Shown: positions 1 through 64,000 of the stretch, in pieces
How positions within the stretch are numbered: the first letter of the stretch is position 1
How the letters are laid out: every line of letters begins with the position of its first letter
IMG/VR virus record: IMGVR_UViG_3300035438_001058
Coordinates: 21,209 to 85,208 of that record
Reading direction: 5' to 3' (one strand)
DNA: 64,000 nucleotides
Source of the DNA: a virus
Translations under genes and position numbers: made by a program
Notes under the pieces: model-generated
What the model saw: only the letters and a program-made list of their open reading frames with translations
The model's database searches: none
What the model was told of the DNA's origin: nothing

Positions 1-1100
1 GTGTAAAGATTAATAAATATGGGTTTCATTTTCCCCTCTTTAAATCTTAGAATTCTGCCAGTTTGTTGCGTATTAGTAAGTTTAGTAGATACTCCTGATA
101 AGCATATTGCTCCGTCGACATCTGGCAAGTTAACACCTTCGTTTAAAGCGTCAACTGCTATAAGCAAGTTGAAATCACCGTTCTTAAACGCCTGTAAAAC
201 AATTTCTCTACTCTTTAACTTCATCTTAGAGTGGTAAACTCTACCCCCTACTACAGATCTTAAAGCTTCAGCAAATTTAATACTTTTAGTAAACAGCAAC
301 CACTTTCTATTTGGCTCAAACTTTTCTATTATAGCTTTGGCGACACTAATCTTGGTAAGATTATTGTAAACCACTAATTTTCTTAGTTGCATGGCTCCCC
401 AGTATTGTTTGCAGAGCGTCTTTAGTTCCCTATCGTCAGAATACTGTTCAGCCTTAGCCAGATCAAACACGTTACGATATCTAGAAGATAAATTAGGATC
501 TTCACTTCGCAACCTGTCCAGCTTTATTAGCGACGTATTAAACACGTTGTCAAATGCCTTGTATTTACCTGCCATTGATTTGTCCATCCCCACTTCTAAG
601 TTGTAGATATTGAATTTAGGTAATATACCTTTATCGACAACATCTAATAAACTCTTGGCGTAAACAACTGGCGCTACTATACCTAAAAACTCTACGTACT
701 CTTCTTCGTCTGGTATTGTTGCTGTTAAGCACAACATAGACGTAGCTTTAATACTTTGAAATACTTTTCTGTATTCAGGAGAAAGAGCTCTATGAACTTC
801 ATCTATGATCACGAAATCGTATTCAGCGACATATCTGTAAGCAGATTGAATGCAAAGATAATCAACATTATTGTTATCTCCTAATTCTGCGGCAAATAAT
901 TCCCTAAATTGGTGTATAATGGGGATTCTTGAGGTAATGACTAGTGTCTTAGGAGGGACTCTAAAAGACTTAAAAGCCATTACCGCAAGTCTGGATTTTC
1001 CTACCCCGGTAGGTAGTACAACCGTTCCCCATTTACCAGCCTTATCTCAGGCTGTCAACGCTTCATTTTGAAGTGCTGTTACATTTTCTCTTAGTTTCAT
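1..1100 (-). CDS. Superfamily 2 (DExH) helicase, runs off the left edge; one TGA=Trp at 1047-1049
   Basis: Manual translation from ATG 1100: MKLRENVTALQNEALTA(W)DKAGKWGTVVLPTGVGKS, IIDEVH, LTAT, DALNEGVNLP, QQTGRILR. Missing from the ORF track. Confidence 0.9.
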
Positions 1101-1101
1101 C

Positions 1102-1884
1102 TTAGGTGCATGAGGCACAGTGGCCTCTTTCGTTAAAATATTCGTTTGTGCTGTCCAAGGCTTTTAAGCAGCTGGTACATTTGCCTTCACTTAAGTTGGC
1201 CATACAATTAGAGCAAAATGTGGCGTACTTAGTACTAGGAGTAAATTTTGCGTTACATCCTAAGCACGTGGACAATCCCTTAGCTTCTTTAGTGCAAGAT
1301 TTGCATAGGGTTCTACCTACTGTGGTAGCTTTTCTGCATTTTGGGCAGATTTTAATGTCTTTACTATCTCTGGTGGCAGAAGTGTGGATCTGAATTTCTT
1401 TATAGCAATCTTTACATTGCCCCCTAGAGTTTAAGTGCGAAACATTTTTACAACTAGAACATTGTTCTGTCTTGTTGGTTTTTGGCATAAAGTTTCCGCC
1501 ATAAAAACACTCTGGGCACGCACTAGTGTGCGAGGCATAAACATCACATTCATTCTTACACTTCGAGCATATAAGGGTTGCCTCGCTAGCGCAAGCCCCA
1601 CATAGGGTTTCTCGCACAAGGCGGGAATTGCTGGGTATTAACTCGTTATCTTTTTCAAAACAACGTTGACACGCTCCTGCTATATTAACCCATTTCTGCT
1701 CACCACACTCGTGGCAAACATCTTGGTGAGTTTCGACCCATTCTGCGTGCGTAGGGGCAGTTAGAACGCTAGAAGCAGGGTAACCTTTACACTTTCTACA
1801 AGTGTTCTTACAATTACTGCATACAGCGTTCTCTAAATAGTGAAAGCAAGATGGGTCTAAGCACTGCCTGCTTTCACTCTCTAG
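1102..1884 (-). CDS. Cys-rich multi-CxxC (zinc-ribbon-like) domain, probably reached by -1 frameshift from the upstream gene
   Basis: Frame is open from 1893 to TAA 1102. CxxC motifs begin about 80 codons before the first ATG/GTG/TTG (1617). Confidence 0.7.
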   Translation of the reverse strand, partial: LESESRQCLDPSCFHYLENAVCSNCKNTCRKCKGYPASSVLTAPTHAEWVETHQDVCHECGEQKWVNIAGACQRCFEKDNELIPSNSRLVRETLCGACASEATLICSKCKNECDVYASHTSACPECFYGGNFMPKTNKTEQCSSCKNVSHLNSRGQCKDCYKEIQIHTSATRDSKDIKICPKCRKATTVGRTLCKSCTKEAKGLSTCLGCNAKFTPSTKYATFCSNCMANLSEGKCTSCLKALDSTNEYFNERGHCASCT

Positions 1885-1890
1885 TTTTTT
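1839..1890 (-). other. Candidate programmed -1 ribosomal frameshift signal
   Basis: In-phase A_AAA_AAC (1890-1884), 5-nt spacer, 12-bp stem AGTGAAAGCAGG/CTTGCTTTCACT (1878-1867 with 1850-1839). Confidence 0.7.
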
Positions 1891-2999
1891 GATTTAGAGG
1901 GTAATGTGATGGCATCTTTGGTCCACCCTTGAAGAGTCTCCCTAATTTGCACCTGTAGCTGGGGTTTAGTGATCCCCTTGTGTGTAGCAGGTTTACCAGA
2001 CTCTAAGGTCTTGATACCCATGTTAATCTCCACTATGCCAGCAAAAGCTTTTGTCTTTGCTGCATCATCCATTTTGATGTAGTAAGGAAGAATTTTATCC
2101 ATCCAGACTTGTGGTTTGTCTATCCCTAGAAATTCTAAGGCAGTTGTTATCTGGTCTGTGGCCTTCTTGTTCACCTTTTTCGGATCATTGTCCTTTTTCT
2201 CATCGTCTTTCTTGTCCTCGTCCTTCTTATCTTCTTTCTTATCTTCTTTTTTCTCTTCTTTCTTCTCAGCTGGAACGTCAAACATATCTGTGTTCAATGC
2301 GTGCTGAATTCCCTCTTTTGTTAAGGACAATTTAAGGGCAAGAACGACCTCATAAATTGTCAGAAGCAAGTGAAATGTTGTTATAATGACGCTACTCATC
2401 ATAGCGCTATGAAGATTAGCAAAAGGAGAGAAAGTAGGTGGATACCTATTCTCTGCTATTACAGCCGTCAAGAAGGAAGGATGTAAAAATCCCATCTTCA
2501 CCTTCATCATTACCCAGAAGCATTCTAATTGACCTGTGTTATGCACAGCGTTGGCCATAGCTAACATATTTACTATTGGAGCGCCGACAGCAAAGATGAA
2601 GGATATTAGAATAATTACTAGGATAGTAGAGCCTAAACCCATTCGCACCCCTATTGGTCTTGGTATAACAAATACGGAAACAAACTCGCCAATAGCTTTT
2701 GCTAAGCCAAAAGCACCGACAGTACTGATAGCCGCTGCAATTAGGTGAACTGACATTCGCACCGTTACATTTGTCTTTTCGTCTTGCACTGAACCTAGTA
2801 GTGCTGCTTCTGCTATCAACGCAGATAGTTGTAAACCTATTAGATAGGTAAAGTTGTACTTGATAATTGCTCTAGCTAAAAGAGCTGCAGGTTCTAATCC
2901 CTTTAATTTGGGATCTTTTTGTGCTTGTTTGTACAGGTAATAGGTCAAAAGACCTACGCAAACGAAGAAGGCGACAAATACTATCGTGCTCTCTATCAT
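1881..2999 (-). CDS. Multi-pass membrane protein with K/D/E-rich linker and soluble C-terminal domain
   Basis: Several hydrophobic segments in the first ~225 aa, then EKKEEKKEDKK low-complexity linker. Confidence 0.75.
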   Translation of the reverse strand: MIESTIVFVAFFVCVGLLTYYLYKQAQKDPKLKGLEPAALLARAIIKYNFTYLIGLQLSALIAEAALLGSVQDEKTNVTVRMSVHLIAAAISTVGAFGLAKAIGEFVSVFVIPRPIGVRMGLGSTILVIILISFIFAVGAPIVNMLAMANAVHNTGQLECFWVMMKVKMGFLHPSFLTAVIAENRYPPTFSPFANLHSAMMSSVIITTFHLLLTIYEVVLALKLSLTKEGIQHALNTDMFDVPAEKKEEKKEDKKEDKKDEDKKDDEKKDNDPKKVNKKATDQITTALEFLGIDKPQVWMDKILPYYIKMDDAAKTKAFAGIVEINMGIKTLESGKPATHKGITKPQLQVQIRETLQGWTKDAITLPSKSKN

Positions 3000-4891
3000 T
3001 ATTTATTCCATATTTTAGTTATTACTGCTTTAGCTGGGATATCTAAATGAGTAGTGTATTCTCTAGAAGCATCTAGGCAACACTTCTCTAATATCTTTGC
3101 GACAGTGTGTGAGAATTCGTCGGGGCATTCGAGTATTATTTCATCATGCACGAACAGTACGATTTTAAAAGGTATTTTTTTAGCAAATTTTCTAAGGAGA
3201 ACTCCAGCCCTCTTACCTATATCGGCAGCGGTTCCTTGTACTGGAATATTCTGTGCCCATCTCTGTATTTTTGAATCCCAGTAACTATAGGCGTCTCTAA
3301 TAGCTGGGTGTGGATCAGTGTATGTTAATCTGCACTTCTCCATGTACTTCTTGCACTCTAAATAATCATCAAAGAATGGAACAAATGACTTTCTACCGCT
3401 AACGGGGTTACAAACTACATATCCAAAATTCTTAGCCTCTAATCCTTGGTTGGAAAAGTATGCCTCAAGTTTTGGGAAGCTATCGTAATAACCTCTAATA
3501 AGAGATTTTGCTCTTGTTATAGGAATATCAAATTGTTCCGAAAGTTTTTTAGCTCCTCCGCCGTAAGCTATCAAGAACCCTATGGACTTGGCTATACGAC
3601 GTTCTTCGCTGTCTTTGGTCAAGTTCGGATCATTAAATGCGATCTTAGCAATCTCTAGGTGAAAGTCCGTACCGCTACCGCAAGCTTTGATCATGTTTGG
3701 GTCTCCAGACTTATCCGCTATTATCCTTGCTTCTTGGTTTGAAAAGTCAGCCACTACAAACGAGTGGCCTTCTTCTGCCATGAAAGCAGATCTATAGACG
3801 TCACCTCTTGAAATATTCTGTAAATTAGGATTAGTGGAAGATATCCTACCTGTACGCATTACCTGCATGAAGGAAGAATGTACCCTTCCAGAATAAGGGT
3901 TGATGTGCCTTAAAAATTTGTCCCCATAAGAGACTGCCTTTTTCTTGAGCATCTTGTAATCCAAATAAGTCTTGAGTATGCTAAACTTAGCTTCCTGTTT
4001 GAGAAGCACTAGTCTCCCTACACTCTCCTTTATTTCCCCAGTCTTTTTGTCTAGAGTAAGAACATCTACCCCTATTCCTTTCAGGGCGGTTACAGCTTGT
4101 TTAGGGCTGTCCCAATTTATATCAAATTGGGCAAGTAATTGATCATGCAAACTCTTGGCTTGCTTAGCGACTTCTTGGGCATTACTAAGCCACCTATTCC
4201 CTTCCAGGAATATTCCGTTTAGCTCCATATCTCCCAAAACCTTAATAAACTCAAACTCGAGTTTTAAGGTACGCTTTAAGTCCAACTCTCTCGCCTTCTC
4301 GACTAATTTCTTTTTTAGTAGAGCCGTGGCTTCCACGTCCATCGCTCCATAATATATTTGTTCTAAGGTAAACGGTGCATCCCCTATAGTGGAAAAAGAA
4401 GTCCGTACCTTTTTAGTAACTGTAGGCGCGAATAGATTGCCTTGGCCGCTGTAATAGGCTCTTACATACCTAGCAACGCATTGCTCGAGTGTGAAGTGGC
4501 CTTTAGGCGCATCTTTACCGCATTCAATAATCTGAGCGGCAATCATAGTATCCCAAAGATTCTCTAATCTTATCCCATAATTACTGGCTATAACTTGGTA
4601 GTCATACTTGAGATTATGTCCGAGTATGGGCCTATTCGAATCTTGTATGCTTCTAAGTAGGCCTTTAGGGCAATGTTCTCTAGTGTCGATAACAACTTGT
4701 GTGCCGCCATTCCCAAGTTGGAGCATGATAACCTGACGATCAAACAAATTAGTAAAATCACCAGTAGTCTCCGTATCGAGGCAAATTTCATCTCAGTCTT
4801 TTATTAGGTCCTGAATCTGGTTAAAAGTTATTTGGGAAATATCCCCCTGTTGTATGAGCCATACCCCTGTCGTAGATTGCTGTGTAACCAC
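2999..4891 (-). CDS. polA: Family A DNA polymerase with 3'-5' exonuclease; TGA=Trp at 4793-4795 (GTG 4891 start tentative)
   Basis: ExoI ICLDTETTG lies upstream of the track's TTG and just after the TGA. Also HNLKYD, TGRISSTNPNLQN, ADFSNQE, RRIAKSIGFLIAYG, VQGTAAD, VHDE. Confidence 0.92.
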
Positions 4892-5072
4892 TCTTATTTC
4901 GTTTAAAGCCCACCACTTGTAAAGTTTCCTTAATGGTAGGGGTTTTAGTTTGTTTTTCCGGTTGTAGCGGCTCTTGCGTTAAGCTTTTCGTCCGCTTTAA
5001 TAGCTCGTTTGCTATGATGTTCCCGAACTGTGTTACAAGTGCGGTCATCATAACGGTAAAGAAAGTTCCCAT
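4821..5072 (-). CDS. Small hypothetical protein
   Basis: ATG after AT-rich leader, TAA stop; overlaps the proposed polA start. Confidence 0.45.
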   Translation of the reverse strand: MGTFFTVMMTALVTQFGNIIANELLKRTKSLTQEPLQPEKQTKTPTIKETLQVVGFKRNKSGYTAIYDRGMAHTTGGYFPNNF

Positions 5073-5084
5073 AATTTTAATAAA

Positions 5085-5112
5085 GTGGGAGGGGTTAGGG
5101 CCCCCTCCCTTT
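5085..5112. terminator. GC-rich hairpin, possible terminator
   Basis: gggagggg..ccccctccc inverted repeat in an intergenic gap. Confidence 0.45.
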
Positions 5113-5121
5113 CTTTACCAC

Positions 5122-5742
5122 TTATATATTTAAGTGAATATGGTCTCCAGAAGCATTGCTATTAAAGAATACATATTTTTCGGTATTCGAGTCGCCGAGA
5201 TATTTCCGAACTCGCGCAGATCCTGGTCTACCTTCTATGTACATTCTAATGTTATGTTCCCGAAGTCATTCAACTCCTTCTTTGGAAACTAAAAATGAGA
5301 TTACATCTTCGTTCCATTCCAAATCCACGGCTCTACCGTGAAAATGTTGCGACTTTTTGTTGTAGCCTCTCTTTAAAGAGTTGACACGCGCAGTTGGCCC
5401 TTTGTAGGATGACAACGCATAAATTAACTCCTTGCTGACACTTGTGTCTACTGGTGTGTACAGCATGAAGCCAAAGAAGTTTCCAGTGACACACTCCCCC
5501 GTTCTTTTAGATTTCCACCTTTTACCTAAGTATGGGTGTGTTTCTTCTAAACGTTTTAACTTCGCATTAGTTGTGTCTTGTTGAGAAAAAAGTTTCTCAA
5601 CTTTCTCCATCAAGCACTTATTCTCACTTTTTAATTCTGTATTGATAGCAAATTGTTTTTGCCAGCCAAATACAGTAATAGTTAAAAGTAAAAACATTGC
5701 TAATGCCATTAAAGGCCTGTACCACTTTTCAGTGTTATTCAT
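5122..5742 (-). CDS. Peptidase M15-like Zn peptidoglycan peptidase with N-terminal TM/signal; TGA=Trp at 5266-5268
   Basis: SQHFHGRAVD motif before the TGA; the HIH third-ligand motif (GDHIHLNI*) appears only after readthrough, ending TAA 5122. Confidence 0.8.
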
Positions 5743-5811
5743 AATATTCTATTAAGTGTTCATTGCCCTCTTATAAAGTGGTTGAGGGTAATCCAGCCAT
5801 CCACAAGGCTG

Positions 5812-6408
5812 TTAAATACTGTCCAGCAGAGCTCTGGGACTCTTAGGCACCATTACTGGCACCGCGTCTTCCCCGTCCCCGCCTTTAAGTAGGGTAGTAG
5901 CCATATTATATATGTCCCCTAATGTTGGTGACACTAAACCCGCTACTCTTTTCTGTCGGTTATGAAAGAACCTTTCATTTACCTCACTATCCGTTGTTGT
6001 ATGTCCAAAACACATTTCACCATCTTTACGATAGACGGACCCGCCTAATACTTCAGCGAAGGTAAGGAATGCCGACATACCAATGCCTAGAATTCCGTTC
6101 TTGCCCTTGCCTTCATCTTGTTTCTTCATATACCAACTCAAAGTCTCTACCCTAAAATACTCCAGCGCCTGATCTTGGGGTGGAATGTTTGGAGGGAGTT
6201 TAGATTCTCTCTTGAAATAAGAGATATTGGCGTTGATACCTCCAGTATCAGGGATCAATAGCACCGATTTAGGGTGATAGTGTTTCTGATCTGGTGAGAT
6301 TGTGACTACTTGCCACTCCCTGTCCAGAAAGTAATTCCGGATTTCAAGTGTTCCACAATCTGCGTATGGCTGCATTATTAACAGCCGTTTCTCAATGTTG
6401 GCGTCCAT
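5812..6408 (-). CDS. Degenerate class I glutamine-amidotransferase/peptidase C26-like protein
   Basis: LLIPDTGG...GILGIGMSA...VLGG resembles LLLxGG...ILGICRG...GG but lacks the catalytic Cys. Confidence 0.4.
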   Translation of the reverse strand: MDANIEKRLLIMQPYADCGTLEIRNYFLDREWQVVTISPDQKHYHPKSVLLIPDTGGINANISYFKRESKLPPNIPPQDQALEYFRVETLSWYMKKQDEGKGKNGILGIGMSAFLTFAEVLGGSVYRKDGEMCFGHTTTDSEVNERFFHNRQKRVAGLVSPTLGDIYNMATTLLKGGDGEDAVPVMVPKSPRALLDSI

Positions 6409-6661
6409 AGTATAAATGTTTTAGGTATTCTAGTATAATACCTTTTACGTGTTTCTGCGTTATTTTTTTGGCTGTACGACTTGCGAAAAAGTTGCTCGCA
6501 ACTAAGTACATGGTTTCAAAGTCGCCTACGGCCCCGTGAATAAATAAATCCTTGGGAATGCTGTTGTAAATGTCCCCAATGGTTTCAAATCCGAGGCTTC
6601 TAGCGAAGAAGCCGTTCTGCCCTTTTACGAGCATCCGACTTGTTTTTTCTGTTATGATCAT
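6392..6661 (-). CDS. Hypothetical protein (TGA stop)
   Basis: Tiles between neighbours. Confidence 0.55.
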   Translation of the reverse strand: MIITEKTSRMLVKGQNGFFARSLGFETIGDIYNSIPKDLFIHGAVGDFETMYLVASNFFASRTAKKITQKHVKGIILEYLKHLYYGRQH

Positions 6662-7040
6662 GCAGCTGGCCTAAAAGGCGTCTTGTGGTTATTTGTAGCG
6701 CTCTTTTATAAGCGGTGTTTCTTTTCCTGGATTTTACCCGCACATTTAGTGTGGGGCCAGTTACAGTGACTGTATATCCAATACGTCGTGCTTCTGCAGG
6801 ATATATTGGGTATATGTCTACCTGCTCACTAACTACGGTATCCAGCTGAAGTAAGTCTTTTTCCAACTGTGTTATTGTAAACGGTCTTCTGTTTACGTAG
6901 ATCGTAGTCGTTTTGTCGAGTCTTTCCAGAAAACTCATCATACGATCGCTTATGCGCATTTTTTGACTGTATTTTACGGGCGAGCGATGGTGGGAATATT
7001 TCCCGTATTTGGTGTACTGTGTGGCCGTTAAAGCTTTCAT
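6600..7040 (-). CDS. Hypothetical basic protein (true start probably near 6941)
   Basis: ORF track; long overlap with upstream ORF suggests a later start. Confidence 0.5.
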   Translation of the reverse strand: MKALTATQYTKYGKYSHHRSPVKYSQKMRISDRMMSFLERLDKTTTIYVNRRPFTITQLEKDLLQLDTVVSEQVDIYPIYPAEARRIGYTVTVTGPTLNVRVKSRKRNTAYKRALQITTRRLLGQLHDHNRKNKSDARKRAERLLR

Positions 7041-7314
7041 CTCTTTCCATAAAATCTTCGAACATTACCTCAGGAGTTCTGGCAATGCCTACTCCGTACA
7101 GGATTCCGATCTCAATTTCTGCCCTTCCTACACAATAACGTTCGTGCAGCGTGTGCATTTGTTCCTGTTTTTGAGAAATTCTTTTCAGTCTTTCTTCTCT
7201 TTTGGAACGCATTCGAGGTTCGCGGATTGTTGGTGCAGGTATGTAAAAATCTTCATCCTTGTGTTTGAAGAAGTTTACTACTCTTACATAGTCGCATTTA
7301 GCTTTAATCCTCAT
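6829..7314 (-). CDS. Hypothetical protein
   Basis: ORF track; start overlaps previous gene end. Confidence 0.55.
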   Translation of the reverse strand: MRIKAKCDYVRVVNFFKHKDEDFYIPAPTIREPRMRSKREERLKRISQKQEQMHTLHERYCVGRAEIEIGILYGVGIARTPEVMFEDFMERDESFNGHTVHQIREIFPPSLARKIQSKNAHKRSYDEFSGKTRQNDYDLRKQKTVYNNTVGKRLTSAGYRS

Positions 7315-7741
7315 CTATAACCAGTTTTTTTCCTGTTACCAGGGGTTGCCGAATTTTACTTGCCTTTACTCCAAACTTACGAGCAAGGCCTAATGCAGTG
7401 TCACCTTTTTTTATTACGTATTCCACAGGTATGGGCGTAGTTTTCTGCATACGTTTTTGCGTAGTTACAGAATAGCTCACAATTGCCCCAGATTCCATTT
7501 TTATGTCCACGTGCACATCACTGGGCCCGGGAGCATTTTCGATCGCGCTCAAGTCAATTACGAGCCTTGTAGGCCCATCCTCGTCGCTTATTTGAACTGT
7601 TGGAGTAGTATCTAGCGCCATTCCTAAGGAATCGGTAGAAACTACGGGGGTTGGCCCGCTATAAACCTCGTCAGAACCGTCACACGATGCTAAAAGATTT
7701 ATGATAATTAATAGGCCTAGAATTATATAATATTGCCTCAA
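7304..7741 (-). CDS. LysM-domain lipoprotein
   Basis: Signal with lipobox LLASC; C-terminal YVIKKGDTALGLARKFGV. Confidence 0.8.
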   Translation of the reverse strand: MRQYYIILGLLIIINLLASCDGSDEVYSGPTPVVSTDSLGMALDTTPTVQISDEDGPTRLVIDLSAIENAPGPSDVHVDIKMESGAIVSYSVTTQKRMQKTTPIPVEYVIKKGDTALGLARKFGVKASKIRQPLVTGKKLVIDED

Positions 7742-8345
7742 AATACTGGGTTTTACTTATTTCCACAGGTTTTCTGTGAGCGGGCATAGTTTTTGCCCAC
7801 AAAGATACTACTTTCGCGTGATTCTTTCGCCAAATGGGCGAAGTATTTTTTAAAAGCTCGCGCTCTTTGGGATGAAATATAGCGAAAGCATCTGTATCCA
7901 TGTAGTCTACGTAGTTGATTGTTTCTAAATACTGTTTTAGTTTCGTTGGTACTAACTTCAGAACTTCAGTATTTGGTACTGAAGTTCTATCAAATGCTGC
8001 GTGCGGGACGGTTAACTCAGGTACACCTTTATTTATAAGCTGGGCGATTGACTGAATTGTCTTTTCTTCTAGCCCAAGTATGTAATACGGTCTGATTAAT
8101 GGTGAGGTGCTAACTAGTTTTAGCACTAAATGCCTTTTCTTATGCAACTCAAAACCATAATCCAACAATGCTGCCTTAGCACTAAAATGCTTAATAAATA
8201 CATTTCCTGTACTACTATCATGCTCTATCGTTATTTTTGTCATAAGTCTTGTCTTTCGTTTCCATCTTACTAGGAGCATCCATAAATAAGGTTGCGGGGT
8301 AAGATATAAGTGACCCATCAGGGAATACCACAACAAAGTAGACAT
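7680..8345 (-). CDS. Hypothetical protein (start probably near 8243; TGA stop)
   Basis: ORF track. Confidence 0.55.
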   Translation of the reverse strand: MSTLLWYSLMGHLYLTPQPYLWMLLVRWKRKTRLMTKITIEHDSSTGNVFIKHFSAKAALLDYGFELHKKRHLVLKLVSTSPLIRPYYILGLEEKTIQSIAQLINKGVPELTVPHAAFDRTSVPNTEVLKLVPTKLKQYLETINYVDYMDTDAFAIFHPKERELLKNTSPIWRKNHAKVVSLWAKTMPAHRKPVEISKTQYFEAILYNSRPINYHKSFSIV

Positions 8346-8847
8346 CCTCTATTTTTTTAAAGAAGACACGTGTGGATATTACTTCCTTATGAAATATACC
8401 TTGATTTGAGTCATATATAGAATGCAAACTACCAGTTGCCACTATTTTCGCACCTTTCATGGAGTCTAAATAGGTTCTGAGCGACTGATAGTCCCACGTT
8501 ATGGAGATGCAAGTCTTTGGGTCGTTGTTGTCTAGAGGAGTCAATGTGTACACTCCATTGTACGCAAAAAATGGATCGTATTTTATACGGCATTTTGTGG
8601 ACGTACGTCTGTGAGTGCACAGATTGTCTTGGCTTAGCCCTGTTATCAGATCTTTATGATCAAAAGGCAAATTTTCTGGGGGCATATACCCCTCATCTCC
8701 CAAGGGAGATATTTTTAGAGGGTAATACCCAAACGGGTAATCGCAATCCATCTTACCAGGATATGCGACTGTTACACGTTTTAATTGAAGAGAATATTTT
8801 GTAAAAATCCCCTCAATATTGATCGGATCGTTTAGCCTGTAATTCAT
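8218..8847 (-). CDS. Hypothetical protein (TGA stop)
   Basis: ORF track; ATG follows a hairpin. Confidence 0.6.
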   Translation of the reverse strand: MNYRLNDPINIEGIFTKYSLQLKRVTVAYPGKMDCDYPFGYYPLKISPLGDEGYMPPENLPFDHKDLITGLSQDNLCTHRRTSTKCRIKYDPFFAYNGVYTLTPLDNNDPKTCISITWDYQSLRTYLDSMKGAKIVATGSLHSIYDSNQGIFHKEVISTRVFFKKIEDVYFVVVFPDGSLISYPATLFMDAPSKMETKDKTYDKNNDRA

Positions 8848-8852
8848 AGTTT

Positions 8853-8889
8853 AGGAGAGAGCCGATTTACGCGGCTCTCTCCTTTTTGT
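8853..8889. terminator. Strong intergenic hairpin
   Basis: ggagagagccg-atttacg-cggctctctcc. Confidence 0.55.
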
Positions 8890-10248
8890 TTAGTTTAGTG
8901 CTGACGCCAAAAATGTGGCAAAATCGGGATCTTTGCCCCATGAATAGACTTCCCCCAACAGGTAATCTTTGGTAGTATCTGTTGGTAAAGTCCACACTTT
9001 TGTGGGGTACATTGTCTTGAGTGTATCATACAAAGGCCGCCATTGTGTGGGGGCCAATTTGTTGATATGCAGCAAGATCTGCATACGTCCATCTCGCAGT
9101 AGATCCTGAGACATGGACTCTTCAGTCTGTGTCGCAAGTACTATTGAGACGTTCGAAGCGTCATCCAATCCCTCAGTGGCCGACAACAATGCTTTGGTCA
9201 GTGCAGGATTAAAGCCTGCTTCGTCGATGACCACAACTACGTGTTTTCCCAACTCCGGAAGTCTAGACTTCGCGAGTGGGTTTTCCATCATGTTGATGAA
9301 CTGTTGACCAGTCGCTTTAACAACAGTCAATCCAGCTTTACCAGCCATAGAAATGAACAGACGCAAAACGCTGCTCTTACCGGAAGCTGGTTCGCCGAAT
9401 AGAGAAAAGCAAAATTTCTGCTTCTTCATTAGTTCCAGGACACTGTCCAAGAACTTCTGAAGTTTAACAGTCTGCTTCTTCTCCGAGGTAATCGCTGGGT
9501 ATGACAGTTGCAACGGCGGCTGCACCGCGTGCATACGAACTGCATCCCAGACAAAAGAGGAGGGGCTTTGTTCTGCATACACGTAAACTGAGGCTTTTTG
9601 TTCCTCAGTTTTTACCAGCGGCTTGTACTCTACAAATAAGTCCTTTACGTGCTTGCGCACGTCTGGAATTATTGTTATTTGACAGCCGTCTTCACAGTTT
9701 GATGGAAGGTACGCCGTTATCCGTGACAGAATGTTGACTTTTCCGTCAGAGTTTAAAGGCACCTCCTCCGCCGTGACATCACAGTTCTCTAAACTCCACG
9801 GTGAATACTCCGCCTTTAGTATCAACGTGTTGGGACGTGGGTCCTCAAAGTCTCGCCGGGATTTTGCCAGCACCAGAAACATCGAGCTGTCCTCATAATC
9901 CGCGGTGGTCTTCCACTCTTTGGTTACATAATAACCAGAGCTTATAATCCTATCAATAAAAACGTCCGCTAAGACATTTCTAGTAGTGATGGATATAGCT
10001 TGGTAAAATTTAGATCCATCGAGATTCTGAGCAAGAAACTCAGTGACCTTGTCGTACCCCAACAAGCTCTCCAAGCTCTCAATTCCTCTGACGATTTTTC
10101 TAAGATTATTAGACACGCTCGCCACTTCAGCGAGGAAAGATTCACCAGTTTCCAAACCTCTGTCGGCTTGTTCTTTGGCGATGTAAGTAAGGTACATCAT
10201 CCCTAGAGTTAAGGCGACGACGCAGAAACAAATAACTAACCAAGTCAT
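8890..10248 (-). CDS. Membrane-anchored AAA+ ATPase
   Basis: N-terminal TM; Walker A GEPASGKS, Walker B VVVIDE, SRH-like LLRDGR. Confidence 0.8.
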   Translation of the reverse strand: MTWLVICFCVVALTLGMMYLTYIAKEQADRGLETGESFLAEVASVSNNLRKIVRGIESLESLLGYDKVTEFLAQNLDGSKFYQAISITTRNVLADVFIDRIISSGYYVTKEWKTTADYEDSSMFLVLAKSRRDFEDPRPNTLILKAEYSPWSLENCDVTAEEVPLNSDGKVNILSRITAYLPSNCEDGCQITIIPDVRKHVKDLFVEYKPLVKTEEQKASVYVYAEQSPSSFVWDAVRMHAVQPPLQLSYPAITSEKKQTVKLQKFLDSVLELMKKQKFCFSLFGEPASGKSSVLRLFISMAGKAGLTVVKATGQQFINMMENPLAKSRLPELGKHVVVVIDEAGFNPALTKALLSATEGLDDASNVSIVLATQTEESMSQDLLRDGRMQILLHINKLAPTQWRPLYDTLKTMYPTKVWTLPTDTTKDYLLGEVYSWGKDPDFATFLASALN

Positions 10249-10497
10249 AGATTTTGTTTTAAAAAAATAAAGGCCCCCTCAACAAACATCTAAGCGCTTG
10301 CTTTGAGTACTAAACAATATTAACGCCCAAAATCCCGAAACTCAGCCTCCCAGCCAAGCACAGAACCAAGAACATCTACATCATAATTCCCTAAAGTCTA
10401 ATTAGAAGAATAGTCGAGGAGGCCATGTTAAGGAGGAAGCGATTGCGGCAATGGTCCGCAACGGCGTACAATATATAACAAGCCCTCCAGTCGCTCG

Positions 10498-11034
10498 TCA
10501 CATAGATTTTAAAATCTCTATCCTCTTCCGTAAAGAAGGGATGTATAATTTGTCTTCAGCATATCTAGCCCCTCTGAGGTGGGGGAGATCTTCAAGTAGC
10601 TTCATATACTCCTCATTGTTATGTGGAGTTCTATTCTGCACAGCTGCTAACCTCAACATCATGCTTTGGTATTCCTTGTAATCCAGAATAGATAGAATGA
10701 TGTTCTTGTAGTAAGCGTGGCCGTTTTTCTCACCAGCACAAAACCCCCTCTTATTCAATTTCATGCCAAACATATTATTGTTTTCATGAAATATTTTAGA
10801 GGTGCAGAAATTAGTTTCGTGCACCATTTGCGCTGTAACTACTTCAGGAAATTTAATTCCTATACGTTGCAGGTATATGCACCAGCCCTTATAAACAAAG
10901 GCGGTGTCAATGTCAGTCGTCAATCTCTTTGGCGAGATCGTCGATGTCTCTGTGGACGCCTGAAACCAGATACGTCCCCCCAACAGGATTACGCCTGCGA
11001 GTATTATTAGGGTTATAACCAGACAGCTTCGCAT
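10498..11034 (-). CDS. GH73-like glucosaminidase with N-terminal TM anchor (TGA stop)
   Basis: AQMVHET...NNNMFGMK...YAED. Confidence 0.75.
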   Translation of the reverse strand: MRSCLVITLIILAGVILLGGRIWFQASTETSTISPKRLTTDIDTAFVYKGWCIYLQRIGIKFPEVVTAQMVHETNFCTSKIFHENNNMFGMKLNKRGFCAGEKNGHAYYKNIILSILDYKEYQSMMLRLAAVQNRTPHNNEEYMKLLEDLPHLRGARYAEDKLYIPSLRKRIEILKSM

Positions 11035-11377
11035 GGGCGGTCACTAGTTTAGAGGCTCTGTTAAAAGCCGCGAATATTGCGGGATATCCCCATTCAGTCC
11101 TGACTGTTGCTCTGAACGATCCGAATATTTCGGATCTTCGTTTTCCATCTTCAGTGATTGGGTTCTCAAGATTCAGCACATGGTTGACCACCGCCTTTGA
11201 ATCTGCTGCTAACACGGCTTGCCGCATCCTAGCAGTGATGAAATCCCAAGTTTCCTGCTGCTGTCTCCGGTTCTTAGCCAGAAACTCAACTTGTTTAGGG
11301 CTGAACTCTACGCACATACTGACAATCAGTATGTTTTTCGTGAATTCAACGTTGAAGTGCGTGGAGTACAGTTTCAT
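10913..11377 (-). CDS. Hypothetical protein (TGA stop)
   Basis: Starts in an ATGA overlap with the upstream gene. Confidence 0.6.
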   Translation of the reverse strand: MKLYSTHFNVEFTKNILIVSMCVEFSPKQVEFLAKNRRQQQETWDFITARMRQAVLAADSKAVVNHVLNLENPITEDGKRRSEIFGSFRATVRTEWGYPAIFAAFNRASKLVTAHAKLSGYNPNNTRRRNPVGGTYLVSGVHRDIDDLAKEIDD

Positions 11378-12009
11378 AGTTGGATTCTTTTTGGAAACAC
11401 ACGATTTATCTCGGCTAAGATGTCGTTAGCCATTCGGCTGTCTTTCCTGCGAGGTGACCACACGAATATCCCACGTTTATCCCCTTTCCTACCGATGGTT
11501 CCAGAAACAATGGACCCCTGCTGGTAATCTAGGGACTCTACCAACTCTTGCACTCCGTTTTGGAAGGGGACAAGTTGTGCGGTGCCACTAAACCAGTGAA
11601 CACCGTCTGTGTACAGGATGGGCCTGTTGAGGACTACAATTTGCAGAATCCCATCGACTACTTTTACGTAGGCGGCTTCCACAAGTTGAATATCATTGCC
11701 TTGAAGACTCCAGGAACTATGTTCCATAGACACGTCGCCGACAATGCAGAAATCATTGGGTCGATATCCTGTCTCCGACACCTTTTCCATCAACATATTG
11801 CGAATGAGAATATGCTGCATGGGGGTTAAATGTAGAAGAGGCGAAGTCGTCACTCTGTTAGTGCCCTTCCCTCCCGTGTGTATTCGGATGAAAGTGCGTA
11901 ACTGAGAGCTTTCGCCCTTGTTGACGACTTGTATTTGTGCTGCGCCAGGCAACTGTATGAAATCACCGTTGTCATACTCCAGGCGACTTCCCATTTCGTA
12001 AATGTTCAT
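11374..12009 (-). CDS. Hypothetical protein (TGA stop in ATGA overlap)
   Basis: ORF track. Confidence 0.65.
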   Translation of the reverse strand: MNIYEMGSRLEYDNGDFIQLPGAAQIQVVNKGESSQLRTFIRIHTGGKGTNRVTTSPLLHLTPMQHILIRNMLMEKVSETGYRPNDFCIVGDVSMEHSSWSLQGNDIQLVEAAYVKVVDGILQIVVLNRPILYTDGVHWFSGTAQLVPFQNGVQELVESLDYQQGSIVSGTIGRKGDKRGIFVWSPRRKDSRMANDILAEINRVFPKRIQL

Positions 12010-12022
12010 AGGTTCAATTTAA

Positions 12023-12051
12023 TAGGGGGAGTATATTTCAACTCCCCCCTG
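12023..12051. terminator. Intergenic hairpin
   Basis: agggggag...ctccccct. Confidence 0.45.
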
Positions 12052-12056
12052 GTTAT

Positions 12057-13100
12057 TTATGCTTCAATTTCGATTGATTCTGTTAGCGCCACTTTAGCGT
12101 CCAACAGTACTGCAGCCTCTTTTACACTGCGAAGTGCAGCTTTGGTGATGCTATCTTTCTGATCTTCCAGTGCTGCGAGTGCAGCCTTAATGCTCTTTTC
12201 AGCAGCGCTGATTGAGTCATAGGCCGTTTGGAGTTCGTCGGCTTTCAGGCCAAACTGTCCGGCAACTGCGGGTAGAGACTCTTCGTAAGCCACAGGAAGG
12301 GATTCCACCGCTTCTGTGGAAGGCAGCTCGGCCTCTTCCTCTGCAGAGAACAGAGATTCTACCGCTTCTGCGGTTTCTGTCTCCGTCAGTGGGGTGAACG
12401 CTTCTGGGGTCTGGATTGGCCCGAATGTCTCGGCCAGCAGTTCTGCTGCAGATCCGGCTTCAGATCCGGCTTCGGTGGGGTTTCCTCCCAGCATTGTTGT
12501 GATGAGCGACAACGTCATTTCGACGTCTTCTGCTGGCACCTCAGCGGGGTGGTAAAACGGAAACTCTGGGGAAGCTTGGTAAGCTTCGAGTTCCGCTTTT
12601 TGAAAACCTGCTACTACGCCACTCCAACGTGGAGAGGCAATCAGCTCTTGGTTTTCGTCGGATAGGTCCTCCCCACGCACAAGTTGCGAGAAAACATCAT
12701 AGCACAGCAGTTGAACTGCTTCTCCTTCAGGAGTCAGCCCCAACTGTTCGCGCGTTATAGATTTTACAGCCTCAGCTGTCAGATTCAGGAGACCAATGGT
12801 CTTTGTCATGTTGAGAGAATTTATGGTTAAAAAATTTGTGTTCTTCTCCTCTATAAGGAGCAATCCCCCAGGTACATTGTTGTACCTATGTGCGGTTTCT
12901 AAAGCTCTTGTTATGTAGACTTTAGGACCACGCCCTGTAAAATGGTCTGATATCACGCATACTGACGGGATAGCAAGATAGCTACGCGCTGGCTTGGTGT
13001 GGGTAAGACACCAAATACCGGAAGCAGTAGCAAATCCTGGACGCATTTTTTTGCATTTTTCGAAGCAGTTAAAGTAACTGAAAATCTCTATCTGCAACAT
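12057..13100 (-). CDS. Acidic Ala/Glu-rich protein with C-terminal coiled coil (start possibly 12809, MTKTIG)
   Basis: Composition, EAVESL and EAGS repeats. Confidence 0.6.
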   Translation of the reverse strand: MLQIEIFSYFNCFEKCKKMRPGFATASGIWCLTHTKPARSYLAIPSVCVISDHFTGRGPKVYITRALETAHRYNNVPGGLLLIEEKNTNFLTINSLNMTKTIGLLNLTAEAVKSITREQLGLTPEGEAVQLLCYDVFSQLVRGEDLSDENQELIASPRWSGVVAGFQKAELEAYQASPEFPFYHPAEVPAEDVEMTLSLITTMLGGNPTEAGSEAGSAAELLAETFGPIQTPEAFTPLTETETAEAVESLFSAEEEAELPSTEAVESLPVAYEESLPAVAGQFGLKADELQTAYDSISAAEKSIKAALAALEDQKDSITKAALRSVKEAAVLLDAKVALTESIEIEA

Positions 13101-14193
13101 AATACGCTTGCCCCCCTGAATTTTTACATAGTGTTACCAGCTTTGTATTTTGTTCTTCTATGATAAACGCAGTTATTGGAATTGAAAATTCCTTTAGATC
13201 TACGTCATCTTGCCCATCATTTATAATCACGATCTCTGTACGTTCCGGAAGCTGGATATCATCTAAGAACCCAGTTTCCATTGATTGTCTCAGTTCTTCT
13301 AATACACCACCTATGTATGTAGTCCCCCCATTTGGATCCCTATACTGTTTGGATTTAAAATAGTCGATAGCAGAGGCACTGTCTAGTAATACACATTTAT
13401 CTCGAGTAGTTTCGAAATAAGACAATAATATCACAGAATTACCCGCCAGTACCATCTCAAATAGACCATCCAGTATTTTTGTTACGCATTGGATTTTGTC
13501 ATCATTGCTCATAGAACCGCTATCATCTAACAGAACTACGAGGTATTGTCGCTCCTCTTCATACTTTAAAGGTAGGGCTATCTCTAGCTTTCCTTCTGCC
13601 ATGTTGAAAAAGAACTCGTCATCATCTAAGCACAAAGATTCTTCTGTTAAAAAGTCAATGTGTTCAGATTTCCTATAATACTTTCTAGCTGCGGCTACTC
13701 TTGGTTTGCCGTAAACTAGATTTTTTTCAGTAATTTCGGCTCTTTGCATAACCTCAGAAAATCCTATATCAGGAATATCTTCTGATGCTTCAAGAGACTC
13801 ATCCCAGTCGAGTGGTGTAAAGTCTCTAGAACCTTCACCTCCTTTTTTGTCGCCAGTACGCTTCTCTTCTCTCTCCATTTTCTGGAGCATATCCTCAAGC
13901 TCACCATTTTCTGCTAAGCTGTTTAAGGACGAGTCTGGGTAAGTAGACAACATCTCAGCATATTTCCAGCCGATATCCATAATGTCTGACGTATCTTCAG
14001 CAATTCTGCTTTCAATAGCACTCAGCCACTTTAAATCTTCGGGTATATCGTAAACCTCTTGGAATACCTCTCTTGATGCTGCTGCAGTTATGACAGACAT
14101 CATACGCAGAGCTCTAGCATTTAGCTCTTTTGCTTGAGGCAGAGCTCTTAACTCATCTACAGAAGGAGGTGCCCATTTATAAGGCTCTATCAC
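13069..14193 (-). CDS. von Willebrand factor A (MIDAS) protein
   Basis: VVLLDDSGSM, GGT, IIINDG. Confidence 0.85.
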   Translation of the reverse strand: MIEPYKWAPPSVDELRALPQAKELNARALRMMSVITAAASREVFQEVYDIPEDLKWLSAIESRIAEDTSDIMDIGWKYAEMLSTYPDSSLNSLAENGELEDMLQKMEREEKRTGDKKGGEGSRDFTPLDWDESLEASEDIPDIGFSEVMQRAEITEKNLVYGKPRVAAARKYYRKSEHIDFLTEESLCLDDDEFFFNMAEGKLEIALPLKYEEERQYLVVLLDDSGSMSNDDKIQCVTKILDGLFEMVLAGNSVILLSYFETTRDKCVLLDSASAIDYFKSKQYRDPNGGTTYIGGVLEELRQSMETGFLDDIQLPERTEIVIINDGQDDVDLKEFSIPITAFIIEEQNTKLVTLCKNSGGQAYYVADRDFQLL

Positions 14194-15185
14194 AGCCTAG
14201 GCCTTGATAGGTTCTCAATAGCGTTTTGCTGGAGAGCTTGCGCTTTCTTTACCAGGCCCTTCAATCTGCCAGAGTAAACCCCATCAGTTGGGATAACTTT
14301 AAGGTTTCTGATCAGTCGTTGAGCCAGAGCGAGCAGTTTTAGATGCTGCTCTACGTTCGTGGTTACTTCCGCCAAGTTGACGGTTTTCTCTATCTCCTCG
14401 ATTTCCGCTATATACGGGAATGAGGCTTCTAGAGCCAACAACTCGTCGTAAACCATCTGCGTCATACCCCTAAAGGTGCGCAGTGCTTGTAGTCCGCCGA
14501 TTTCATGAATTCGGCGCATCATCATTACATCTCTAGGGGATACTTCAAATCCCAAATCATGGCACTTTTCTGCGATGCGAGCAACTTGAAGATCTGAAAA
14601 GCCTCTAGCCTCGAACATGGATTGAAAGTCATTAGCGGTGTAGCTAGGCCACTCAACTTTATGAGTGAACGCAAATCGACCTAACAGGGCATTGCGACTC
14701 TGGTCCTTCCCTGCCCATTTAAGAGGGTCTACATTTGTGCAAATGATAAGGGTTTGCAACTTATTAGGTTCGCATACCCCGTTAATGCAAATGTAACCTC
14801 TCTGTAGACCATCTTTTAAGGACAGCAGGAGATCGTCAGGTGCGTCAAATCCTTCTTCAAGGATCGCGTACCGGCTTTTGAGAAACACAGTATCTTCAAG
14901 CACTGTTTTCCGTTTACCCTCTTCTCTGAGGGTTTTGATGTCTGTGTACCCGACAAAAGGGCTCGCATCCATCTGCTGGGAGCAGGAAGCGATGTACGTT
15001 TCTCCGTAAAAATTGGGCGTCATTATTTTCAAACAAGCCTCCGCTATGTCTGATTTTGCGTGACCGCCCGGTCCGTGTAGAATTATGTTACTCTTTGACT
15101 TTAGAGCGTAGTAAATCGCTTCTGCAGTCGTCTGAGAGTGAACAAACTGGGACGTGATGGTATTCAAAAATTCTGGTAATTCCAT
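14190..15185 (-). CDS. MoxR-like AAA+ ATPase (TGA stop in GTGA overlap)
   Basis: IILHGPGGHAKS, AILEE, ALLGRF, SPR; coupled to the vWA gene. Confidence 0.8.
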   Translation of the reverse strand: MELPEFLNTITSQFVHSQTTAEAIYYALKSKSNIILHGPGGHAKSDIAEACLKIMTPNFYGETYIASCSQQMDASPFVGYTDIKTLREEGKRKTVLEDTVFLKSRYAILEEGFDAPDDLLLSLKDGLQRGYICINGVCEPNKLQTLIICTNVDPLKWAGKDQSRNALLGRFAFTHKVEWPSYTANDFQSMFEARGFSDLQVARIAEKCHDLGFEVSPRDVMMMRRIHEIGGLQALRTFRGMTQMVYDELLALEASFPYIAEIEEIEKTVNLAEVTTNVEQHLKLLALAQRLIRNLKVIPTDGVYSGRLKGLVKKAQALQQNAIENLSRPRL

Positions 15186-15223
15186 TTTTTTTGGAGAGAG
15201 GACTTAATGCCTCCCTCCATTTT

Positions 15224-16021
15224 TTAATCATACTTGTGTAAATCGTACGTCTCGATTACCCGCACAATCGTGGCGGCATAATCTGGTGCAGTTGCATACC
15301 CGCATTTTTGAAGCCCCGACGCCCACGACCGATAGTCTTTTGACCAAAACAGCCGCTTGTAACGCTTTGCCTTCAAGAATGCCGAGTGTCTTTTGTAAGA
15401 CTCTTCCGCACTCGTGAACTTCAGGAAAAAATCTTTGTGGGTATCATCCGTGTAATTCGAGCAGTGGCCCCTTTTGCAGGCTTTTGAAAAACACTTCAAC
15501 CCAAAATGGTTGTTGTTCTTCACGGCCAGTGAGGACGTGCCCGCTCTAGACTCTATTAGCCCCTGAGCTAAGGTTATAGAGGCAGGGATTCCTGTGTTTT
15601 TTGCTTCCCGTTGGGCAATCCGAGCGAATTTCGCGATATACGCTGGTGCGTCATATTGCGGGGGCATTGCCGGGGCTTGTGGGTTAGCCGCCTTCTTTTT
15701 GACGGGCTTATAAACCATCTTTTCCGGGGCCTGTACTGCCTCAGGGATTGGTTTTGCCACTGCATAGGCGTACACCAGCCGTGGACTTGGGTTATCACTC
15801 GTCAACGCGGTTACAGCACATCCAATGGTAGCTGTACCTGTCGCAAAGAACAACACAATGCCCACTTTGGTGTGCATATTGACACTCTTAAAAAACTTTA
15901 TTTGTATGAGGAACCACTCATGCAGTTCCAAATCCCTCACACTTTTTGTCTTTCTATATGGTTGCAGTTCCATACTAAAAAAATTTTGAGATTTAAAAAT
16001 AGACTTGTATTTGAACATCAA
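15224..16021 (-). CDS. GH73 glucosaminidase/muramidase (FlgJ-like) with TM segment
   Basis: GIPASITLAQGLIES, NNHFGLKC, GYATAPDYA. Confidence 0.9.
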   Translation of the reverse strand: MMFKYKSIFKSQNFFSMELQPYRKTKSVRDLELHEWFLIQIKFFKSVNMHTKVGIVLFFATGTATIGCAVTALTSDNPSPRLVYAYAVAKPIPEAVQAPEKMVYKPVKKKAANPQAPAMPPQYDAPAYIAKFARIAQREAKNTGIPASITLAQGLIESRAGTSSLAVKNNNHFGLKCFSKACKRGHCSNYTDDTHKDFFLKFTSAEESYKRHSAFLKAKRYKRLFWSKDYRSWASGLQKCGYATAPDYAATIVRVIETYDLHKYD

Positions 16022-16080
16022 AGACCGCCCTGTGAATCTTTGTCGATGTGCAGTACAAGCCTTTGCCAGGACTTGAGTTG

Positions 16081-16320
16081 TTACTTTTCAATACTCCGCC
16101 ACTTCTTGCGGATATCCGCCAACTCTTTCCCGAACAAGTCGTCCGAAACTGTTGACTCGGAGTAAAGGGCATCTGCTTTGGCGTTGATCTGGGCCAGCGC
16201 AGACACCTTCAGATTTTCCAAATCCACTACCAGATTAGTGGATTTAGGAGGAGGTCTTAGGCTTCTACCTATAAGAGTCCCCACTATAGCGGCAGCTAGT
16301 ACCGCAAACATTGTTTCCAT
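16081..16320 (-). CDS. Small membrane-anchored protein
   Basis: N-terminal hydrophobic helix. Confidence 0.55.
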   Translation of the reverse strand: METMFAVLAAAIVGTLIGRSLRPPPKSTNLVVDLENLKVSALAQINAKADALYSESTVSDDLFGKELADIRKKWRSIEK

Positions 16321-16829
16321 AAGTCGTAAAATACTTTTTCGGAAGCACTACCATGAGCGTCTCCAAGATGAGCGAATATTCCCGCTTCAGTACATACCCA
16401 GTCTTCTATGCCCTCTCTTTTGAGACGGTTAATAAAGGCCAGTCTATATTTAGCGGGAACTTTGTCCACGTATTCTTTCGCACTATTTCTCAACACAAAT
16501 ATTGAATTTTGTGCCAAGACGGCGGTTTCCACTCCATTCACCCACTTTGGGTGGGTGTACTCGTGCGCAAACAGCAGAGTAAGAAAATCCTCTGCTGGAA
16601 TGTTTCTTTCTTTTTCTCCGTCGTAAGCACAAGTCACTAGACTTCCGTTTACGGTGATTTTTGGCAGCGAAGACCCTTTAGGGGGTTTCACTATATTGGT
16701 ACTAATCTTCCCCCACAAAGAAGGGAATCTGAAAGGGGGTTTGGCGTTTACACACCAACTGCTCCATGCTTTATACACACGGTACAGGTAAACCCCCAGC
16801 AAGATCGCGCAACCTAGAATTACTTTCAT
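16296..16829 (-). CDS. Hypothetical protein with N-terminal TM (start re-assigned to 16829)
   Basis: MKVILGCAILLG begins in a TAATG overlap. Confidence 0.55.
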   Translation of the reverse strand: MKVILGCAILLGVYLYRVYKAWSSWCVNAKPPFRFPSLWGKISTNIVKPPKGSSLPKITVNGSLVTCAYDGEKERNIPAEDFLTLLFAHEYTHPKWVNGVETAVLAQNSIFVLRNSAKEYVDKVPAKYRLAFINRLKREGIEDWVCTEAGIFAHLGDAHGSASEKVFYDLWKQCLRY

Positions 16830-17014
16830 TATTCCAGGTCTCTGCATCTGCACATTACTGAATCCGTAAGGATCCCATTTGGTTGGGTGTTTTCCCTTAC
16901 ACACTCCCAAAAAGTCTGGGTGTGGGAGTACTTTTCCCATTTGTCGTACAGCCATAAAGCCGCCACAAATATAGTAGCGACTTTTATGACTTTAAATAAC
17001 CGTTGTTTACTCAT
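16829..17014 (-). CDS. Small membrane protein with Cys motif
   Basis: MSKQRLFK start at 17014, TM segment, TAATG coupling. Confidence 0.5.
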   Translation of the reverse strand: MSKQRLFKVIKVATIFVAALWLYDKWEKYSHTQTFWECVRENTQPNGILTDSVMCRCRDLE

Positions 17015-17032
17015 ATAAATTGATTTGGTGAG

Positions 17033-17123
17033 TGCCAGCAACAGGAGTCGAACCTGTATTTCATTACACGAACCCTTGAACGGAGAACCGTATAATGCGC
17101 ATTACCGCTAATGCTATGCTGGC
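17033..17123 (-). ncRNA. tRNA-like RNA with elongated anticodon arm
   Basis: Acceptor GCCAGCA/TGCTGGC, D arm GCAT-TAGCGGTA-ATGC, T arm ACAGG-TTCGACT-CCTGT; anticodon arm is 36 nt rather than 17. Confidence 0.75.
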
Positions 17124-17251
17124 TTAAAACCCCCCACCTGCATTCAGGTAGGGGGTAAACCGGCTCTGATAAAGTGTGCCCTTTCGGGGCCTGTAGTACG
17201 CTCACGACTAAACAGTCCAGAATAATCGCGCGACACTTCCAGTTTCCTCTA

Positions 17252-17596
17252 TCAGGCCTTCCCGTGTAAATACTCATCCAACGCCGAATCTTTATCCGAC
17301 GCTGGATATGCTAGTGGGTTTAGAGGGTGCGTCTCATGTACCGCTCCATCTTTAAATATCCACCAGCGAGTTTCTTTGACTACTAAAATGTGCTCTACGC
17401 GACATTTTAAGTAGTACTTAAATTCAAACAGTCCCCTCTTCTCCTCTATAATGGAGATGTACTCTGTAACCATATGGTCCAAGAGTTCTGGGACACCTGT
17501 AATGCCTTTAAGGCAAGATAGAATACCGAACATTGCGGGTATGCTATCCTCCTGCGAGGACTTTATCTTTAGGATTGACCGGAGATGACTAATCAT
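17252..17596 (-). CDS. Hypothetical protein (TGA stop)
   Basis: ORF track. Confidence 0.55.
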   Translation of the reverse strand: MISHLRSILKIKSSQEDSIPAMFGILSCLKGITGVPELLDHMVTEYISIIEEKRGLFEFKYYLKCRVEHILVVKETRWWIFKDGAVHETHPLNPLAYPASDKDSALDEYLHGKA

Positions 17597-17759
17597 CTTT
17601 CGGTTTTTTTGCTATTACCTTAACATTGTTGCGCTTTAGGCGCTCAGTGCCAAGGTAAGTGTTACCTAAAGTTGGGCTAAACAGCGGGGTCGACCGCTTT
17701 TTCGGCTTAGGAAGTGGGGTATAAAAACCCTTGCTTTTCCTAACTTTTTCGTTTTCCAT
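17589..17759 (-). CDS. 56-aa basic hypothetical protein, below the track cut-off
   Basis: MENEKVRKSKGFYTPLPKPKKR...KPKDD*; fills the gap and overlaps both neighbours. Confidence 0.5.
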   Translation of the reverse strand: MENEKVRKSKGFYTPLPKPKKRSTPLFSPTLGNTYLGTERLKRNNVKVIAKKPKDD

Positions 17760-18072
17760 ACTCGAATTTTTTTCGGGGGTGGAACCCGTTTTGACGAAAA
17801 TGCTCTGCCAGGCTCTCTACTATATTGTAGTTCTCGTCTAGCTCGGTAATTACCGTTTTTACTTTTCCGTATCGCCAGATATGCTGGTTCCTGACGACGG
17901 TAATTTTTGAATTTGATAGCTCGTCTACTATCCGAGGGATAGTGTACCCCTGTTCGTGCATATCCTGGATCATGGATACGCAGAGCGACATCGACGGCGA
18001 GTGTGTGGAGAGCCGTAAATTCTCTGCTACAAATCGCAGTGCAAAAGCGGCCCCCTTTTCGAATTCTGTCAT
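17740..18072 (-). CDS. Hypothetical protein
   Basis: ATGA-coupled start. Confidence 0.6.
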   Translation of the reverse strand: MTEFEKGAAFALRFVAENLRLSTHSPSMSLCVSMIQDMHEQGYTIPRIVDELSNSKITVVRNQHIWRYGKVKTVITELDENYNIVESLAEHFRQNGFHPRKKFEYGKRKS

Positions 18073-18983
18073 AATCCGAATCTTACGTTTATGGATGAAG
18101 CCAGATTTTTTATAGGGCTCACACCCCTCTGGCCGTTTTTGATTTCACTGTAGTCTACTAGCCATCCAAACTGAATGGCTTTTTTGTACTTTACCTGCAG
18201 TAAAGTCTTAATACCAAACCCATTGTAAAATGGATTGGTGGGTAAAAAGAGTTTACTGTTTATGATACTTGTCGCCATGCTAGTAATGTCGTCAGCGAAT
18301 GGTATGTGCAGTTTGGATATTTCTGCGTTTACCATTTCTGATACATCAGGTACTAGCCCGACATTGTTTGAGGCATCAAGTGATGTTACCCAGTAGGGGT
18401 AAACATTTCCTGATATCCCCCATTTTTTGTACGGGGACGACTTTAATGAGGGGCTGATAATGTTGTACATATTCAGCTCTACCCTAAGATCAACCCTGCC
18501 ACTAATGAGTGGCTTACTAGCCTCCTCTTTGAGGGCCGCAATTGCGAGCTCCTCTAATAGGTGGCTTCTGTCAGTCAAAAGATCAGCTATTAAGCCGATT
18601 GATTTTGCTGAGTATATACTGGGTTGCTCCATTCTACCTTTACCCCATTGTATAGAGGCTTGGGCGTACGGTATTCCCAGAGTCACAGATTTGGTAATCT
18701 CAAATCCTCTAAAGGATTGAGTTCTTACCCCTGTAAGTGGGTTAATATCCATCAAGATGTTTTCGACACCTATTGGGATATTGAATCCTATCTGATTTTC
18801 GACATCATGAATGTCGCTCTGATTAATCTTGGCATCAAAATACTGTTCTAGATCCACTGTTGAGGTGGAGTAACGGTATTGTATGCCATTGTTCACATCC
18901 ACCACACTGTGGCTCAGGAATCTACTAAAGTAGCCCTGAGCCTGTGCGGATGTAGCGATCAGCACTAAAATGACGACCCTCAT
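18069..18983 (-). CDS. Secreted putative outer-membrane beta-barrel protein (TGA stop, ATGA overlap)
   Basis: Signal peptide ending AQA-Q; amphipathic strands; C-terminus INVRFGL. Confidence 0.5.
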   Translation of the reverse strand: MRVVILVLIATSAQAQGYFSRFLSHSVVDVNNGIQYRYSTSTVDLEQYFDAKINQSDIHDVENQIGFNIPIGVENILMDINPLTGVRTQSFRGFEITKSVTLGIPYAQASIQWGKGRMEQPSIYSAKSIGLIADLLTDRSHLLEELAIAALKEEASKPLISGRVDLRVELNMYNIISPSLKSSPYKKWGISGNVYPYWVTSLDASNNVGLVPDVSEMVNAEISKLHIPFADDITSMATSIINSKLFLPTNPFYNGFGIKTLLQVKYKKAIQFGWLVDYSEIKNGQRGVSPIKNLASSINVRFGL

Positions 18984-19618
18984 TTAATAAGGGTTATGTC
19001 GCCAAAGTATGTCAGGCCATCGGTTGTGATGACCCATATATACACGGCTGGCGGATAATTTGCACCGTCCCAGCCACTAAACTCATCATTGGTGTAAAAG
19101 CCAGAGCGGCTCCACACCTCTGATCCCCAACGGTCGAACACCATCATCTCCTCAATGAGGATACTCTCCTCACTTATTGGATAGATGAAGGCGTTTATTG
19201 TGTCCCCGTTAGGACTGAACGCATTCGGCACCCAAAACTTGGCCTTTTTCTTAGGCCCGACAATTGCTGTATCAATAACAGCTGTGTCGATGGGTGTATC
19301 ACAACTAGTGGCAACAACCACCTGATCGTATGCGCCAATGGTGGACTTTCCGTCATCATTGACTAACACGATTCTAGTGTACCACAACGTGCCTGGCGTT
19401 GTGATAATAATCATTGTAGAGTCTTCACCTCCCCCAAACACATGGCCGAAGGGAAGCTCATACTCAGCACTACCTCCCGTTATATCAAACGTGGAGTACG
19501 ACCCAGTGGCTGGGTCTGATGTTTCATACAGGTAAAATGGTTCGCCTACGCAAACCTCCTGTTGGGCTGCCACTCCTGTACTCAGTAGCAGCAGCCCTAT
19601 TAGGACCCTATAGATCAT
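18980..19618 (-). CDS. Secreted protein with T9SS type-B C-terminal sorting domain (gliding-motility-associated CTD / CHU_C)
   Basis: Signal MIYRVLIGLLLLSTGVAA-Q; CTD VPNAFSPNGD...VFDRWG...GWDG...GDITLIK. Confidence 0.88.
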   Translation of the reverse strand: MIYRVLIGLLLLSTGVAAQQEVCVGEPFYLYETSDPATGSYSTFDITGGSAEYELPFGHVFGGGEDSTMIIITTPGTLWYTRIVLVNDDGKSTIGAYDQVVVATSCDTPIDTAVIDTAIVGPKKKAKFWVPNAFSPNGDTINAFIYPISEESILIEEMMVFDRWGSEVWSRSGFYTNDEFSGWDGANYPPAVYIWVITTDGLTYFGDITLIK

Positions 19619-20306
19619 TTTTATATAATTTTTTGGGGGTTGTCCCCCGTTTAACATATACCCCAATAGACGCGGAGTGCATACGTGCCGTATTAACTAC
19701 GGACGTAATGTCTACGTCTACTTGGAGCATTGCTCCGATCTTAACACCTGAATCAAACAGGTGCCCTATCCCAACTTTTATTGGGATGATTTTGCCTGAG
19801 TTCCGGTGTAGCGCGTTTTTTTTACGAATCATTGGCATTGCTGCCATCTGATCGTTCGCGCTTTTTAATGAGTTCAGTATTGTGGGGCGTCCGAACCCCT
19901 TATCGTAGACCAGCTTATAGCCGATCTTGAGGGTTACGAACTGATACCCCCCGGACAGGGCGAAATCTTCCCCGAACCCAGCCTCGATTGAGGCGGATAG
20001 GTACTGAAGTGCCGACTTAGAGGTCGACACTTCTGCCCGCAAGAATGCGGGGAAGGTTTCGTAATACGCTTCCGCATTCACCCCGAAAGATGGGGCGAAT
20101 ATGAAGCGTTTTAGCGACTTTTTGTAGTCGCTGAGCTGGATATTTTTGTCCTCCAGATAGGACACCAGATCGGTATTTTCATACCGGATCTTGGGGCTCA
20201 AGACCCCGAAGCCTGCAGACAAACCGTAGTCGATTTGCTGGGCGTACGTAGCGGTGGTAAGAAGCAGGAGGAAAACTATCCCCCTGCCCTTGATTTTGTT
20301 ATGCAT
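19608..20306 (-). CDS. Secreted putative outer-membrane beta-barrel protein
   Basis: Signal ending TYA-Q; YGLSAGFG, LKIGY, ASIGVYV strand patterns. Confidence 0.55.
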   Translation of the reverse strand: MHNKIKGRGIVFLLLLTTATYAQQIDYGLSAGFGVLSPKIRYENTDLVSYLEDKNIQLSDYKKSLKRFIFAPSFGVNAEAYYETFPAFLRAEVSTSKSALQYLSASIEAGFGEDFALSGGYQFVTLKIGYKLVYDKGFGRPTILNSLKSANDQMAAMPMIRKKNALHRNSGKIIPIKVGIGHLFDSGVKIGAMLQVDVDITSVVNTARMHSASIGVYVKRGTTPKKLYKNDL

Positions 20307-20307
20307 T

Positions 20308-20982
20308 TTATAGCTTTGGTTGTACGACGAACCCAGTTTCGTCGTTGTGTTTGAAGAGCTCGAATGCTGGGTTCGAGATTTGTTTCCACTCCCTGCTGTA
20401 CGTCAGCAGGGAGTATAGTGAGCGTCCATTATGCGCCAGACTAGCTGGTATGTATATTAGGTCTGCTGTCAACCTCCCTTGTGTGAGCGATCCCCAACCT
20501 ACACCGCTACCAGTGAAGTGGATGTTGCATCGCAATTCCCCCGACTCGTATATGTACCCAATACGGTCATTATCCTGCGAATTGTTTGCCCAGAGGGTAT
20601 ATTCCTTTGTTGCTCTGATTACCTCTTTGTCACCAATACCCCACATTTTCATGGAGTCAGCACAAGAGCGCGACACCTTTGCACAGGTCTCGGTAAGCGA
20701 CATAAAATATGTCGCCTTGGTTTCTAGCACTTGACTTTTAAACCAAGGCTGTGTGGACAACCACTTTGCCATTGTTGTGGCAGGAATGCTTAGTGTATGG
20801 GCTTTTTTGGGGTGCCAGATAGTGCACAAGTCACTTTTATTAGTGATGTGTACCCATCTGAGTTCATTGTCCTCCACAACACTCCAATCAAGAAGTTCAC
20901 ACTTCTCTTTTTCGGTTATGAAAAAACTAAAACCGTTGTAGGTGGGACAGACCCTTCGTTTACTTCCCAGGAATTTTTTCAT
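20308..20982 (-). CDS. Hypothetical protein
   Basis: ORF track. Confidence 0.6.
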   Translation of the reverse strand: MKKFLGSKRRVCPTYNGFSFFITEKEKCELLDWSVVEDNELRWVHITNKSDLCTIWHPKKAHTLSIPATTMAKWLSTQPWFKSQVLETKATYFMSLTETCAKVSRSCADSMKMWGIGDKEVIRATKEYTLWANNSQDNDRIGYIYESGELRCNIHFTGSGVGWGSLTQGRLTADLIYIPASLAHNGRSLYSLLTYSREWKQISNPAFELFKHNDETGFVVQPKL

Positions 20983-21013
20983 ACTTTGTTTTTTAGTTTA
21001 AAAGGTTAAAAAT

Positions 21014-21119
21014 CCCCAGGAATTGTGCTATAGTACTTGTGGCGGTTTCTAGTGAAACATTGACCATAGTTAGGCGGTTTCTAGTGAAACATTGACCAAG
21101 TAGTAGCACAACCCTGGGG
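21014..21119. repeat. Two exact 26-nt direct repeats nested in a long inverted repeat
   Basis: ggcggtttctagtgaaacattgacca at 21041-21066 and 21073-21098; outer arms ccccagg..ttgtgcta / tagcacaa..cctgggg. Confidence 0.85.
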
Positions 21120-21123
21120 TTGT

Positions 21124-21984
21124 TTATGCTTTGTAATGTGCTTGTGGTTGTTGCTCACCTTCTATGGTGATGAGTTTTTCGTAGCGGTCAAATGCCGCAT
21201 TGCACAATTGGGTGCGGTGATCTGGATGCACCCAGCAAGGTGCACTCAACACCACTGTTTTGTAGTGCAATCCCATCTCATAGTAGCCGTGGTGGCCACC
21301 ATTTAGCAGGTACTGGAGTTGGACGTTTGTAAACTCAGAGATGGTGGCGACCAGCTGGTCGAAATCTTGCAGCACTTTAGCGTGCTTTTGTTTAAACTCT
21401 TTCACTTCTGCGAGAGTTGCACTCTCAATGCTGCGCATTGATGTAAACGGCCCGCCAGCGTACTGCTGGGACCATAGCACCTTTGTGGTGCTATGGTTTT
21501 TGAATGCGGCAATAAGCCCGTCCATACCAGATGGACGTGGGTCTGCGATGAATTTTTTGACAGCCGTTCCAAGAATTTGCAATTCTTCGTTTTCTTTTGC
21601 CACTTTGGCCGCATAAGCCACCGCCTCAGCGGCGAGCCTTGCTCGATACGCCTTCGCATCCGCCACATCGGCCAGGATTTTTTCCAGGTTATTTGGCAAA
21701 CTTCTGGCCGATGCCCAGAAGTGGTATTCACGGCGGAAGTTCCGCCCTGAGATTAGTACCTGAACTACTTCAGGTAGCTCATTGAATTTTCGAGTATTCC
21801 ACTCGCTAGTCGTGATTCTAACTCCTTTAATGGTGAAATGAAAATCACTGCAAAATCGGTTAAATGTCACGGATAGGTGTCCTGCCGTGTACGTGAATCG
21901 GTCAAACTTGTTCTGATCGCTCATTTTTATATTTGAACTTTGGTTTGTTAGACCTTGGTAGTTAGCCCGTTCACTGATGTTCAA
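21124..21984 (-). CDS. Hypothetical early protein (start probably MSDQNK, near 21924)
   Basis: ORF track. Confidence 0.65.
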   Translation of the reverse strand: MNISERANYQGLTNQSSNIKMSDQNKFDRFTYTAGHLSVTFNRFCSDFHFTIKGVRITTSEWNTRKFNELPEVVQVLISGRNFRREYHFWASARSLPNNLEKILADVADAKAYRARLAAEAVAYAAKVAKENEELQILGTAVKKFIADPRPSGMDGLIAAFKNHSTTKVLWSQQYAGGPFTSMRSIESATLAEVKEFKQKHAKVLQDFDQLVATISEFTNVQLQYLLNGGHHGYYEMGLHYKTVVLSAPCWVHPDHRTQLCNAAFDRYEKLITIEGEQQPQAHYKA

Positions 21985-22122
21985 TCAGCATACCCCTTTT
22001 TCAGGGTTTTCCATAAATTTGCCTACTCTAGTTTACCCCTTTTCGGCTACCTGGGTAATGGTTACTGTGCTTGTAGAATGAGTGTCTACACTTAGCTGAC
22101 TACCTTAGTCAGAGCACTTTTT

Positions 22123-22398
22123 TTACTCGATTATATCCCCCCTTACATGGGACGATATTAGAATCCGCCCTAAAGCGGTTTTACTTGTCAGGATTAGAAC
22201 CTGATTGTCGCACCCGACCAGTGCGATACCTGTCGAGTCCTTACACAGGACGGTGACGGGTTTTACTAGTTTGGAGTAGGCCCGCGATTCACGAGCATTT
22301 ACAACGTCTTCCGCGGGGCGGTTGATGTCATCGTAATCCGCAACTTGCAGCGCAAAGGCTGCGAAGGCTGTGACTACTATAATTATGAAATATTTCAT
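22123..22398 (-). CDS. Small exported/membrane protein
   Basis: MKYFIIIVVTAFAAFA signal. Confidence 0.6.
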   Translation of the reverse strand: MKYFIIIVVTAFAAFALQVADYDDINRPAEDVVNARESRAYSKLVKPVTVLCKDSTGIALVGCDNQVLILTSKTALGRILISSHVRGDIIE

Positions 22399-22419
22399 AT
22401 TTAAATTTTTTAATATTTC

Positions 22420-22770
22420 TCAAAGGCCTCTATATCGAATTGGCCAATGATGAGAAAAGGTAATATCAAGGATTTCCCCCTTTCTAGGAAAAGGGGAACT
22501 AAAGAAGGTGTTAAAATCAAATCCCTCTATGAAGAGGTTGTCGGTAGCGGAGAGGATCTCAAGAACGCATTCGGCGTAATTGAGGGCACTAGCACGTCCC
22601 CAGGGGAAAGCAAAAACAAGGTATGTTTTATATCTTGTTTTGCGGATTGCGTACCCACTTGCGTGGCTTAACACCAATTTTCCCTTGTTGAAGCTAGGTA
22701 CTGTGTCTAAGTACCTAGCTTCCACTAATATGTCCTTCATTTTTTTATGGTTAAATTTCGCGTGGCTCAC
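22420..22770 (-). CDS. Hypothetical protein (TGA stop)
   Basis: ORF track. Confidence 0.5.
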   Translation of the reverse strand: MSHAKFNHKKMKDILVEARYLDTVPSFNKGKLVLSHASGYAIRKTRYKTYLVFAFPWGRASALNYAECVLEILSATDNLFIEGFDFNTFFSSPFPRKGEILDITFSHHWPIRYRGL

Positions 22771-23077
22771 TATGAGACAATATTTCTGGTACCCATTTTA
22801 GCCTACTACAAAGTCTATTGTGCAGCGTTCTGCACAATTCAGCTTCTGCCGGGGTTGCTGGGGCAAATTCCTCGCAAATTAATACGAGTTTTTTTATTCG
22901 GTCATTTGATAAATACCTAAAATAATAGGCATCGATAGGGATAAGGCAATCCTCGTCCGAGCAATGCCTCTCGTCGTCTATGTTATAGACGTATTCATCA
23001 ATAAGAGGGTTTTTAAAATTTGCGCAAACTCCTAGCGCTTTAGTTGACACTGTAAGCCTTGAAATGAAATGTCCCAT
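22751..23077 (-). CDS. Hypothetical protein
   Basis: ATG after A-rich leader. Confidence 0.55.
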   Translation of the reverse strand: MGHFISRLTVSTKALGVCANFKNPLIDEYVYNIDDERHCSDEDCLIPIDAYYFRYLSNDRIKKLVLICEEFAPATPAEAELCRTLHNRLCSRLKWVPEILSHSEPREI

Positions 23078-23181
23078 GATTTCGTTTTTTAATTTATTAA
23101 TTCATAGTTCGGCTATTTGCATTGGTTAGGTGCAAATATATTAAAATATAGACACAATGGGGTGGGAGGTTAGTTTTCTGG

Positions 23182-23694
23182 TTAGTTTTCTGGTTCTGTG
23201 ACGTTTTCTGGCTTCTCTTCTGGCTTCTCTTCTGGCTTCTCTTCTGGCTTCTCGATTGCACTCAAAGAAACCAATTGATTGTACAAAAAAGTATCCGACA
23301 TCGGATTGATGCAACTTACCGATATCCATTGTATCCGCGCATCTGCGGTTGAAACCTGGAATTTGCATTGTGCTGGCCCTGCATTTAGTTGCAAGGCAAC
23401 TTTCAAATGCATCTTGCACGTGTAAGGTATGTTGCCTACTAAAATTTCGGCAGTTCCTGTGCATTGCATCTTCTCTGAAGCAATGGTATATGTTTTGTCA
23501 TCGGCACCAACACGAGACTCGATACGAGACGTTGGTAGCCCGCTACATACGTAAGACTTCAGCGTCACCGCCTGTATCGGATCGTTCTGAACGAGCGCAA
23601 AAAGTTTTTGGTTTACAGAGCCACCACCGCCTGTTGGCGAAGTGATAGCCGCAAAAGCCGCCTTAACGGCTTCAAGTTTAGTTACCTGGAACAT
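23182..23694 (-). CDS. First gene of the leftward arm; C-terminal (KPEE)n tail
   Basis: 12-bp tandem repeat ttctggcttctc near 23205-23252. Confidence 0.65.
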   Translation of the reverse strand: MFQVTKLEAVKAAFAAITSPTGGGGSVNQKLFALVQNDPIQAVTLKSYVCSGLPTSRIESRVGADDKTYTIASEKMQCTGTAEILVGNIPYTCKMHLKVALQLNAGPAQCKFQVSTADARIQWISVSCINPMSDTFLYNQLVSLSAIEKPEEKPEEKPEEKPENVTEPEN

Positions 23695-23783
23695 AATTGA
23701 AATGATTTTATAATGTTAAAATGAAAAACGATATGAGTAACCCCCCACCCCATTTGTGCCAACAAAAGCGAAGCGGGGGTATG

Positions 23784-23955
23784 AAGTTGGGGGCCTAACT
23801 CTTTAACCCGAATATGTAAGTTTGACTCTTTAACACGAATATGTAAGTTGGGGGCCAAGCTCTTTAATAGACATATATATATATATATATATAAATGAAG
23901 GGGGGGGGTCTTTATATAAATGGGGGGGTATCTTTATTTTAAAGGGGGGCGTATT
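23784..23955. repeat. Repeat cluster at the divergence point
   Basis: actctttaac(c/a)cgaatatgtaagtt at 23798 and 23825, aagttgggggcc twice, (AT)n 23873-23892, three G-runs. Confidence 0.8.
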
Positions 23956-23970
23956 TAGTCACTAGAATAC

Positions 23971-24001
23971 TTGCTTTTTCTCTTTTAATGTCGTATCTTT
24001 G
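23971..24001 (+). promoter_or_regulatory. Bacteroidota housekeeping-sigma promoter
   Basis: TTG-N20-TAtcTTTG matches the -33/-7 (TAnnTTTG) consensus. Confidence 0.75.
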
Positions 24002-24014
24002 TAAGAAATGTTAT

Positions 24015-24236
24015 ATGGAAAAGATCAATCATCCCACTCACTATCAAGCTGGTAATGACACTTATGAGGTTATAAAGGTTATAGATGCGTGGGAATTAAA
24101 TTTCAGTTTAGGGAATGTAGTTAAGTATCTTTATAGGGCTGGTAAGAAGGATAATGTGTTAGAGGATCTGCAAAAAGCCCTCTGGTATCTACAAAATGAG
24201 ATAAAAAACACAGAAAATAAAGTTTTTTTAAAATAA
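24015..24236 (+). CDS. DUF3310 (SaV-like) protein
   Basis: INHPTHY...NFSLGNVVKYLYRAGKK...EDLQKALWYL; start moved downstream of the promoter. Confidence 0.85.
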   Translation: MEKINHPTHYQAGNDTYEVIKVIDAWELNFSLGNVVKYLYRAGKKDNVLEDLQKALWYLQNEIKNTENKVFLK

Positions 24237-24269
24237 ATGAAAATAAATTGAAAATAAATGACAAAAAAC

Positions 24270-24300
24270 TTGCATTTCGCATTTTAATGTTGTATCTTTG
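24270..24300 (+). promoter_or_regulatory. Second near-identical Bacteroidota promoter
   Basis: TTG-N20-TAtcTTTG sharing flanks with the first copy. Confidence 0.75.
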
Positions 24301-24304
24301 TACT

Positions 24305-24730
24305 TATTAACGAAGAAGCAATTCTTCCCTTGGAAACACCAATAGCAACCATCTCTGTCCGAAGAGATGTACGACCCTACGACACCACAGCAAGCACTGA
24401 CGTAGTCCTGGGTCCAGAAGTCGGATTGCCTACTAAGTTAGTTTAGGGAGTAGGTGCTTTTCTCCGATAGTTGCGCAAATGCGTATCATAAATGCGAGAA
24501 TTACTGTTGATTAATAAGTCGGAAAACTTATTTTTTGGGTCGCCCTTAATTGCGGAGCACTGGCAGTATATTAAGTAGGATTCGTAAACCCCGACCGGCT
24601 CTTTGAGGTAGAGAAGGTTCTTGTCAAAACTTTAAAAAGTGGAGGCAGGGCATTGCTATATCTTAATGTGAACTACATCATCAACCCCCTACCCCCTTCC
24701 AGGGGAGATTGATTTGAAAAAAATCAATCT
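24305..24730 (+). ncRNA. Candidate structured non-coding RNA or long leader
   Basis: No ORF in the track, promoter directly upstream, many nested complementary segments. Confidence 0.5.
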
Positions 24731-24744
24731 ATAAAATAGAAATT

Positions 24745-25110
24745 ATGATAAAGATTACAACTGATTCCAAACTAGTTTTCTTCCAAAAGATTCTGGCTGT
24801 TATATCTGCTCTGTCTCCAGAGGACAAGCAGCTATCTTCTTCGGAGTTAGATACTCTATCAAGGTTTCTAGCTCTTCCCCGTCAGTATGATTACTTTCCA
24901 TTTACGGCTAAAGCTAGGAAAGAGATATATAGGCAGTACACTCCTAATATGTCAGTGCAGATTGTTTCTGCTAGAGTTACTTCTCTGATATTAAAAGGTT
25001 ACCTTATAAGGGATGAAGATAATTTTGTAGATTTCTCCCCACAGATAAAGAAACTAAGGACACTAAATTCATTCGATGTTAAAATACAAGATTCACCCAC
25101 TAATAGCTAA
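24745..25110 (+). CDS. Hypothetical, possibly winged-HTH protein
   Basis: LSSSELDTL...VSARVTSLILKGYLIRD. Confidence 0.55.
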   Translation: MIKITTDSKLVFFQKILAVISALSPEDKQLSSSELDTLSRFLALPRQYDYFPFTAKARKEIYRQYTPNMSVQIVSARVTSLILKGYLIRDEDNFVDFSPQIKKLRTLNSFDVKIQDSPTNS

Positions 25111-25414
25111 GACAGCTGAAGACCTTAATATGCCTTTAGAGGTGGTAAGTTCAGTGGTATTACATGAGTTTGAAACCATAAAGAATAATATTGTTAATCC
25201 CATCTATCTAGGTTATAGGTTAGAGGATCTAGGTAAATTCTTCTTTAAAAGAAATCAGTATTATTCTGCGGCCTTTAGGTTGTTAATTAGGTATAGGAAA
25301 GGTACAGTTAATAAGGAATTGCTTCAGAAGTTTATTCAGATGAGGCATTTAGTTAATAAATATTATTTTTTACAAAAGTATAAACGCCGATTTGGAAGTT
25401 GGCACTGGAAATAA
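25076..25414 (+). CDS. HU/IHF-like protein
   Basis: LIAKTAEDLNMPLEVV...FETIK...RLEDLGKF pattern. Confidence 0.55.
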   Translation: MLKYKIHPLIAKTAEDLNMPLEVVSSVVLHEFETIKNNIVNPIYLGYRLEDLGKFFFKRNQYYSAAFRLLIRYRKGTVNKELLQKFIQMRHLVNKYYFLQKYKRRFGSWHWK

Positions 25415-25416
25415 AA

Positions 25417-25748
25417 TGAACAGGAAAATGACAAATAACGCTAATTCTCAGCACGCTCAACAAGCAGCTATGAATCACCAAATGCACACACACTCTATTA
25501 CCGTACTTACTGAGTTGTACAAGAATACGCCAATTGAATCTAATTTAAGGCCAGCACTTGAGGAGGCATTACTAGGATTGCTAGAGCCATTCTTACCTAG
25601 GTTAGCTGCTCCACCAACATTTCAATCAACACTTGAACCAACATTTCAATCAAAAAGTATTCAATCAGAAGGTATTCAATCAGAAGGTGTTGTCTTAGAC
25701 ACCTATAATCCAGATTACACTTATACAGAATCTAAAATTATTCAGTAA
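25417..25748 (+). CDS. Hypothetical protein (start approximate)
   Basis: Short internal repeats PTFQS and IQSEG; TAATG coupling to groES. Confidence 0.5.
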
Positions 25749-26113
25749 TGGTTTTAACTCAAGATAAAGTACTTATTCAGTTGGATGAACATCCAGATCA
25801 CACTGTGACAGAATCTAATATTTATATCCCACAGTTTATAAATGCTGAGTCAGATGGTGGGCGCCCAATGTCTATTCCTTCTAATCAGAAGTATCTAGCT
25901 TCAGGTGTTGTGGTTGATTTATCAGATGCGGCTAAAAAGAAGATGGAAGATAACAACACTCCTATTAAGAAAGGAGATAAAGTTTTCGTATCTACATCGG
26001 TAGTTAACCAAGGTTATCATTTTCAACTTAAGAGAGATTCTATAGTTTATGATTTTGATGGTCTAGTACTAATTCCAACTATATTAATAGAGGCAATATT
26101 AAATGAAAAATAA
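25748..26113 (+). CDS. groES: Co-chaperonin GroES-like
   Basis: DKVLI...TESNIYIP...GVVV...IKKGDKV. Confidence 0.75.
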   Translation: MVLTQDKVLIQLDEHPDHTVTESNIYIPQFINAESDGGRPMSIPSNQKYLASGVVVDLSDAAKKKMEDNNTPIKKGDKVFVSTSVVNQGYHFQLKRDSIVYDFDGLVLIPTILIEAILNEK

Positions 26114-26486
26114 ACAAAAACCTAATACTCCAAAATCAGAAGTATTAAAAACAATAGAAACCCCAATGGTAGAACAACATATTTTCGATAGTCTTAATAG
26201 CGAGCACTCAAAATTTAAGGAAGAAATATCTATTATTACGAGTGAGCTTGAGGCTGTTAAGAAAGAGAGAGAAGCCTTTCAAAATATAGCTAATACAGCG
26301 GCTTCTAAGTTGGTAAGTATTGAATCTGCTGTTACTCCTTTTCTTAATAGAAAGTTCAATGTTGTAACAGCTATATATCATTTAAAGGATGTGGTCGAAC
26401 TTATTAAACAGATTGTAGAAGCTGTTAAAGAATTCCGTGCTCAGTTTATGGCACCTAACGTTAAACCTGATGATTCTACTAAATAA
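26103..26486 (+). CDS. Coiled-coil hypothetical protein
   Basis: ORF track. Confidence 0.6.
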   Translation: MKNKQKPNTPKSEVLKTIETPMVEQHIFDSLNSEHSKFKEEISIITSELEAVKKEREAFQNIANTAASKLVSIESAVTPFLNRKFNVVTAIYHLKDVVELIKQIVEAVKEFRAQFMAPNVKPDDSTK

Positions 26487-26964
26487 TTTTGATCCTTTTC
26501 AAGATTTTTTTAATAGCAATCCACAATTAAAGATCTTATTTAAAGATTATTTAAAAGTTCCTTCTTCCCATATGTGAGGTCTATTTCTATATTCTCATCC
26601 AGACTCAAAGTTTTTTAATGAGTCTCCAGAAGATAGAAAAGACCTCATATTTAAGGATTATCTTAAGAAAGATAAGACATTTGATTGGGATAAATATGAG
26701 GAGCTATTAAAGAAGATTGAAGTCTCTGTTTTAACTAAAGCTCAAAGAGCCCTTATGAGATGGGAACAGACGTTACATGAACGGGATGATTTCATAGCTT
26801 CTATTCCTTATACTCTCGAGACTTTTGAGGCTAAGGATAAGATGATGGCGATTACCCCAAAGCTTTGAGATCAATATGAAGCTGTATTAGATAGGTTGAA
26901 TAAAGATCAAGGATCTACAATGGGGGACATAGAAGAGTCTCTATCAGAAAAAGGTATTATATAA
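26470..26964 (+). CDS. 164-aa protein hidden by two TGA=Trp codons (26575, 26866)
   Basis: MILLNNFDPF...SHM(W)GLFLYSHPDSKF...PKL(W)DQYE...SEKGII*; fills an otherwise empty 490-bp gap. Confidence 0.8.
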
Positions 26965-26974
26965 TAAGAAGATT

Positions 26975-27256
26975 ATGCATACAGTAAAAAACTTAGACAA
27001 TTTAGATGTTCAGTCAGACGTTAAAATGAGTCGTCTTCAAGCTAACGAACAGATAATTAATCTTATCACTGATTATATGAGAACTTATACGGACCAAAGG
27101 TTTGGGCAGATACTATATAATTTAGGTGTAGCTACACATTCCGTGTATCATACAATGCCGCAAGAAGGTGAAAGAGCTCAAGTTGGTTACAGAGATATAT
27201 TCTTTGAAGAATCTGCTGAGACATTAAAGAAATTAACAATAAAAGATGGGGATTAA
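26975..27256 (+). CDS. Hypothetical protein
   Basis: DQRFGQILYNLG, DIFFEES. Confidence 0.65.
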   Translation: MHTVKNLDNLDVQSDVKMSRLQANEQIINLITDYMRTYTDQRFGQILYNLGVATHSVYHTMPQEGERAQVGYRDIFFEESAETLKKLTIKDGD

Positions 27257-27269
27257 TTTCCCCTACATT

Positions 27270-27549
27270 GGGGGTGCCAGGTATTGATTGCACTCATAGG
27301 TTTGGTATTACTAGCAAGCAGTCTAAAGACTATAAATTTAAATAATCGACAATAATACTAATGACTTTGGTATCGGACTTCCGTCCTTTTCCACAGAAGC
27401 AGTTGCTCCTTCTGTTACTCAAGAGCAGCCAGTTTACCAGTACGCATAAGTTTACCACACTAATAGACTATAATATAGGTGTACAGAAGCTTGTAATTCT
27501 AGAATATTAAACGAGTCGTAAGACAGCGGTTCGAATCCGCTCACCTCCA
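27270..27549 (+). ncRNA. ssrA: Phage tmRNA
   Basis: Acceptor GGGGGTG/CACCTCC-A with G3:U, T arm AGCGG-TTCGAAT-CCGCT, internal tag frame 27348-27449. Confidence 0.85.
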
Positions 27550-27564
27550 CTAAAATTAATTATT

Positions 27565-27834
27565 ATGTTTATTTATGTTTATGGATTTCAAAATTTAGAC
27601 GGGAAGTCTAGTACAATAATCCCGTTAGCTATCCTCTCTAGCTCTATAACTGCTTTTAAAGAGTTTGTAGACGATAATACGCCAGAAAGAAAATCTTTAA
27701 TTGAGACAGATACAGGTATGTATTTTACCACGTCTTCTTTTGAAGAGTTAAAAGAAATGATTGATCCGGACACTGATTGGACAAGAGACGCCCCTGTTCC
27801 AGTAGAGCCTCTGCCTTTGAATATGGGACAATAA
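27565..27834 (+). CDS. Hypothetical protein between tmRNA and tRNA
   Basis: ORF track. Confidence 0.6.
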   Translation: MFIYVYGFQNLDGKSSTIIPLAILSSSITAFKEFVDDNTPERKSLIETDTGMYFTTSSFEELKEMIDPDTDWTRDAPVPVEPLPLNMGQ

Positions 27835-27891
27835 ATCGCTAACAGTCGTTAGGTCTCGCCCTCCATGTCGTAAGATGTGAGGGGGCAATTC

Positions 27892-27963
27892 GGGGATATG
27901 GGGTAATCGGTAACCGGGAAGTCTTCAAAACTTTAGTTGTCTGTTCGAGTCAGACTGTCCTCG
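27892..27963 (+). tRNA. Opal suppressor tRNA, anticodon UCA (probably Trp)
   Basis: Acceptor GGGGATA/TGTCCTC, G73; anticodon arm GAAGT-CT TCA AA-ACTTT (TCA 27925-27927); T arm GTCTG-TTCGAGT-CAGAC; short variable loop. Confidence 0.92.
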
Positions 27964-27980
27964 CCCACAAAATTTTTATT

Positions 27981-28346
27981 ATGGAAACTAAATCACTTAC
28001 GTCAATATTGACACTTTTTTTTCAACTGTCTAATGATCTTCATTGGCACCATTTAAATACCAAATCTTTTGCTGAACACAAAGCTTTGGAGTTTGCGTAT
28101 GAAAAGATATTAGGTTATAAGGATACAATTGCTGAACAACTTATTCCGTTCGAAGGTAAACTTACGACTATGAAGTTATTATCTATACCTTCCTCTAAAT
28201 GCGCAGAACTTCCTACTGATATTGTTATAGCTGCAGAAGCGCTCTGTGAGTTAGCTGAAGCTAAAGGCTACGATAATATAGAGAATTTATCGGAAGAGAT
28301 TATAGGGGTTGCAGCCAAACTTAAATATTTATTAAACTTAGTATAA
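27981..28346 (+). CDS. Ferritin/Dps-like four-helix protein (DUF5856-like)
   Basis: LHWHHLNTKSFAEHKAL..YE...D..AE, KLKYLL. Confidence 0.7.
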   Translation: METKSLTSILTLFFQLSNDLHWHHLNTKSFAEHKALEFAYEKILGYKDTIAEQLIPFEGKLTTMKLLSIPSSKCAELPTDIVIAAEALCELAEAKGYDNIENLSEEIIGVAAKLKYLLNLV

Positions 28347-28347
28347 T

Positions 28348-28488
28348 ATGAAAAATAAATTTTTTACTATAGAAGAACTAATTGCTTTTGGTAACTATCT
28401 CTTGTCTGATAAAAGGGCTGAATTAGTTGATCCTAAAGTACAGAACATGGTACATGATTCTGATCTATTTAATTACTTCATTGACTAA
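28348..28488 (+). CDS. 46-aa hypothetical protein
   Basis: MKNKFFTIEELIAFGNYLLSDKR..., fills the gap exactly. Confidence 0.55.
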   Translation: MKNKFFTIEELIAFGNYLLSDKRAELVDPKVQNMVHDSDLFNYFID

Positions 28489-28490
28489 TA

Positions 28491-28736
28491 ATGACTATAA
28501 AGGTTAATATTTCTTTCGAACTTTGGCCATATCAACAGTCTTACTCAGTAGAAATACCAGAAGATAAGTTTAAGGAAATGGATAAGTATGTGGATTCTAT
28601 AACATCTAATTTAAAGATGTCATTATTATCCCATGTACGTGTCCATCACCCTAATTTATGGTATAAATATTCTCCTTTAGAAGATCAAATACTGGCAACT
28701 TTAAAAATAGAAAATCACACACACAAAATTAAATAA
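28491..28736 (+). CDS. Hypothetical protein
   Basis: TAATG coupled to groEL. Confidence 0.55.
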   Translation: MTIKVNISFELWPYQQSYSVEIPEDKFKEMDKYVDSITSNLKMSLLSHVRVHHPNLWYKYSPLEDQILATLKIENHTHKIK

Positions 28737-30337
28737 TGACAAAGAATATTCATTTAGAAAAAGAAACACGAGATAAAATGCTGGAAGGTGTTTTAACTTT
28801 GGCACACGCAGTAGGATCTACACTAGGACCAATGGGGTCAAACGTAGTAATTGAGACTCCTTACGGAGCTACCACAGTTACTAAGGATGGAGTCACTGTA
28901 GCTAAACATATTGATTTAGATGATGCTGTGCAAAATTTAGGAGCGCAGATATTAAAACAAGCTGCTTCAAGAACAGCTACTCTTGCTGGCGATGGTACAA
29001 CAACTGCTACTGTAATAGCTGCGTCTTTAGTACAGTCTGCGCATAAATTAATTACTGCGGGTGTGAAGCCTATTGATATTAAAAGAAGGTTAGAAATTCT
29101 CTTATTAGAAGCTCTGAATAAGATTCGGATTCAAGCTAAGAGTGTTGACCTTAATAGGATTAAAGAGATCGCCACTATCTCAGCAAATAATGATGAGGAA
29201 ATGGGGGCTTTAATTCAAGACGCTTACAACCATGTTGGCCCCAATGGAATGATCACTTTAGAGGAATCTAAGACAGGTCTAACTCATTTGGTTATGGAAG
29301 AAGGAGTTTCTATTGACAAAGGATTTGTATCTCCTTATTTTATCACTGATTCTGCAAAAGGAGAATGTATTCTAGAGAATCCATTTATCTTTATTACTGA
29401 TTCTAAAGTTAGATATACTCAAGATATAGTACCTATATTGGAAATTGCTGCTTCTAAATCAAGGCCCCTTCTTATTATAGGAGACGAAGTAGATGCTCAA
29501 GCTCTTCAGTTGCTCGTACTAAATAAGATGCGCGGGACAATACAAGTATGTGCTATAAATGCCCCTTCTTTTGGGGATAACAGAACAGCGATATTAGAAG
29601 ATATTGCTGCCCTAACATCTACTACTATTATAACCGCTAAAGCTGGCACTAGGTTAGAGGATACTCCAGAAAGAGCATTAGGAAATGCTCAAAAAGTTAT
29701 CATATCAAAGTCGAAGACTATATTAGTAGGACCTAAGAATAACTTAGAGGCTATTGAGTCTAGAGCTGAAGAAATTCGTAACTCTATGGAATTGGAGCAA
29801 GATCTTTATTTAAAGAATAGACTTCAAAAAAGATTGGCTGATCTTACTGCTAAAGTAGCTGTGCTTCATGTTGGGGGAGCTACTGAAACTGAATTAAAAG
29901 AACGCAAAGATCGTGTAGATGATGCTCTAAGGGCTACTGCTTGTGCCATACAAAAAGGTTACCTTATTGGCGGCGGTGTAGCTCTAGCTCGTGTGTCTTC
30001 TTTCATAGAGATAAAAGATGCTTTAATAGATCCTATTTTTATAAACGCACTAACATCCCCTCTAAAATTAATAGCTTCAAATGCAGGGCAAACAGGAGAA
30101 GTAGTTTTAGCTAAAGTTTTATCTTCAGAAGATCTTGATATTGGTTTTAACGCTCGCACGCTCAAGTATTCTAATTTATTAGAGGATGGTGTAATAGATC
30201 CCGCGTTAGTAGTTGAGCAAGCACTCTCAAACGCAGTATCAGCGGCTTCTATGATATTACTTTCTGCTACGGCAATCACAAATAAAGATAGAAAACCTCC
30301 TTTTAATCCAGGTAATATGGAAGATTATGCTGCATAA
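28736..30337 (+). CDS. groEL: Chaperonin GroEL
   Basis: TLGPMG, VTKDGVTVAK, AGDGTTTATV, GGATETELKERKDRVDDAL, GVIDP. Confidence 0.97.
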   Translation: MTKNIHLEKETRDKMLEGVLTLAHAVGSTLGPMGSNVVIETPYGATTVTKDGVTVAKHIDLDDAVQNLGAQILKQAASRTATLAGDGTTTATVIAASLVQSAHKLITAGVKPIDIKRRLEILLLEALNKIRIQAKSVDLNRIKEIATISANNDEEMGALIQDAYNHVGPNGMITLEESKTGLTHLVMEEGVSIDKGFVSPYFITDSAKGECILENPFIFITDSKVRYTQDIVPILEIAASKSRPLLIIGDEVDAQALQLLVLNKMRGTIQVCAINAPSFGDNRTAILEDIAALTSTTIITAKAGTRLEDTPERALGNAQKVIISKSKTILVGPKNNLEAIESRAEEIRNSMELEQDLYLKNRLQKRLADLTAKVAVLHVGGATETELKERKDRVDDALRATACAIQKGYLIGGGVALARVSSFIEIKDALIDPIFINALTSPLKLIASNAGQTGEVVLAKVLSSEDLDIGFNARTLKYSNLLEDGVIDPALVVEQALSNAVSAASMILLSATAITNKDRKPPFNPGNMEDYAA

Positions 30338-32570
30338 TGCACAAAATTTCTTAGTCAAAGATGTGGAAATTCTCCATCCTTTGTCTCAAGATTATCGTTC
30401 TTATTGAAGAGAACACAAAAGAAGATGTATTGAAGGTTATTGGGTGGGTGGCATTTGGATGCCGCCTGCCCTTTACTATTATGTAAACTTTCATACTATA
30501 AAACTTAATAAAAGTATTCACACTAATACTAAGTCGTACGGTAGACCTTTGTTACGGGATATTGAGTGGGAATTTTTCTATAATTATTCTGAAGCGAGAG
30601 GTTTCTCAGGTTTTAAGAACGATGATAAGTATTCTTGTCATAGAATACTTTTGAATACTGAAGCTACAGACGATTACTTAATTAAATATTACCCAGAGAC
30701 TGTAAATTCTAAGGGGGAAAGAAAGACTTACGTGCCAGCTAGGACGTATATGCGTCAAGTACATCCTTTTGAATCTTCTCCTTTGTTTCAGAACGAGATT
30801 AGGAATTTTATGATGTTAGGATCTCGTGGATTTGGTAAATCTTTCTCTGTATCAGGACTCATAGCTCATAATTTCTTATTTGATGGAGCTACTGAATACA
30901 GCGAGGAAAAGATAATGAATCCGGACGCTGCTGAGATATTAGTAGGGGCGGCCAAATCTGATAGATCCGCAGATATTCTTAAAAAAGTGAAGGATGCATT
31001 TGATTTTTTACCCGGAAAACAGATGGTTAATAATAGGACACATCCATCACCATTCTCTAAACGATTTAGCGGATCTTGAGCAGTTAATTCCACTATTGCA
31101 GCAGAATATAAACGTAAAACAGAAGGTCAATGAACCACAGTAGGTTCCAGATCTAATATAAAGCACAGATCTTTCAACTCAGATGCTTTTGCAGCTCAAG
31201 GAACCAGGCCCATTTTACTAGTTTTGGAGGAAATAGGTATGTTTCCTAATTTAAAGGAAGTACACGCTAACACAGTGGATAACTTAACTGACGGTTACCG
31301 TAAGACTGGTATGGCTATGATGTTAGGAACAGGTGGTGACATGGAACAAGGTACTTTAGATGCTTCTGAAATGTTTTACGAGCCTGATAAATATGATATA
31401 TTGTCTTTTTCTAATGACTGAGAGAGTTCTGGTAACATAGGATACTTTGTTCCAGCGTATTTAGCGCTCAATCAATTTAAAGATGCGCAAGGAAATACCG
31501 ACATAGCGGCTGCTAAGAAGGAGATTGATTCTGTTAGGCGCAAGAAACGTGGAAACTCAGGATCTTCAGATGCGTTGAATAAGGAAATGCAGTATAGACC
31601 TATTGTTCCATCTGAAATGTTCTTAACTAAGACAGCTAACATCTTTCCTGCCGCTGAAATTAGGAGAAGGCTTTCAGAAGTGCAGTCATTTGATCTGTAT
31701 AACCAGTCAGAGAAGAAAGTTAATCTATATTTCGACCCAAAATCTCAGTTTAATGGTGTATCTTACAATATAAATGACTCTTTAAACGCCATTAGCTCGT
31801 TCCCGTACAAGGGAGATGATAGAGAAGGGGCTGTTGTTTTATACGAATTACCTAAGTTTATAGAAGACAAGGTCCCGTCAGATGCCTATATTATAGGATG
31901 TGACCCATTTAGAGATGATACGAATACAGGAGAATCTTTGGCAGCTATATATGTTATGAAAACCTCTAAATACATATCTAGTATAGGGTATGATGAGATA
32001 GTAGCCTCGTATATTGGTAGACCATACTTCGGTAAAAATGAGGTAAACGAAACTCTATATAAATTGTCCTTATTTTATGGGGGTGCTAAGATTTATTTTG
32101 AGAATGCAGTAGGAAATGTAAAAGATTACTTTGAGAAAATCAGAAGACTAGACTTATTAGCTAGGCAACCAGTCACAGTTTTTAATAAGAAAGCTTCTTA
32201 TGATTCATCCCCGCAAGTTATTTATGGGTACCCAATGTCTAATGATAAAGTAAAATGAGAAGCGATACAATACTTACGCTCTTGGTTATTGCAAGAACGT
32301 GAAGAAAATAAAAGAAATCTGGATTTAATTATAGATCCAGGCCTACTTCAAGAGTTATTGGCCTTTAATATGAGTATAAATACTGATAGAGTAATGTCTT
32401 TAGTAGGTTGTATAATAGGATTAGAAGAAATAAACAATATCTCGAAAAGAAAGCAAGAGTTTTTGTCTGAAGATAGCGCACTTCAGAAGGACATTAATAG
32501 GTTAATTATAAATAATAAACGTTTATTTCAAGATGTTAAATTTCCCAAAGCAACGTCTCTCCTATTCTAA
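30327..32570 (+). CDS. terL: Terminase large subunit, 747 aa, five TGA=Trp (30405, 31077, 31131, 31419, 32256)
   Basis: Four track fragments share one frame broken only by TGA. Walker A GSRGFGKS, Walker B LVLEEIG, nuclease IIGCDP; directly upstream of the portal. Confidence 0.93.
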
Positions 32571-34956
32571 AAAATCAGAAGATGATTTTAGATGGGCGAG
32601 GAAAGTTATGGAATCTTTACTTCAATTTTCTCCAGCACAAAAGAATATAGCTAGTGATTACACTTCAGAGTACGGAAGGAAATTATCTAACTATAGGTTG
32701 TACAATAATCAACTAGATCAGAAAGATTTTGAGAGAGAATGTAATCCATTAGGATTAGAAGTAGGGCAATTCCAGGATTCAATACAACCTTATAATAAGA
32801 CATATAATAAGATTCAGGTTTTATTAGGTGATGAGTTAAAACGTCCGTTTAATTACAGAGCGGTTTTAGTCAACACTGAGGGCGTGCAGTCTAAGTTACA
32901 GAAGAGAGATTCTTTATATAGAAACTATATATACTCTCAGTTACAAGAAACAGTGAAATCTATAGGTGCCGCTTATGTTCCAGAGTTAGTCGATACAATG
33001 ACAGAGCATATACTACCTCCAGAGGACATTGAAAAATACATGAAGTACTCCTATCGAGAGCGAAGAGAAATCTTAGCTGAGAATATACTCAACTATTTAA
33101 CGAGAAAATTATCCTTAAAAGATAAGAAAAACGATGCTTTCAAGCACGCGTTAATAGCTGGAGAGGAAATCATTTATGTAGGTACTAATAATGGTGAGCC
33201 TCACCTAGAAGTCATTAATCCCCTAGGAGTGTTTTACCACAAGTCTCCAGAAACAAAGTGGATCCAAGATTCATTATATGCTGGATTTAGGACTTATATG
33301 ACGGTAGGAGAGGTTATGGATAGATACGGTAAGTATCTAACCAAGGCTGAGATTACTAAGCTGGACAATACCACTACAGCAGGAGGAGCTTTACCAGACC
33401 ATAATATGGGCAGTACGCAGTCGTACGGCATACAAGATCAAGATAGGGTTTTATCTAAGATGTATAATTATGACTCAGGATCTTACGGAGATTCTCACCA
33501 CGAGGATATATTAGTACAGCACGTGGAATGGAAGTCCCAGAAAAAAGTAGGCTTTCTAACCATGATAAATGAGTATGGGGAAGAAGAAGAGCAGATGATA
33601 TCTGAAGATTTCAAAGTCCCTAATAATGCTATAAAGCAGGTGGAAGTAAAAGACTTTGGTCAAAGATGTGATTATTATTATTGGGAAGAGAATGGTATAA
33701 AATTCAAATTAGAATGGGACTGGATTCCAGAAGTTTGGACTGGTACAAAGATCAATAACGATATTTATTGCATGATAGGACCTAAAGATCAACAATTCAG
33801 ACCTTTAGATAATCCCAAAGAAGTGTCCCTGGGGTATCACGGAGTAATCTATAATGCTATGAACGCTACCTCTATCTCATTGATGGATAGAATGAAGCCT
33901 TACCAGTATCTGTACTTTATTGTTATGCATAAGCTTAAAAAAGCTATAGCACAAGACCAAGGTAAAGTATTTCACTTCGATGTTACAATGATTGATCCTA
34001 AAATAGGATTGGATAAAACCATGTACTATTTAAAGGAGATGAATATAGACTTTTTTAATCCATTAGCTAATGGAGATCAGCCTGGGCAAAATCAAAGGGG
34101 TAAAGTATCGCACTCTACCGATATGTCTAATATGGCCAATATCAATAACTATATTAATCTACTGCAATCCATTGATCAGCAAATATCAGACGTAGCAGGT
34201 ATTAATAGACAACGAGAAGGACAAATTTCTCCTTCAGAAGCGGTGTCTAATACCCAATCAAACCTTCAAATGTCGGCTTTGATTACTGAGATTTATTTTC
34301 AAGCTCACTCCAAACTATGGGAGAAATGTTTGAATTCAATGATAGCTGTAACCCAACAAGCTTGGAAAGGTAAAAGTATAGCAAAGCAATACATATTAGA
34401 TGATCAATCAATCGCTACACTAGAGATGAATAATGATGATATTATGGATTGTGAGCTAGGAGTTTTTGTTACGGATTCAGGTAAGGAGTACGAAATATTC
34501 AATGCTCTTATGGGCAAAGCGGAGTCACTTGTACAAGCACAAAAAGCTTCTTTTTCTGATATGATCCGATTATACGAGTCTAACTCAGTAGCAGAATTAA
34601 AGGCTGGTATAGAAAGCTCTGAAGAACTAAGTCAGAGACGACAGCAAGAAGCACAACAAGCTCAAATAGAAGCAGCTCAACAAGCTCAACAAGCAGAACA
34701 TGATTTCCAAATGGAGAAATTGGCTATAGAACAAGAGCATGAGTTAATGATAGCTCAGATTGAATCATTTAAATTCCAGAAAGACCAGGATGCAAATGAT
34801 AATGGGTTACCAGATCAATTTGAGATTTATAAGTTACGTCAAGACGCTGGTTTTAAAGATCGTAAACTATCCCTAGAAGAAAAAAAGTTAGAATTCAATA
34901 AGCAGAAAAGCGAAAAAGAGTTACAAATAAAGCGTTCTCAAAACAATAAAAAATAA
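32533..34956 (+). CDS. Portal protein (crAss-like)
   Basis: 807 aa after terL; FPKQRL start, SLMDRMKPYQYLY, Q-rich coiled C-terminus. Confidence 0.85.
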   Translation: MLNFPKQRLSYSKKSEDDFRWARKVMESLLQFSPAQKNIASDYTSEYGRKLSNYRLYNNQLDQKDFERECNPLGLEVGQFQDSIQPYNKTYNKIQVLLGDELKRPFNYRAVLVNTEGVQSKLQKRDSLYRNYIYSQLQETVKSIGAAYVPELVDTMTEHILPPEDIEKYMKYSYRERREILAENILNYLTRKLSLKDKKNDAFKHALIAGEEIIYVGTNNGEPHLEVINPLGVFYHKSPETKWIQDSLYAGFRTYMTVGEVMDRYGKYLTKAEITKLDNTTTAGGALPDHNMGSTQSYGIQDQDRVLSKMYNYDSGSYGDSHHEDILVQHVEWKSQKKVGFLTMINEYGEEEEQMISEDFKVPNNAIKQVEVKDFGQRCDYYYWEENGIKFKLEWDWIPEVWTGTKINNDIYCMIGPKDQQFRPLDNPKEVSLGYHGVIYNAMNATSISLMDRMKPYQYLYFIVMHKLKKAIAQDQGKVFHFDVTMIDPKIGLDKTMYYLKEMNIDFFNPLANGDQPGQNQRGKVSHSTDMSNMANINNYINLLQSIDQQISDVAGINRQREGQISPSEAVSNTQSNLQMSALITEIYFQAHSKLWEKCLNSMIAVTQQAWKGKSIAKQYILDDQSIATLEMNNDDIMDCELGVFVTDSGKEYEIFNALMGKAESLVQAQKASFSDMIRLYESNSVAELKAGIESSEELSQRRQQEAQQAQIEAAQQAQQAEHDFQMEKLAIEQEHELMIAQIESFKFQKDQDANDNGLPDQFEIYKLRQDAGFKDRKLSLEEKKLEFNKQKSEKELQIKRSQNNKK

Positions 34957-35023
34957 AACGGCTATTGTAAACTACAAATTTACTTATTAGACCTTGTAAA
35001 ATATATAATATAATATTATTTTT

Positions 35024-36067
35024 ATGATAAATACGAATGATGACTTTTTAGAGCAAATGTTTTCTGATCCTTCAACTACTCCATCAATGCTAAATGATGA
35101 TAAAGGTTTTGAAGATTCCCCAGAAATAACTTCTGATGAAACAGAAGAACCAGAAGACGCTCCGGAAGCTCCTAGAGAAGTTTTAGAAGACAATGACCCA
35201 GTTGTAGAGAATTACGTAAAGTTTCTACAAGAGAATGATCTTATAGAGATACCAGAAGATTACGATTTTCAAGGTACTCCAGATCAAATTCAGGAAGTAT
35301 TTGAGTACACTAAAAAAACTAGGTCTGATAAAGCTATACAATCAGTTTTTCAGCAACTTCCAGACGACTTCAAACCACTCCTAGAATACGCGCTTAGAGG
35401 CGGGACTTCTCTGCAGGATTATATGGATACTTTTTCTGATGACTTATCTAACTACGGTTTAGACACTGAAGAAGACCAAAAAGAAATTCTATTTAAATAC
35501 TACAAAGAAACCTCTCCTTATCCAGACGATAAAATTGAGCGGTTGATTTCTCGTTTTAATGATGAGGAAGAACTACGTCTGGAAGCAGCTGATGCTTATC
35601 AAGAGTTGCTGCAAATACGCGAAGAAAAAAAGAGAGAGCTCATCGTGGAAGCACAGGCTCAAAGAGAAGCGTATAGAGCAGATCTTGAACAAAAGACTAT
35701 ATCTTTAAACAGAGCTATAGAAGAAACAACTGCTATTCATCCACAAAGAAAAAACAAAGTACGGGCTTTCTTTTTTGATCCCATACAAACAGCAAACTCT
35801 GTTACTACAGGATTTAATGCTACGATAGCTTCTATCTTATCAAATCCAGAACATCAGGCACAACTTGCTGATATACTATTAGATTATAATCATAATAATG
35901 GTTTTTCCTCTGATAGAATAGAACGACGTGTTAAAACTAAGGCAACTCAAGATTTTAAGACGTTATTGAAAACTAAACTAGATCCAAAACAAGCTCAAAG
36001 ATCTTCAACATCTAGAGCACCTCAATCAACTTCCTTTAATTGGGAAGACTATTCACAATCTTTATAA
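35024..36067 (+). CDS. Acidic scaffold-like protein
   Basis: Position between portal and capsid gene; acidic N-terminus. Confidence 0.65.
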   Translation: MINTNDDFLEQMFSDPSTTPSMLNDDKGFEDSPEITSDETEEPEDAPEAPREVLEDNDPVVENYVKFLQENDLIEIPEDYDFQGTPDQIQEVFEYTKKTRSDKAIQSVFQQLPDDFKPLLEYALRGGTSLQDYMDTFSDDLSNYGLDTEEDQKEILFKYYKETSPYPDDKIERLISRFNDEEELRLEAADAYQELLQIREEKKRELIVEAQAQREAYRADLEQKTISLNRAIEETTAIHPQRKNKVRAFFFDPIQTANSVTTGFNATIASILSNPEHQAQLADILLDYNHNNGFSSDRIERRVKTKATQDFKTLLKTKLDPKQAQRSSTSRAPQSTSFNWEDYSQSL

Positions 36068-36072
36068 TTTAC

Positions 36073-37548
36073 ATGGCTACTCCTCAATCTTCTTTAATAA
36101 TCAAACGTTACGACGCTTTTGGCGGTAACTTTATTGATTCTGATTACCTAGCTGCTTCTTACGAGAGCGGCAAACCTACATACCTGCCAGGTATGATGAT
36201 GCAGACATATTCGTCACAGTCACGCTTTATGAATCTGAAACCCCTCTTGAATCTTGTTGGCGTTAGTTCCAACGGAGGAAAAGAGATTGAATCTGAAATT
36301 GTTCGTTGGTACCTACGTGGCGCAGAAGATCGCGATGCTCGTTCTATTGAAGCTGTAGATATTACCAACACTACACCAGGTCTTAACGGTACTACTTTCC
36401 GCATTAAATTGGATTTGGATTATTTCCACTTCCCAGATATCCTTACTCCAGAAGATAACGATTTCCCTATTCAAGTAGTGGAAGGAGCAATTCCAGACGG
36501 TACAGGTTACATTTATGTTTGTAAACTTGTTACAGACAACCCACAGCTTTTTGTAGACCCTAATCTTTTACAGGCTGGTCGCACTTTCACTAAAGTATCT
36601 ACCGCTGTGCCTTCTGAGTACAACCAATGGTTCGGCACTCAGCAGTATCCAAACGTATTCTTGCTTGAAGCACAACTTGGTTCTTTCGGACAATCTTTGC
36701 ACATCACTGACAAAGCTTGGAGAGACGGTGGTCGTCTTGGAGTTACTTTCCAGCACACTAACGCTGCAGGCGCTACTTCAGAGGTAAACAAATTTATCCC
36801 TTACGCAGAGAACGTAATGGTAGATGAGTTCTACAAAACTATCGAATGGGCAGCTGTATACGGTAAGAAATCTACCATGTCAGGTCCAGATAAATATTGG
36901 ATCAAAACAGGTCACGGTCTTCGTGAGCAACTCAGAGATGGTTGGACTCAGCAATACACTGGAGCTCTTTCTGTAACACTTCTTCAAGATTATCTGATGT
37001 CCGTATTCTTTGGACGTGCTGATGAGACTAATCGTGATGTAAAAGTAATGACCGGAACTCTCGGTTCAATCTTGTTCCACAATGCTTTGGCAGCTGTGGC
37101 TAACGGATTCCTTACCGTTGATACACACTATGTACGCGATATCAAATCTCCTACATCTACTCCTTGGCTTGCTTATGGCGCAGAGTTCCGTCGCTATACT
37201 GGTCCATCAGGTATCTCCGTAGATTTGATGTTGAATCCAATGTACGATAGTATGCAGTATTGCAAACAATTCCACCCACAGTACCCAGATATGCCGATTG
37301 ATTCCGCTCGTATGACATTCCTTGATTTTGGAGGAATGGGCGTAGACAAGAACATTGAGCTTCTGAAAGTTAAGGACTCTTTCTATTACGGCTACAAGCC
37401 TGGTATGTTGTCCCCATCTGGCCCAATCAAAAATAACGGTATGTTTGGCGAATTAAAAGCTGGTTACGATGTAGCTATCCAAGGTTCTTTCGGTATTGTT
37501 ATGCGTGATGTAACCCGTGGTGGTGAACTTATCATGTCTGTAGAGTAA
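36073..37548 (+). CDS. Major capsid protein (crAss-like)
   Basis: About 490 aa, synteny, TGHGLREQL, distinct codon bias; start MATPQ. Confidence 0.85.
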   Translation: MATPQSSLIIKRYDAFGGNFIDSDYLAASYESGKPTYLPGMMMQTYSSQSRFMNLKPLLNLVGVSSNGGKEIESEIVRWYLRGAEDRDARSIEAVDITNTTPGLNGTTFRIKLDLDYFHFPDILTPEDNDFPIQVVEGAIPDGTGYIYVCKLVTDNPQLFVDPNLLQAGRTFTKVSTAVPSEYNQWFGTQQYPNVFLLEAQLGSFGQSLHITDKAWRDGGRLGVTFQHTNAAGATSEVNKFIPYAENVMVDEFYKTIEWAAVYGKKSTMSGPDKYWIKTGHGLREQLRDGWTQQYTGALSVTLLQDYLMSVFFGRADETNRDVKVMTGTLGSILFHNALAAVANGFLTVDTHYVRDIKSPTSTPWLAYGAEFRRYTGPSGISVDLMLNPMYDSMQYCKQFHPQYPDMPIDSARMTFLDFGGMGVDKNIELLKVKDSFYYGYKPGMLSPSGPIKNNGMFGELKAGYDVAIQGSFGIVMRDVTRGGELIMSVE

Positions 37549-37895
37549 TGAATATAGAGCAGCAACTGGGAATCAAGTTGTCTGTACTAGTAGCAGGTTT
37601 AGTAGGAGGCATCGTTTCACTAACTTACGAAGAAAAAATCTCTTTTCAAAGAGCCGTTCTTCTTATAGTAGCTGGTGCCTCTACTGCAGCCTATTTACAA
37701 CCATTAGCTGAACACTATATGAGTATCCCAGAGAATTTCTCCTCTGGTTTAGGATTTGTTTTAGGACTGATTTCCATGAAATTAATAGATTCCGTAATGA
37801 TAAACGCTACTCATTTATTAGATAAATATTTGTATGCAAAGCGAAATAATCCCCCTGACACTGACGGCGACAAACGTAGCAGTGACATTGATTAG
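37548..37895 (+). CDS. Putative holin
   Basis: Three small TM segments, VAGLVGGIVSL. Confidence 0.7.
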   Translation: MNIEQQLGIKLSVLVAGLVGGIVSLTYEEKISFQRAVLLIVAGASTAAYLQPLAEHYMSIPENFSSGLGFVLGLISMKLIDSVMINATHLLDKYLYAKRNNPPDTDGDKRSSDID

Positions 37896-38109
37896 CATTG
37901 CTGGGATAATACATATTCTCCAGGAAAAATTTATGCAGCCCAAGGCTTTAAAAGAAAAGTCTAAATGTGTATATTATATTCTTAGAGGGTCCCTAGCATC
38001 TTTAGCTGCCGTGCAATTGGTAACTTTATCATTCCCTGTATCTATACCGCTTTTGCTTGTTAATTTATGTACAGCAGCCATATCTACAATAGTAACAAAA
38101 AACTTTTAA
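37834..38109 (+). CDS. Small membrane protein (holin/antiholin partner)
   Basis: 2-3 TM segments; overlaps the holin. Confidence 0.55.
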   Translation: MQSEIIPLTLTATNVAVTLISIAGIIHILQEKFMQPKALKEKSKCVYYILRGSLASLAAVQLVTLSFPVSIPLLLVNLCTAAISTIVTKNF

Positions 38110-38156
38110 CAATACGTTGGGAATTCCCAGCGGTCTTCATCTCTTAAAGAAGTAAA

Positions 38157-39143
38157 ATGAGCAAATTAGTATTTATTTATAGTATCCCCAGAAACACTGC
38201 TTCTGGTATATCCGATTGGGTGAGCGATACTTCAGGAGTTAAACTAAAGAAAACAAAAGTTGGACGCGCAAAAGACAAACTTTCTGCGTTATACTCTGAT
38301 AGAATTGGAGGACTAGCTAACTATATTTCATACAATTATCACACAGATCCAAAGACAGGTAAGCAAACTTTAAATGATAAAGGCGAACCGATGTTAATGC
38401 AAGAATATTTGGAAAAAAAGTGGAACAAACCTCCAGGTTATTTTACAAACCAAGCTACAACTAGAAATTACAAAGGAGACGGTTCTGACTTTACTTATTT
38501 CCAACAAACTGTTTGGACATTAGCAGACGGGTGCACCGTATTAGATTTAAATAAAATGGACGATGAGTTAGGATACTATATGTTCCTAGCATCTTCTAAA
38601 GTAGCTAACTCTGAGCGAGAGTGGAAAGAACACAAGTGGCCAAAAGCTACTCACTACATTGCTTTGGAGAATGAATCTGAGGAGTTGAAATACAACAGAA
38701 CGCAACTTAAAACAAAAGCGTATGCTGCACTACACTCAGTAGATCTCACCGAAGTAGTAAAACGTAAGTTAGTATCTTTGTTAAATTTAGCTTCTACTAA
38801 AGCTAAATTATCTGAGCAACAAGTGCATAATGTGTTAACTGATTATATAGAAGCTTCGTCGTACACAGCCGGGTCTAATATTGAGAAGTTTCAAAACCTA
38901 GTGAATATGTTGAAAACAGCTCCCACAAGAGAGAAGTTTGAGGCAATGTATCTTCTAAAGAATGCGGACGATTTAGGTATTATTATTTCTAAACAAGATA
39001 TATGGACTTGGTTAAATCCAAAAGGATCTCCCCTTACTATAGGTAATAGATACTCTGAGGCAATAGAATTTATTTTAAATCCTAAAAAAGCTGACGAGAT
39101 TTTAGAGATTAAACAAAATATCAAAGACAAACAAAATCAATAA
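38157..39143 (+). CDS. Conserved crAss-like capsid-module protein
   Basis: Synteny and size. Confidence 0.55.
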   Translation: MSKLVFIYSIPRNTASGISDWVSDTSGVKLKKTKVGRAKDKLSALYSDRIGGLANYISYNYHTDPKTGKQTLNDKGEPMLMQEYLEKKWNKPPGYFTNQATTRNYKGDGSDFTYFQQTVWTLADGCTVLDLNKMDDELGYYMFLASSKVANSEREWKEHKWPKATHYIALENESEELKYNRTQLKTKAYAALHSVDLTEVVKRKLVSLLNLASTKAKLSEQQVHNVLTDYIEASSYTAGSNIEKFQNLVNMLKTAPTREKFEAMYLLKNADDLGIIISKQDIWTWLNPKGSPLTIGNRYSEAIEFILNPKKADEILEIKQNIKDKQNQ

Positions 39144-39145
39144 TT

Positions 39146-39874
39146 ATGGCAAGTGTTAAGGAATTACATTACCAGTTTAAATTAAACATGGATAAGGTAG
39201 ATAGTCTTAACGGCCCAGATTTCAATACAGCACAAATTGACTGGCTTTTAACAGAAGCGCAATTGGTGTTTATTAAACAACGTATGTCTATGAGTTCGAA
39301 TTCAAAACAAAAAGGATTTGAACAATCGCAAAAAAGAATTGATGATTTAGGAACATTAGTTATCAAGTTTCCAAATCAAACGGGTATCACTCCCTTAAAC
39401 CCATCTCCAGGAGTTTATGAAGTCTCCTTTAGTTCTTTACTATTTTCATACTTATTTTTAATATCTGCTTGGGCTGATATAACTATATCTCCAAATTGTA
39501 CCAAATCAGTTCCACTTAAATTTACGCAGCACGATGATTATAGGACGTCACTAAAAGACCCCTTTAACGAGGCTGGAGAAGAATTTATACCATATAATAT
39601 AGGAAGATCTTCTAGCAGTAATGATGAATCTGTTTATTTATATTCAGATTTTCCAATACAAAAAGTATATCTGGAATATGTTCGGTACCCATTAAAAGTA
39701 TCATCTGGCACCTACAAATATATAGATGGGGTGATTTATCCAGAGCAATCACTACAAACCGCAACTCAAACCCACTCTGAAATTGTGGACATCGCCTGCT
39801 TACTAGCAGGGATAAGTGCACAAAGTCCGGAGTATATCCAACTTAAGAGTCAAAAACTCTTAATACACGAATAA
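39146..39874 (+). CDS. Head-tail ring/connector-type protein
   Basis: DKVDS...IDWLLTEAQ...GFEQSQKRIDDL...HSEIVDIA. Confidence 0.65.
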   Translation: MASVKELHYQFKLNMDKVDSLNGPDFNTAQIDWLLTEAQLVFIKQRMSMSSNSKQKGFEQSQKRIDDLGTLVIKFPNQTGITPLNPSPGVYEVSFSSLLFSYLFLISAWADITISPNCTKSVPLKFTQHDDYRTSLKDPFNEAGEEFIPYNIGRSSSSNDESVYLYSDFPIQKVYLEYVRYPLKVSSGTYKYIDGVIYPEQSLQTATQTHSEIVDIACLLAGISAQSPEYIQLKSQKLLIHE

Positions 39875-39878
39875 TATT

Positions 39879-41273
39879 ATGATTAATAATCAAAAACGTG
39901 CCACAGAATCTTTTCTAGTGGCAACTACGGCAGCTACGACTATACCTATTACAGGAACATTAAACGACTCAACAACGTCATCAAGTACGTTTGGGAATGT
40001 AAATTTGGCCAACGGTCAACTTGGTTTAGTAGCTCAAGGAATGTCTGGCACTGTGGCATATAATAGTTTTTTGTCCGCAACTCCGGCGCTCACTGGCAGC
40101 AATGCTTTTGCAATCTTCCAAGGAAACGAGAACTCAGCTTCTATGACTTCTGCTACAGCTGTGTACCCACTAGCTGTTCGTCCTTACGAAAGAACCAATG
40201 TTATTGATGGCACTAAAGGTCCTATTCTTGTTACAAAACAAGAGTATAGAGCTGCAACCCACAACATCTGGGCTTTAGGTTCTATTAATACTACCGGTGC
40301 TATAAACGTACTTGATGACACTGAATACCGTTTTTACATGACCTTTGCAGGTCGTAATGTTGACGAACTGTCAAATGGTACAACACAGTCGTCAGGTTTA
40401 AGAGTTTCTTTTACAACTCCCGCAGATCTTTCTACAAATACAGTTACTTATACAAAACCAATTGATTGGATCGCAACTAAACTTGCGTATGAGATTAACC
40501 GCAATTCAAGCGCGTTTACTTTGTCTAGCAAATGGAGAGGAACTAATCCAGTGGTAGCTTTTGCAGTTGGTACATCTGCTACAAACGGTACTTCGATTGC
40601 AGGATTAACAGCTACTGGACAAAATTTGGCAGTATTTACGTATAACGGTACAGATCGTTCTATTTACTTAACTCCTGAGATGGTAGCTTCGTTGAAAGCG
40701 GCAGTTACACCGCCACCAGCAGGAACAACAAATCCTTTTAATTTTACATACATATATAAAGTGGCTGTGAGCGACGCTGGTGTTGCTACTGCAAACGATA
40801 CTTTAGGTGTTCTTATAATGGCTTTAGATCGTACTACTTCTTATGTAGATCGTATCCCAGAAGTTAAGGTTAGAATTCGTCCAGGTTTGAACGCAGGTTT
40901 TAACTATAACACAGTTAGTTTATTAGAACGTTCATTAGCTGACGAAGGTCAAGGTTACTCTCGCCAACTGGATATTCTGTATAAGAATACTGCTGGCCAA
41001 CGTAAGTACGCACAACGCCATGTAGTTGATCCTATTATCGAATACCCATCTCCAATTGTTGCGGGTGGTTCGTATGTAGTTTACAACATTAATCACGGAC
41101 GTTCTGAGCAAGTGTCTTCAACTGGAGGTGCAGTGTATTCCCCATACAGGGAGATTATCTGCATTCCAAGATTTAACAGTGTGGGTGCTACTCATGGCGC
41201 AATAGGCCTGCTTGACGCAGCTTTAAATTCTTATTTATCAGCTACAGCTAATCCAACAGTTATAGTAATTTAA
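39879..41273 (+). CDS. Virion structural protein (auxiliary capsid-type)
   Basis: T/A/G-rich; followed by terminator. Confidence 0.55.
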   Translation: MINNQKRATESFLVATTAATTIPITGTLNDSTTSSSTFGNVNLANGQLGLVAQGMSGTVAYNSFLSATPALTGSNAFAIFQGNENSASMTSATAVYPLAVRPYERTNVIDGTKGPILVTKQEYRAATHNIWALGSINTTGAINVLDDTEYRFYMTFAGRNVDELSNGTTQSSGLRVSFTTPADLSTNTVTYTKPIDWIATKLAYEINRNSSAFTLSSKWRGTNPVVAFAVGTSATNGTSIAGLTATGQNLAVFTYNGTDRSIYLTPEMVASLKAAVTPPPAGTTNPFNFTYIYKVAVSDAGVATANDTLGVLIMALDRTTSYVDRIPEVKVRIRPGLNAGFNYNTVSLLERSLADEGQGYSRQLDILYKNTAGQRKYAQRHVVDPIIEYPSPIVAGGSYVVYNINHGRSEQVSSTGGAVYSPYREIICIPRFNSVGATHGAIGLLDAALNSYLSATANPTVIVI

Positions 41274-41279
41274 TCAACA

Positions 41280-41312
41280 AAGGGGAGTAGGAACAATCCT
41301 ACTCCCCTTTTT
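41280..41312 (+). terminator. Rho-independent terminator
   Basis: aaggggagtagg-aacaat-cctactcccctt then T-run. Confidence 0.85.
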
Positions 41313-41334
41313 CATTACATATAAAGTATAAAAT

Positions 41335-41838
41335 ATGTTAATAAAATATAACGTATCTTCTACCCCTGCTTTGAGAGTAGACAATAAACCTTTGTATAAA
41401 GTTTATACTTCAAACTCAGTAGTGGGAAATGGAACGCAGAGTAGTCCTCTGGCAGTGTTAGGGAAAATAAACGCGAAAGGACTAACAAATGATGGATTAG
41501 ATTATGCTATTTCAGTAGCAAATTTGTCCGGCATTAATTTATTTAGTACGTTAAATAACGGTAAAATACTTTTTTATACTACACTTACTCCTGTAGGAAC
41601 AGATGGTGCGCAAACTATTCATAAGCCAACTGGAGTAGTAAACATTGCAGTGGCAGGTTCCTCAATAGTAGTAACTAATAATTTAGTTACTGCAAACAGT
41701 ACTGTATTTGCTGTTATACGTACAGCTGATTCTACTGCTGCTATAAAAAATGTAGTTCCTGCAGCAGGATCGTTTACTATTAATTTAACTGCTGCAGCAA
41801 CAAGCGCAGTATCTATCGGATTTTTTACAATTAACTAA
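41335..41838 (+). CDS. Virion fibre/decoration protein
   Basis: GNGTQSSPL motif, beta-rich. Confidence 0.55.
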   Translation: MLIKYNVSSTPALRVDNKPLYKVYTSNSVVGNGTQSSPLAVLGKINAKGLTNDGLDYAISVANLSGINLFSTLNNGKILFYTTLTPVGTDGAQTIHKPTGVVNIAVAGSSIVVTNNLVTANSTVFAVIRTADSTAAIKNVVPAAGSFTINLTAAATSAVSIGFFTIN

Positions 41839-41842
41839 TAAC

Positions 41843-42220
41843 ATGAGAAACTTCAAACTTTTTTTAAATAAACAACTCTTTACCACTTCAGGAACTAATC
41901 GTGTAGATCTCCAAAAAGTACTTGGTATAGATTCTAGTATTGATAATAAAACCTTCGTAGGTTTGGGTACAAATACAAATACTCACATTTACGGAAATAT
42001 TAGTACAGGCGCAACTGCTACCACAACCGCAGGAGCTGCTTTTCAAGTAAACAGTACCACAGGAGGATTAGTTGTCCCAGTAATGACGGGAACAGAAGCA
42101 GTAAGTTATAATACTGCTGGAGCACCAGATGGCGCAATTATCCACGTAACAACTGCTAGCGGTGTGTTTTTATCCGCAGGTTTTTGGGGGAAAACTGGTG
42201 GAAGCTGGGCTAAGTTTTAA
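41843..42220 (+). CDS. Fibre-associated protein
   Basis: STTGGLVVPVMT...GAII...FWG. Confidence 0.55.
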   Translation: MRNFKLFLNKQLFTTSGTNRVDLQKVLGIDSSIDNKTFVGLGTNTNTHIYGNISTGATATTTAGAAFQVNSTTGGLVVPVMTGTEAVSYNTAGAPDGAIIHVTTASGVFLSAGFWGKTGGSWAKF

Positions 42221-42242
42221 GTTAATATATAAACCCTAGAGA

Positions 42243-44027
42243 ATGCTAACTATTGATAAGATAAAAACTTTAGAAATCCCTTTTAATTCTACTAGAAAGA
42301 ATAATTTTGGGCCAGCAACTCAAGGACTAGCACTGTACAACGATTCGGTAAACTTATACAAGGCAATTTCTTTAGTATTGTCCAATTACGTAGCGAGTAG
42401 TACTACCGCTGTATTTGCACAAAACGCTGTGGGAAGTATAATGACGGATACAGCGTCCGTTAACTTTACATACAATACCGTTACTCCATCTATTACAGCA
42501 GATGTAATACCAGGAGGAATAAATCACAACAACTTATTAAATTACGTAGCTAATGAACATATAAATCATGCTACAGTAAGTATATTAGCAGGCGCAGGGT
42601 TAACTGGAGGAGGTGATTTAACTTCTTCCAGAACTCTAAACTTGTCTGATTTAATAGTAGCAGAAACTAAGGGAAGTGCCTCAGAGATTCCAGTTATAAC
42701 AGCGAATTCTCAAGGAAGAATTACCGGCTGGGTAAATACCCCTATTTCTATAGACACATCTGCTATAACAAATTTAACCGAAACTATTCAAGATTCTGTC
42801 AGTTCACTTTTAGTAGCTGGTACTGGTATAACACTTAATTATGTAGATGGCCCTGCCACCGGTGGAGGAGGTTCTATAACAATTTCAAGCAGTGCCACCG
42901 GTAATGTTACATCTGTGGGAGCAGTAGCCCCTGCATCAGGTTTTACTATAACTAACACTCCTATAACTTCTTCAGGATCTTTTGTTTTCACACTTACTGA
43001 CGATCTGTTAGCATTAGAAAACTTAAATACTGCTGGTTTTGGGGTTAGAACTGCTACATCTGCTTGGGCCACTAGAAGTTTGTTAGCCAACACTGGTAAT
43101 ATAACTATTACTAATGCTAATGGTGTAACAGGAAATCCTACTTTTGATTTAACATCAACTGGAGTTGTTTCCAGTATTTACGGCTCAGCCACAAGTGTTC
43201 CATCCCTGACTATAGATGGATACGGTAGAATACAAGCTGCTACTGAGCTACTAATTCAATTACCTACATCCCAAATAACACAGTTTAATGAAAATGTACA
43301 GGATATAATAAGCACTACATTAGAAGCTGGGTCAGGAATATTATTAAATTACAACGACGCAGCTAATAAGCTTACTATTATAAACACTGGAACAAGCTCT
43401 AGCGACGGTAATGGTATATACACAGGTTCTGGATTAGTTCCTGCCAGCACTGTAGCTACGTTGACAAGTTCATTCGCAATATCTTCTACTAATTTATCTA
43501 GTTCTTTTTTAGTAAACATAGGAGATACAAATACTGGAGGATTAGTTATAAGCCCATCTACGGCCAGACTTGAATACTTAGCAACTGGAACTAGTAACCT
43601 AATAATAGCAGAAGACGCTGGAATTAGGTTAACTACTAATGCTGGAAAAAGAGTTACAGTTACGGGAACAGACGCTAGATATGCAGCAGATTATTCCGCT
43701 AGCTTTTCGGCCAGATCTTTGGTGGATAAAGGTTATGTAGATGCGTTGTTAAGCACTGGATTACCTTCTGGAACTGCGGGCAATATTTTGATACATAACG
43801 GTACTAATTATGTTTCAGCCACTTCTATTCAAGAGCTAAGAACTGGACTTTCTGGAACTGTGATAACACTATCTAATTCTCCTCTAACATACGCTCCTTT
43901 TGACATTTATAGAAATGGACTTAGGCTAGTGTTAGATGATGATTACACTATAACAGGTAATCAAATAACTTTCGTTGTAGGCTTCATAGCTGCAGATAAA
44001 TTTTTACTTAAATATTATATAATATAA
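42243..44027 (+). CDS. Tail/head fibre protein
   Basis: AGAGLTGGGDL, repeated GSA..P..T....GRI modules, LVDKGYVD. Confidence 0.7.
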   Translation: MLTIDKIKTLEIPFNSTRKNNFGPATQGLALYNDSVNLYKAISLVLSNYVASSTTAVFAQNAVGSIMTDTASVNFTYNTVTPSITADVIPGGINHNNLLNYVANEHINHATVSILAGAGLTGGGDLTSSRTLNLSDLIVAETKGSASEIPVITANSQGRITGWVNTPISIDTSAITNLTETIQDSVSSLLVAGTGITLNYVDGPATGGGGSITISSSATGNVTSVGAVAPASGFTITNTPITSSGSFVFTLTDDLLALENLNTAGFGVRTATSAWATRSLLANTGNITITNANGVTGNPTFDLTSTGVVSSIYGSATSVPSLTIDGYGRIQAATELLIQLPTSQITQFNENVQDIISTTLEAGSGILLNYNDAANKLTIINTGTSSSDGNGIYTGSGLVPASTVATLTSSFAISSTNLSSSFLVNIGDTNTGGLVISPSTARLEYLATGTSNLIIAEDAGIRLTTNAGKRVTVTGTDARYAADYSASFSARSLVDKGYVDALLSTGLPSGTAGNILIHNGTNYVSATSIQELRTGLSGTVITLSNSPLTYAPFDIYRNGLRLVLDDDYTITGNQITFVVGFIAADKFLLKYYII

Positions 44028-45628
44028 TGGCAAGCACTAAATTAAAATTAAATCAAATAGAATCTTTATCCGCCAATTCATTGGTAGGGACCTCAAGTTC
44101 AGGTAGTCCTGTAGCCTTAACTATAGGAACAGGATTAACTCTAAATGGAACTGCACTAGAAGTAACAAATGCGGCGTCTTTAAGAAAAGGATCTGTAACT
44201 TTGGCTACTGCAGCGGCGTTAACTATAACGGCTAGAACATCTGCAACATTATCAATAGGGGCAACTACTTTATCAATAGATGGCGTTGCAGTAGTTAACG
44301 GTAATACTGTTTTAGTAAAAAATAATACTACAGGTGCTGTTGGTGCTGGAGATCCAGATAATGGTGTTTATGTTGTTTCAGGTGTCGGTACAGCTGTTGT
44401 TTTAACACGCGCTGATTGGATGAATGACGCTGCAGAGATTGACGGTGTTTATGTGCTAGTAGAAGACGGTACTCTTGCAGGAACTTTGTGGTTTACTGTA
44501 TCTGAAGTAACTACATTAGGAACTAGTCCCATAGCTTTTCAGCAGATAGCTACTTCCGGCTCTGGCATTTCAACTTTAAATACTTTAACTGCTTCCGCAC
44601 AGACATTTGCTGTTGGTAGTACAGGAACTGACTTTAATATTGTTAGTAGCACAAGCACACACACTTTTAACATCCCTAGCGCTTCTGCTACCAATAGAGG
44701 ATTGTTAACATCTGCAGATTGAACTACTTTTAATAATAAAGTATCTGGATTCGGATCTCAAAATGCAAACCTTGTATTTGCCTCTCCAAATGGCAGTACT
44801 GGCGTTCCTACATTCAGGCTGTTGGTAGCGGCTGATATACCTCCAGTTACAAATGTGGCAGGCGGAGCTTTAGGGGCAGTACATTATCAAAGCGCTAATA
44901 ACGCCACTGCACTTCTTGCTGGAAATATTACTACAACTAAACAATTTTTAACTCAAACAGGTACTGGATCAATATCAGCTGCACCAGCATGGGGGGCAAT
45001 ACTTTCAGCTGATTTACCAACTGTTCCAGTTACAAAAGGTGGAACAGGATTAACTAGTTACGCAATAGGAGATTTACTTCAAGCAACTGCTTCTACAACA
45101 ATAACGCCGTTAGCTGCTGTTGCCACTGGAAATGTGCTTCTTTCTGGAGGTGCCACTACGGCATCTACATGGGGAAAAGTAGGATTAACTACTCACGTCT
45201 CTGGCACCTTGCCATTTGCAAACGGAGGCACAGGTTTAAGTTCTGCTATTCAATGGGGCATACCTTACGCTAGCAGTGCCACGGCGTTAGCATTTACCTC
45301 TGCGGGTACTGCAGGTCAATTTTTAAAATCGAATGAATCTTCAGCCCCATCTTGGGCTAATTCTTTTACAATTACTAAAGTTTATCTTACCAACAGTACT
45401 GCTAGTTCTATACCTTTAAATACAGGATTTCCTGTTACAAATGTCGATGGTACTACTATAAACTTTACTGTTCCAACTAATGTTGATAATGTTTTTGTAG
45501 TTAGAAACGGTTTGTTGTTATCTAGAACTGGTACAGTTTCTAGAGATTACACACTATCAGGACAAGTGTTAACTTTTACCACTGCCTTAACTGCGGATGA
45601 AAATATTTTAATTTATAAATACGAATAA
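44027..45628 (+). CDS. Fibre protein, TGA=Trp at 44720
   Basis: GLLTSAD(W)TTFNNK joins two in-frame fragments; GGTG repeats. Confidence 0.8.
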
Positions 45629-45630
45629 AA

Positions 45631-48600
45631 ATGGCGACTCAGATAAAACTAAAACAAGTAAACCAAGAGAGTGCATCAACTGGACAAGCTGTTGTGTGAA
45701 ATGGAACAAATTGGGCACCTGGATCAGTTACAGCTGGGTCTGCTCAATCTTTATCCACTACTTGCAGAAATGCTACTGGCAGTACCTTATATAAAGGTAC
45801 TATAGTTTACATAACAGGCGCAAATGGCACACATCCAACAATTCAAAAAGCTCAAGCCAACGCTGAGTCTACTTCTGCTGGAACATTTGGAGTGCTCGCT
45901 AATGATATTGCTAATGCCGGAGATGGGGAAGTTTTAAATTTTGGAAGACTTATAGATCTAGATATTAGAATTAATGCGACTAATCCATTTACTGCAGACA
46001 CATTAGCAGCAGGGGACTCTCTGTACTTGTCTCCTATTACAGCAGGTTACGTAACAAATGTAAAACCTTCTGCTCCAAATCACGTGGTATTTATAGGAAC
46101 TTTAGTAACAGCGCAAGTAAATAATGCTTCTGTTATATATAGAATACAAAACGGATACGAGTTAGAAGAACTGCATAACGTTAAGATTTTAGAGCCTGTT
46201 GATAAAAATATTCTTAGGTATAAACAAGGTTCTCCCAATGTGTGGGAAAATGTTACGTTAACTACTGCTATAGGACAAAATGGTATGGTAGGTATAAACA
46301 CTACCGCACCTGCTGCTTATTTAGATATAAAAGATAGCTCTACTAACACTATAACTACAGGAACTAGTATATTCAGTGGTACTTGGACTTCAACAGGATG
46401 GACTGGATCTTTTCCAAGTTTTACACACACTTCTGGAAACACAAGTGTTTTATCTAGCCCATTTACAGTCCCTTCTGGTATAACTTTTATAGAAACAAAC
46501 GTTACGTTTACCGCTGCTCCTCTTACAGGAGCTACGTATTACATAACTAATACCATCACTAGAAATGGAACTGTGGCCACACCTACTGGAAGTACTGGTA
46601 ACTATACTGGAACAATAACATTTGCGGATACTTCTTATTTTTTATTAGGTAATACTATAACTGTAACTGGAACAGGTGCTTTTACTGGGGGTGTAACTAC
46701 TATAACAGCAATAACTTCGAATACTAGCATCAGCTATTCATCTACAGCAACTTCAATCACCGCTGGTGCGATAACTGGGATAACACAGACATATCCTATA
46801 ATTGGAGCTACAGCCAGTTCCACCAGTATTATTGGTGGGTTTAAAGTAGCACCAAGTAGCACCGGAACTATAAACATAATACCCACAAGTACTTTTACTG
46901 GTACTACTTCAGAAATAGGTATATACCCATATAACAATAAGTTCAGTCCTAGTCAAGTACTTAGGAATAGTTCTGATATTATTGTATCAGGACAAAGAGC
47001 TCCTTTAAGCCCTTCTAATATTTTTATCGGCACAGATGCAGGAGAGGTTGTTAATGGGGGTTTAAATAACATTGTTTTAGGTAATATTCATGCAGGTAGT
47101 TTAGAAAATTCTGGAGAAAGTTTAACTTCGGGCTCAAATAATGTTTTATTAGGTGCCGGGACAGGCGCAAGACTTACTGTTGGATCTGGTAATTTATTAT
47201 TAGGATCTTTAGCGGGGGCTAAGATGAGTAGTGGAAATAACAACTTATTTATGGGGAGTTCTTCTGGATTTAATTTTATTTACGGAGTTCAGAACTCAGC
47301 AATAGGTTCGTTAGCTTTAAGTGGCTTAGTTAATGGTAACGGTAATGTTGGTATAGGTCAATCCGCTGGTATTAATATGACCAGTGGTAGTAATAATATA
47401 GCAATTGGTGTAAGTAATAGTTTTTCAAGCGCAACTCCTACAAATGAAATTGTAATAGGACAAGCAGCGGTTGGAAGTGGAAATAACACAGTAACTATAG
47501 GTAATAGTTCCAACTGAAGTACGTTTTTCAAAGGACCCACAATATCTGCTGGAAATGTTTTAGGATTGCGCCTACAAGCAAACACGTACACAGGAATTAA
47601 TATTGCTACAGCTTCTACCACAGCTGGTCTTTATAATGTAGATATCCCTACGTCTTTTTCTTTGAGTAGTCGAGGAACTTTAGCGGGTACTGGAGGTAAT
47701 GATATTGCAATACCTTTAAATATTAGCAATTTTGACTATGCCCCTTCTTCATCAATATCTGTTACAGGTTTTTCTGGTGGTTTTACCGCTGATTTAGTTT
47801 TAAACACAGCCGCAATATCAACAGGGTCTGGATGGACAGGTACTTTAGTATCTGCTGGCTACACACACTCGAGCGGGACAGCTTCTTTAATACCTTGTTA
47901 CTTAGATAAAGGTGGGGCTTATAAAGTAACAATTGTCACTACAGGTAGAACCGTAGGAAGTTATAATATTTATATGGGAGGAACTAATATTGCAACTGTC
48001 CTTACTAATGCCACTGTTACATATTATAAAGTTGCGGGCACTACTACAGACTATTTAGAAATTGTACCTACAACAGATTTTAATGGGGCAGTCTCTATAT
48101 CAGTTTATAAATGCCTTACTGGAAGAATTGTAACGGTAAAAAACACTTCTGCTTTTAATATTGTATTACAAGATAATAATAGTAGTTCTAACGCTGAAAA
48201 TAGATTTAATTTTGGATATAATATATTAATAAAACCTGGTAAAAGTCTAATTATTAGATACGCGGCGTTTATTGATAATATACCCCCTATAGGATGAGAA
48301 TTATTTACTCCAAACAATGCTAACATACCCGCTAATAATTTCCCAGCTACAGTTGCTGATGATACTACTTTAGGTCTTTCTGATATAAGTAATGTAGTAA
48401 GGTTTAGCAACTTAACAGCTAAAACAATAAGAATTCCAAGAGACAATGCTACAAATATCCCTATTGGAAGTCAAATTGATTTACTTAGATATAATACTGG
48501 AACTTTAGCTATAACTGGGGCAATTACAGGCGCTGGAATAAGTGGCACTATTGGAACAGTAAGTGGGGCAGGCCCTTGGACAGCAACTGTTACAGTAACA

Positions 48601-48882
48601 AGCCCTGGAGGCTCATCATTTGCAATTGGTAATCAAGTGGACGCAGCTTCAAGACTTGCATACGGATCGACTTGTACTGTAGCAAGTGCCACCACTCCGA
48701 CTACAGTTCCAATTACTTGCGTAGGCGGTGCCCCAACAGCTGGGGCTATAACTGGATTTGGTGTTACTGCTAAAATTTATTCTGCAAACAATCAGAAGAA
48801 AATTGCATCACAATATGGAATAGTGTCAGCCATTAAAATGGCAGCAGATGAATGGGTATTAGTTGGAAACTTAGGAGCTTAA
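45631..48882 (+). CDS. Long tail fibre, 1083 aa, TGA=Trp at 45697, 47515, 48295
   Basis: GQAVV(W)NGTNWAP; N-x-x-x-G repeats; C-terminal DEWVLVGNL. Confidence 0.8.
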
Positions 48883-48885
48883 ATT

Positions 48886-50379
48886 ATGTTAGGAATCACA
48901 GACAGTAATCAAAAAATAGTATTGGATGGATTAGTGATGCACTGAGATCCATCACACCTAGATTCATATGACGGGGCTACCGTTAATATATATGACATAT
49001 CAGGAAATCCACATACTGGAACTTTAACCAACGGAGCAGCTTATTCAGGAGATAACGGCGGAAGCTTTTACTTTGATGGCACTAATGATTTAGTTGTTGG
49101 AGAAAATCCAGAACAATTAAAATTTTTAGATGGTAATTCTGCTACTTTTTCTGTTTGAATAAAACCATTAACAACTGGAGCAAGTCTTAACTCTATTTAT
49201 CTTAATGCCGATGCTTATATTTGATATTTAACTCCAGCAAGCACTAACTCATACGTCGAGTTTGCTAAACCAAATGTTCAAAATACAGGACAATCCTTAT
49301 CAACAACTCCTGTAAATATGGAAGATTGGAACTGTTTAACTACCACAGTTAGTTATGCTGCCGCTTCTGGTGTTGTTAAACATTATATAAACGGAGAATT
49401 AAAAGCTACAAAAACAAATTTTTCAGGTGCTCCTGTTATCACAAATTATAAAGATGTTATTCCAGGAAACTACCTAACAGGATTTATACTAGGATATTAT
49501 AATTCTAACGCAAACAAAGGTAACATAGGAGATTGCACTATATATAACAGGGTTTTATCTGATGCCGAAGTAAAACAAAACTTTGACGCTATTAAAAATA
49601 GATATTTTGAGATAGATGCTTTTAAAGCTGCTGACGCGTTTATAACTGCGGCAAACATAACAAATACAACTCAAATAGAAGCCATATATACAATGGTCGG
49701 CAAATTATATCAATTTGACCTTTGGCCAAAGTTAAAAGCTATATATCCTATGGTTGGAGGTACAGCAAGTTCACACTCTTATAACTTGAAAAACGTAACT
49801 AAATATCAACTTACGTTTGGAGGTGGCTGAACCCACAGCGCTACAGGGGGGTTACCAGATGGGACTACTGGGTATATAAATACTAACTTTAATGTAAGTA
49901 CCCAGTTTACTACTGCAAATTACTCGTATGGAATCTATTCTAGAACATCGTTACTAGGAACAGGAAATAAAACGTATGGAATTTACGGTACTGTATCTAC
50001 TGTCAATTACAGCATATGGAATGATATGGTAAACGGGCAAGTGCGTAGTGGAGCTGCTGCTAATAACGCAATAAATTATACTCCGGATAATGCTGCAGGA
50101 ATGTTTACTACTTCTCTGAGAAGTTTATCAGATTTTCAGACTTATAAAAATGGAGTAAGTTTAGGTAGTAGTACTACCACAAGATCTTCTACAACCGTAC
50201 TTAACGGAAATTTTTATTTCAGCGCTTATAACAATTTAAATTCAGCTGGGGCTCCAGCATTTTTTTGTCCGTATGAGTTAGCCTTCACATTTTTAGGTAA
50301 TGGATTAACTTCTCAAAATGTAAAAGACTTGTACGATGTTGTGCAAGAATATCAGACTACTTTATCTAGACAAGTATAA
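48886..50379 (+). CDS. LamG/concanavalin-like receptor-binding protein, TGA=Trp at 48943, 49156, 49222, 49828
   Basis: IVLDGLVMH(W)D, FDGTND, TFSV(W)IKP, IYNRVLSDAEVKQNF, FGGG(W)THS. Confidence 0.82.
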
Positions 50380-50663
50380 TGGAGAATAGACAGTATATAA
50401 TATTAAATGTAAATGATTTAGACAAAGTAGATTTTACTCAAATATTAGAGTCTTCTTTACTTACAGTTAGAAAATCAATAGACGGAACAAAGACATTTGT
50501 AAAGTGGGATACCTCAGAGTATCCCACTTTCATAAGTTCCTTAACTAATCCTGAAGGACCATATACGTACGAGGAAATTTTAGAAATATTAAATACTCCA
50601 GAGTGAATAGCCCCTGCGTGGGATTACGGATCTTCTGATGAAACTTTAACAAGCGTACCATAA
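50379..50663 (+). CDS. Small fibre-associated protein, TGA=Trp at 50604
   Basis: RKSIDGTKTFVKW...EILEILNTPE(W); TAA at 50661. Confidence 0.65.
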
Positions 50664-50673
50664 ATTTTAAAAT

Positions 50674-51132
50674 ATGATTCTTACAAAAAGTGCGGACTGT
50701 ACTTCAGTCCTAATTAATTCTTCAAATTTTAATACTAACAATAGATCTAACACACTTTCTGTGTCAGTTAAAGGTGGAACTCCAAAGGTGGTGACACTAG
50801 GGGCGTCCATAACAAACTATGTATTTAATGCCGCTAGTTTAGGATTAACTGAACTTGTCGATGGTCCTTATGAGTTTATATTATCTTCAGTGTTATTGGA
50901 TTTTTCTAAGTCTAGTGATTTAGGCTGCACGGTTTTATTGTGTTCTTACGAATGCGCGTCAGACGTACTAGAGCTTTATAAAAATGCTGATAATCTAGAA
51001 AAAGTTTTGGCTTTTGAAGGGCTTAAGAATGTTACTGAATGTGAAACTTGCGGATGTGATTTAGCTAACAATTTATTTAACATATTCACAAACGAACCTA
51101 CCACAAATGCTAACAGCTGCGGATGTCACTAA
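50674..51132 (+). CDS. Tail hub-type protein with Cys-rich C-terminus
   Basis: Ends SCGCH; synteny. Confidence 0.55.
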   Translation: MILTKSADCTSVLINSSNFNTNNRSNTLSVSVKGGTPKVVTLGASITNYVFNAASLGLTELVDGPYEFILSSVLLDFSKSSDLGCTVLLCSYECASDVLELYKNADNLEKVLAFEGLKNVTECETCGCDLANNLFNIFTNEPTTNANSCGCH

Positions 51133-52489
51133 ATTAAGATGTAACTTTATTTACCTATTAGCAGAGTATTTTAAGTGTAGAAAATATTGCTTAAGTTGTA
51201 GCAAGGATGCGTTACTACAAGCTTTTTTAGATTTTAAATTATCTGAATCATTAGAGTGCCCATTGGACATACATGAAGATTGTAGATTAGAAGGTATAAG
51301 AGCTAAGACAAACGCAATCACGTGCAACTCTGCTAATTTTATATGTAGTACGCAAGCTTCTGTGGTATTAAGCTTTACTAGAGGAGTAGATAAATACACC
51401 ACTAGATTGATAAACCCATTAGACGGAAGTAGGTTTGCTTATTGTATTCCTGAAGACGGCGTGTACCAGAAAGCAAAGATAGATATTATAACAACAGCTC
51501 CTGATGGTTCTACTTATAATTACGGAACTTTACAGTCAGGAAGTTATTTATCTAGCGGTTCTAATTTACCCATTACTACTACCAATATGTATGGCACAGT
51601 TAGATTTCCATTAAGTTCGATTATACCTATGAATAATTTCTCTTATTTACAATGAATTAGATTTCAGGTAACTCAAGCAAATGGAAATGTTTACCTAGTT
51701 CCAAACCTTATAGACTCTGTAGACGTATCAGTAGACTCCACAAGCCCATACTTAGGAAGTGTACCCGCCAATGTTCTTTATACAGCACACCCGGCTTATG
51801 CTGCTAACGTAACTCAGATTTTAAAGAACGCTTTTACAACTATATATAGCGCACAAGTAGCTACTAATGTAGATGCTAAAGTTAGCTTGTATGATGGTAA
51901 CTTAACCGTTACTACAAACGTTTATAATAATCCTACTGGTAGACATATAGGTTTTAAGATTAATTTCGCAAAACCTTATATAACATATCGTAAGGGTACT
52001 TCTTCAGGAGGGCCAAATATAACTGATTGAGGTACAGTTAATCACTCAGCATTAAGTTATCCAACTCAATTTGGAGTTAGATACGATTTTAATTTACCTG
52101 ATGGACCTCGTCATGTTTTTAAAGCTAATAATTGGTACACTTTACCAGAGAATAAGTATTTGACTTTTACATCTGTAGATCCTACTCCTGTATCGTTGGT
52201 GCATAACAGTATTGCCAAACTACAAAGTGAAGATGCTGATGGGGAAATTAAACACGAAGTAAAAGTTATAAACTTAAAAGCAGACTTAACACTACTTGAC
52301 CCACTGGCAAATTATACAGTTACGTGGAAAAATCCTGCTAATGTTATTATTAGCAATAATTTAGAAGTTATAGTTCCAGTTACAGGTAATTCTGTTTATG
52401 GTTACTACACTTTTACCATAACTTTAGCATCTGGGTGCATTATTACTAAAACAATTCAAGTTCAAGCTCCGGACTATGTGCCGGATTAA
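51107..52489 (+). CDS. Structural protein, 460 aa, TGA=Trp at 51653 and 52028
   Basis: Two track fragments in one frame with only TGA between them. Confidence 0.75.
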
Positions 52490-52495
52490 AACATA

Positions 52496-52528
52496 GCCCC
52501 ACTCCTATAAAGGGGTGGGGTTTTTTTA
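52496..52528 (+). terminator. Rho-independent terminator
   Basis: gccccactcc-tataaa-ggggtggggt then T-run. Confidence 0.8.
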
Positions 52529-52530
52529 TT

Positions 52531-52971
52531 ATGACTATACAGATACAGAGACCACCGATTTCAAATTCAAAATCTACCATTTCTAAATTGTTTATTAATG
52601 GAGAATACTTTTGTGATACTATAGAAGACAGAGACAGAAACCTAAAAAGTTCAGATACTCTAGGCTACATTAAAAATGTAAAAGTAAAACACGAAACAGC
52701 TATACCTTACGGAACTTACCAGCTGGTAATGTCGTACTCTCAAAGGTTTGAAAAATATTTACCAGAGCTTTTAAATGTTCCTGGATTTGATGGTATTAGA
52801 ATACACCCTGGTAACACAGAATTAGACTCCAGTGGTTGTATTTTACCAGGAGTTAAAGACACGGATAAAGTAGTAAACTCAAGATTAACAATGCAGAAGC
52901 TACAAACTAAGATTAATTCTGTAATAAAGAAAGAAAAGATATTTGTAGTAATAACAACTTCTACTATTTAA
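52531..52971 (+). CDS. DUF5675-like putative endolysin
   Basis: TAIPYGTY, GIRIHPGN, SSGCILPG. Confidence 0.75.
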   Translation: MTIQIQRPPISNSKSTISKLFINGEYFCDTIEDRDRNLKSSDTLGYIKNVKVKHETAIPYGTYQLVMSYSQRFEKYLPELLNVPGFDGIRIHPGNTELDSSGCILPGVKDTDKVVNSRLTMQKLQTKINSVIKKEKIFVVITTSTI

Positions 52972-53018
52972 TTACATATATAACCCCAGTATTTTTAAAT
53001 ATTTAGTATCTTTATACC

Positions 53019-53702
53019 ATGACTTTAGGAACCCATGTTTACGCATTGCGCAACCTTTTAAGCAAGGGCCCATCCACGGATGATAGCTCTTTTTCGCTCA
53101 GGTTAATAGCGCATTATTTAAATGTAGCGCGTGCTTTATTGACTGAACAAAAAGCAGATAAGTACACGTACATTTCAGAACAATCATTTCAATCTTTATG
53201 TATCCCGCTAACTTCAGGAACTTTCCACGGATGCTGCAGTGTTACAGATATAGATTGTAAAATATTTAAGAGTGTCTCTCCTATTCCAAAATTTTTAAAT
53301 ACTAGGTGGGGAGATTTTGTAAAAGTAATGACTCTTTTAGGAGAGACTATTTCTAAAGGCTCTATGACTATGAATAAGTACGCAGCTTATACTGTGACAA
53401 ATTCTACTCCCAAAACAGCCTGGTTTATAAATGATAATCATTTATATATAATTAACAACAAGAATCTAGAACTTGTAATGTTAAATTCATTGTTTTCAGA
53501 TCCAATTGAAGTTACTAGTTTAAACTGCGCCCCAGGCACTACTGGTACTGGAGTATGCGGTGACTGGTTAGATGCTGAATATCCTATAGATCCAGACTTA
53601 GTTTCTCCAGCATACAATATGGTGTTACAATTTTTCAGAACTTCTATGAGTTTACCACCAAATGATACCAGTAATGATGCCACAGACAACCAAACAGCTT
53701 AA
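53019..53702 (+). CDS. Tail ring/tubular-type protein
   Basis: Synteny; D.EYPI and P.D.SNDA C-terminal pattern. Confidence 0.6.
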   Translation: MTLGTHVYALRNLLSKGPSTDDSSFSLRLIAHYLNVARALLTEQKADKYTYISEQSFQSLCIPLTSGTFHGCCSVTDIDCKIFKSVSPIPKFLNTRWGDFVKVMTLLGETISKGSMTMNKYAAYTVTNSTPKTAWFINDNHLYIINNKNLELVMLNSLFSDPIEVTSLNCAPGTTGTGVCGDWLDAEYPIDPDLVSPAYNMVLQFFRTSMSLPPNDTSNDATDNQTA

Positions 53703-54138
53703 AACGTACATAGACTTATACGCGAACTATGAACATAAAGATAAAGTGTCTAAAGAAGAGTTTAGATTAATACTAAAATATTTTCATAACCTTTTACGTA
53801 AAAGCATGATTTATGATGGGAAGCTTTATACCTTACCTTTTCACTTAGGGGAAGTAGGAGTATTCTCTAGAAAACCCACAAAATGAAAGATATTCAACTT
53901 TCAACATTACAAAGAGACTGGTCAAAAAATTCCTAGACTTAACTTACATTCACAAGAGTTAACTGCTTCCGTAAAGAGACGTGTTAAAGGCTCGTTTTTA
54001 GGTTTAGGAATGTACCAGCCGATACTGCACGCTTTTAAATTTGAAACTTGCAGAGCCTTTAATAGGGAACTTTCAAAAGCTATAAGCAAAGAAAACACAA
54101 TAGGAAGATACACAGAATATGAATTACGTAAGCATTAA
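53662..54138 (+). CDS. IHF-like protein, TGA=Trp at 53884
   Basis: LPFHLGEV...K(W)K..NFQHYKETG...FKFETCRAFNRELSKAI; TAA at 54136. Confidence 0.65.
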
Positions 54139-54832
54139 ATCAGTTTTAGCACAACTAGCTCTTTTAATAGATGATAGGTACTGAAACGAAACTGCTGTGC
54201 TAGAGCACGCAACCAGGGCAATGCGCACTTTGAATTTAGAAGATAAATTCGAACCAAAAGTAGCCATTGTAGAAATAACCACACATAAAGGACAAATACC
54301 ACTTGATTTTAAATTCTTAACTCAGGCAGCGTATAATGCGGGAACATCAACTAACCCTGTATGGAGTCCTTTAAGATTAACAACAAACCCATTTCACACA
54401 TCTATTTGTTTAACAGATTCTATAACAAGGTGCGATAATTGTGGTCAAGAGTTTTCAATCTCTCCATCAGGGGTCTTAACTACAACATTATCTTCAGGAA
54501 ATATTTTGCTTTCATACTTAGCGTACCCGCACGATGAAGAAGGGTTCGCATTAATACCAGATAACGAAGACGTTAAAGAAGCAATACTACACTTCGTGCT
54601 TTACAAGTATTGGATGCAAAAAGACATGATGAAAGAAGAAGGATCTGAAAGAAGAATGAGATTTCATCTTGATATGTGGAGTGCGTTATCTAAGAAAGCA
54701 TTGTCTTTAAATTTACCAGATATTTCTAAAATGGAAAATCTTAAAAACATCCATAACAAGCTGGTACCACGTTCTAATGCTTTTCAACAATTGTTTCAAT
54801 TTTTAGGAGATAGAGAAAATGTCAAATTCTAA
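54119..54832 (+). CDS. Tail ring/tubular protein, TGA=Trp at 54182
   Basis: MNYVSIKSVL...DRY(W)NE extends the track ORF; DEEGFALIPD. Confidence 0.7.
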
Positions 54833-57800
54833 TAATTTTGAGAAAGGGTTGAACCAAGATGTCCACCCTAAATATCAATTAGACGGCACTTACAGATTCG
54901 CTTTAAATGCCGTGCTTGAAACTCAAGACGGGGAATTTCCAGGTATTACCAATGAGATTGGTAACATAGGAAGTGCTACCAATTACCCAGAAAACAAAAA
55001 AGTAATAGGCCACGTTCAAGCTGATAATGAAGAGATTATATTGTTTCTTTGAGACTCAATTGCGTACGACGCGCAACTAATGCTTGGAGAAGATCATGAA
55101 ATAGGTATATACAATTCTGCTAAAAATTTATATACTACAGTGGCAATTGGAAGATGTCTGAACTTTTCCGATAGATTTCCAATAAGCGCTTTATTTAAAA
55201 TTAGAAATGGTTGCGAAAGAGTTGTTTATTTTACTGATCATTTTAATAAATATAGAGTTTTTAATTTAACAAACACGCAAGACACAGTTGATCCTGACAC
55301 TAAAAAAATCATAAGTTGCCCTATGCTAGATTTTAGTAGGGACTACAAGATACCTAAAATAGAATTAAGGACTGTACAAAAAGGTGGCCCTATTGATATT
55401 GGGGGCAGCTTAGAAGTAGGAACTTATGCGTTTGCTGTCCGTTATTTAGATAAAGAATTAAACCCAACTGATTGGATTTGGATTACTAAAAACATAGCCA
55501 TAGGTTCAGGAGAATACTGGCAAAATACATTTATAAATTATGAATATATGTATGACGGCGGTTCTAACAACGAATTGTCTCCATACTATGTTCCTAAACA
55601 AAATAAAGTTATACAATTAAGCATAGACTCTACTACCTTAGATTTAGATTTTAAGTATATACAGTTTGCTGTAATAAAAAGAACATCAGATGAAGGGGTT
55701 ATATCTGGAGTAGATATTTTAAATCCAACTCCGATATTTATAGATAACGTTCTTACAATGTCTTTTACATATACTGGATTAGACAGTCAGGTACAAGAAG
55801 CTACTTCTATAGATGAGATCTTTTCAGAAAGACAACGCATTGAAAAAGTTAAAGCTCACGTAAATAATAACCAAAAGTTGTTTTTAGCTAATATTGAAAA
55901 TGCAGCTGTAGATTACTCTGCGTTTCAACGAGCGGCTTCTAAAATAAAAGTCCAATGGACTAAAGAGGGTTATAATTTTAACTCTTTAACATCTACACTA
56001 AACGTAAAAAGCCCAGAGTATTATTATGAAAGTTCTAGTTTCATGGAAAGTGAGGTGTACGCTTTAGGTATAGTTTATATACTTAAGGATGGTTCCAAAA
56101 CTCCTGTGTTTCATATTCCAGGAAGAGCTCCAGACAGTATAACTTCTGGGTACAATCCTTACATATCAGCTACAGGTAATTTTACTGGAACTGCTGCCGA
56201 CGGCAAAGCTTGGGACACTGGTGAAATAACTAGTGAAAGTACTGTTTTAGGAGACTTAATAGGAGACGAAAGATGGCGAAATGTATCTACTGCCACAGCA
56301 ATAACTACAGACTTAAGTTATGGGTTTCTTGGTTATCACGAAAGTAATGAAAATACTTATCCACAAATCTCAACTTGTGACAATCATGTAGATGGATATT
56401 GGGGAAGAGATTGGCAAGGTAATTTAATAACACCACAAACAAAGATAAGGCACCATAGAATGCCTGGTCCTGAGTTTCTTCCTACTACTAATGCTGAAGA
56501 TACCGCTGCTAAATTAGGACTTTGGTTTACCAATGTAGAATATCCTTCTGACGATATTGTTGGGCACATATTTGTACACGGTAGTAGAGAAGTAGAACGT
56601 ACTGTTCAACATAGAGGTATGTTGTTGCCACTTATTTTTGATGATGTAGAAGAGGCATCTTCCCCCACATTCAACACTAATTCATTTATTAGCTGTGTGA
56701 AAGAAGGAGGTGCTTTTACAGTATCCCCCTTCGAAAGGTACTACGCTTTTGTTGCCCCTGAAACTTTAATAGGGGATAAGTTTAAAAGTGCCACACATTT
56801 TAAACTGGATTATATAAATATAGGAAAAGTACCCACAGGTTCACAATCTGTAAATTCTCCTTACGGCAGTACTTGGCAAAATAACTGGCCTTCTTTAGAT
56901 AATAACGATACTCCATATGAAGGAGTTTATGACTTGGACACAGCATTATTTCAAGTAGAGAAAATTGTGTCTACTAAAACACACTTAAATTTTAAAATAT
57001 TAGCTCAAACCTATTTACAAAAATCCTACATAGGGCAGATATACGGGCATACGCAGCAACTAGACAATAAAACTATAGCTAATTTTTCTGTTTCTAATAA
57101 TGCTTATATAATAAAATTAGATAGTATTATAGGAAGAGGTACTGCAGGGTTACTCCCAACTCCAGGGTTAGGTGATTTTACACATATTCCAGTTGTCCTA
57201 GGAGGATGTTTATATTCCCCTATTGACGTATTTAATAATTTAAATGCTATTGAATATGTACAAATAGGAAGTACTGTTTTAGATGCTCCAGTTAATTTGA
57301 CCACTAAATATGAATTATTTGCTGGGGATGTTTTTTTAAGTAAAATGAGAGTAGTAGAAACAGATTGGTATGCTAATAACGAGGGAAAGAATTTGCATAT
57401 AGACTCAACAGCTCTTGCCACTGTTTTTCCAGATTCTGATTATAATTTTCAGTTTAGGCACGGAGGGCCGGATAGAGAAAATTCAATATATAACACATAT
57501 CCTTTAGCCCACGATACTTTTTCCGAATATTTATTTCAAAAAATTCGTAAAGTAGACGAAGCTTTAGAAATGTATTCTGAGAATTATAACTATAATAAAT
57601 CTTTTTCTCAGATAGAGCACATATTTAGATATAGATCCTTACCTTTTAATCATGAGATGTGTAAGATGTGTGAAGAACAGTTTCCTTACAGAATTTATTA
57701 TTCTCTAAGTGATAACCAAGAATCTACAGTAGATAAAAATAGAATTATATTAATTTCAAACTACAAAGATTTAGAAGGATCAAAAGGAAGCATAACAGAT

Positions 57801-59123
57801 CTATTCAACAATTTTAATCAAATTTATGCTACTACTCCTTCTACTATATTTCACATACCTACTAACCCGCAAATCATTAAAACGGAAGGAGTAAATACTT
57901 ACTTAGGAACTGGAGAGACGTTATCAATACCAGCCATGCAGTTAAAAGTAACGGATTATTCTTTTGGAGGCCAAGAAGACTTTAAATCTAGAGTAAATAC
58001 CGAGTACGGCACTTTCTATGTGGATTCTATTACAGGCAGGCCTTTGCTCCTAACTAATCAACTAGAGGATTTATCTTTAAACGGGCTTAGAACTTTTTGG
58101 CAGAATAACGGTAAATTGCAATTTTTAAATCAGTTCTGCGATATTACCGGGAAAGTGTTTCCATATCTATCTACCATATCATTAGCAGGCGTTGGTTATT
58201 CTTCTGTTTACGATCCAAGATACAAAAGAATAATTGTTCATAAAAAAGATTACAAATTACTTCCTGTATGGACTAGTAATTTTGTTTATAATCCAACAGA
58301 AACTGACGTAACGGAATGGTCAGAATTACTACAAAACAATACTGTTTGGTTTAACAGTTTTTCATTTTATTTTTATAGCAACGGTGATTTTATAAAAATG
58401 AGTTTTGAAGATGCACAGTATTTTGAAAATTTATCTTTTACTCTGTCATATTCATTCTTGACAAAAAGTTGGGTATCTTTTCACTCATACCTACCGTACT
58501 ATATGTTTAATGGTAGCAGTGATTTCTTTAGTTTAAAACATTTTGAGAGCGATATATTTAGACATAACTCTACAGAGTTTTTAAATTATTACGGAACGGC
58601 CTACCCGCACATAATAGACTTCATAGCGGATAACAGCCCCTTAGAAGTTAAGACTACTGATTACATAAATTATGTAGGAAAGACAAGTGTATTAGATGCT
58701 GAAAAAAAGCAGTGGGTAGAAGTAAAAGACACTTTTAATAAAGTGGTGTTCTATAATAGCAAACAATCCAGTGGTTATAGAACCTTGAGACCAAAAAGTA
58801 GTGTTTTTGAATTTGATATGTTTGATGACGCTGCATTAGTAACTAAAGTAGAAAACCAGTGGAGAATAAACGATCTATGAGATTTATCAATATCTCAGAC
58901 CGAAAGTGTTTGGGATGAGTCGTGGGCAAGTAAACTGTCAAATCCTTTTTCATATATAGACAAAGTGCCTAACAGTGCTAAGATTAGCGCGACTAAAAGT
59001 TTGTTCGAACAAGCTAGATTTAGAGACAATTATTTAGGAGTTAGATTATATTATTACCCCGCACTTAATTATAAAATCACCACTGATTTGGTGACCTCAA
59101 TGACCACAAATAACAACAGATAA
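54819..59123 (+). CDS. Tail stabilisation/muzzle protein, 1434 aa, TGA=Trp at 55050 and 58878
   Basis: NNFEKGLNQD...YRFALNA start, WVSFHSYLP; ends in TAATG overlap with next gene. Confidence 0.8.
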
Positions 59124-62100
59124 TGAAATATAAAAAAATAAAAAGTAAACCCAAAAGATCCTTCGCAAGTGGTGGGGGAATGGATGCGTTTACATCTTTG
59201 TTAGGGGCAGCCGGTCCAGCTTTAACAGCGGTAAATCCAATTATTGGAGGAGCCGCAACAGCACTTCCTGCTCTCATAAACGCATTTCAACAGATGAAGG
59301 ATCGCAGGGAAACTGTTGTTTCGGGAACTCCAGGGAATTACAGGACTGGAGGAACTATGAACAACTATGCTGTAGGTGGTCCTATTTTGCCTATGCAGAC
59401 TCAGTACGACATTTTGCAAATGAAATTAGATGCTGAAAACGATCCGGCTAAAGTGGCGGGAGCAACACCTATTCCAGGATCTGCGCAATTTACAGGCCCT
59501 AATAAAAGCGGGGCTACTCGTGGAGGACAGTTTGCTGCAACTTTCAATCCTATAAATCCAGTAGATCAAGCTCCAGATACGCCTGCACGAACAGCTCTTT
59601 TAAGATCCTACGAAGAAAAATATAATCAAGACAAACAATTAGCGGGGATGCGTGGGTATCAAACTGCCTATGATACTGAGAAAGCACGTGAAAGCGCTCA
59701 AATGGGGTACGATTTAGGGCAGTTACCTGGTGCTCCAAATAACGAAGTTTACGCTGGTAATAAAAGTGCGCAAGATGCCGCAGCTATGGCTACACTTACT
59801 CCAGGAGTAGATACTGGGATTGTTGGAGCATTGGAGGCTCAAATAAAGAGGATCCAAAAAGAAGTAGCTGAATATGATACTAGCATAGCAGCTAACGAGG
59901 CTAAAATAGCTGAATATGAGGCTAGAAACGCAGCTAAAGTATTGCCAACTGCAACTGCTCCAAGAGGATATGATTCCTCAGGCAGACCTGTTTTATCAGT
60001 GGGCAGTAGGGGGCAGGAAGTCGAAAACTTACAAAAGTTTCTAAAAGAAAAAGGATTCTATCAAGACGGTGCTGTAGATAAAATATACGGTAGGAAAACT
60101 GAGGCAGCTGTAAAAGCTTATCAGGAATCTTTAGCTAACCAAGGTAAGAAGATTACAGTAGACGGTATTATAGGAGATCAAACAAGAGCAGCTTTATCTG
60201 AAACTGCTGGTGATCAAACATGGGCAGCTCCAGGAACTCCGCCTCCAGTTAGGAGATCGGAAAACAGAGGTTCTGATGATGTTACAAAACCAGCTAAAGT
60301 TGTTGAGATAACCCAAATCCCTACCAATAAATCTGGTGAGATAACCCAAATCCCTACCAATAAAACTGCTGCACAAATATTAGCTAGTAAACCTAAAGTA
60401 GGAAATTCTTTTGAGGAGAGATTGAGATGGTACCAACAGTTCACGCCAGAGGAAATAGCGACCATAAAAGCGTCCCCACAAGCAAATTCATTTCTACCAG
60501 CTGAAAGAGCTGCGGGAGAAGAAAGGCTTAGAGTAGCTAAAGCTGCGCCAGGCGGTATGCAAAATGTGTACGATATTGGGCAGAATTTAAAAGAGGATCT
60601 TAGATTATTCCCAAATGCCACTAATAATATCGAAGACTACATAAGTCCACTTATGTGGATAGGGTCTGGTGCGCAAGCTTTAACTAGTTTACCTAAAAAC
60701 ATTAGCGAAGGTAATTATGGTCAGGCTGGAATAAACGCCGCAGAACTTTTTGCTGGAAGAGTTGGAGGTCACTACGGTGCTGAGTTGCTGAGTAAAGTAG
60801 TTGGAAAAACGGGAGCACGAGCAGCTCAAGCAGCTCAAGCACCATTAACAAAAGCAGCTACAGTAGCAGAAAGAAGATCTATAGCATCAGCAGCGAAAGC
60901 CCCAGTAACAGCAGCAGAAAGAAGAGCTAAGATAACAGGCGCCAAAGCGCCAGAAAGAGCGGCAACAACAGCAGCAGAAAGAAGAGCTAAAATAGCAGCA
61001 GAAAGAAGAGCTAAAATAACAACTGAATATGAGGCTAGACAAGCAGCAGCTCAAGCGGAGCAAGGACTTTTAACCTCTCTTAATCCTTCCGAACGCGCAA
61101 TTTTGAAAAAAACGCTAGTGGGCGGTGGTGCGGCTATTGGCGGGGCATTGGCGGTTAAAAAAAACATAAACGACAAAAGAGCAGCTCAAGCAGCGGGTAA
61201 AGCTTATGGCGGGCCTATAGGCGAACCTACATACCCGTCTTTAGCTGGTACATACGGTCCACAATCTTCTGAGAGTTTAAGAATTATGCCAAGACCAGTG
61301 CAAACTCCAGACTTTGGACAAAATGCTAGGAATTATGTTAAATCAACAGAAGCTGAGCGTAACGCTTTAATTCAGTCAGGAGCTAATCAACCTAGATTAA
61401 ATACGTTAACAAATAATGCTTTCGGTACACTTGAGCAGGCAAATTTAGATACAGCTTTAGGTAATTACCCAAGAATTACTAATTACGAAAATGGCGGTCA
61501 AATGGGAGATCAGCAGTTATCTAACTCAGCATTTCAAGTTAAAGGTAACCCACAAACTACTGATGGTAACTATTACCCAGAATATAATGCTAATTTAGAT
61601 CATAACGAAGTTGTTAAGAATCAATTTGTATTTTCTGATAAATTGAAACATCCAGCTACTGGGCAAAGTTTTGCTAAAGAAGCTGCCAGTATAGAGGCCG
61701 CTATAGGAAAGGCTCAGAAGACTTTAAAGTCAAATCCTAATGACAAGGCCGCTAAGAACACTGTTAAACTAAACGAACAACGTTCTAAAGCTTTGGCAGC
61801 AACTCAAGAATCTATGGCTAGTTCTATGGGATTAAGAGCTAAAAATCGTAACTTTGCTCCGGGGGGTTATATGGGAGAAGACGATGTTAAACCTAAATTG
61901 CCTCCATTTAATGTTAATAATCCATACCCGTTTTTAACCGGGATTGGAGGGGTAGATGCTGGTATAACTAACCCAAGTACTATCGGATACGCTAATTCTA
62001 CTATTAGAAACCCAATTACCGGAATGCCGTACTATTCAGGATACACTCCACCTATTACACTGCCTCAACAAACTGCAAGTCCAGTTGTTCAACCCACATT

Positions 62101-62962
62101 TGTACAACCCACAGTCGTGCCAGCAAGAAGAGCAGCTCAAAAAAGAGCAGTTGCAAAAAAAGTAGCTGCTCCTGCAGCTCCTGTAGTTCCTGCCGCTCCT
62201 GTCGTTGGTATTTTTGGGGGAGGTTCTGGTACAGTTGGAACGTCTGGTTCTGGAACCGGATCTTTTGCTATCCCTGCCGCTACAACTACAGGTGGAGGGG
62301 GTATATACGGAGGAGGCTCTGGCGGAGGTGGTGCAGCTAGTGCTACATCCGCTCCAATACAGCTACAAGGTGGTCCAGAAGATCAACTTAGAAATAAATT
62401 TACTGCGGGTGACTATATGCAGGCTGCTAAAGTAGCATCAGGTTTTGGGCAGTTAATAGGTGGGCCAGTAACAGATAAACCTAATTATGATACTACCAGA
62501 ATAACTCAAAATGTTATGGATCCTAGAAACGCTTTGAATCAAAATCAAAGGGCATTTAAGGAGGCATTATCTGGTTATGACTCACCCAGCATAAACGCTA
62601 GAAGAGCGTATCAAAACAGTATGTACGCAAATAAAATGGGACAAGATGCAGGCATAATATCTCAATACCAACAAGGAAATCAGCAAGCTAAAACAAATTA
62701 TGAGCAAGCGACTTCTAATCAGCGTAGATATAATGTAGGGCAAACTCTCGCTACTAATGACATGAACCAGAGAAATAAAGACTCGTACAGACAAGCAGTT
62801 GATTCTGCCTTTACTGGGTTGAGTAACTTTGGTATGGGATTGAATGAAAAACAACAAGGTTACGATGTACTTCAAATACTAAAACAACAATATCCAGAAG
62901 TGTACAAAAAAGTATATGGAGCTGCTGATATTACAACTAAAAAGAAAAAGAAAAAGAACTAA
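59123..62962 (+). CDS. Virion cargo/ejection-type protein with peptidoglycan-binding domain
   Basis: LSVGSRGQEVENLQKFL...DKIYGRKTEAAVKAYQ...VDGIIGDQT; repeated xxGG motifs; VFSDKL. Confidence 0.7.
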   Translation: MKYKKIKSKPKRSFASGGGMDAFTSLLGAAGPALTAVNPIIGGAATALPALINAFQQMKDRRETVVSGTPGNYRTGGTMNNYAVGGPILPMQTQYDILQMKLDAENDPAKVAGATPIPGSAQFTGPNKSGATRGGQFAATFNPINPVDQAPDTPARTALLRSYEEKYNQDKQLAGMRGYQTAYDTEKARESAQMGYDLGQLPGAPNNEVYAGNKSAQDAAAMATLTPGVDTGIVGALEAQIKRIQKEVAEYDTSIAANEAKIAEYEARNAAKVLPTATAPRGYDSSGRPVLSVGSRGQEVENLQKFLKEKGFYQDGAVDKIYGRKTEAAVKAYQESLANQGKKITVDGIIGDQTRAALSETAGDQTWAAPGTPPPVRRSENRGSDDVTKPAKVVEITQIPTNKSGEITQIPTNKTAAQILASKPKVGNSFEERLRWYQQFTPEEIATIKASPQANSFLPAERAAGEERLRVAKAAPGGMQNVYDIGQNLKEDLRLFPNATNNIEDYISPLMWIGSGAQALTSLPKNISEGNYGQAGINAAELFAGRVGGHYGAELLSKVVGKTGARAAQAAQAPLTKAATVAERRSIASAAKAPVTAAERRAKITGAKAPERAATTAAERRAKIAAERRAKITTEYEARQAAAQAEQGLLTSLNPSERAILKKTLVGGGAAIGGALAVKKNINDKRAAQAAGKAYGGPIGEPTYPSLAGTYGPQSSESLRIMPRPVQTPDFGQNARNYVKSTEAERNALIQSGANQPRLNTLTNNAFGTLEQANLDTALGNYPRITNYENGGQMGDQQLSNSAFQVKGNPQTTDGNYYPEYNANLDHNEVVKNQFVFSDKLKHPATGQSFAKEAASIEAAIGKAQKTLKSNPNDKAAKNTVKLNEQRSKALAATQESMASSMGLRAKNRNFAPGGYMGEDDVKPKLPPFNVNNPYPFLTGIGGVDAGITNPSTIGYANSTIRNPITGMPYYSGYTPPITLPQQTASPVVQPTFVQPTVVPARRAAQKRAVAKKVAAPAAPVVPAAPVVGIFGGGSGTVGTSGSGTGSFAIPAATTTGGGGIYGGGSGGGGAASATSAPIQLQGGPEDQLRNKFTAGDYMQAAKVASGFGQLIGGPVTDKPNYDTTRITQNVMDPRNALNQNQRAFKEALSGYDSPSINARRAYQNSMYANKMGQDAGIISQYQQGNQQAKTNYEQATSNQRRYNVGQTLATNDMNQRNKDSYRQAVDSAFTGLSNFGMGLNEKQQGYDVLQILKQQYPEVYKKVYGAADITTKKKKKKN

Positions 62963-64000
62963 TGGCCGGACCAGGAAGATATTACACAGGTGACCCTTAT
63001 AAAGGTTCGCTATACACTCCTCCCGTAGATTTCATTTCCAAAGCCTTAGAAGGTGCCCAACAAACATATGACACCAACTTTTTAACCGCAGAAACTTTAA
63101 AAAATAAATACGTTGAGACTCTAGCCCAAGATAGGGCTAGAGCTAACGAAATACAAAAGAGTTTTGAGGATAAAATAAATACTACGGTATCTCAATATGG
63201 TTTTGATTCCGGGGCTGCTAGCAGAGAACTAGTGAAGTTGAAGGGAGAAATGGAAAAGATTTATGGTGCTGGAGGAGAAGCTGGAGCCATGACTAGTAAC
63301 TTAGCAAATGTTACTGATTCTATAAAAAGGGAGCGAGTACGTTTAGCTAAAGGAGAGATAACTCAAGAACAACTTAATGCTTTAGAAGCATCCTACGCAA
63401 AATGAGGAGGAACTAAAATAGATCCGGCTACAGGAACTTATTCGTCTGCGCCAATAACGGATTTAGCTACTTACGTGGACGCTGGTAAATTATTTGAAGA
63501 GGTTTACAATAAAGTAAAACCTAGAACTACAGAGCGCGCTAATAGAACAGGTAGAAAGATAAACGGAAGTTGGGAATACAAAACAGAAAAAACTACTTAC
63601 ATAGACCAGAATGATCTTTACCAAGGCGTGCAATCTAGTATATTAAACAACAAAGAATACCTTAATTATATAAAACAAAGTGCGTCATTCGCAGGACAAG
63701 ACCCACAAGCAGTTCTAAAAGCAATAGAAGATAATTTTAGAAACTCCATCATACCTTCAAGGGCGGGGGTATTAGAAGATAGCAAAAAAATTACTTACGA
63801 AGCTGATTGGAGAGAGCAAGATGATAGGAGGTTTAGCCACAGTTTAGCGTTGATGAGAGAAAAACACTCTTTAGATAATCCTCCTCCATCTATGCTTACT
63901 TCAGAGTTAAGCTTAGCTAAAGCAGGTAATCAGTATTTTAAACCTGTGCAACCCCAAAGGTTAGGGGCTGATGGAAAACCTGTAAGTGCGTTAAGTGGTT
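62962..64000 (+). CDS. Ejection-type protein, partial; TGA=Trp at 63403
   Basis: Frame stays open from 63406 to the window end. Confidence 0.7.

Follow-up and report, generated by a model that had tools for sequence, protein, structure and literature searches.

Organization of the locus

We analysed a stretch of 64,000 nucleotides (the window) of an 85-kb phage record, IMGVR_UViG_3300035438_001058, with an estimated completeness of 85%. Public runs give lake water as the source habitat of this phage, and no RNA runs with the phage were found among the public runs listed. Judged by its capsid, ring and muzzle families, the phage is a member of the crAss-like group (Crassvirales), with matches to Crass_capsid (223 bits), CrAss_Ring_1 (120 bits), CrAss_Ring_2 (93 bits) and crAss_MUZ (129 bits); its large terminase (TerL) of phrog_6681 is a further trait of this group. 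As listed in Table 1, replication genes and a block of 28 genes lie on the minus strand, and the plus-strand arm carries a pair of promoter-like sites, small genes, a tmRNA gene and a tRNA gene at its head, followed by terminase, head and tail genes. The ring, muzzle and Laminin_G_3 families fall within the tail part of this arm. Beyond the window, the late arm goes on with three giant ORFs (737, 1242 and 1525 aa; genome 19..10528), putative cargo or RNA polymerase-like genes, of which two contain three further TGA codons read as Trp.

Table 1. Features of the window, with the positions of TGA codons read as tryptophan or used as stops
Feature	Position	Strand	TGA codons	Remark
SNF2-type DNA helicase	3..1118 (whole gene genome 21106..22326)	-	Trp: 1049	phrog_16, one stretch 6-366
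Family A DNA polymerase (PolA)	2999..4891	-	Trp: 4795	phrog_17, 6e-97
Weakly M15-peptidase-like gene	5122..5742	-	Trp: 5268	Pfam Peptidase_M15_2 below cut-off
Standard-code block, 28 genes	5812..23694	-	Stop: 6392, 7680, 8218, 10498, 10913, 11374, 14190, 17011, 17252, 18069, 18980, 22420	No internal TGA vs 73 TGG
Promoter-like site pair, Bacteroidota-type (TTG..N..TAnnTTTG)	23971-24001, 24270-24300	+		Regex scan
Six small genes	23988..26486	+	None	All TAA-terminated
Conserved gene	26437..26964	+	Trp: 26575, 26866	Upstream of suppressor tRNA
tmRNA	27270..27552	+		ARAGORN; Rfam RF00023 54.6 bits, cut-off 47; predicted 33-codon tag ending TAA
tRNA(UCA), opal suppressor	27892..27963	+		ARAGORN; Rfam RF00005 52.8 bits
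GroEL-like chaperonin	28736..30337	+		Pfam Cpn60_TCP1, 6e-61; no Trp codons
Large terminase (TerL)	30354..32570	+	Trp: 30405, 31077, 31131, 31419, 32256	phrog_6681, one stretch 48-759 across all five TGAs
Head/neck module, 11 genes	32533..44027	+	None	Portal candidate, Crass_capsid major capsid protein, others
Tail, fibre, ring, muzzle and cargo genes	44027..63999	+	Trp: 44720; 45697, 47515, 48295; 48943, 49156, 49222, 49828; 50604 (putative); 51653, 52028; 53884; 54182; 55050, 58878; 63403	16 in-frame TGA

The family matches in the block comprised an AAA ATPase, a MoxR-like AAA and VWA pair, two glucosaminidase-domain proteins and a protein with a CHU_C type IX secretion signal (36 bits, cut-off 27), next to a weak LysM match below the cut-off; the other block genes had no family match in PHROG or Pfam. 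Because of the type IX secretion signal, and by its crAss-like membership, the phage's sequence points to a standard-code Bacteroidota host.

TGA as a tryptophan codon

An earlier reading of the window from its letters (the sequence-only reading) had claimed 26 in-frame TGA codons in 14 genes, and a recount gave identical numbers. The codon-column comparison drew on three whole relatives and 50 related loci from IMG/VR; TerL identity to the relatives G001, G003 and G004 was 64-68%. Many of the codons had also been said to lie where Trp is expected, and Trp (TGG or TGA) was indeed the majority residue in 15 of the 26 columns. All five TerL columns held Trp in 32-40 of 40-49 loci (40/40 at aa18, 40/49 at aa635), and in the conserved gene upstream of the tRNA, which has no match in Pfam or PHROG, this was 26 of 27 related loci for the 26575 column and 20 of 28 for 26866. 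Seven further TGAs were situated within continuous alignment opposite another residue (Y, R, Q, L or T/S). Three had no homologue, and here the downstream in-frame codon-usage score held at the gene level; two were followed by start-codon-free stretches of 113 and 65 codons, and the stretch after the third, 47515, was only 16 codons. The remaining case, TGA 50604, lies 18 codons ahead of a TAA, and the claim that no plus-arm gene needs TGA as its terminus stands for all genes, with the possible exception of 50379..50606/50663.

TGA was found at Trp positions in the replication module (helicases, a primase, a Sak4-like protein and PolA). The replication genes depend on TGA read-through, as had been proposed. 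The TGA of the SNF2-type helicase corresponds to aa24, a column with TGA in five relatives and TGG in one, and a second TGA at aa397, beyond the start of the window, corresponds to TGG in G003 and G004, where the ORF continues for another 10-17 codons. In PolA, the tblastn homology (aa4-630) spans the TGA at aa33, which is also found as TGA in relatives, and the codon for aa260 is TGG in the phage and TGA in relatives. The last gene with TGA as Trp ahead of the code boundary is the M15-like gene, in which the TGA at aa159 is TGG in four relatives, with homology continuing to aa206.

Contigs from four independent runs of four studies cover 26.4-32.6 kb with its seven TGA codons. Among the changes listed for these contigs, a list outside which 20 weaker differences fall, only a TGA to TGG change at 31133 touches one of the seven: the independent freshwater contig X4, from another study, has TGG at TerL 31131-31133 (31133 A>G).

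TGA as a stop codon

Two readings of TGA in one genome, the central claim of the sequence-only reading, were borne out: TGA ends genes at 5.8-23.7 kb and encodes Trp in replication genes as well as late genes. Over 5771 codons, the block has no internal TGA and 73 TGG, compared to 16 TGA and 51 TGG for the replication genes (Fisher 2.6e-6) and 25 and 113, respectively, for the late arm (1.9e-5). Conversely, TGA is the commonest stop codon of the block (12 TGA, 11 TAA and 5 TAG), and terminates 12 of its 28 genes against 0 of 59 other genes of the genome (p=1.7e-7). Eleven such genes had been counted before; the number becomes 12. The four stop-start overlaps described earlier do read ATGA, GTGA, ATGA and ATGA. 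At homologous C-termini, relatives use TAA or TAG where the phage has TGA (m10498, m14190), and the reverse exchange, with TGA in relatives and TAA in the phage, was found as well (m15224, m13069, m7304). A TAG directly follows 3 of the 12 TGA stops (p=0.005, positional null), and the distance to the back-up stop did not differ between TGA- and TAA/TAG-terminated block genes (p=0.24).

The same two-code split is present in three relatives. The gene order of this 18-kb accessory block, which adjoins the strand-switch region, is shared by G001, G003 and G004, in which at least 10 of the genes have homologues and TGA stops likewise occur; its proteins are fast-evolving (21-57% identity). The composition of the block (GC 0.446, GC3 0.46) differs from that in the rest of the genome (0.36-0.39 and 0.25-0.37, respectively). 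One code boundary falls between 5268 (TGA as Trp) and 6394 (TGA as stop), both on the minus strand, and at the other end of the block, 2.5 kb of genes without TGA come after the strand switch at ~23.8 kb; thus, the code switch does not coincide with the switch in coding strand.

Placement of the recoded codons

In the replication and late genes, TGA makes up 18-24% of the Trp codons, despite A/T-rich third positions (GC3 0.25-0.37), and the distribution over genes is uneven. TerL uses TGA for 5 of its 9 Trp codons, and 16 of 50 related TerL genes contain TGA, whereas the head/neck module has 33 TGG and no TGA codons (Fisher p=6e-4 versus the rest of the late arm). As a consequence, this module reads the same under either code, and so do the six small TAA-ended genes at the plus-arm head, which also lack TGA. 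TGA codons are biased towards gene starts: the first 80 codons hold 10 of 25 TGA versus 6 of 70 TGG codons in late genes (p=9e-4), and 8 of 16 versus 13 of 51 in replication genes (Mann-Whitney p=0.03). A tendency to use A-ending codons close to the start could account for part of this bias. Columns in which three or more of the four genomes keep TGA for Trp were more frequent than under shuffling (p=0.019 and p=0.009, statistics that ignore phylogeny), and the TGA share of conserved Trp columns in relatives was 0.33-0.40 for replication genes versus 0.05-0.10 for late genes.

The suppressor tRNA region

The tRNA(UCA), which has a short variable arm and a G73 discriminator, is the sole tRNA of the 85-kb genome and adjoins the tmRNA gene. 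A tRNA with a UCA anticodon is also present in G001, G003, L001, L006 and L031, and a tmRNA in G001, L006 and L008. Searches for tryptophanyl-tRNA synthetase (TrpRS, PF00579) and release factor 1 (RF1, PF00472) gave no match in the 85-kb record, under conditions in which the positive controls were detected, and no SmpB gene is present in the record, estimated to be 85% complete. The two promoter-like sites at the head of the plus arm are nearly identical; the window contains 9 such sites versus 6 expected from shuffles, so that only the position and near-identity of the pair stand out. Of note, gene 26437..26964 needs tRNA(UCA) yet is located upstream of the tRNA gene, a counterpoint to a tRNA-gated order.

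A proposed model with two translational states

We consider it probable, at roughly 0.6, that this crAss-like phage infects freshwater Bacteroidota and combines block-wise stop-codon recoding with two translational states in the cell. In the first state, host RF2 would terminate at UGA, so that the block would be made correctly and TGA-bearing genes would abort, mostly within the first 80 codons. The tRNA(UCA), probably charged with Trp and perhaps transcribed from the host-type promoters at the plus-arm head, would then accumulate until UGA is read through and replication, packaging and tail proteins are produced. Genes free of TGA, as in the head module and at the start of the plus arm (its first six genes), would be indifferent to the translational state, and the neighbouring tmRNA may release ribosomes that run past the UGA ends of host and block mRNAs. 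Suppression is probably incomplete, since TGA accounts for such a small share of the Trp codons despite the A/T-rich third positions.

The sequence-only reading proposed a temporal switch, which may be at work here, with early expression of the block and later expression of the replication genes. Among crAss-like phages, a transcription time course exists only for phi14:2 of Cellulophaga, in which the whole replication arm belongs to the early class and is transcribed by the virion RNA polymerase (bioRxiv 10.1101/2020.03.07.982082). This phage likewise has two divergent arms, with replication opposite capsid and expression genes, and its late arm ends in giant virion RNA polymerase-like ORFs, for which ours are candidate counterparts. 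However, it uses the standard code, and its early replication arm does not fit a simple order with early standard-code genes and later replication; taken overall, the analogy is not decisive either way. If the phi14:2 pattern is valid here, the block and the replication genes would fall into one temporal class, and any delay would rest only on the distance from the switch region. Also, the two glucosaminidase-domain block genes could, by their domains, have lysis functions and hence not be early.

A more specific version of the model, which we offer tentatively and regard as rather unlikely, is that TGA is a lock placed at mostly N-terminal Trp columns, with the tmRNA as its second half, and that mainly replication and not lysis is gated. 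Such a lock would apply to replication, terminase and tail-ring genes across genomes with ~50-65% protein identity. Each locked protein would need the phage tRNA(UCA), and failure would be cheap. The tmRNA would recycle ribosomes that pass the UGA ends of host and accessory-block messages.

Instead of a switch, the tRNA might compete with RF2 throughout infection, giving constant partial suppression in which TGA is a fixed dosage attenuator. This fits the multiple TGAs in low-copy or catalytic proteins (terminase, primase, fibres) and their absence from the abundant head proteins, as seen in the contrast between TerL and the head module, as well as the modest TGA share at low GC3. The tandem back-up stops after some block TGAs also agree with it, and the block would tolerate short read-through tails. 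Yet it leaves unexplained why TGA terminators are confined to the block and why none of the 73 block Trp codons is TGA, and five TerL TGAs at modest read-through would yield very little full-length enzyme, hence we judge constant suppression to be improbable.

It is still less likely that the block is horizontally acquired standard-code cargo with TGA stops that are historical and have no regulatory meaning. The deviating GC and GC3 of the block, the lack of PHROG or Pfam families for most of its genes, and the faster divergence of its proteins compared to replication proteins would all suit such an origin. However, because the relatives share the block order, TGA stops included, the arrangement must be older than their divergence and has been maintained, and with an ever-present suppressor, TGG to TGA changes should have built up in the block, where none are seen.

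That the whole genome uses code 4, by a code-4 host or by constitutive full suppression, with the block stops being Trp codons followed by short extensions, seems very unlikely. In its favour, this code would add no more than 1-41 codons to the block ORFs, except for one that would gain 99. Against it are the 12 TGA terminators, the exchange of TAA or TAG with TGA at homologous C-termini, the absence of internal TGA from the block codons, and the type IX secretion signal, which points to Bacteroidota, users of the standard code. Moreover, no alignment spans a block TGA, save one in G004, which at first extended 12 residues beyond the 10498 TGA and on re-alignment ended before it.

Finally, no support was found for the in-frame TGAs being assembly errors or signs of decaying pseudogenes, and with the recurrence of those at 26.4-32.6 kb in contigs of four independent studies, TGA columns shared by divergent relatives, and coding potential intact after each TGA, we consider the chance of such an artefact negligible.

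Relation to known recoded phages

The claim that partial reassignment occurs in crAss-like phages agrees with the literature, where recoding of TGA or TAG by blocks has been reported (Yutin 2021, Borges 2021, Mgcod). TGA-to-Trp and TAG-to-Gln recoding by blocks was described by Yutin et al. 2021 (PMC7886860) and is also treated with Mgcod (Pfennig et al., bioRxiv 10.1101/2022.06.29.495998), and the first sighting is, as cited there, that of Ivanova et al. 2014. The published phages likewise have one part with TGA as Trp, one part readable in the standard code and a phage suppressor tRNA, and their code state likewise shifts between close relatives. The block also resembles the 'dual-coded' genes of Mgcod in that its proteins are little altered under the other code. 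In contrast to the Mgcod rule of a code switch at the strand switch, one boundary here lies inside a co-directional gene arm. Furthermore, the phages in those publications come from the gut, with recoding 'mostly in late genes'. This phage comes from lakes, and its replication module is recoded; in its relatives, no other part is recoded as strongly as this module.

Borges et al. (bioRxiv 10.1101/2021.08.26.457843) proposed stop-codon recoding as a regulator of the lytic cycle, and reported that clades differ in the recoding of their replication genes and that the 'code change module' of Jade phage consists of a suppressor tRNA, TrpRS and RF1. Their systems share with ours a suppressor tRNA ahead of recoded late genes, and recoded structural genes, and a standard-code host is probable in our case as well. 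Unlike the Jade module, our phage has neither TrpRS nor RF1, and a tmRNA beside the tRNA instead. A further difference is that its capsid module is TGA-free and that its two lysin-like glucosaminidase-domain genes are in the standard-code block, and for this latter reason lysis is not obviously the gated step.

The phage is thus a well-supported new example of known block-wise crAss-like recoding and not new in kind; added here are the TGA-free head module, the 5'-biased TGA codons and the column-wise retention of TGA across relatives. Both meanings of one codon are evidenced by the same relatives in one small genome, and block-wise TGA recoding in crAss-like phages is extended from animal guts to lake water. 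The code boundary need not track the strand switch, a point of concern for annotation tools built on that assumption. If this clade is annotated in the standard code, its terminase, tail and replication genes (polymerase, helicases and primase) come out truncated. Recoding can fall mainly on replication genes, and if the 5' placement and column retention hold, they would be evidence for recoding as a gate and not mere tolerance.

TGA aligns with tryptophan in the replication and late genes

The sequence-only reading had proposed that TGA is a stop codon in the early genes of this phage and a Trp codon in its replication and late genes. Its count, 26 TGA codons in frame across 14 genes of the window, was reproduced exactly, and gene calling under both tables showed that many conserved genes broken in table 11 are whole in table 4. 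For every TGA, the aligned codon was read in each relative, using 49 TerL-bearing and four PolA-bearing loci from IMG/VR, and three whole related genomes (G001, 90.6 kb; G003, 99.9 kb; G004, 89.4 kb). As proposed, Trp was found opposite at many columns, encoded by either TGG or TGA. The five TGAs of TerL face Trp in 40/40, 34/44, 38/44, 32/46 and 40/49 loci, as a mix of both codons. Homology of PolA runs from aa4 on and passes through the TGA at aa33, and its aa260 is TGG here and TGA in relatives. Trp also stands opposite the TGAs at helicase aa24, aa159 of the M15-like gene and aa22 of the ring protein, opposite both TGAs of gene 26437..26964, and at one TGA column each in the LamG-like gene and the 51107 gene. 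The TGA at 44720 lies within the widely conserved fibre motif NRGLLTSADWTTFNNK (…SADWTTFNNK), where 9/10 homologues carry W, bearing out the Trp assigned to it from the motif.

Seven TGAs are spanned by continuous alignment, yet the residue opposite is not Trp. For three TGAs without a homologue, the in-frame codon-usage score downstream holds at gene level; the start-free stretch is 113 and 65 codons after two of them, and only 16 after 47515. The TGA at 50604 is the sole one in the window without support for read-through. An IMG/VR search for relatives of the 1083-aa fibre gave only one short match, so the evidence for two of its three TGAs is coding potential only.

Independent contigs from four other runs, belonging to four different studies, span 26.4-32.6 kb. 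In one of these (X4, a 2024 freshwater sample), an A>G change at 31133 turns TerL codon 260 from TGA into TGG, the only TGA-codon change among the differences listed over this interval, 20 weaker ones being outside the list. The differences near 31133 in X4 are ordinary third-position changes. Beyond the window, TGA and TGG exchange in the same way in two of the three giant ORFs, in three proteins that match no family, and in the genes for the primase, a DnaB-like helicase and a Sak4-like protein.

Two alternative gene models were discarded. The helicase does not end at its second TGA, in an ATGA overlap, since G003 and G004 have TGG at this position and continue the ORF past it, and 44027..45628 is not two genes split at 44720, because this TGA lies inside the conserved motif and a 536-aa homologue runs through it. 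The TerL matches of loci L032-L036 measure 2748-3291 nt versus ~2215 nt elsewhere; the extra 0.5-1 kb in the matched region resembles an intein or intron insertion. Directly upstream of TerL lies a GroEL-like chaperonin gene (Cpn60_TCP1, 6e-61; 533 aa) with zero Trp codons.

TGA terminates genes in a minus-strand block

Across the 5771 codons of the 28 block genes there is no internal TGA, versus 73 TGG, and 12 of these genes terminate at TGA, compared to 0/59 genes outside the block (Fisher p=1.7e-7). Thus, each part of the genome avoids the TGA use of the other. The four stop-start overlaps that had been noticed at block TGA ends were confirmed (ATGA, GTGA, ATGA, ATGA). Relatives hold a collinear version of the block, and, judged by alignment, their gene ends settle TGA as a stop here: the C-terminus …ILKSM, followed by TGA, corresponds to …YTKNL and TAG in G003, and …SRPRL, followed by TGA and TAG, to …GTPKL and TAA in G001, while a glucosaminidase gene that closes with …HKYD and TAA in this phage has TGA as its stop in each of the three relatives. 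No alignment with relatives crosses a block TGA, bar one first-pass G004 alignment that overran the TGA at 10498 by 12 residues and halted before it on re-alignment.

Back-up stops after block TGAs were rejected as a selected feature, being significant against a positional null only and not against neighbouring TAA/TAG-terminated genes. Two ORFs at 22123-22770 share a frame, so read-through would fuse them. A fused gene of this kind is unlikely, for the TGA is followed by 21 nt of which 19 are A/T, and then by ATG; the simplest reading is two genes. No homologues of this pair were found.

G+C content is 0.446 in the block (GC3 0.46), 0.394 in the replication genes (GC3 0.37) and 0.364 in the late arm (GC3 0.25), and between relatives the block proteins diverge faster. 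The block genes that can be recognised encode an AAA ATPase and two proteins with glucosaminidase domains, and there is a LysM match that is weak and below cut-off. A MoxR-like AAA+ ATPase and a VWA-domain protein form a GTGA-coupled pair, kept in G001, G003 and G004, and another protein carries a CHU_C signal for type IX secretion (36 bits, cut-off 27). The latter signal points to a Bacteroidota host, and would mean that a phage protein is exported via the host T9SS.

Four gene classes and a code boundary within one arm

By their TGA use, the genes fall into four classes, not two, and one code boundary lies inside the co-directional minus arm, away from the strand switch (see table). Automatic mapping of the code by bin in the relatives gave too much noise to be of use, and the comparisons rest on alignments, gene ends and Trp columns. 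A sigma-70 promoter scan over 4.9-24.8 kb gave no excess (33 sites versus 35 in shuffles). Terminator-like hairpins numbered 45 versus 18 in shuffles, but they fall at positions that give no sign of the code boundary. Three minus-arm intergenic gaps contain strong hairpins rich in G+C (8-12 bp), and the plus arm begins with two near-identical Bacteroidota-type promoter-like sites (TTG…TAnnTTTG) in the divergent region.

Coordinates of the gene classes, RNA genes and local features
Feature	Position (strand)	Remark
Class 1, TGA=stop block	5812-23694 (-)	
Class 2, six small plus-arm genes	23988-26486 (+)	TGA-free
Class 3, head/neck module	32533-44027	TGG 33, TGA 0 (p=6e-4)
Class 4, TGA-dependent		Replication module, 26437..26964, TerL, tail, fibre and cargo genes
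Code boundary	5268-6394	
VWA-domain protein	13069..14193 (-)	Pair spans 13069-15185
MoxR-like AAA+ ATPase	14190..15185 (-)	
CHU_C-signal protein	18980-19666 (-)	
ORFs sharing a frame	22420..22770, 22123..22398 (-)	
G+C-rich hairpins	5087-5109, 8853-8883, 12025-12048	First just downstream of M15-like gene
Promoter-like sites	23971-24001, 24270-24300 (+)	
Interval after promoter-like pair	24300-24745	~400 nt, no long ORF
tmRNA	27270-27552 (+)	Above Rfam cut-off
tRNA(UCA)	27892-27963	Starts 340 nt after tmRNA
GroEL-like chaperonin	28736-30337 (+)	
tRNA(UCA) in relatives, short arm, G73	L001 3330-3401; G003 96383-96455 (-)	Like this phage
tRNA(UCA) in relatives, long arm	G001 7643-7736 (-); L006 5513-5610; L031 3368-3467	94-100 nt, class II-like
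tmRNA in relatives	G001 8562-8808 (-); L006 5128-5389; L008 3729-3990	

The window covers bases 21209-85208 of a single contig of 85,208 bp, classed as linear and ~85% complete, whose genes form two divergent arms. One, the minus arm, extends leftwards from ~23.7 kb as far as genome position 11,038; the other, the plus arm, starts at 24.0 kb, reaches the end of the window and resumes with three giant ORFs at the start of the genome. The phage is identified as crAss-like by four Pfam families (Crass_capsid, 223 bits; CrAss_Ring_1; CrAss_Ring_2; crAss_MUZ), and its TerL is of the crAss type (phrog_6681, 3e-103). Metagenomes of 13 studies hold the stretch, from lake, freshwater and crustacean-associated samples, with no RNA run listed among the public runs. 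Megablast of 20 kb of the phage found nothing among 50,697 phage records of GenBank, hence there is no annotated close relative there to compare.

A UCA tRNA beside a tmRNA

The genome encodes a single tRNA, with the anticodon UCA, G73 and a variable arm of the short type. No match to it was obtained by blastn in phage records or E. coli genomes, so its amino-acid identity is judged from G73 and the Trp columns only. RF-1 (RF1), SmpB and class Ib synthetases including TrpRS had no family match in the 85-kb genome, ~85% complete. Relatives carry UCA tRNAs of two architectures (the G003 one was found by Rfam and missed by ARAGORN), which suggests independent suppressor origins, or another charged amino acid in some relatives. 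The tmRNA also recurs in relatives; its predicted tag is long, at 30-33 aa, begins with DN in all three cases predicted (this phage, G001 and L008) and ends with YA. A link between tmRNA and phage recoding was not found in the literature, and Borges et al. (10.1101/2021.08.26.457843) do not mention tmRNA.

Temporal switching, attenuation or drift

Judging by codon distribution, the reciprocal avoidance of TGA argues for translation of the two gene sets under different conditions. The simplest reading would be a temporal order, in which standard decoding comes first and UGA suppression follows once tRNA(UCA) has accumulated. Three points call for caution: the block includes lysin-like genes; in the Cellulophaga crAss-like phage phi14:2 the replication arm is wholly early and is transcribed by a virion RNA polymerase (10.1101/2020.03.07.982082); and only 18-24% of Trp codons are TGA, so suppression probably carries a cost or is incomplete. 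Constant attenuation by TGA, with no switch in time, would account for the TGA-free head module, but leaves the stop-codon asymmetry between the block and the rest unexplained, and we consider it unlikely, though not negligibly so.

The position of the codons also bears on the matter. Within the first 80 codons of late genes lie 10/25 TGA versus 6/70 TGG (p=9e-4), and replication genes show the same 5' trend; these early TGAs stand at true coding positions where Trp is conserved. Retention of TGA at the same Trp column in at least three of four genomes exceeds shuffling (p=0.019 for replication, p=0.009 for late genes, by a statistic that ignores shared ancestry). At Trp columns common to the four genomes, the TGA share in the three relatives is 0.33-0.40 in replication and 0.05-0.10 in late genes, and in this phage 0.17 and 0.22, respectively. 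This 5' concentration and column retention agree better with a gate than with neutral drift.

Relation to published recoding

Recoding of this kind is already covered by Yutin et al. (PMC7886860). The Mgcod study describes code blocks with 'dual-coded' early blocks, only 17 complete code 11+4 genomes, and a code switch tied to strand switch (10.1101/2022.06.29.495998), and Borges et al. propose temporal regulation by recoding and report that replication-gene recoding differs between clades (10.1101/2021.08.26.457843). Since these three papers cover the kind, this phage adds an example and not a new kind. In contrast to the Mgcod rule, one of its code boundaries falls within a single arm and not at the strand switch. 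What is unusual in this phage is this boundary, the lake habitat and the tmRNA beside the tRNA, and what is unusual in its clade is that the replication genes are the main recoded set.

Follow-up and report, generated by a model that had tools for sequence, protein, structure and literature searches.

In the insertion sequence IS1, which we take to be the cluster catalogued as A_AAA_AAC_1, most of the protein made is the short upstream product, and a rare fusion carries an extra domain. In the replication gene dnaX (tau/gamma), frameshifting shortens the protein and gives two isoforms differing in their C-terminal domains, with a Shine-Dalgarno-like stimulator upstream of the shift site and a stem-loop stimulator downstream. 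Cluster A_AAA_AAC_1 is listed as a proven bacterial frameshift (PMC4066793), and A_AAA_AAG is the naturally used shift site of dnaX (PMC5009743). Phage cases of -1 programmed ribosomal frameshifting include the tail assembly chaperone G/GT of lambda, the major head protein of A2 and 10A/10B of T7 (PMC10885494, PMC5009743).

The window analysed here, a stretch of 64,000 nucleotides, comes from an uncultured crAss-like phage of lake water, a freshwater phage in which TGA is reassigned and whose presumed host belongs to the Bacteroidota. On its minus strand the gene for a membrane protein ends at a slippery heptamer that leads, in the -1 frame, into a long Cys-rich reading frame lacking an early start. 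We consider it highly probable (roughly 84%) that -1 programmed ribosomal frameshifting at A_AAA_AAC explains this locus, the features of which are the following:

2999..1881, minus strand: zero-frame gene for the 372-aa membrane protein, from the open reading frame listing
1890..1884, minus strand: candidate slippery heptamer A_AAA_AAC, in phase (zero-frame TCA AAA AAC), the same or nearly the same in four relatives
1883..1881, minus strand: zero-frame stop TAG directly 3' of the heptamer, kept in five loci
1839..1878, minus strand: stem-loop with a 12-bp stem and a 16-nt loop, from folding against synonymous recodings
1102..1890, minus strand: putative -1 frame extension of 262 codons plus TAA (stop 1104..1102), from Cys pattern and conservation
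1617..1615, minus strand: first canonical start in the -1 frame, GTG at codon 91, from a scan of the reading frame's codons

The locus shares with IS1 (insA/insAB') the same -1 heptamer, but IS1 encodes a transposase, and no downstream stimulator has been established for it (PMC4066793), whereas here a membrane protein of a phage is concerned, the site is followed by a hairpin under selection and the zero-frame stop is directly adjacent. It resembles E. coli dnaX in that one relative, L003, carries exactly A_AAA_AAG; it differs in that the shift would lengthen the protein, by 260 residues, and in that inspection of the 21 nt upstream of the heptamer revealed no Shine-Dalgarno-like element of the GGAG/AGGA type at any of five loci. 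With the phage cases it has in common the setting in dsDNA phages, a C-terminal extension on a fraction of the molecules and a position conserved among divergent phages (PMC10885494, PMC5009743). Those of lambda, A2 and T7 lie in tail or head modules, whereas the present site lies between PolA and helicase rather than immediately before a tape-measure gene, and the zero-frame product, unlike that of G/GT, is a multi-pass membrane protein whose family has no annotated relatives.

The flanking genes at all loci bear out the position given in the original prediction, away from the tail-chaperone locus: PolA is upstream, helicase is downstream, and this order is kept in all five loci compared. The start codon of the membrane-protein gene overlaps the PolA stop as TAATG, an overlap through which its translation is probably coupled to that of PolA. 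Hydropathy indicates about five hydrophobic helices in residues 1-226, followed by a linker rich in K, E and D (about 245-272) and a helical C-terminal domain (273-359). By the positive-inside rule, and given how strongly charged the linker is, the C-terminus and with it the tail are expected on the cytoplasmic side. The membrane motifs are strongly conserved in thirteen homologues, which are 349-372 aa long; no family for the protein was found in Pfam, PHROGs or NCBIfam, and the ESM Atlas gave no usable match. Its AF2 model is poor (pLDDT 64), Foldseek found no match in the PDB at E <= 0.001, and a wide VIA search returned only generic helical bundles at Z <= 12, the noise range for helical proteins.

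In the mechanism that we propose, most ribosomes would decode TCA AAA AAC and terminate at the adjacent TAG, yielding the 372-aa protein. A minority would slip back by one base on A_AAA_AAC, with the tRNAs of the P and A sites pairing anew with AAA AAA, an event probably favoured by the resistance that the hairpin, 5 nt further on, offers to the ribosome. The shifted ribosomes would add 260 residues in the -1 frame to give a product of 632 aa with the junction ...SKSK(N/K)LESESR. Membrane anchor, charged linker and helical domain would thus be common to both isoforms, and the long one alone would bear zinc-ribbon units of the Cys4 type, some eight in number. What is read directly from the sequence is the signals and their conservation, whereas the slip, its efficiency and the binding of zinc are what we infer from them. 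In E. coli A_AAA_AAC is much less shift-prone than A_AAA_AAG (PMC5009743; the presumed host here is one of the Bacteroidota), and the long form is therefore probably minor.

The gene does end as TCA AAA AAC TAG with the heptamer in phase, as predicted, but heptamers of the form X_XXY_YYZ are commonplace in this AT-rich genome (176 in phase across the 72 long reading frames of the window), so that the heptamer by itself is not significant. In-phase A_AAA_AAC or A_AAA_AAG occurs 14 times in the same 72 frames, against 12.4 expected. What exceeds chance is that the heptamer coincides with the final sense codons, that the extension after it, of 262 codons, is the longest in the window, and that the heptamer is conserved in relatives. 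TAA closes 52 of the 72 long frames, yet TAG stands at the slip site in all five loci. Elsewhere in the window, the sequence TTTTTTA on the plus strand near 15220 was considered as another slip site and rejected, its reading frame being spurious and antisense to real genes.

A TAA one codon ahead of the heptamer closes the -1 frame, which thereafter runs uninterrupted for 262 codons, in good agreement with the 260 originally given. It is as rich in CxxC as had been stated, with 33 Cys residues arranged as 15 CxxC motifs and one CxxxxC, the first Cys being at codon 10. This content would be enough for about eight Cys4 sites, and the CxxC...CxxC pattern is the reason for regarding the tail as a probable poly-zinc-ribbon. 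The absence of ATG, GTG and TTG from the beginning of the frame was also correctly noted, except that the first start is at codon 91, not 89. Initiation at this GTG would lose three invariant Cys pairs as well as the first finger, which is common to four of the five loci. Searches of PHROGs, NCBIfam and Pfam with the tail gave nothing beyond sub-threshold matches to Pfam DZR, which are found in all five tails (best E-value 5.5e-5; 16.9 bits for the tail of the window, against a gathering cut-off of 27.3). A sequence search of the PDB gave only weak zinc-finger matches (E >= 0.024), and the AF2 model of the tail is poor (pLDDT 59).

The predicted 12-bp stem 5 nt past the heptamer is indeed present. 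Its arms, AGUGAAAGCAGG (1878..1867) and CUUGCUUUCACU (1850..1839), pair with a single G-U pair; the spacer is UAGAG, the stem begins at +6, and the 3' arm overlies the codons for Cys-Phe-His in the first zinc finger. The 53 nt containing it fold at -17.9 kcal/mol, as against -7.9 +/- 3.2 kcal/mol in synonymous recodings (z -3.2), only 0.4% of which fold as stably. Downstream structure surpasses that of synonymous recodings, with z from -3.0 to -3.4, in four loci, the exception being L002, whose value (z -1.3) is not significant. The stem starts at about +9 in L004 and at +8 in L005 and L002, three loci in which the homologous helices have GGG:CCC in place of AAA:UUU, and RNAalifold detects a helix common to the loci with 3 compensatory pairs (G-C to A-U). 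The strong hairpin of L003, starting some 22 nt past the heptamer, is too distant to act as a stimulator of the classical kind. A pseudoknot had also been proposed: the CAGUG loop and the downstream CGCUG are present and could form five pairs, one of them G-U, but this pairing is not conserved and does not exceed chance. We did not adopt this 5-bp possibility.

Conservation was assessed at the DNA level in five loci (the window, L002, L003, L004 and L005) out of about 15 family members, nine further homologues (P0002-P0005 and P0007-P0011) being entered as protein C-termini only. The four relatives are divergent, their membrane proteins being 37-59% and their tails 31-44% identical to those of the window. 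The heptamer is in phase in every one of them (A_AAA_AAC in L002, L004 and L005, A_AAA_AAG in L003), with TAG 0 or 3 nt (0-1 codon) beyond it in all five loci. The codon preceding the A run specifies S, A, S, I or L, yet its third base is always A. In all five the Cys-rich frame stands in the -1 relation and its Cys pairs are invariant. Among membrane-protein homologues, 11 of 14 have a terminal K-N or K-K within their last three residues, an ending lacking in the three most distant, P0012-P0014. A full HMMER scan with the tail profile recovered 12 orthologue clusters whose called N-termini are scattered from profile position 10 to 104, the pattern expected when gene callers truncate a reading frame without its own start; they cut the tail at a different place in each relative. 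Of two apparent fusions, P0044 (1843 aa) matches the profile over its residues 185-351 only, and P0089 (675 aa) proved to be an unrelated double-zinc-ribbon repeat protein. Searches of 50,697 deposited phage records by blastn and tblastn gave no match, whether the query was the locus, its membrane protein or tail, or a stand-alone homologue of the tail, and single-protein scans of IMG/VR gave none either; a scan of IMG/VR with the tail alignment found three contigs only, all already in the set.

The start-less stretch bears the mark of selection at the protein level. Between L004 and L005, 32 of its codons are identical, 38 differ synonymously and 22 non-synonymously (position differences 16/10/52), and for the first finger the counts (identical/synonymous/non-synonymous) are 7/12/3 in the -1 frame as against 5/1/15 in each other frame. 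Substitutions there thus appear coding-like in the -1 frame only, and the tail is in all likelihood under purifying selection. It is because the relatives share the heptamer, the TAG, the -1 relation and the start-less reading frame, together with these substitutions, the hairpins and the lack of an indel, that we favour frameshifting. The same observations argue for the two isoforms of the original prediction, of 372 and about 632 aa, and for its expectation that the arrangement would recur in relatives.

The Cys-rich frame could alternatively be a separate gene never joined to the membrane protein, initiating on its own at ATC 1893, at an internal GTG or ATG, or by reinitiation past the TAG. 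The wider family does include stand-alone poly-CxxC proteins (300-355 aa) that have a Met of their own, and an early ATG exists in the tails of L002 (codon 17), P0015 (at that same column) and P0021 (immediately ahead of the first Cys), genomes in which independent initiation may take place. Bacteroidota-type genes do not need a Shine-Dalgarno sequence, so the missing one says little against independent initiation. However, the start-less codons (91 in the window, 139 in L005) hold invariant Cys pairs under purifying selection, and the first available start sits elsewhere in every relative: the first ATG, GTG or TTG after the -1 frame stop is at codon 91 in the window, 139 in L005, and 14, 17 and 15 in the remaining three. 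L004 and L005 have none of seven kinds of start-like codon up to the first conserved Cys, CTG and ATH included. Initiation at ATC 1893, which had been raised as an alternative from the outset, fares no better, as this codon is ATC in only two of the five loci and CAT, GCT or AGC elsewhere. Separate genes would also leave unexplained the conserved in-phase heptamer, the fixed -1 relation and the hairpins, and we regard them as quite improbable.

A similar fusion could be encoded in a single frame by some mRNAs if the polymerase added an A within the A6 run, since one extra A gives the same -1 frame product and six A's are present in all five loci. To our knowledge, the documented bacterial examples of productive transcriptional slippage occur at tracts of A or T that are roughly 9 nt long or longer, by which standard this run is short. 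Polymerase slippage, moreover, requires neither the same codon phase of the run, which is seen in all five loci, nor hairpins at a spacing like that of programmed frameshift sites, which are seen in four, and we judge it very improbable. Finally, the window is a metagenome assembly with a depth of only 3-6x in the sequencing runs, so a homopolymer error, or a frameshift mutation in a decaying gene that was once continuous, has to be considered. An indel restoring one reading frame was named in advance as the result that would speak against frameshifting; instead, the A6 run over 1884-1890 is identical, without any indel, in contigs from four independent runs of four studies. The same frame relation recurs in four divergent relatives from other samples, with purifying selection on the tail in all, and no continuous in-frame version is found among 14 membrane-protein homologues or among 90 database matches of the tail. 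Artefact or decay is thus exceedingly improbable.

As for what the frameshift product might do, phi29 offers a functional analogy. Its proteins p16.7 and p1 are membrane-anchored in a replication context, p16.7 binding DNA and organising replication at the membrane; they are small and single-pass, without zinc ribbons or frameshifting. The analogy is hypothetical and one of function only, there being no relation in sequence or fold to the protein of the window. We infer that the long isoform presents a membrane-tethered zinc-ribbon module to the cytoplasm from within a block of replication genes. Tentatively, such a zinc-ribbon array might hold phage DNA or replication proteins at the membrane, the frameshift setting the ratio of bare to loaded anchors. 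A more elaborate proposal, which we think doubtful, is a ratio or timing device in which the anchor alone forms a platform beside PolA and helicase, the rare isoform tethers phage DNA or replisome proteins by its eight or so zinc ribbons, and the invariable UAG next to the slip site might couple the system to the state of release factors and suppressors; if true, the isoform ratio would be tied to a cell whose code the phage is changing.

If frameshifting is confirmed as the explanation, the locus would add to the conserved programmed frameshifts of phages a new case that does not belong to the usual tail genes. Phage annotation pipelines seek frameshifts almost solely in tail-chaperone genes (2,397 of the 2,476 annotated cases in the PRFect training set; PMC10885494), and the present locus departs from these in both module and type of protein; the crAss-like phages that carry it are uncultured, live in fresh water and reassign TGA. 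Gene callers miss or truncate about 90-140 conserved coding codons in every family member, so that neither the long isoform nor its first zinc fingers are to be found in protein databases. The cassettes of A_AAA_AAC or A_AAA_AAG plus hairpin would constitute a natural set for probing frameshifting on Bacteroidota ribosomes. For the phages themselves, the finding draws attention to a membrane protein not studied so far, bare or bearing a poly-zinc-ribbon tail, whose gene is linked to those for replication.

All genes at the left end of the window, which comes from an 85,208 bp IMG/VR virus record, lie on the minus strand, and the features that matter here are the following.

4792..2999, minus strand: family-A DNA polymerase (PolA)
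2999..1881, minus strand: zero-frame ORF of 372 aa, a membrane protein
1893..1102, minus strand: Cys-rich frame
1890..1884, minus strand: heptamer A_AAA_AAC, in X_XXY_YYZ phase
1878..1867 paired with 1850..1839, minus strand: 12-bp stem with a 16-nt loop, beginning 5 nt past the heptamer
980..3, minus strand: helicase

The -1 frame is closed by a TAA one codon upstream of the heptamer and is then open for 262 codons, up to a TAA at 1104..1102; it encodes 33 Cys, with 15 CxxC motifs and one CxxxxC, and its earliest ATG, GTG or TTG is a GTG at codon 91. Heptamer, frames and stem, rechecked in the sequence, agree with the original prediction in every material point. Its reading of the locus as a programmed -1 frameshift is strongly supported by the comparative evidence, and we put the probability of this reading, predicted at the protein level, at roughly 0.84. 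Ribosomes would slip -1 on A_AAA_AAC by tandem slippage, yielding a predicted 632-aa form.

The heptamer by itself is not significant, with 14 occurrences of A_AAA_AAC/G observed in the window where codon shuffles predict 12.4 +/- 3.5, among 176 in-phase slippery heptamers across 72 long ORFs. It is the sole heptamer in the window placed immediately ahead of a genuine gene's stop, and its -1 extension is the longest of any slippery heptamer there. The only other near-stop slippery site, TTTTTTA at 15220-15226 (plus strand), is in phase four codons before a stop and has a -1 extension of 109 codons; it does not qualify as a frameshift site, the ORF containing it being spurious and antisense to one AAA-ATPase-like and one GH73-like gene.

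A search among 5.8 billion proteins found 13 homologues of the membrane protein, all of 349-372 aa; none of the 13 is fused to the tail (the Cys-rich extension), in a search whose length range took in the fused size. The DNA of four related phage contigs was compared with the window.

Comparison of the five loci: source; membrane-protein identity to the window; gene end; first canonical start (codon, searching back to the upstream -1 stop); folding energy observed and mean of recodings (kcal/mol); z
Window: CCC TCT AAA TCA AAA AAC TAG; 91; -17.9, -7.9; z -3.2
L002: IMG/VR; 47%; GCA AAA AAC GGA TAG; 17; -16.1, -11.9; z -1.3 (not significant)
L003: IMG/VR; 37%; TCA AAA AAG GCG TAG; 15; -35.1, -22.3 (83 nt); z -3.4
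L004: IMG/VR; 58%; ATA AAA AAC TAG; 14; -19.4, -10.4; z -3.0
L005: ENA metagenome; 59%; CTA AAA AAC TAG; 139; -17.4, -8.5; z -3.4

The order PolA, membrane protein, Cys-rich ORF, helicase is found in all four relatives, as is a Cys-rich -1 frame ORF overlapping the end of the membrane-protein gene. The conservation that the original prediction proposed to look for is thus present in 4/4 relatives (in-phase A_AAA_AAC/G, TAG and -1 Cys ORF). The residue before the lysine codon varies over the five loci (S, A, S, I, L), with A as the third base of its codon in every case. In 11 of the 14 family members the last three residues include K-N or K-K, which fits the same heptamer. The zero-frame stop beside the slip site is TAG in 5/5 loci (1881-1883, minus strand, in the window, and its equivalents), TAA being the usual stop in this genome (52/72 long ORFs of the window). 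Selection may keep this TAG constant, for instance by way of slow UAG termination in a phage that interferes with stop-codon reading.

The five tails align end to end; 41 columns are invariant, and Cys accounts for 31 of these, giving 14 invariant CxxC pairs. A first finger (CLxxxCxH...CxxC) begins about 8-12 residues past the slip site in four loci. Across the part of the tail where the window has no start codon, 32 codons are identical between L004 and L005, 38 differ synonymously and 22 non-synonymously, and codon positions 1/2/3 carry 16/10/52 differences. Over the first finger the same counts are 7, 12 and 3 in the -1 frame versus 5, 1 and 15 in either other frame. With the tail profile, a full HMMER scan over 1.84 billion representatives gave 12 clear orthologue clusters (E < 1e-29), all reaching the C-terminus of the profile, with called N-termini at positions 10, 14, 21, 31, 47, 56, 73, 87, 88, 89, 103 and 104. 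Such scatter is the pattern expected when gene callers pick the first chance start in an ORF without its own. Judging from these patterns, the tail is coding and lacks a start of its own. Independent initiation at an ATC (1893 in the window), the alternative raised in the original prediction, fares poorly, this codon being found in just 2/5 loci; up to and including the first conserved Cys, L004 and L005 contain no CTG or ATH codon either.

Folding of the 53 nt past the heptamer (83 nt in L003) was compared with 500 protein-preserving recodings. In the four loci with the first finger, the 5' arm of the hairpin falls on the variable linker just past the slip site and the 3' arm on the Cys-Pro/Phe-His codons; the L003 hairpin starts about 22 nt downstream of the heptamer. 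The window has UUU:AAA at the place of the CCC:GGG pairing of relatives, and the same helix emerges when RNAalifold is run on an independent MAFFT alignment, with three pairs preserved by two-sided changes. The originally proposed pseudoknot is unsupported by any such pattern. Transcriptional slippage on the six A of the heptamer would be another route to the -1 frame and is possible but unlikely, since it leaves both the conserved codon phase and the selected hairpins unexplained. An assembly error in this run, which the original prediction wanted checked, is very unlikely: contigs of four sequencing runs, each belonging to a different study (freshwater 2017, crustacean-associated 2017, lake 2024 and one of 2025), show no insertion or deletion across 1884-1890, at 3-6x depth, where rare variants could escape detection. 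Their lone difference near the slip site, 1902 T>C, is silent in the zero frame.

These findings match classical -1 frameshifting by tandem slippage. A_AAA_AAG, the natural dnaX site and the heptamer of L003, slips more than any other heptamer in E. coli, whereas A_AAA_AAC, found in the other four loci, is markedly less shift-prone there and is the heptamer that a haloarchaeal virus uses to express g-t (PMC5009743). In the compilation of Sharma et al., an A_AAA_AAC cluster counts as proven frameshifting without an established stimulator (PMC4066793). Given the lower slipperiness of A_AAA_AAC in E. coli, we would expect the 632-aa form to be the minor product. The proven A_AAA_AAC case is that of IS1.

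The source looks like a distant freshwater crAss-like phage: its portal is about 30% identical, over the full length, to those of crAss-like phages of Bacteroides, Flavobacterium and Cellulophaga, and the window also carries terminase, major head protein and full-length GroEL-like chaperonin genes (the four at 32533-34956, 30213-32570, 36040-37548 and 28736-30337, all plus strand). The phage group reassigns TGA to Trp, as the helicases of three relatives have an in-frame TGA (RK-TGA-LLFTK; L002:6660-6662, L003:6569-6571, L004:6708-6710) where the window has TGG, and reading TGA as Trp raises the long-ORF content of the window from 17,296 to 22,771 residues. The PolA of L003 also has an in-frame TGA (L003:3677-3679). 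The frameshift reading is unaffected, since at the window's locus both frames are TGA-free, the zero-frame stop is TAG and the stops flanking the -1 frame are TAA. The tail ORF ends in TGA in L004 (5911-5913) and L005 (4387-4389), and reading it as Trp would add 15 and 2 residues, respectively.

No library match names the membrane protein or the tail, AF2 models of both are weak, and fold searches returned only generic helical bundles. About five hydrophobic helices make up the membrane part of the zero-frame product; judging by the Lys/Arg-rich loops that follow helices 1 and 3, its N-terminus would be out and its C-terminus in. The helices are followed by a variable K/E/D-rich linker and a four-helix C-terminal domain. 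This linker (about 2190-2270) varies in length among homologues, shows a 12-nt deletion at 2242 in one sequencing run (X7) and draws many unrelated low-complexity contigs during read mapping. The charged linker and the Cys4 pattern argue for a cytoplasmic, putatively zinc-binding tail. Poly-CxxC relatives of the tail, 300-355 aa long and equipped with start codons of their own, occur elsewhere, so that the tail is an independent module, probably attached by frameshifting in this lineage. This stand-alone family (P0029-P0056) is wider and unannotated, with 33 invariant Cys in an eight-member alignment; for the one member tested, P0029, deposited phage genomes contained no match. In two relatives the helicase is followed by another Cys-rich protein, about 400 aa long and with numerous CxxC pairs (L002:6977-8170, L003:6904-8109); the equivalent position in this genome falls just outside the window.

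The PolA stop and the membrane-protein ATG overlap as TAATG (2997-3001, minus strand), which suggests that the two genes are translationally coupled. Given this coupling, along with the placement of the gene between PolA and helicase in every locus, the function we favour is that of tethering phage DNA or replication proteins to the membrane, a tentative hypothesis that is less likely than not to hold. The locus would represent a new case of a known recoding type, in a protein family known from metagenomes alone.

Follow-up and report, generated by a model that had tools for sequence, protein, structure and literature searches.

A tRNA-shaped gene with a lengthened anticodon arm in a freshwater crAss-like phage as a possible non-decoding tRNA mimic

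Introduction

Does an RNA that folds as a tRNA still read codons when its anticodon arm is 19 nt too long? To our knowledge, the removal of short non-ribozyme inserts from tRNAs is not known in bacteria or their phages; such inserts nevertheless recur in phage tRNA genes. The closest publication that we found is that of Devoto et al. 2019 (PMC6784885), in which conserved 'enigmatic introns' of Lak megaphage tRNAs were reported with no mechanism given and were treated in the models as introns of tRNAs that could otherwise be assigned (Phe, Gly, Thr, and Tyr). A later Lak paper takes these inserts simply as introns. In the literature searched, the papers on crAss-like phages mention suppressor tRNAs but not such inserts.

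A gene of this shape was noticed by a first-pass annotation of the window, that is, the whole stretch of 64,000 nt analysed here (bases 21209–85208 of an 85-kb IMG/VR virus record). That annotation explained the gene as a tRNA mimic, a processing signal, or the precursor of a second UGA reader.

Results

Genomic setting

The portal protein encoded in the window is approximately 30% identical to the portals of gut crAss-like phages and 64–75% identical to those of a handful of IMG/VR contigs. The 24 sequencing runs listed as containing this DNA were lake-water and freshwater metagenomes, with no RNA run among them. The source is a freshwater/lake-water crAss-like phage of approximately 85–100 kb. 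Up to about 22 kb, the genes of the window are encoded by the minus strand; the late genes are on the plus strand. Many of its ORFs become longer when TGA is read as sense. The features that concern us here are as follows.

17033..17123, minus strand: tRNA-shaped gene of 91 nt without an encoded CCA (Rfam RF00005; ARAGORN with introns; cloverleaf fold)
17126..17156, minus strand: G+C-rich hairpin of 12 bp followed by UUUU (−23.9 kcal/mol, z = −3.4)
17252..17596, minus strand: upstream ORF of 114 aa without a family match, ending in TGA
16296..16955, minus strand: downstream ORF of 219 aa, or shorter from an internal Met (context)
27891..27967, plus strand: canonical tRNA with anticodon UCA (ARAGORN; Rfam 52.8 bits)
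27270–27552: tmRNA with a long predicted tag, adjoining the UCA suppressor tRNA

The UCA tRNA is the probable UGA reader of the phage. The tRNA-shaped gene sits between two ORFs of the same strand, and the G+C-rich hairpin ends 2 nt before its first base. This hairpin, which fell below the T-run threshold of the terminator scan, is likely the 3' end or a stabiliser of the upstream message. No host-type promoter was found upstream of the tRNA-shaped gene with sigma-70 and Bacteroidota (TTTG/TAnnTTTG) patterns. On the other side, a promoter-like TTTAAA-17-TATATT is present at 16996–16968 on the minus strand, and the downstream ORF has an alternative start at an internal Met (approximately 16829; window 16829–16955) followed by a signal-peptide/lipoprotein-like stretch.

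Fold of the 91-nt gene

The stretch 17033–17123 was missed by Rfam with its default filters and by ARAGORN without introns. Infernal and ARAGORN with introns allowed, which the first-pass annotation had named as checks, both recognised it. With sensitive filters, it belonged to RF00005 with 46.7 bits (gathering threshold 29; E = 4e-9), and the tRNA model placed a 25-nt insertion in the anticodon loop; ARAGORN called a tRNA-Arg(tcg) with a 19-nt intron. The minimum-energy fold of the whole 91-nt molecule was the cloverleaf (−36.9 kcal/mol, z = −5.0), and none of 200 shuffles folded as well. The tRNA-shaped RNA was placed correctly at first pass, in both position and strand. Independent lake metagenome assemblies contain the stretch, which rules out an assembly artefact. 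Its parts are given below.

17117..17123 with 17034–17040, minus strand: acceptor stem of 7 bp (7/7 Watson-Crick pairs), with discriminator A at 17033
17099..17114, minus strand: D arm, either a 4-bp stem with an 8-nt loop containing GG or a 6-bp stem with a 4-nt loop
17041..17057, minus strand: T arm, 5-bp stem with loop UUCGACU (DNA TTCGACT)
17062..17097, minus strand: long arm of 36 nt in place of the normal 17-nt anticodon stem-loop (10 bp, 3x1 internal loop, 3 bp, hexaloop)
17069..17087, minus strand: insert of 19 nt after triplet position 36 (canonical-register analysis)
17076..17081, minus strand: apical loop GUUCAA, with UCA at 17079–17077

No pair is broken among the 16 of the body and the 10 of the arm, and the variable loop is 4 nt. 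The tertiary set U8, A14, G18 G19, A21, and U54 U55 C56 A58 is present except for A14: position 14, nearly universally A in tRNAs, is U, a deviation that is equivalent to the alternative form of the D arm with a 6-bp stem. Further contacts could be read between G26 and A44, and between A15 and U48. The earlier description of the acceptor, D, and T arms as intact was therefore accurate for the stems, whereas the deviation at U14 had escaped it.

The register of the arm is set by the tRNA body, namely by G26, the stem 27–31 with 39–43, and the 4-nt variable loop. In this register, the arm consists of 5 bp, nucleotides 32–36, the 19-nt insert, nucleotides 37–38, and again 5 bp. Position 32 pairs with 38 and 33 with 37, and the final three bases of the insert are the partners of the triplet 34–36. 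The reported 9-bp stem CATTATACG/CGTGTAATG (17097–17089 with 17070–17062) enclosing 18 nt was confirmed, and a G.U adds a tenth pair; with the 3 bp beyond the internal loop, the arm has 13 pairs. The reported lengthening by 19 nt (36 nt vs 17) and the UCA within the tip also held. The arm alone folded with −11.9 kcal/mol (z = −4.7), and a random 26-nt loop added at least five pairs to a 5-bp stem in 0.7% of trials. The ten consecutive pairs, the z score, and the low chance rate indicate that the arm is a designed helix and not a random filling. Measured from the elbow, the tip of the arm accordingly sits roughly one turn of helix beyond the place of a normal anticodon. A UGA reader would have UCA in a 7-nt anticodon loop at the usual distance from the elbow, and a tRNA-Sec would in addition have an 8/5 acceptor/T helix and a long variable arm. 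These features were not found: the acceptor stem is 7 bp, the variable loop 4 nt, and the UCA lies in a hexaloop approximately 10 bp too far out.

Relatives

The only near-complete close relative was G003 (IMGVR_UViG_3300020049_010822, 99.9 kb), with a portal 64% identical to that of the window phage. Its homologues of the endolysin and of three further genes are syntenic with the window. Upstream of this block, in the same genome arm and the same orientation, a tRNA-Lys(UUU) of normal form is accompanied by a tRNA-shaped gene of 132 nt (L026:4136–4267; Rfam 46.6 bits). As in the window, a hairpin (7 bp) lies directly before this gene, and a gene with a signal-peptide-like start follows it.

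The arm of the G003 gene (L026:4161–4196) is exactly 36 nt and is divided in the same way: a 5-bp stem with one mismatch, 5 nt, 19 nt, and 2 nt. Both arms have a 3-nt 5' bulge and a short inner stem (3–4 bp in G003), and the tip of each shows UCA. The two genomes share the nine pairs from 28:42 to 36:i17, seven of them with different sequences. The similarity of the two arms exceeded that of shuffles (p = 0.004; 0.018 with the hairpin-preserving control). The comparison was made in an ungapped register, as the gaps introduced by MAFFT broke the structural register. The block AUUAUA/UGUAAU is common to both arms and lies 3 bp out of structural register, so that the 'compensated' pairs are not countable as strict covariation. 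The homologue covariation proposed at first pass as a check was accordingly seen, in this one relative, as kept pairs of changed sequence and not as covariation in the strict sense. G003 has U33/A37 where the window gene has A33/U37; the swap keeps the pairing but removes the decoding signature from the window gene. Judged from the rough synteny and the modest similarity of the arms, the two genes are likely orthologous.

Between its arm and its T stem, the G003 gene contains 46 additional nt. Among them is GCACTATAG, 9 nt that repeat the 5' end of the gene itself, so that two possible partners are available to the 3' acceptor strand. Read another way, the gene would be a tRNA-Ile(UAU) whose intron is 47 nt and whose variable arm is long; for G003, this reading would speak for an intron. 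A UCA tRNA is encoded in G003 as well, and the ORFs of this phage lengthen when TGA is read as sense. The UCA tRNA is followed by a stretch ending in a tRNA-like T arm (L031 complement, approximately 6130–6455). No tmRNA was called in G003, and this stretch may be the 3' end of one, in which case the gene order would be opposite to that in the window.

G006, a distant crAss-like phage from a lake (portal identity 32%), has a 91-nt tRNA shape (Rfam 48.6 bits) at L009 complement 1866–1957 (G006 89287–89377), whose anticodon loop encloses a hairpin of 16 nt; UCA is absent. When this hairpin is excised, the loop has the anticodon AGA or CGA, which correspond to Ser codons; the body is class I, and the variable arm is not long.

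The close-relative comparison of the arm is one with G003, since no other relative covers the region. Two scans for relatives through single neighbouring proteins found none, and a protein search with the downstream ORF gave one relative of 93% identity on a 7.5-kb contig. No tRNA-like gene was present in the syntenic region of the distant relatives collected by an ATPase alignment in IMG/VR and JGI metagenomes, and 19 further relative fragments contained no tRNA matches. Pattern scans (D and T arms; D loop and arm stem) retrieved only G003 and two chance matches. By blastn, no match was found in GenBank phages, and the 91-nt tRNA had none in the relatives. The intron calls of ARAGORN were noisy: several in relatives, such as Pro(agg) in L004 and Leu(aag) in L035, were ignored, being without Rfam support. 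A conserved ATPase-like protein is encoded at 14190–15185 of the window; it has a GPGGHAKS motif and no PHROG match, and is 42% identical in G003 and approximately 30% identical in many freshwater and other metagenome contigs.

Lake strains

Contigs from two other lake studies cover the 91-nt gene. One of them, spanning 17016–17407, had no change in the tRNA and two changes in 392 nt overall (at 17178 and 17252), and the downstream gene in the same run had 27 changes in 698 nt. The piece from the second lake (16989–17157) had two changes, whose positions were not listed. Across the lake strains, the neighbouring gene differed by 3–8%. Because the low divergence extends over the whole 17016–17407 piece, it is weak evidence for selection on the tRNA itself. 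None of the covering lake contigs lacked the insert. According to the first-pass annotation, relatives showing a normal tRNA with a recent random insertion would have spoken against its proposal; G003 has the same layout instead, and the insert persists in the lake strains. That the insert is a repeated or mobile element was ruled out, as it is unique in the genome of the window phage (G000) and absent from G003. A derivation from the suppressor tRNA of the phage was also ruled out, as the two tRNA bodies are unrelated.

Excision of the insert

Every contiguous cut that leaves a 5-bp stem and a 7-nt loop was considered. For a functional decoder, such a loop was expected to have U33 and a purine at position 37. 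None of the eight excisions in the canonical register gave both. Two of them had U33, followed by UCG and then U37. The cut directly after position 36 left A33 and U37, whose pairing would zip the loop up into a stem of 7 bp with 3 nt unpaired. Only off register, either with no position 26 or with a 4-bp stem and a 3-nt variable loop, did a loop with U33, ACG, and G37 result. The only excision that put UCA into a 7-nt loop had one stem mismatch, two G.U pairs, no position 26, and a variable region of 12 nt. Random 26-nt loops yielded a solution with U33 and a purine at 37 in 32% of cases. That no such solution exists here is thus ordinary for an RNA that is not a tRNA but would be very unusual in a decoder: nearly every true decoder with an intron should offer one. 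The gene has a short non-ribozyme insert in the anticodon loop, like other phage tRNA genes with inserts, but removal of the insert does not rebuild an assignable tRNA.

Neither the window phage nor G003 encodes an RtcB, an RNA ligase, or a tRNA splicing endonuclease, although host enzymes are possible; PF01974 was absent from G000 and G003. Between 16950 and 17260, no intron family matched at E up to 10. A group I intron was ruled out by size (19 nt vs a ribozyme core of approximately 200 nt or more), and an archaeal/eukaryal protein-spliced intron by structure, as the 10-bp helix is continuous with a single 3x1 internal loop and no bulge-helix-bulge. CGA and CGG codons are rare overall and are 3–5 times commoner in the minus-strand arm than in the late arm, which supports an Arg tRNA weakly at best. 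A20 is the main arginine identity element in E. coli; the D loop of the 91-nt gene has no A20.

Discussion

A non-decoding tRNA-derived RNA

Among the explanations offered at first pass, a mimic or a processing signal agrees best with the intact top half, the arm in a relative, and the lack of a restoring excision. The precursor of a second UGA reader found little support: a canonical UCA tRNA is present in both the window phage and G003, the excision that gives a UCA loop needs a defective stem, and the unprocessed tip would be about one turn too far out to decode. The 91-nt RNA probably no longer reads codons. Our preferred reading, a tentative one drawn from sequence and fold, is that the locus is a selectively kept gene for a non-decoding tRNA-derived RNA, either a tRNA mimic or a natural 'tRNA scaffold', which tRNA-processing enzymes would cut out of a longer transcript.

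The RNA would be transcribed within the leftward message of the early arm. RNase P would release its 5' end at 17123, just after the strong hairpin, which would then cap the upstream message; a 3' tRNase would trim at 17033, and the host would add CCA. The 12-bp acceptor/T stack, the elbow, and the missing CCA are features of a processing substrate, and by established substrate rules the intact top half should make the transcript acceptable to RNase P, the 3' tRNase, and the CCA-adding enzyme. The predicted product is a stable L-shaped RNA of approximately 94 nt that would misfit the decoding geometry of the ribosome and would offer a tRNA top half and a displayed hairpin to tRNA-binding factors. 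In passing, the element would punctuate the operon. The long arm would be the selected part of the mimic: the long helix is kept, in the 36-nt layout also found in G003, while the decoding loop is lost, which points to selection on the hairpin itself. The gene thereby separates two ideas, the conservation of a helix and the conservation of a decoding loop.

Alternative readings

A decoding tRNA with a mini-intron, in which the hairpin is cut out, for example by a double-strand RNase, and the halves are rejoined by a host ligase into an Arg tRNA (UCG- or ACG-like), is unlikely in our judgement but has several points in its favour. ARAGORN models exactly this tRNA, the insert comes directly after position 36 and masks the triplet by pairing, CGA and CGG are enriched in the arm where the gene lies, a loop with U33, ACG, and G37 exists off register, the G003 gene is readable as Ile(UAU) with an intron, and the Lak tRNAs have conserved inserts (PMC6784885). 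What weighs against it is the outcome of excision: no cut in the body register gives U33 with a purine at 37, the cut after 36 produces the zipped loop with A33/U37, and the ACG reading costs either a shortened 4-bp stem or position 26. The cuts implied at the borders of the insert would be staggered by 3 nt instead of 2. Moreover, the D loop has no A20, splicing and ligation enzymes are encoded in neither phage, and the window gene and its G003 counterpart would give different isotypes. Alternatively, and with a rather smaller chance of being right, the locus is a pure punctuation mark, in which only the acceptor/T/D half matters as a site for RNase P and 3' tRNase and the arm drifts freely. 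The position between two same-strand ORFs without a recognisable promoter of its own suits such a role, as do the strong hairpin ending 2 nt before the RNase P site and the hairpin directly before the G003 gene, and plant-mitochondrial t-elements are described as defining mRNA ends (PMC1920247). A drifting arm, however, should not keep a 10-bp helix or a 36-nt layout across phages whose portals share 64% identity.

The U14 in place of A14, the lack of a canonical loop, and the distant relatives without a tRNA in the syntenic region could also mean that a former tRNA was hit by an insertion and is now neutral. We consider this decay improbable, because the 16 body pairs and the 10 arm pairs are all intact, the helix of the insert is far better than chance, G003 has the same layout, and the lake strains, which differ by 3–8% in the neighbouring gene, show no change in the tRNA. 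It is very improbable that the RNA is tied to a module in which TGA is a stop, with a tip that mimics a suppressor anticodon loop and acts as a second UGA reader after processing or as a decoy for a factor on that loop. The tip UUCAA does equal the core of the suppressor loop CUUCAAA, the G003 arm, from a phage that is likewise TGA-recoded and equipped with a UCA tRNA, also has GUUCA at its tip, and the upstream ORF ends in TGA. These are two genomes only, possibly not independent, and GUUCA is also the core motif of a T loop. The tip has a stem of 3–4 bp and a loop of 6 or 3–5 nt where an anticodon stem-loop has 5 bp and 7 nt, a canonical suppressor is already present, and the insert-bearing shape of G006 is without UCA. 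We also see a very faint chance that, in these two TGA-recoding crAss-like phages, the long arm exists to present a UUCA loop, a copy of the core of the suppressor anticodon loop set one helical turn out. It would then be a decoy for, or a sensor of, some factor that targets either the UCA loop or UGA decoding, and would help to keep TGA a stop in its module. If this were true, the RNA would be a component of a phage genetic-code switch.

Comparison with known systems

The Lak inserts resemble the present one in being short, non-ribozyme, found in Bacteroidota phages with a recoded stop, and without a known removal mechanism. They are conserved among relatives; the layout of the window gene recurs in one relative, G003. 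The Lak tRNAs are assignable after excision, whereas the excisions of the window gene give no normal loop. The window phage is also a freshwater crAss-like phage of approximately 85–100 kb with an insert of 19 nt; the Lak side of this comparison is the published description. In group I and bulge-helix-bulge tRNA introns, too, the interruption is in the anticodon loop, but the window insert is only 19 nt, its 10-bp helix is continuous, and no splicing endonuclease was found in the phage.

In engineered tRNA scaffolds, an insert replaces the anticodon loop, and the tRNA body is kept for processing and stability. The window gene likewise retains the tRNA body and has its anticodon stem prolonged by a hairpin. 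Engineered scaffolds are man-made, while the window gene would be a natural, putative scaffold recognised from its sequence. Their use for recombinant RNA is among the subjects reviewed in PMC3401473. As with t-elements, on the description in PMC1920247, a tRNA-like fold between genes could set mRNA ends via RNase P/RNase Z. The lower halves of t-elements are usually degenerate, whereas the lower arm of the window gene is a well-kept long helix. At 91 nt, the gene is a compact construct for bench work on processing, RNase III cutting, and aminoacylation.

Long-hairpin tRNA shapes in IMG/VR

A pattern scan of IMG/VR with the D-loop AGCGGTA and the T-loop GGTTCGANTCC, at a spacing too wide for a class I tRNA, gave at least 118 stretches. 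Approximately 40 of the 119 matches listed were not callable as standard tRNAs. Several of the matches listed had a 7-bp acceptor stem and a single hairpin of approximately 15–18 bp replacing the anticodon arm (L069, also L086, L089, L122, and L136; L073/L140; L103; L126; and L130). Four of these long-hairpin forms scored 46–58 bits with the tRNA model at 97–103 nt, and L103 was below the threshold. Excision restored a canonical loop in one of the five forms checked, L130 (Lys-UUU).

Our analysis suggests that at least some phage tRNAs classed as 'intron-bearing' do not decode and are tRNA mimics. In that case, counts of phage tRNAs, arguments from codon supply, and inventories of suppressors would need correction where they were made with intron-tolerant finders, and a class of phage tRNA-scaffolded RNAs would be awaiting a function.

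Long paired variable arms are unusual for the Ile, Gln, and Lys isotypes. Many IMG/VR phage tRNAs of class I, with genes of 84–95 nt and often an encoded CCA, nevertheless have such arms, namely for Ile-UAU (L084, L145, L149, L150, L167, and L180), Gln-UUG (L082, L087, L181, and L184), and Lys-UUU (L108). In addition, a GOLLD RNA (Rfam 198 bits) was located at L130:10628–11075, beside a tRNA cluster on a 307-kb phage contig.

What the first reader, a model, noticed from the sequence alone, without database searches (positions are those of the whole stretch)
27270..27549. Compact phage tmRNA with an unusually long, non-canonical tag, next to the suppressor tRNA
Seen: 280-nt RNA with G3:U alanyl acceptor and T arm. 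The probable tag frame 27348-27449 reads (A)DNNTNDFGIGLPSFSTEAVAPSVTQEQPVYQYA*, 33 codons, leaving little room for PK2-PK4. Established: bacterial tmRNAs are about 360 nt with tags near 10 aa, usually ending in AA. Inference: it may rescue ribosomes stalled at ambiguous UGA during the switch while redirecting or avoiding proteolysis. The resume codon is inferred.
Basis: partly seen in the sequence, partly recalled or inferred. Interest (0 to 1): 0.8.

Follow-up and report, generated by a model that had tools for sequence, protein, structure and literature searches.

The report
Miniature phage tmRNA with long tag
A freshwater crAss-like phage carries its own shrunken ribosome-rescue RNA (tmRNA) whose unusually long 33-residue tag is conserved by selection in related phages, so the phage seems to put its own label on unfinished proteins in place of the host's usual "degrade me" tag.

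Summary
Rfam RF00023 scores 54.6 bits (cut-off 47).

The long tag frame is real. Homologous RNAs sit at the same place in five further lineages of this phage clade. They are 239-332 nt long with tags of 30-37 codons. ARAGORN and Rfam's cut-off both miss three of them.

The frame has no start codon. It begins in the same sequence context as Bacteroidota bacterial tmRNAs. Indels are in whole codons, and dN/dS is 0.09-0.24. Stems covary and G3:U is invariant.

In the sample, bacteria of the probable host phylum have tmRNAs of 349-405 nt. Their tags are 8-10 residues ending in LAA or MAA.

The RNA belongs to a tmRNA lineage seen here only in phages. Its full-size members (389-413 nt, tags of 21-23 codons by my own reading) occur on contigs that share no detectable protein with this window. 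The compact form has lost PK2-PK4.

No phage SmpB was found.

The link to UGA recoding is loose. One relative with no in-frame TGA in four genes checked keeps the tmRNA. One recoded relative has lost it.

This is a new variant of a known kind. Nothing on expression or tagging was tested.

The parts
27270..27552 (+). tmRNA gene. The mature RNA probably spans 27270-27549, with CCA added after transcription.
   Evidence: ARAGORN. Rfam RF00023 at 54.6 bits against a cut-off of 47. Homologues in L007, L004, L008, L117 and L122.
27270..27276 (+). 5' strand of the acceptor stem (GGGGGUG). G3 pairs with U, which is the alanine identity pair.
   Evidence: All 7 pairs are kept in 5 homologues. G3:U is invariant. 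Positions 5 and 6 show compensatory changes.
27288..27319 (+). 5' strand of the long helix P2 (segments P2a-d).
   Evidence: It pairs with 27489-27521. Compensatory changes occur at pairs 38-236, 40-234, 42-233, 44-231 and 31-243 across W, L007 and L004.
27320..27340 (+). PK1 region. It holds a conserved 4-bp hairpin (AGUC/GACU) and a possible 3-bp second stem.
   Evidence: The hairpin is kept in 3 homologues, with one A-U to U-A swap. The second stem is not supported in L007. L117 has a clear H-type pseudoknot at this place (read from the sequence).
27342..27347 (+). Context upstream of the resume codon (AUAAUC). U at -5 and A at -4 are kept in five of the six phage homologues.
   Evidence: The context is nearly identical to bacterial tmRNAs with the tag DNNYSYRLAA (AUAAUU|GACAAYAAU).
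27348..27449 (+). Tag reading frame: 33 codons (DNNTNDFGIGLPSFSTEAVAPSVTQEQPVYQYA) followed by UAA.
   Evidence: The frame has no ATG, GTG or TTG, and an in-frame stop lies 3 codons upstream. dN/dS is 0.09-0.24 against L007 and L004. A strain in run X3 differs only in codon 9, ATC to TTG (Ile to Leu).
27450..27488 (+). Short spacer with one bulged hairpin, standing where PK2-PK4 would be.
   Evidence: Only 39 nt lie between the stop and the 3' strand of P2. Full-size relatives L314-L318 have roughly 190-225 nt between the stop (by my reading of the frame) and the T arm.
27489..27521 (+). 3' strand of helix P2. It contains the most conserved block, AAGCUUGUAAUUC.
27525..27549 (+). T arm (AGCGG UUCGAAU CCGCU), 3' acceptor strand (CACCUCC) and discriminator A.
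27248..27263 (+). Conserved hairpin (GGGGAUUAAUUUCCCC) 6 nt upstream of the tmRNA 5' end. It overlaps the stop codon of the upstream ORF.
   Evidence: It is present in W, L007 and L004. A different hairpin sits at the same place in L117 and L122. Its function is unknown.
27891..27967 (+). tRNA with anticodon UCA, which reads UGA.
   Evidence: ARAGORN. Rfam tRNA model at 52.8 bits.
24270..24300 (+). Bacteroidota-type promoter motif (TTG-N20-TATCTTTG). It is the probable start of the rightward transcript that would include the tmRNA. A second copy lies at 23971-24001.
   Evidence: Regex scan. No such motif lies directly upstream of the tmRNA. Co-transcription is inferred, not shown.
30444..32570 (+). 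Terminase large subunit gene with 4 in-frame TGA codons. This is context showing that the phage reads UGA as sense in some genes.
   Evidence: PHROG 6681, E = 3.5e-92 under code 4. TGA count.

Best explanation
This is a functional, miniaturised tmRNA encoded by a freshwater crAss-like phage whose host is probably a member of the Bacteroidota. It most likely works by ordinary trans-translation using host parts. It would be cut out of a long rightward transcript, given CCA, and charged with alanine through its G3:U pair and A73. It would then bind host SmpB and EF-Tu and enter ribosomes stuck at the end of stop-less mRNAs. Translation resumes at GAC (27348) and adds alanine plus 33 residues, ending at UAA. 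The appended peptide is acidic, rich in aromatic residues and free of Lys and Arg. Its start resembles host tags (DNN...). Its end is YQYA, not the host's LAA or MAA. The phage would therefore keep ribosomes recycling during infection while giving unfinished proteins a label of its own. Shown here: the RNA fold elements, their covariation, the resume context, and purifying selection on the tag peptide. Inferred: processing, charging, use of host SmpB, the fate of tagged proteins, and any link to UGA read-through.
For: Detection: ARAGORN and Rfam both identify a tmRNA.

Homologues: related RNAs lie at the syntenic site in L007, L004, L008, L117 and L122. These phages have portals 51-73% identical to the window's. 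The L117 type recurs with identical sequence in five samples.

Fold: acceptor stem, T arm and P2 covary. 14 of 27 RNAalifold pairs keep pairing after changes on both sides. P2b-d compensations are listed.

Tag frame: it stays open for 30-37 codons in all six lineages, and no other frame is open in all of them. Indels are in whole codons. dN/dS is 0.12, 0.24 and 0.09, with synonymous sites near saturation (pS 0.66-0.73). W, L007 and L004 have no start codon in the frame and an in-frame stop 3-5 codons upstream. A natural strain variant changes two bases of one codon to give Ile to Leu, the residue that L007 and L004 have there.

Resume context: it matches bacterial tmRNAs of the probable host phylum.

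SmpB: none was found in the 85%-complete phage record or in five relatives' partial records.

Literature: PK2-PK4 are dispensable in vitro and plastid tmRNAs lack them. [quoted passage not shown] ClpX and ClpA read the ALAA end (PMC3985003).
Against: There are no expression data. No RNA run holding this DNA was listed, so transcription, processing and charging are unshown. PK1 is weak in this copy, with a second stem of only 3 A-U pairs and no covariation support. L007 and L004 have non-canonical T loops (CGCAACU, UGCAAU), and L004 is not seen by Rfam at all. The dN/dS values rest on only 33-36 codons. Overlapping RNA-structure constraints could distort them. What the tag does after it is attached is pure inference.
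Confidence: 0.75

Rival explanations
1. Programmed tagging. The tmRNA is not mainly a clean-up device. It would deliver a functional 34-residue C-terminal module to particular proteins. Candidates are products of stop-less phage mRNAs, or host proteins whose UGA stops are read through by the neighbouring UCA tRNA. The tag would change their fate (inactivation, sorting or stabilisation) rather than simply marking them for ClpXP.
For: The whole length of the peptide is under purifying selection, not only its end. Conserved blocks are DNN, F-LELP, APSV-QEQ and Y-YA. The host-type LAA or MAA end is gone. The tmRNA and the UCA tRNA stay within about 1.1 kb in four lineages, although their order differs in L122. 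Suppressor tRNAs are known to raise trans-translation (Ueda 2002, as cited in PMC3985003).
Against: No target mRNA was identified. L008 keeps the tmRNA with no in-frame TGA in four genes checked and no UCA tRNA in its locus. L005 has the tRNA without the tmRNA. Full-size relatives lie in loci without a suppressor tRNA. Selection along the tag is explained equally well by a multipartite degron or adaptor site.
Confidence: 0.12
2. Decoy. The RNA mainly soaks up host SmpB, AlaRS or EF-Tu to shut down host trans-translation, and the reading frame is not translated. This was proposed for the RNA of mycobacteriophage DS6A, which is little more than a tRNA-like domain.
For: PMC4131195 reports that a molecule made of the tRNA-like domain alone inhibits tmRNA strongly. 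The pseudoknot region here is heavily reduced. L005 carries only a tRNA-like minihelix at the syntenic place.
Against: An untranslated frame would not show dN/dS of 0.09-0.24, whole-codon indels, a resume context kept in most lineages, or stop codons that move only in frame.
Confidence: 0.07
3. A different, short tag frame is used, and the 33-codon frame is a by-product.
For: A frame of this length stays open by chance in about 14% of shuffles of this one sequence. ARAGORN chose a different frame in L122.
Against: Only this frame is open in all the homologues, and it shows coding-type substitution. The Rfam alignment and ARAGORN place the resume codon at the same base. The bacterial resume context aligns to it.
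Confidence: 0.03
4. It is not a phage gene. It would be a host ssrA gene at a prophage border, or the ssrA fragment that integrating elements carry in attP.
For: Phages often integrate into tmRNA genes and carry a short 3' piece of them (PMC3029335).
Against: The gene is complete, with a 5' acceptor strand, a tag frame and a 3' tRNA-like half. It lies between conserved phage genes (the up175 and GroEL homologues) in six lineages. It is unlike the 349-405 nt tmRNAs of the sampled bacteria.
Confidence: 0.02

Closest known systems
Bacterial tmRNA (SsrA, Rfam RF00023) of Bacteroidota, especially the type with tag DNNYSYRLAA
   Same: Both have a 7-bp acceptor stem with G3:U and A73, a T arm, a long P2 helix, and a start-less internal frame. 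The resume context is nearly the same (AUAAU-Y|GACAAYAAU). The first tag residues are DNN. In several of these bacteria the acceptor stem GGGGGUG/CACCUCC is identical.
   Different: This RNA is 283 nt against 349-405 nt, and scores 54.6 against 105-198 Rfam bits. It has no PK2-PK4 and a weak PK1. The 5' half of the tRNA-like domain reads GCCAGGUAUUGAUUG where the bacteria have GGAUUCGACGGG-like sequence. The tag is 33 residues against 8-10 and ends YQYA, not LAA or MAA. The gene sits in a phage genome.
Phage-encoded tmRNAs already on record: mycobacteriophages of the Bxz1 group, Bacillus phage G, huge phages
   Same: Each is a complete tmRNA gene inside a phage genome (PMC4131195; PMC7162821). 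The phage G tmRNA is also short (308 bp) and has a non-LAA tag, AKLNITNNELQVA (PMC12484599).
   Different: Those are large or jumbo phages of Actinobacteria and Firmicutes, and huge phages can also carry SmpB. This one lies in a crAss-like phage whose 85-kb record is an estimated 85% of the genome, and no SmpB was found. Its tag is 2.5 times longer than phage G's. Selection on the tag was shown here by comparison. In my literature searches I found no paper reporting a tmRNA in crAss-like phages.
Full-size phage tmRNAs L314, L315, L316 and L318 (IMG/VR contigs, found here)
   Same: They share the 5' signature GGGGGYGCCNGGUAUUGAUUG and the 3' block AAGCUUGUAA...AAGAC. By my reading of the frames, their tags are long (21-23 codons) and end in V-(T/A)-V-A or VTA.
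   Different: They are 389-413 nt long and score 71.5-82 Rfam bits, so the pseudoknot-rich region is present. They lie in contigs with no protein match to this window, two of them in large tRNA islands. Their tags are shorter than those of the compact clade.
Mollicutes tmRNA with its extended tag
   Same: Both tags depart from the ALAA end that ClpX and ClpA read. [quoted passage not shown]
   Different: No sequence relationship was tested. The end here is YQYA, YAYA, VYA or QLV, not AFA. Whether the host lacks ClpXP, or which protease if any reads this tag, is unknown.
Reduced tmRNAs of plastids and endosymbionts
   Same: Pseudoknots are lost while the tRNA-like domain and the tag frame are kept (PMC3985003).
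   Different: Those are cellular or organellar genes in reduced genomes. This one is a phage gene whose full-size sister forms are still present in other phages.

Membership tests
tmRNA (SsrA, Rfam RF00023) | The covariance model scores at or above Rfam's gathering score. | tested here: met
   54.6 bits against 47, with the full model matched. Relatives: L117 62.9; L122 45.7; L007 38.2; L008 22.6; L004 not reported.
tmRNA (SsrA, Rfam RF00023) | 7-bp acceptor stem with the G3:U70 pair and discriminator A73 (alanine identity). | tested here: met
   GGGGGUG/CACCUCC followed by A. G3:U is invariant in 5 homologues, with compensatory changes at positions 5 and 6.
tmRNA (SsrA, Rfam RF00023) | T arm with a 5-bp stem and a UUCRANY loop, plus a GG in the D-loop analogue. 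| tested here: met
   AGCGG-UUCGAAU-CCGCU and ..CCAGGUAUUGA... L007 and L004 have AG together with (C/U)GC instead, which may be a joint change.
tmRNA (SsrA, Rfam RF00023) | 3' CCA end. | tested here: inconclusive
   CCA is not encoded in the gene (ACUA) or in the compact-clade relatives. It would have to be added by the host CCA-adding enzyme.
tmRNA (SsrA, Rfam RF00023) | Long helix P2 joining the tRNA-like domain to the rest of the RNA. | tested here: met
   Positions 19-50 pair with 220-252. Several pairs change on both sides across W, L007 and L004.
tmRNA (SsrA, Rfam RF00023) | Pseudoknot PK1 just upstream of the resume codon. | tested here: inconclusive
   The hairpin is conserved. The second stem has only 3 A-U pairs and is not kept in L007. 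L117 has a clear PK1. L008 has no room for one.
tmRNA (SsrA, Rfam RF00023) | Internal reading frame without a start codon, entered at a resume codon in a conserved upstream context and closed by a stop. | tested here: met
   dN/dS is 0.09-0.24.
tmRNA (SsrA, Rfam RF00023) | Pseudoknots PK2-PK4 downstream of the tag. They are usual but not universal. | tested here: not met
   39 nt lie between the stop and the 3' strand of P2. They are dispensable in vitro and absent from plastid tmRNAs (PMC3985003), so this lowers typicality, not membership.
tmRNA (SsrA, Rfam RF00023) | The tag ends in an ALAA-like degron. | tested here: not met
   The tag ends YQYA. ARAGORN reports 'Tag not identified'. Tags of the sampled bacteria end LAA or MAA in 34 of 35 cases.
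tmRNA (SsrA, Rfam RF00023) | Works with SmpB. Alanylation and tagging activity. | not testable with these tools
   No Pfam PF01668 match in the phage record or in five relatives' partial records. Use of host SmpB is presumed.
Mollicutes-type extended-tag system | The tag terminates in AFA, and the host lacks ClpXP, ClpAP and Tsp. | tested here: not met
   The end is YQYA, not AFA. The host's proteases were not examined. The resemblance is one of kind only (PMC3985003).
ssrA fragment in the attP of an integrating element | Only a short 3' piece of the tmRNA gene, next to an integrase. | tested here: not met
   The gene is complete, with its 5' half and tag frame, and lies between phage genes in six lineages. 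Compare the 23-bp fragments described in PMC3029335.

The most novel reading that the evidence does not exclude
The tmRNA and the UGA-reading tRNA form one coupled device. The tRNA drives ribosomes through UGA stops of host and early mRNAs to the mRNA ends. The phage tmRNA then caps those products with a dedicated, selected 34-residue peptide. That peptide would be a phage-specific signal, not a ClpXP degron. It could, for example, route host proteins to inactivation or to a different protease, or mark products for a phage factor. Trans-translation would then serve as a programmed tool for rewriting proteins during the code switch.
Probability: 0.12. Interest if true: 0.85.

Novelty: new variant of a known kind. 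Interest (0 to 1): 0.6.

Why it matters
Phage tmRNAs have been listed for years, but nobody knows what they do.

This clade is a natural experiment. It holds one-piece tmRNAs stripped down to 239-332 nt, one of them with no room for PK1. Their tags are three to four times the usual length, have lost the end that ClpX reads, and are still held by strong selection.

This bears on four questions:
- What the minimal working tmRNA is.
- Whether tags can carry signals other than "degrade by ClpXP".
- Why phages bring their own rescue RNA.
- How recoded phages handle read-through.

It also exposes an annotation gap. Three of the six compact homologues are missed by both ARAGORN and Rfam's cut-off. 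ARAGORN also misses the four full-size phage relatives. Surveys that rely on ARAGORN therefore undercount phage tmRNAs.

Tried and rejected
- **Metagenome pattern scan.** It returned 80 loci (the cap), and none was homologous by nhmmer. Real matches may have been cut off by the cap.
- **Relatives' contigs.** About 40 phage GroEL relatives on contigs of about 100 kb could therefore not be fetched.
- **RNA evidence.** No RNA holder was listed among the sequencing runs. Only DNA contigs could be laid on the stretch.
- **GenBank phages.** A DNA search of the tmRNA region found no match.
- **L025.** This 276-nt element in a 470-kb contig has a tmRNA-like acceptor stem and T arm beside a tRNA island. 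Neither Rfam nor ARAGORN supports it, so it was dropped.
- **Weak Rfam hits in bacteria.** Of two low-scoring hits, G064 is a normal tmRNA cut by a contig end and G026 is a tRNA-Ala.
- **Promoter and terminator scan.** The sigma-70-type scan gave nothing above shuffles near the gene.
- **Second stem of PK1.** It is not supported by covariation.
- **L004 tRNA with an intron.** I asked whether L004's missing UCA tRNA is split by the group I intron at L004:3060-3251. No 3' tRNA half is visible, so this stays unresolved.
- **Single-protein GroEL scan of IMG/VR.** It found only distant GroELs.

Full report
**1. The observation**

ARAGORN finds two RNA genes in the window. One is a tmRNA at 27270-27550 (+) with tag DNNTNDFGIGLPSFSTEAVAPSVTQEQPVYQYA*. 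The other is a tRNA with anticodon UCA at 27891-27967. Rfam's tmRNA model RF00023 matches 27270-27552 from end to end at 54.6 bits against a cut-off of 47, E = 1.1e-18. It places the resume codon at the same GAC. The sequence shows GGGGGUG/CACCUCC with G3:U, discriminator A, and T arm AGCGG-UUCGAAU-CCGCU. CCA is not encoded.

**2. Context**

The window is part of an 85.2-kb IMG/VR virus record estimated to be 85% complete.
- PHROG matches give GroEL (28736-30337), large terminase (30444-32570, readable only with TGA as sense), portal (32533-34956) and major head protein (36040-37548).
- The nearest portals in GenBank phage records are crAss-like phages, at about 30% identity.
- The nearest bacterial GroELs are from Saprospiraceae, Haliscomenobacter and Chitinophagaceae, at 46-47% identity.
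- Bacteroidota-type promoter motifs (TTG...TAnnTTTG) stand at 23971-24001 and 24270-24300, at the head of the rightward arm. None lies just upstream of the tmRNA.
- The same DNA is held by lake-water, freshwater and one crustacean-associated metagenome, from 13 studies.

The element therefore lies in a freshwater crAss-like phage with a probable Bacteroidota host.

**3. Homologues that the standard tools miss**

A portal search of IMG/VR gave seven close relatives. ARAGORN and Rfam at its gathering score found no tmRNA in them. Plain alignment did find homologous RNAs at the syntenic site:
- L007:2607-2938.
- L004:1705-1993.
- L008:5179-5417.

A scan with a GroEL alignment added L117:4151-4399, which ARAGORN calls and Rfam scores at 62.9 bits. 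It also added L122:5136-5461 at 45.7 bits. Under Rfam, L007 scores 38.2 bits, L008 scores 22.6 bits, and L004 is not reported. The L117 form recurs with identical sequence in five samples.

L005 (portal 64% identical to the window's) has no tmRNA at the site. It has a 91-codon ORF and a tRNA-like minihelix there instead.

**4. The fold is under selection**

RNAalifold on five homologues keeps all seven acceptor pairs. G3:U is invariant, and positions 5 and 6 show compensatory changes. It also finds compensatory changes in P2a and the T arm. In all, 14 of 27 predicted pairs change on both sides and stay paired.

A structure I drew by hand for helix P2 holds across W, L007 and L004 with several two-sided changes. 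Examples are pair 38-236 (AU/GC/AU), pair 40-234 (UA/GC/GC) and pair 44-231 (AU/GC/GC).

The PK1 hairpin is conserved. Its putative second stem has only three A-U pairs and is not supported. L117 has a clear pseudoknot there. L008 has only 16 nt between P2 and its resume codon.

Only 39 nt separate the tag stop from the 3' strand of P2 in the window copy, so PK2-PK4 are absent.

**5. The long tag frame is the real one**

- The frame is open for 33, 33, 36, 32, 30 and (less surely) 37 codons in W, L007, L004, L008, L117 and L122. No other frame is open in all of them.
- Each frame alone would stay open by chance in 8-18% of shuffles. The case rests on the comparison, not on any single copy.
- W, L007 and L004 have no ATG, GTG or TTG anywhere in the frame and an in-frame stop 3-5 codons upstream. 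Ordinary initiation cannot explain the conserved first residues.
- Length differences are whole codons. dN/dS is 0.12 (W-L007), 0.24 (W-L004) and 0.09 (L007-L004), with synonymous sites near saturation.
- In the crustacean-associated metagenome (run X3), the contig that spans the whole 421-nt stretch laid differs at two bases only. Both are in codon 9 (ATC to TTG), giving Ile to Leu. Leu is the residue that L007 and L004 have at that position.
- The bases before the resume codon (AUAAUC|GACAAUAAU) are almost those of bacterial tmRNAs with tag DNNYSYRLAA (AUAAUU|GACAAYAAU). L008's start, GGCAAUACUACU, resembles that of an Aquirufa tmRNA with tag GNTSYAMAA.
- None of the six tags ends at UGA or contains it.

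**6. What the tag looks like**

The five secure tags contain no Lys or Arg. They have 4-7 Asp or Glu and 3-7 aromatic residues. Shared blocks are DNN at the start, F-LELP, APSV-QEQ, and Y-x-Y-A, VYA or QLV at the end.

In a sample of the probable host phylum, 97 of 101 genomes have a tmRNA of 349-405 nt. 34 of 35 ARAGORN tags are 8-10 residues long and end in LAA or MAA. ARAGORN's own tag library does not recognise the phage tag.

According to PMC3985003:
- ClpX and ClpA read the ALAA end.
[quoted passage not shown] It cites work on an extended tag co-evolving with Lon.
- The last three pseudoknots are dispensable in vitro.

**7. Origin**

A scan for the unusual 5' signature GGGGGYGCCNGGTATTGATT found four further phage tmRNAs (L314, L315, L316, L318). 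They are 389-413 nt long and score 71.5-82 Rfam bits. ARAGORN does not call them. By my own reading of the frames, their tags are 21-23 codons long and end in VAVA, VTVA or VTA.

Their loci share no protein with this window at E <= 1e-4, and two of them lie in large tRNA islands. None of the 35 bacterial tmRNAs inspected has this signature.

The window's RNA therefore belongs to a tmRNA lineage seen here only in phages. That lineage probably derives from a Bacteroidota-type tmRNA. The crAss-like clade holds its deleted, compact form.

**8. Partners**

No SmpB (Pfam PF01668) was found in the phage record or in five relatives' partial records. Host SmpB, AlaRS, EF-Tu, RNase P and the CCA-adding enzyme must be assumed.

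**9. The link to UGA recoding**

| Lineage | tmRNA | UCA tRNA in locus | In-frame TGA in TerL |
|---|---|---|---|
| W | yes | yes | 4 |
| L007 | yes | yes | 4 |
| L117 | yes | yes | 3 |
| L122 | yes | yes | 3 |
| L004 | yes | not found | 1 |
| L008 | yes | not found | 0 |
| L005 | no | yes | 1 |

In L122 the tRNA lies upstream of the tmRNA, not downstream. Some linkage has therefore survived rearrangement. Phage RNA genes cluster anyway, and all these lineages share ancestry.

Published work gives two reasons why such a link could matter:
- Suppressor tRNAs increase trans-translation (Ueda 2002, as cited in PMC3985003).
- In a recoded E. coli, host tmRNA tagging is what blocks phage growth (PMC6207430).

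The association is suggestive but not required. The tmRNA occurs without detectable recoding, and recoding occurs without the tmRNA.

**10. What is known**

Complete tmRNA genes are on record for the Bxz1 group of mycobacteriophages and for Bacillus phage G (PMC4131195). The phage G tmRNA is 308 bp with tag AKLNITNNELQVA (PMC12484599). Huge phages have them too, sometimes with SmpB (PMC7162821).

My full-text searches found no report of a tmRNA in crAss-like or recoded phages. Earlier notes of this scan mention suppressor tRNA plus tmRNA clusters in other phages. I did not test those.

**11. Verdict**

This is a genuine phage tmRNA of an unusual form. It is compact and lacks PK2-PK4. Its 33-codon tag is translated and selected, starts like a host tag and ends unlike one.

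The most likely function is ribosome rescue with host factors, combined with a phage-chosen fate for the tagged products. A specific role in the UGA switch is possible but unproven.

No data on expression, charging or tagging exist. The mechanism beyond the sequence evidence is therefore inference.

Noticed in passing
L005:3238-3300: The one relative without a tmRNA has a 63-nt tRNA-like minihelix at the syntenic spot. It has acceptor stem CCCGGUG/CACCGGG, T arm GUAGG-UUCGAGU-CCUAU, and ends in GCA. It has no G3:U and no anticodon arm. It lies just upstream of that phage's UCA tRNA.
   Followed up: no
L117:5223-5316 and L122:3970-4063: The UCA tRNAs of these relatives are 94 nt long, presumably with a long extra arm. 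They match Rfam's tRNA-Sec model weakly (36 bits; cut-off 47), unlike the 77-nt UCA tRNA in the window. UGA may be read as a different amino acid in those phages.
   Followed up: no
L004:3060-3251, L004:14678-14855, L025:1928-2126: Rfam finds group I introns: 50.5 bits (cut-off 50) in L004, about where the window has its UCA tRNA; 35.6 bits further on in L004; and 92.8 bits in L025. Whether the first one interrupts a tRNA gene could not be settled.
   Followed up: partly
L314:2664-3068, L315:6875-7285, L316:11755-12167 (-), L318:9043-9431 (-): Four full-size phage tmRNAs score 71.5-82 Rfam bits, yet ARAGORN does not call them. They share the window RNA's odd 5' signature. By my reading of the frames, their tags are 21-23 codons long.
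   Followed up: partly
L025:1542-1817: A 276-nt stretch in a 470-kb viral contig has a tmRNA-like acceptor stem (G3:U) and T arm. It lies inside a tRNA island that includes a CUA (amber-reading) tRNA. Neither Rfam nor ARAGORN supports it as a tmRNA.
   Followed up: partly
L166:4555-4937 (-): ARAGORN calls a permuted (two-piece) tmRNA with tag ANDETFALAA in another GroEL-bearing viral contig.
   Followed up: no
window 23971-24001 and 24270-24300: Two nearly identical Bacteroidota-type promoter motifs (TTGC.TTT...TTTTAATGT.GTATCTTTG) lie 300 nt apart where the leftward and rightward gene arms diverge.
   Followed up: no
window 27248-27263; also L007, L004, L117 and L122 upstream of their tmRNAs: A hairpin stands 5-6 nt before the tmRNA 5' end in five of six lineages. 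In the window it overlaps the stop codon of the upstream ORF. It may be a processing or termination signal.
   Followed up: no
L007:2607-2938 and L004:1705-1993: These two tmRNAs changed the D-loop GG to AG and the T-loop UUC to CGC or UGC together. This looks like a joint change of a tertiary contact. Their tags remain under strong selection (dN/dS 0.09).
   Followed up: partly

Follow-up and report, generated by a model that had tools for sequence, protein, structure and literature searches.

Phage suppressor tRNAs that convert TGA to tryptophan are established, including in crAss-like phages (10.1101/2021.08.26.457843; PMC12386605; 10.1101/2025.10.30.685624). The zeta crAss-like phage Lera, for example, carries a tRNA-SUP-TCA (PMC12386605). 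In a study that screened 31 phage tRNAs with the anticodon UCA, hereafter tRNA(UCA), all 13 that were tested inserted tryptophan in an E. coli extract, and orthogonal UGA-decoding pairs were reported (10.1101/2025.10.30.685624). Borges et al. argue that the host TrpRS is co-opted (10.1101/2021.08.26.457843). Here we describe a tRNA(UCA) that is a further example of these published TGA-to-Trp opal suppressors. It lies in a 64,000-nt stretch of DNA that was analysed as a whole (the window), bases 21209-85208 of an 85.2-kb IMG/VR record whose completeness is estimated at about 85%.

The phage of the window and the published code-4 recoded phages have in common a UCA tRNA, TGA at tryptophan positions of TerL and the structural genes, other genes in the standard code and a host that is presumed to use the standard code. 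The AP1 tRNA has G73, as does the window tRNA. There are also differences. The published code-4 phages are from the gut, whereas the window phage is from freshwater and belongs to a distinct crAss-like lineage. Its replication genes are recoded, whereas the Agate example kept them standard, and its record is without the TrpRS/RF1 "code change module" of published recoded phages; no TrpRS or release-factor domain was found in the roughly 85% of the genome that the record covers. The tRNA-Trp(UCA) of Mycoplasma, Spiroplasma and mitochondria represents the same solution, in which U34 reads UGA and probably UGG. Those cases are genome-wide cellular reassignments with loss of RF2, whereas the phage tRNA must compete with the host RF2 in a genome that partly keeps TGA as a stop.

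The plus arm of the window, from 24 kb on, encodes a GroES-like protein, GroEL, TerL, a portal, a major head protein and tail/virion proteins, and the minus arm includes a replication module with a PolA-like polymerase, helicases, a primase, Sak4 and an exonuclease. Among cultured phages, TerL is best matched by Cellulophaga phage phi14:2 (36.8%); the next matches are crAss-like gut phages, Flavobacterium phages and an Azobacteroides phage. Because of these matches and the presence of homologous TerL genes on 95-107 kb contigs, we regard the phage as crAss-like, and its host is most likely a member of the Bacteroidota. Lake, freshwater and crustacean-associated metagenomes of about a dozen studies contain DNA of the phage. 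A search with the phage GroEL against one genome each of 185,579 prokaryotic (bacterial and archaeal) species returned only five contigs, which had been binned to unrelated MAGs. Many TerL homologues of about 1050-1110 aa (P0010, P0015, P0028, P0041, P0053 and others) contain intein/homing-endonuclease domains (PF14528, PF05204, PF14890); the TerL of the window has neither intein nor homing-endonuclease domains.

The tRNA gene occupies 72 nt at 27892-27963 of the plus strand and is genuine. ARAGORN recovered one tRNA with the anticodon tca at 27891-27967, drawn on the SeC template. The Rfam model RF00005 spans 27892-27963 (+) end to end with 52.8 bits (E 1.7e-8, model positions 1-71), against a gathering score of 29, and flags a single non-standard pair, 10-25. 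Read from the sequence, the acceptor stem consists of G1-C72, G2.U71, G3-C70, G4-C69, A5-U68, U6.G67 and A7-U66. The 4-bp D stem (G10.G25, G11-C24, G12-C23, U13-A22) closes an 8-nt loop, the 5-bp anticodon stem carries the loop C-U-UCA-A-A, the variable region is 4 nt long and the 5-bp T arm has the loop UUCGAGU, giving a type I tRNA with the 7/5 acceptor/T arrangement. Folded on its own, the bare tRNA does not take the cloverleaf as its minimum-energy structure (z -0.71), which is usual for tRNAs and was not counted against the call.

The discriminator G73 is at 27963 and is followed by CCCACA. There is no CCA in register after G73, and a CCA lies one base out of register at 27965-27967. The alternative ARAGORN register has C-1:G73 as an eighth pair, and C and then CCA come after it. 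We kept the 7-bp register with G73, because the homologue L124 encodes CCA directly after G73. All eight of the eight G73-type short forms, the homologues of the plain cloverleaf type, have a pyrimidine at position -1 and C at position 74, which are ordinary features of a 7-bp tRNA precursor. Every detail given in the preliminary description, from the complete cloverleaf with its CU-UCA-AA loop, G73 and short variable arm to the G10-G25 mismatch and the missing exact CCA, agrees with the sequence and the Rfam alignment.

The reading of TGA was examined in the protein-coding genes. With TGA treated as a sense codon, the coverage of the genome by long ORFs was 0.89 instead of 0.80. Recoding of TAG was rejected, as TAG as sense gave no rise in this coverage. 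The gene for TerL, the terminase large subunit (30327-32570, plus strand; PHROG 6681), has five in-frame TGAs at 30405, 31077, 31131, 31419 and 32256. Code 11 cuts it into six pieces; code 4 gives one frame of 785 codons, in which the PHROG 6681 match covers residues 48-759 across the TGAs. The five TGA columns are Trp-dominated in 84 homologues. Circularity was avoided by using only the 44 related loci without an in-gene TerL TGA for the column test, and in these loci TGG-Trp occupied 42/42, 28/44, 40/44, 25/44 and 28/40 of the five columns, the rest being mostly Tyr, Phe and Leu. A conserved 175-aa gene at 26437-26964 (plus strand) has in-frame TGAs at 26575-26577 and 26866-26868, and in its approximately 45 relatives both columns are Trp, mostly encoded by TGG and sometimes by TGA. 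All seven tested in-frame TGAs, five in TerL and two in this gene, are thus on TGG-Trp columns of standard-code relatives. These alignments indicate that TGA is read as Trp in this phage.

The same pattern extends over the structural and replication modules. PHROG matches run across TGAs in TerL, Sak4, the DnaB-like helicase and the primase. Many of the tail/virion genes (44027-59123, plus strand; PHROG structural matches) have in-frame TGAs, and their code-4 ORFs join same-frame fragments: 44027-45628 contains one internal TGA, 45631-48882 three, 48886-50379 four, and 51107-52489 and 54819-59123 two each. The plus-arm genes end in TAA 37 times and in TAG once, and use 118 TGG and 20 internal TGA codons. 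Ten code-11 "TGA stops" in this arm continue in frame, with homology crossing them where tested. The replication module has 49 TGG and 8 internal TGA codons, and TGA makes up about 14% of the Trp codons in the two modules. TerL is the clearest client of the tRNA(UCA). Judging from these reading frames, essential genes (TerL, tail, helicase, Sak4, primase) could not be made without UGA decoding.

Module B (5812-23694, minus strand) follows a different regime, in which TGA is still a terminator. Its code-11 stops are 11 TAA, 10 TGA and 4 TAG, so that 10 of the 25 genes end in TGA, and there is almost no internal TGA. Readthrough of the TGA stops would add 0-31 residues, and two of them are directly followed by TAG. 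The GC content of module B is 0.42-0.47, compared with about 0.35 in the plus arm. Its products include two glucosaminidase-domain proteins, a MoxR/VWA pair and a CHU_C type IX secretion-signal protein (18980-19663).

Several identity elements of the tRNA are in line with tryptophan. The preliminary description had named G73 as a TrpRS identity element, in agreement with bacterial Trp identity, where G73 is a major determinant in E. coli and B. subtilis (PMC9976931). The window tRNA matches the published bacterial Trp set at G73, C35, A36, U31-A39, G3-C70 and G4-C69 (PMC9976931). It is without C34, A1-U72 (G1-C72 instead), G2-C71 (G2.U71) and G5-C68 (A5-U68), and A1-U72 is present in four of the seven short-form homologues. 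Of these elements, A1-U72 and G5-C68 are minor determinants, and G2-C71, G3-C70 and G4-C69 belong to the B. subtilis set. The change of C34 to U34 is required for UGA reading, with C35 and A36 kept. With E. coli trpT and its UCA derivatives, the tRNA shares G73, C35, A36, A37-A38, U31-A39, the type I form and the 7/5 arrangement; it is unlike trpT in U34, G1-C72, G2.U71, A5-U68, G9, G10.G25 and a variable region of 4 rather than 5 nt. A covariance model of the seven short forms, run against E. coli K-12, ranked trpT first with 76 bits, the next tRNA reaching 58.8 bits and selC being unlisted.

A functional tRNA that inserts an amino acid other than Trp at UGA, namely Gly (as in code 25), Arg, Cys, Ser or Sec, is very unlikely, although several features could be read in its favor. 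By plain identity the window tRNA is marginally closer to E. coli tRNA-Gly(UCC) (55.6%) than to trpT (54.8%), and C35 is also an ArgRS determinant. Bacterial tRNA-Gly and tRNA-Cys carry U73, however, and the window tRNA has G73; it also has U20, not the A20 of tRNA-Arg. For the published crAss-like tRNA-SUP-TCA, tRNAscan-SE gave "Trp or Arg" (PMC12386605). The plain identity of the related L003 tRNA(UCA) is highest to trpT, and the family model likewise puts trpT at the top. A further argument comes from the seven TGA columns, which are all Trp-dominated and whose main alternatives are Tyr, Phe or Leu, never Gly, Arg, Cys or Ser. TGA as Gly was accordingly rejected on these columns and on G73. 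Bacterial tRNA-Sec (selC) has the UCA anticodon, G73 and the ARAGORN SeC label in common with the window tRNA, but a long variable arm, a 6-bp D stem and 8/5 helices are absent, and selC was not among the model matches; tRNA-Sec was rejected, and the same features exclude a Ser type. The 4-nt variable region, 4-bp D stem and 7/5 architecture bear out the distinction from tRNA-Sec drawn in the preliminary description. The tRNA(UCA) almost certainly reads UGA as tryptophan.

Homologues of the tRNA were collected from phages with related terminases and by a pattern scan of IMG/VR. The covariation alignment comprised the window tRNA and six phage homologues, all seven being short-form G73-type tRNA(UCA). 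In this alignment 96.6% of the cells pair on the cloverleaf and 18 of the 21 pairs change on both sides; none of 500 shuffles reached the observed covariation, and slid registers were 39-49% paired. The anticodon loop and G73 are invariant in all seven. The compensatory pattern indicates that the tRNA(UCA) is under structural selection. Among the seven short forms the window tRNA has diverged furthest; its nearest homologue is L003 (80.6% identical), and its G10.G25 D arm is kept in both L003 and L006. No difference inside the tRNA and 11 variable sites in its flanks were seen in contigs of four independent freshwater runs, which is weak evidence as only about 0.7 changes would be expected in 72 nt. 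With BLASTN, the tRNA region had no match in the phage collection, and the window tRNA and the L019 homologue had none in E. coli genomes, for which these queries are too short; an exact-pattern search of IMG/VR for further window-type short forms returned only two matches, both already known. A scan of 185,579 bacterial and archaeal species, each represented by one genome, found no tRNA-Trp(CCA) with the D arm of the window tRNA and thus gives no support to a host ancestry of the tRNA(UCA).

The tRNA(UCA) is the only canonical UGA decoder in the record, which contains in addition one aberrant tRNA-like RNA. In a complete relative with terminal repeats, the tRNA(UCA) is the only tRNA. Of the relatives whose sequence extends 4 kb or more upstream of TerL, 12 with a recoded TerL have a tRNA(UCA) and 7 do not, whereas 2 with an unrecoded TerL have one and 19 do not (Fisher p 6.5e-4; the loci are not independent and many are near-duplicates). 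The two unrecoded carriers are L015 and L032, which have no TGA in TerL. The apparent absence in L005 is not a loss, as its tRNA is split by a group I intron. The proposal of the preliminary description that a UCA opal suppressor is the code switch is supported in silico, in that the tRNA is real, TGA corresponds to Trp in seven of seven columns and no other canonical UGA decoder is present in the record.

The aberrant RNA at 17033-17123 (-) is tRNA-shaped, scoring 46.7 bits with Rfam, and has A73. The acceptor, D and T arms are intact, and 19 additional nucleotides extend the anticodon arm to a stem of about 10 bp with UUCAA in the apical loop (fold z -4.65). At this position, the tRNA-like gene L164:1501-1632 of a 99%-complete relative carries an insert of about 60 nt.

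These data bear on the possibility that the tRNA(UCA) is a non-decoding relic or decoy and that UGA is read by the near-cognate host tRNA-Trp(CCA), by the 17033-17123 RNA or by a factor encoded in the missing part of the genome. We consider this highly improbable. The seven recoded relatives without a detectable tRNA(UCA) would fit such a situation, but at least one of these apparent absences (L005) is an intron-split tRNA, and overall the tRNA co-occurs with recoding and is the sole tRNA of a complete relative. The UUCAA at the tip of the lengthened anticodon arm could suggest decoding by the minus-arm RNA, but an anticodon arm about 7 bp longer should not fit the ribosome. The record covers only about 85% of the genome, and the remainder could encode another decoder or a TrpRS. 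Against a relic stand the cloverleaf kept by compensatory changes, the anticodon loop invariant in seven homologues and, more weakly given the 0.7 changes expected, the tRNA that is unchanged in four populations while its flanks vary.

Taken together, the tRNA(UCA) is very likely a functional phage opal suppressor, a tRNA-Trp derivative with UCA in place of CCA that serves the TGA-written Trp codons of the phage. Its expression, processing, charging by the host TrpRS and timing are steps that we infer. In the proposed mechanism, the tRNA would probably be transcribed with its plus-arm neighbors and excised by the host RNase P and 3' processing enzymes, and the host CCA-adding enzyme would add CCA. 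Since the record encodes no TrpRS, the TrpRS of the host, most likely a Bacteroidota enzyme, would charge it with tryptophan. The charged tRNA would then compete with the host RF2 at UGA, so that the approximately 14% of Trp codons that are TGA would be translated. The products of the TGA-ended genes of module B would have their correct ends until the tRNA accumulates, and would carry short extensions from then on.

The genes around the tRNA are in the same-strand order ORF 26437-26964, small ORF, tmRNA, small ORF, hairpin, tRNA(UCA), DUF5856 gene, GroEL and TerL, and the DUF5856 gene starts 17 nt after the tRNA. The phage tmRNA is located 340 nt upstream of the tRNA (27270-27552, plus strand; ARAGORN, and Rfam with 54.6 bits) and has a tag of 33 residues ending in YQYA. 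A tmRNA adjoins the tRNA(UCA) also in L008/9/11/13 and L051, and L018 has a tmRNA with no tRNA detected. The genes for the GroES-like protein (25748-26113, plus strand; Cpn10, 26.7 bits) and a full GroEL (28736-30337, plus strand; Cpn60, 207 bits) bracket the tmRNA/tRNA cassette. A leader hairpin at 27858-27886 (plus strand; MFE -22.1 kcal/mol, z -3.48) ends 5 nt before the 5' end of the tRNA and is not followed by a U run. Equivalent hairpins are present 5-6 nt before the tRNA at L003:3293-3323 (z -2.4) and L019:7506-7537 (z -5.1) but not in L006. The outer stem of the hairpin differs between the window and L003, and the inner part is similar. The hairpin could be a processing or stability element.

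This neighborhood is also relevant to the proposal that the tRNA acts mainly against the host, damaging it or weakening its defences through readthrough of host UGA stops, and that phage decoding is secondary. Such a role has been proposed for crAss-like phages that have suppressor tRNAs but no recoding (PMC12386605), and the tmRNA and the GroES/GroEL pair adjoining the tRNA, as well as L015 and L032 with a tRNA(UCA) and a TerL without TGA, would be compatible with it. As the main role it is hardly probable, because the essential TGA-bearing genes make decoding of the phage's own genes necessary anyway, and the two roles are not exclusive.

The preliminary description had placed host-type promoters at the head of the arm that contains the tRNA, the plus arm, and two 38-nt elements of Bacteroidota type were indeed found there and nowhere else in the window. 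Both copies form the direct repeat family D1 on the plus strand and have the general form TTG-N19/20-TAnnTTTG; copy 1 (23966-24003) reads TTG-N19-TATCTTTG and is of the Bacteroidota sigma-A type, and copy 2 (24265-24302) is 3.6 kb upstream of the tRNA. The window contains two copies of their 21-nt core, where 0.01 would be expected. From these motifs, the elements are putative promoters. A sigma-70 promoter scan of the window was not enriched (30 found, 24.3 expected), nor was the Bacteroidota -7 motif window-wide (79 found, 73 expected), and only the duplicated 38-nt element stands out. Copy 2 is followed by about 400 nt without an ORF (24303-24708), a region with no Rfam family match. The divergent region between the arms (23870-23950) contains an (AT)n run, several G8-G9 runs and short direct repeats (D6, D7, D16).

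The arrangement had been taken to mean that the tRNA could be made before the TGA-containing genes are needed. This timing argument is weakened, because the two-TGA gene 26437-26964 precedes the tRNA in the plus arm. The distance from the tRNA to TerL is 2.3 kb, with no terminator detected between them. Gene order alone does not show that the tRNA is made first, since a TGA gene lies upstream, TerL follows at 2.3 kb and the replication genes of the opposite arm also contain TGA.

Sister phages carry a different design of the tRNA(UCA). In L008/9/11/13, L015/32, L016/27, L051, L070 and L075, it is 93-100 nt long and two-headed, with a second 5-bp stem and a 7-nt loop N-U-CCA-A-A between the anticodon and T arms that copies the Trp anticodon arm. 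Representative loci are L008:7632-7725, L015:5513-5610, L016:216-309, L051:4112-4205, L070:3368-3467 and L075:4815-4909, all with G73 and mostly with A1-U72. The second arm is present in L005, L008, L015, L016, L051, L070 and L075 and absent from the window, L003, L006 and L019. The IMG/VR tRNAs sharing the same anticodon arm comprise 13 short and 37 long forms, and a CCA-type loop is present in 24 of the latter. No published description of a second CCA arm in a phage tRNA(UCA) was found.

L005, whose TerL is 80% identical to that of the window, has a two-headed tRNA(UCA) between the same flanking genes (5335-6860), and this tRNA is interrupted twice. The first insertion is a group I intron in the anticodon loop (5371-5562; Rfam 50.5 bits) with an ORF that has an HNH-like motif, and the second, in the T loop, has a weak group I match (22 bits) and also carries an ORF. 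The two-headed forms and the window tRNA have in common the phage family, the position upstream of TerL, the UCA loop, G73 and a purine at position 1, and the acceptor top G1-C72/G2.U71/G3-C70/G4-C69 with G73 is shared by the window, L005 and L008. The window tRNA is unlike them in its 4-nt variable region, the missing second arm and a D arm unrelated to their long-stem D arm. A tentative and rather doubtful explanation is that the single-headed design replaced the two-headed one at the same slot and that TrpRS recognizes it without a CCA triplet via a phage-specific body. This body may be the conserved G10.G25 mismatch together with the G1-C72/G2.U71 top. If true, the matched natural tRNA pair would directly test how far bacterial TrpRS depends on C34. 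The comparison of single- and two-headed tRNAs is the only lead toward something new at this locus.

The two natural forms of tRNA(UCA), one having the CCA arm and the other lacking it, are usable for studies of TrpRS recognition, and could serve to build orthogonal UGA-decoding pairs. Annotation pipelines need information on TGA recoding, because code 11 fragments TerL. The tRNA(UCA) described here adds a well-supported TGA-to-Trp case outside gut microbiomes. It also presents one genome with two regimes, where the structural and replication genes use TGA as a sense codon and 10 of the 25 genes of module B end in it.
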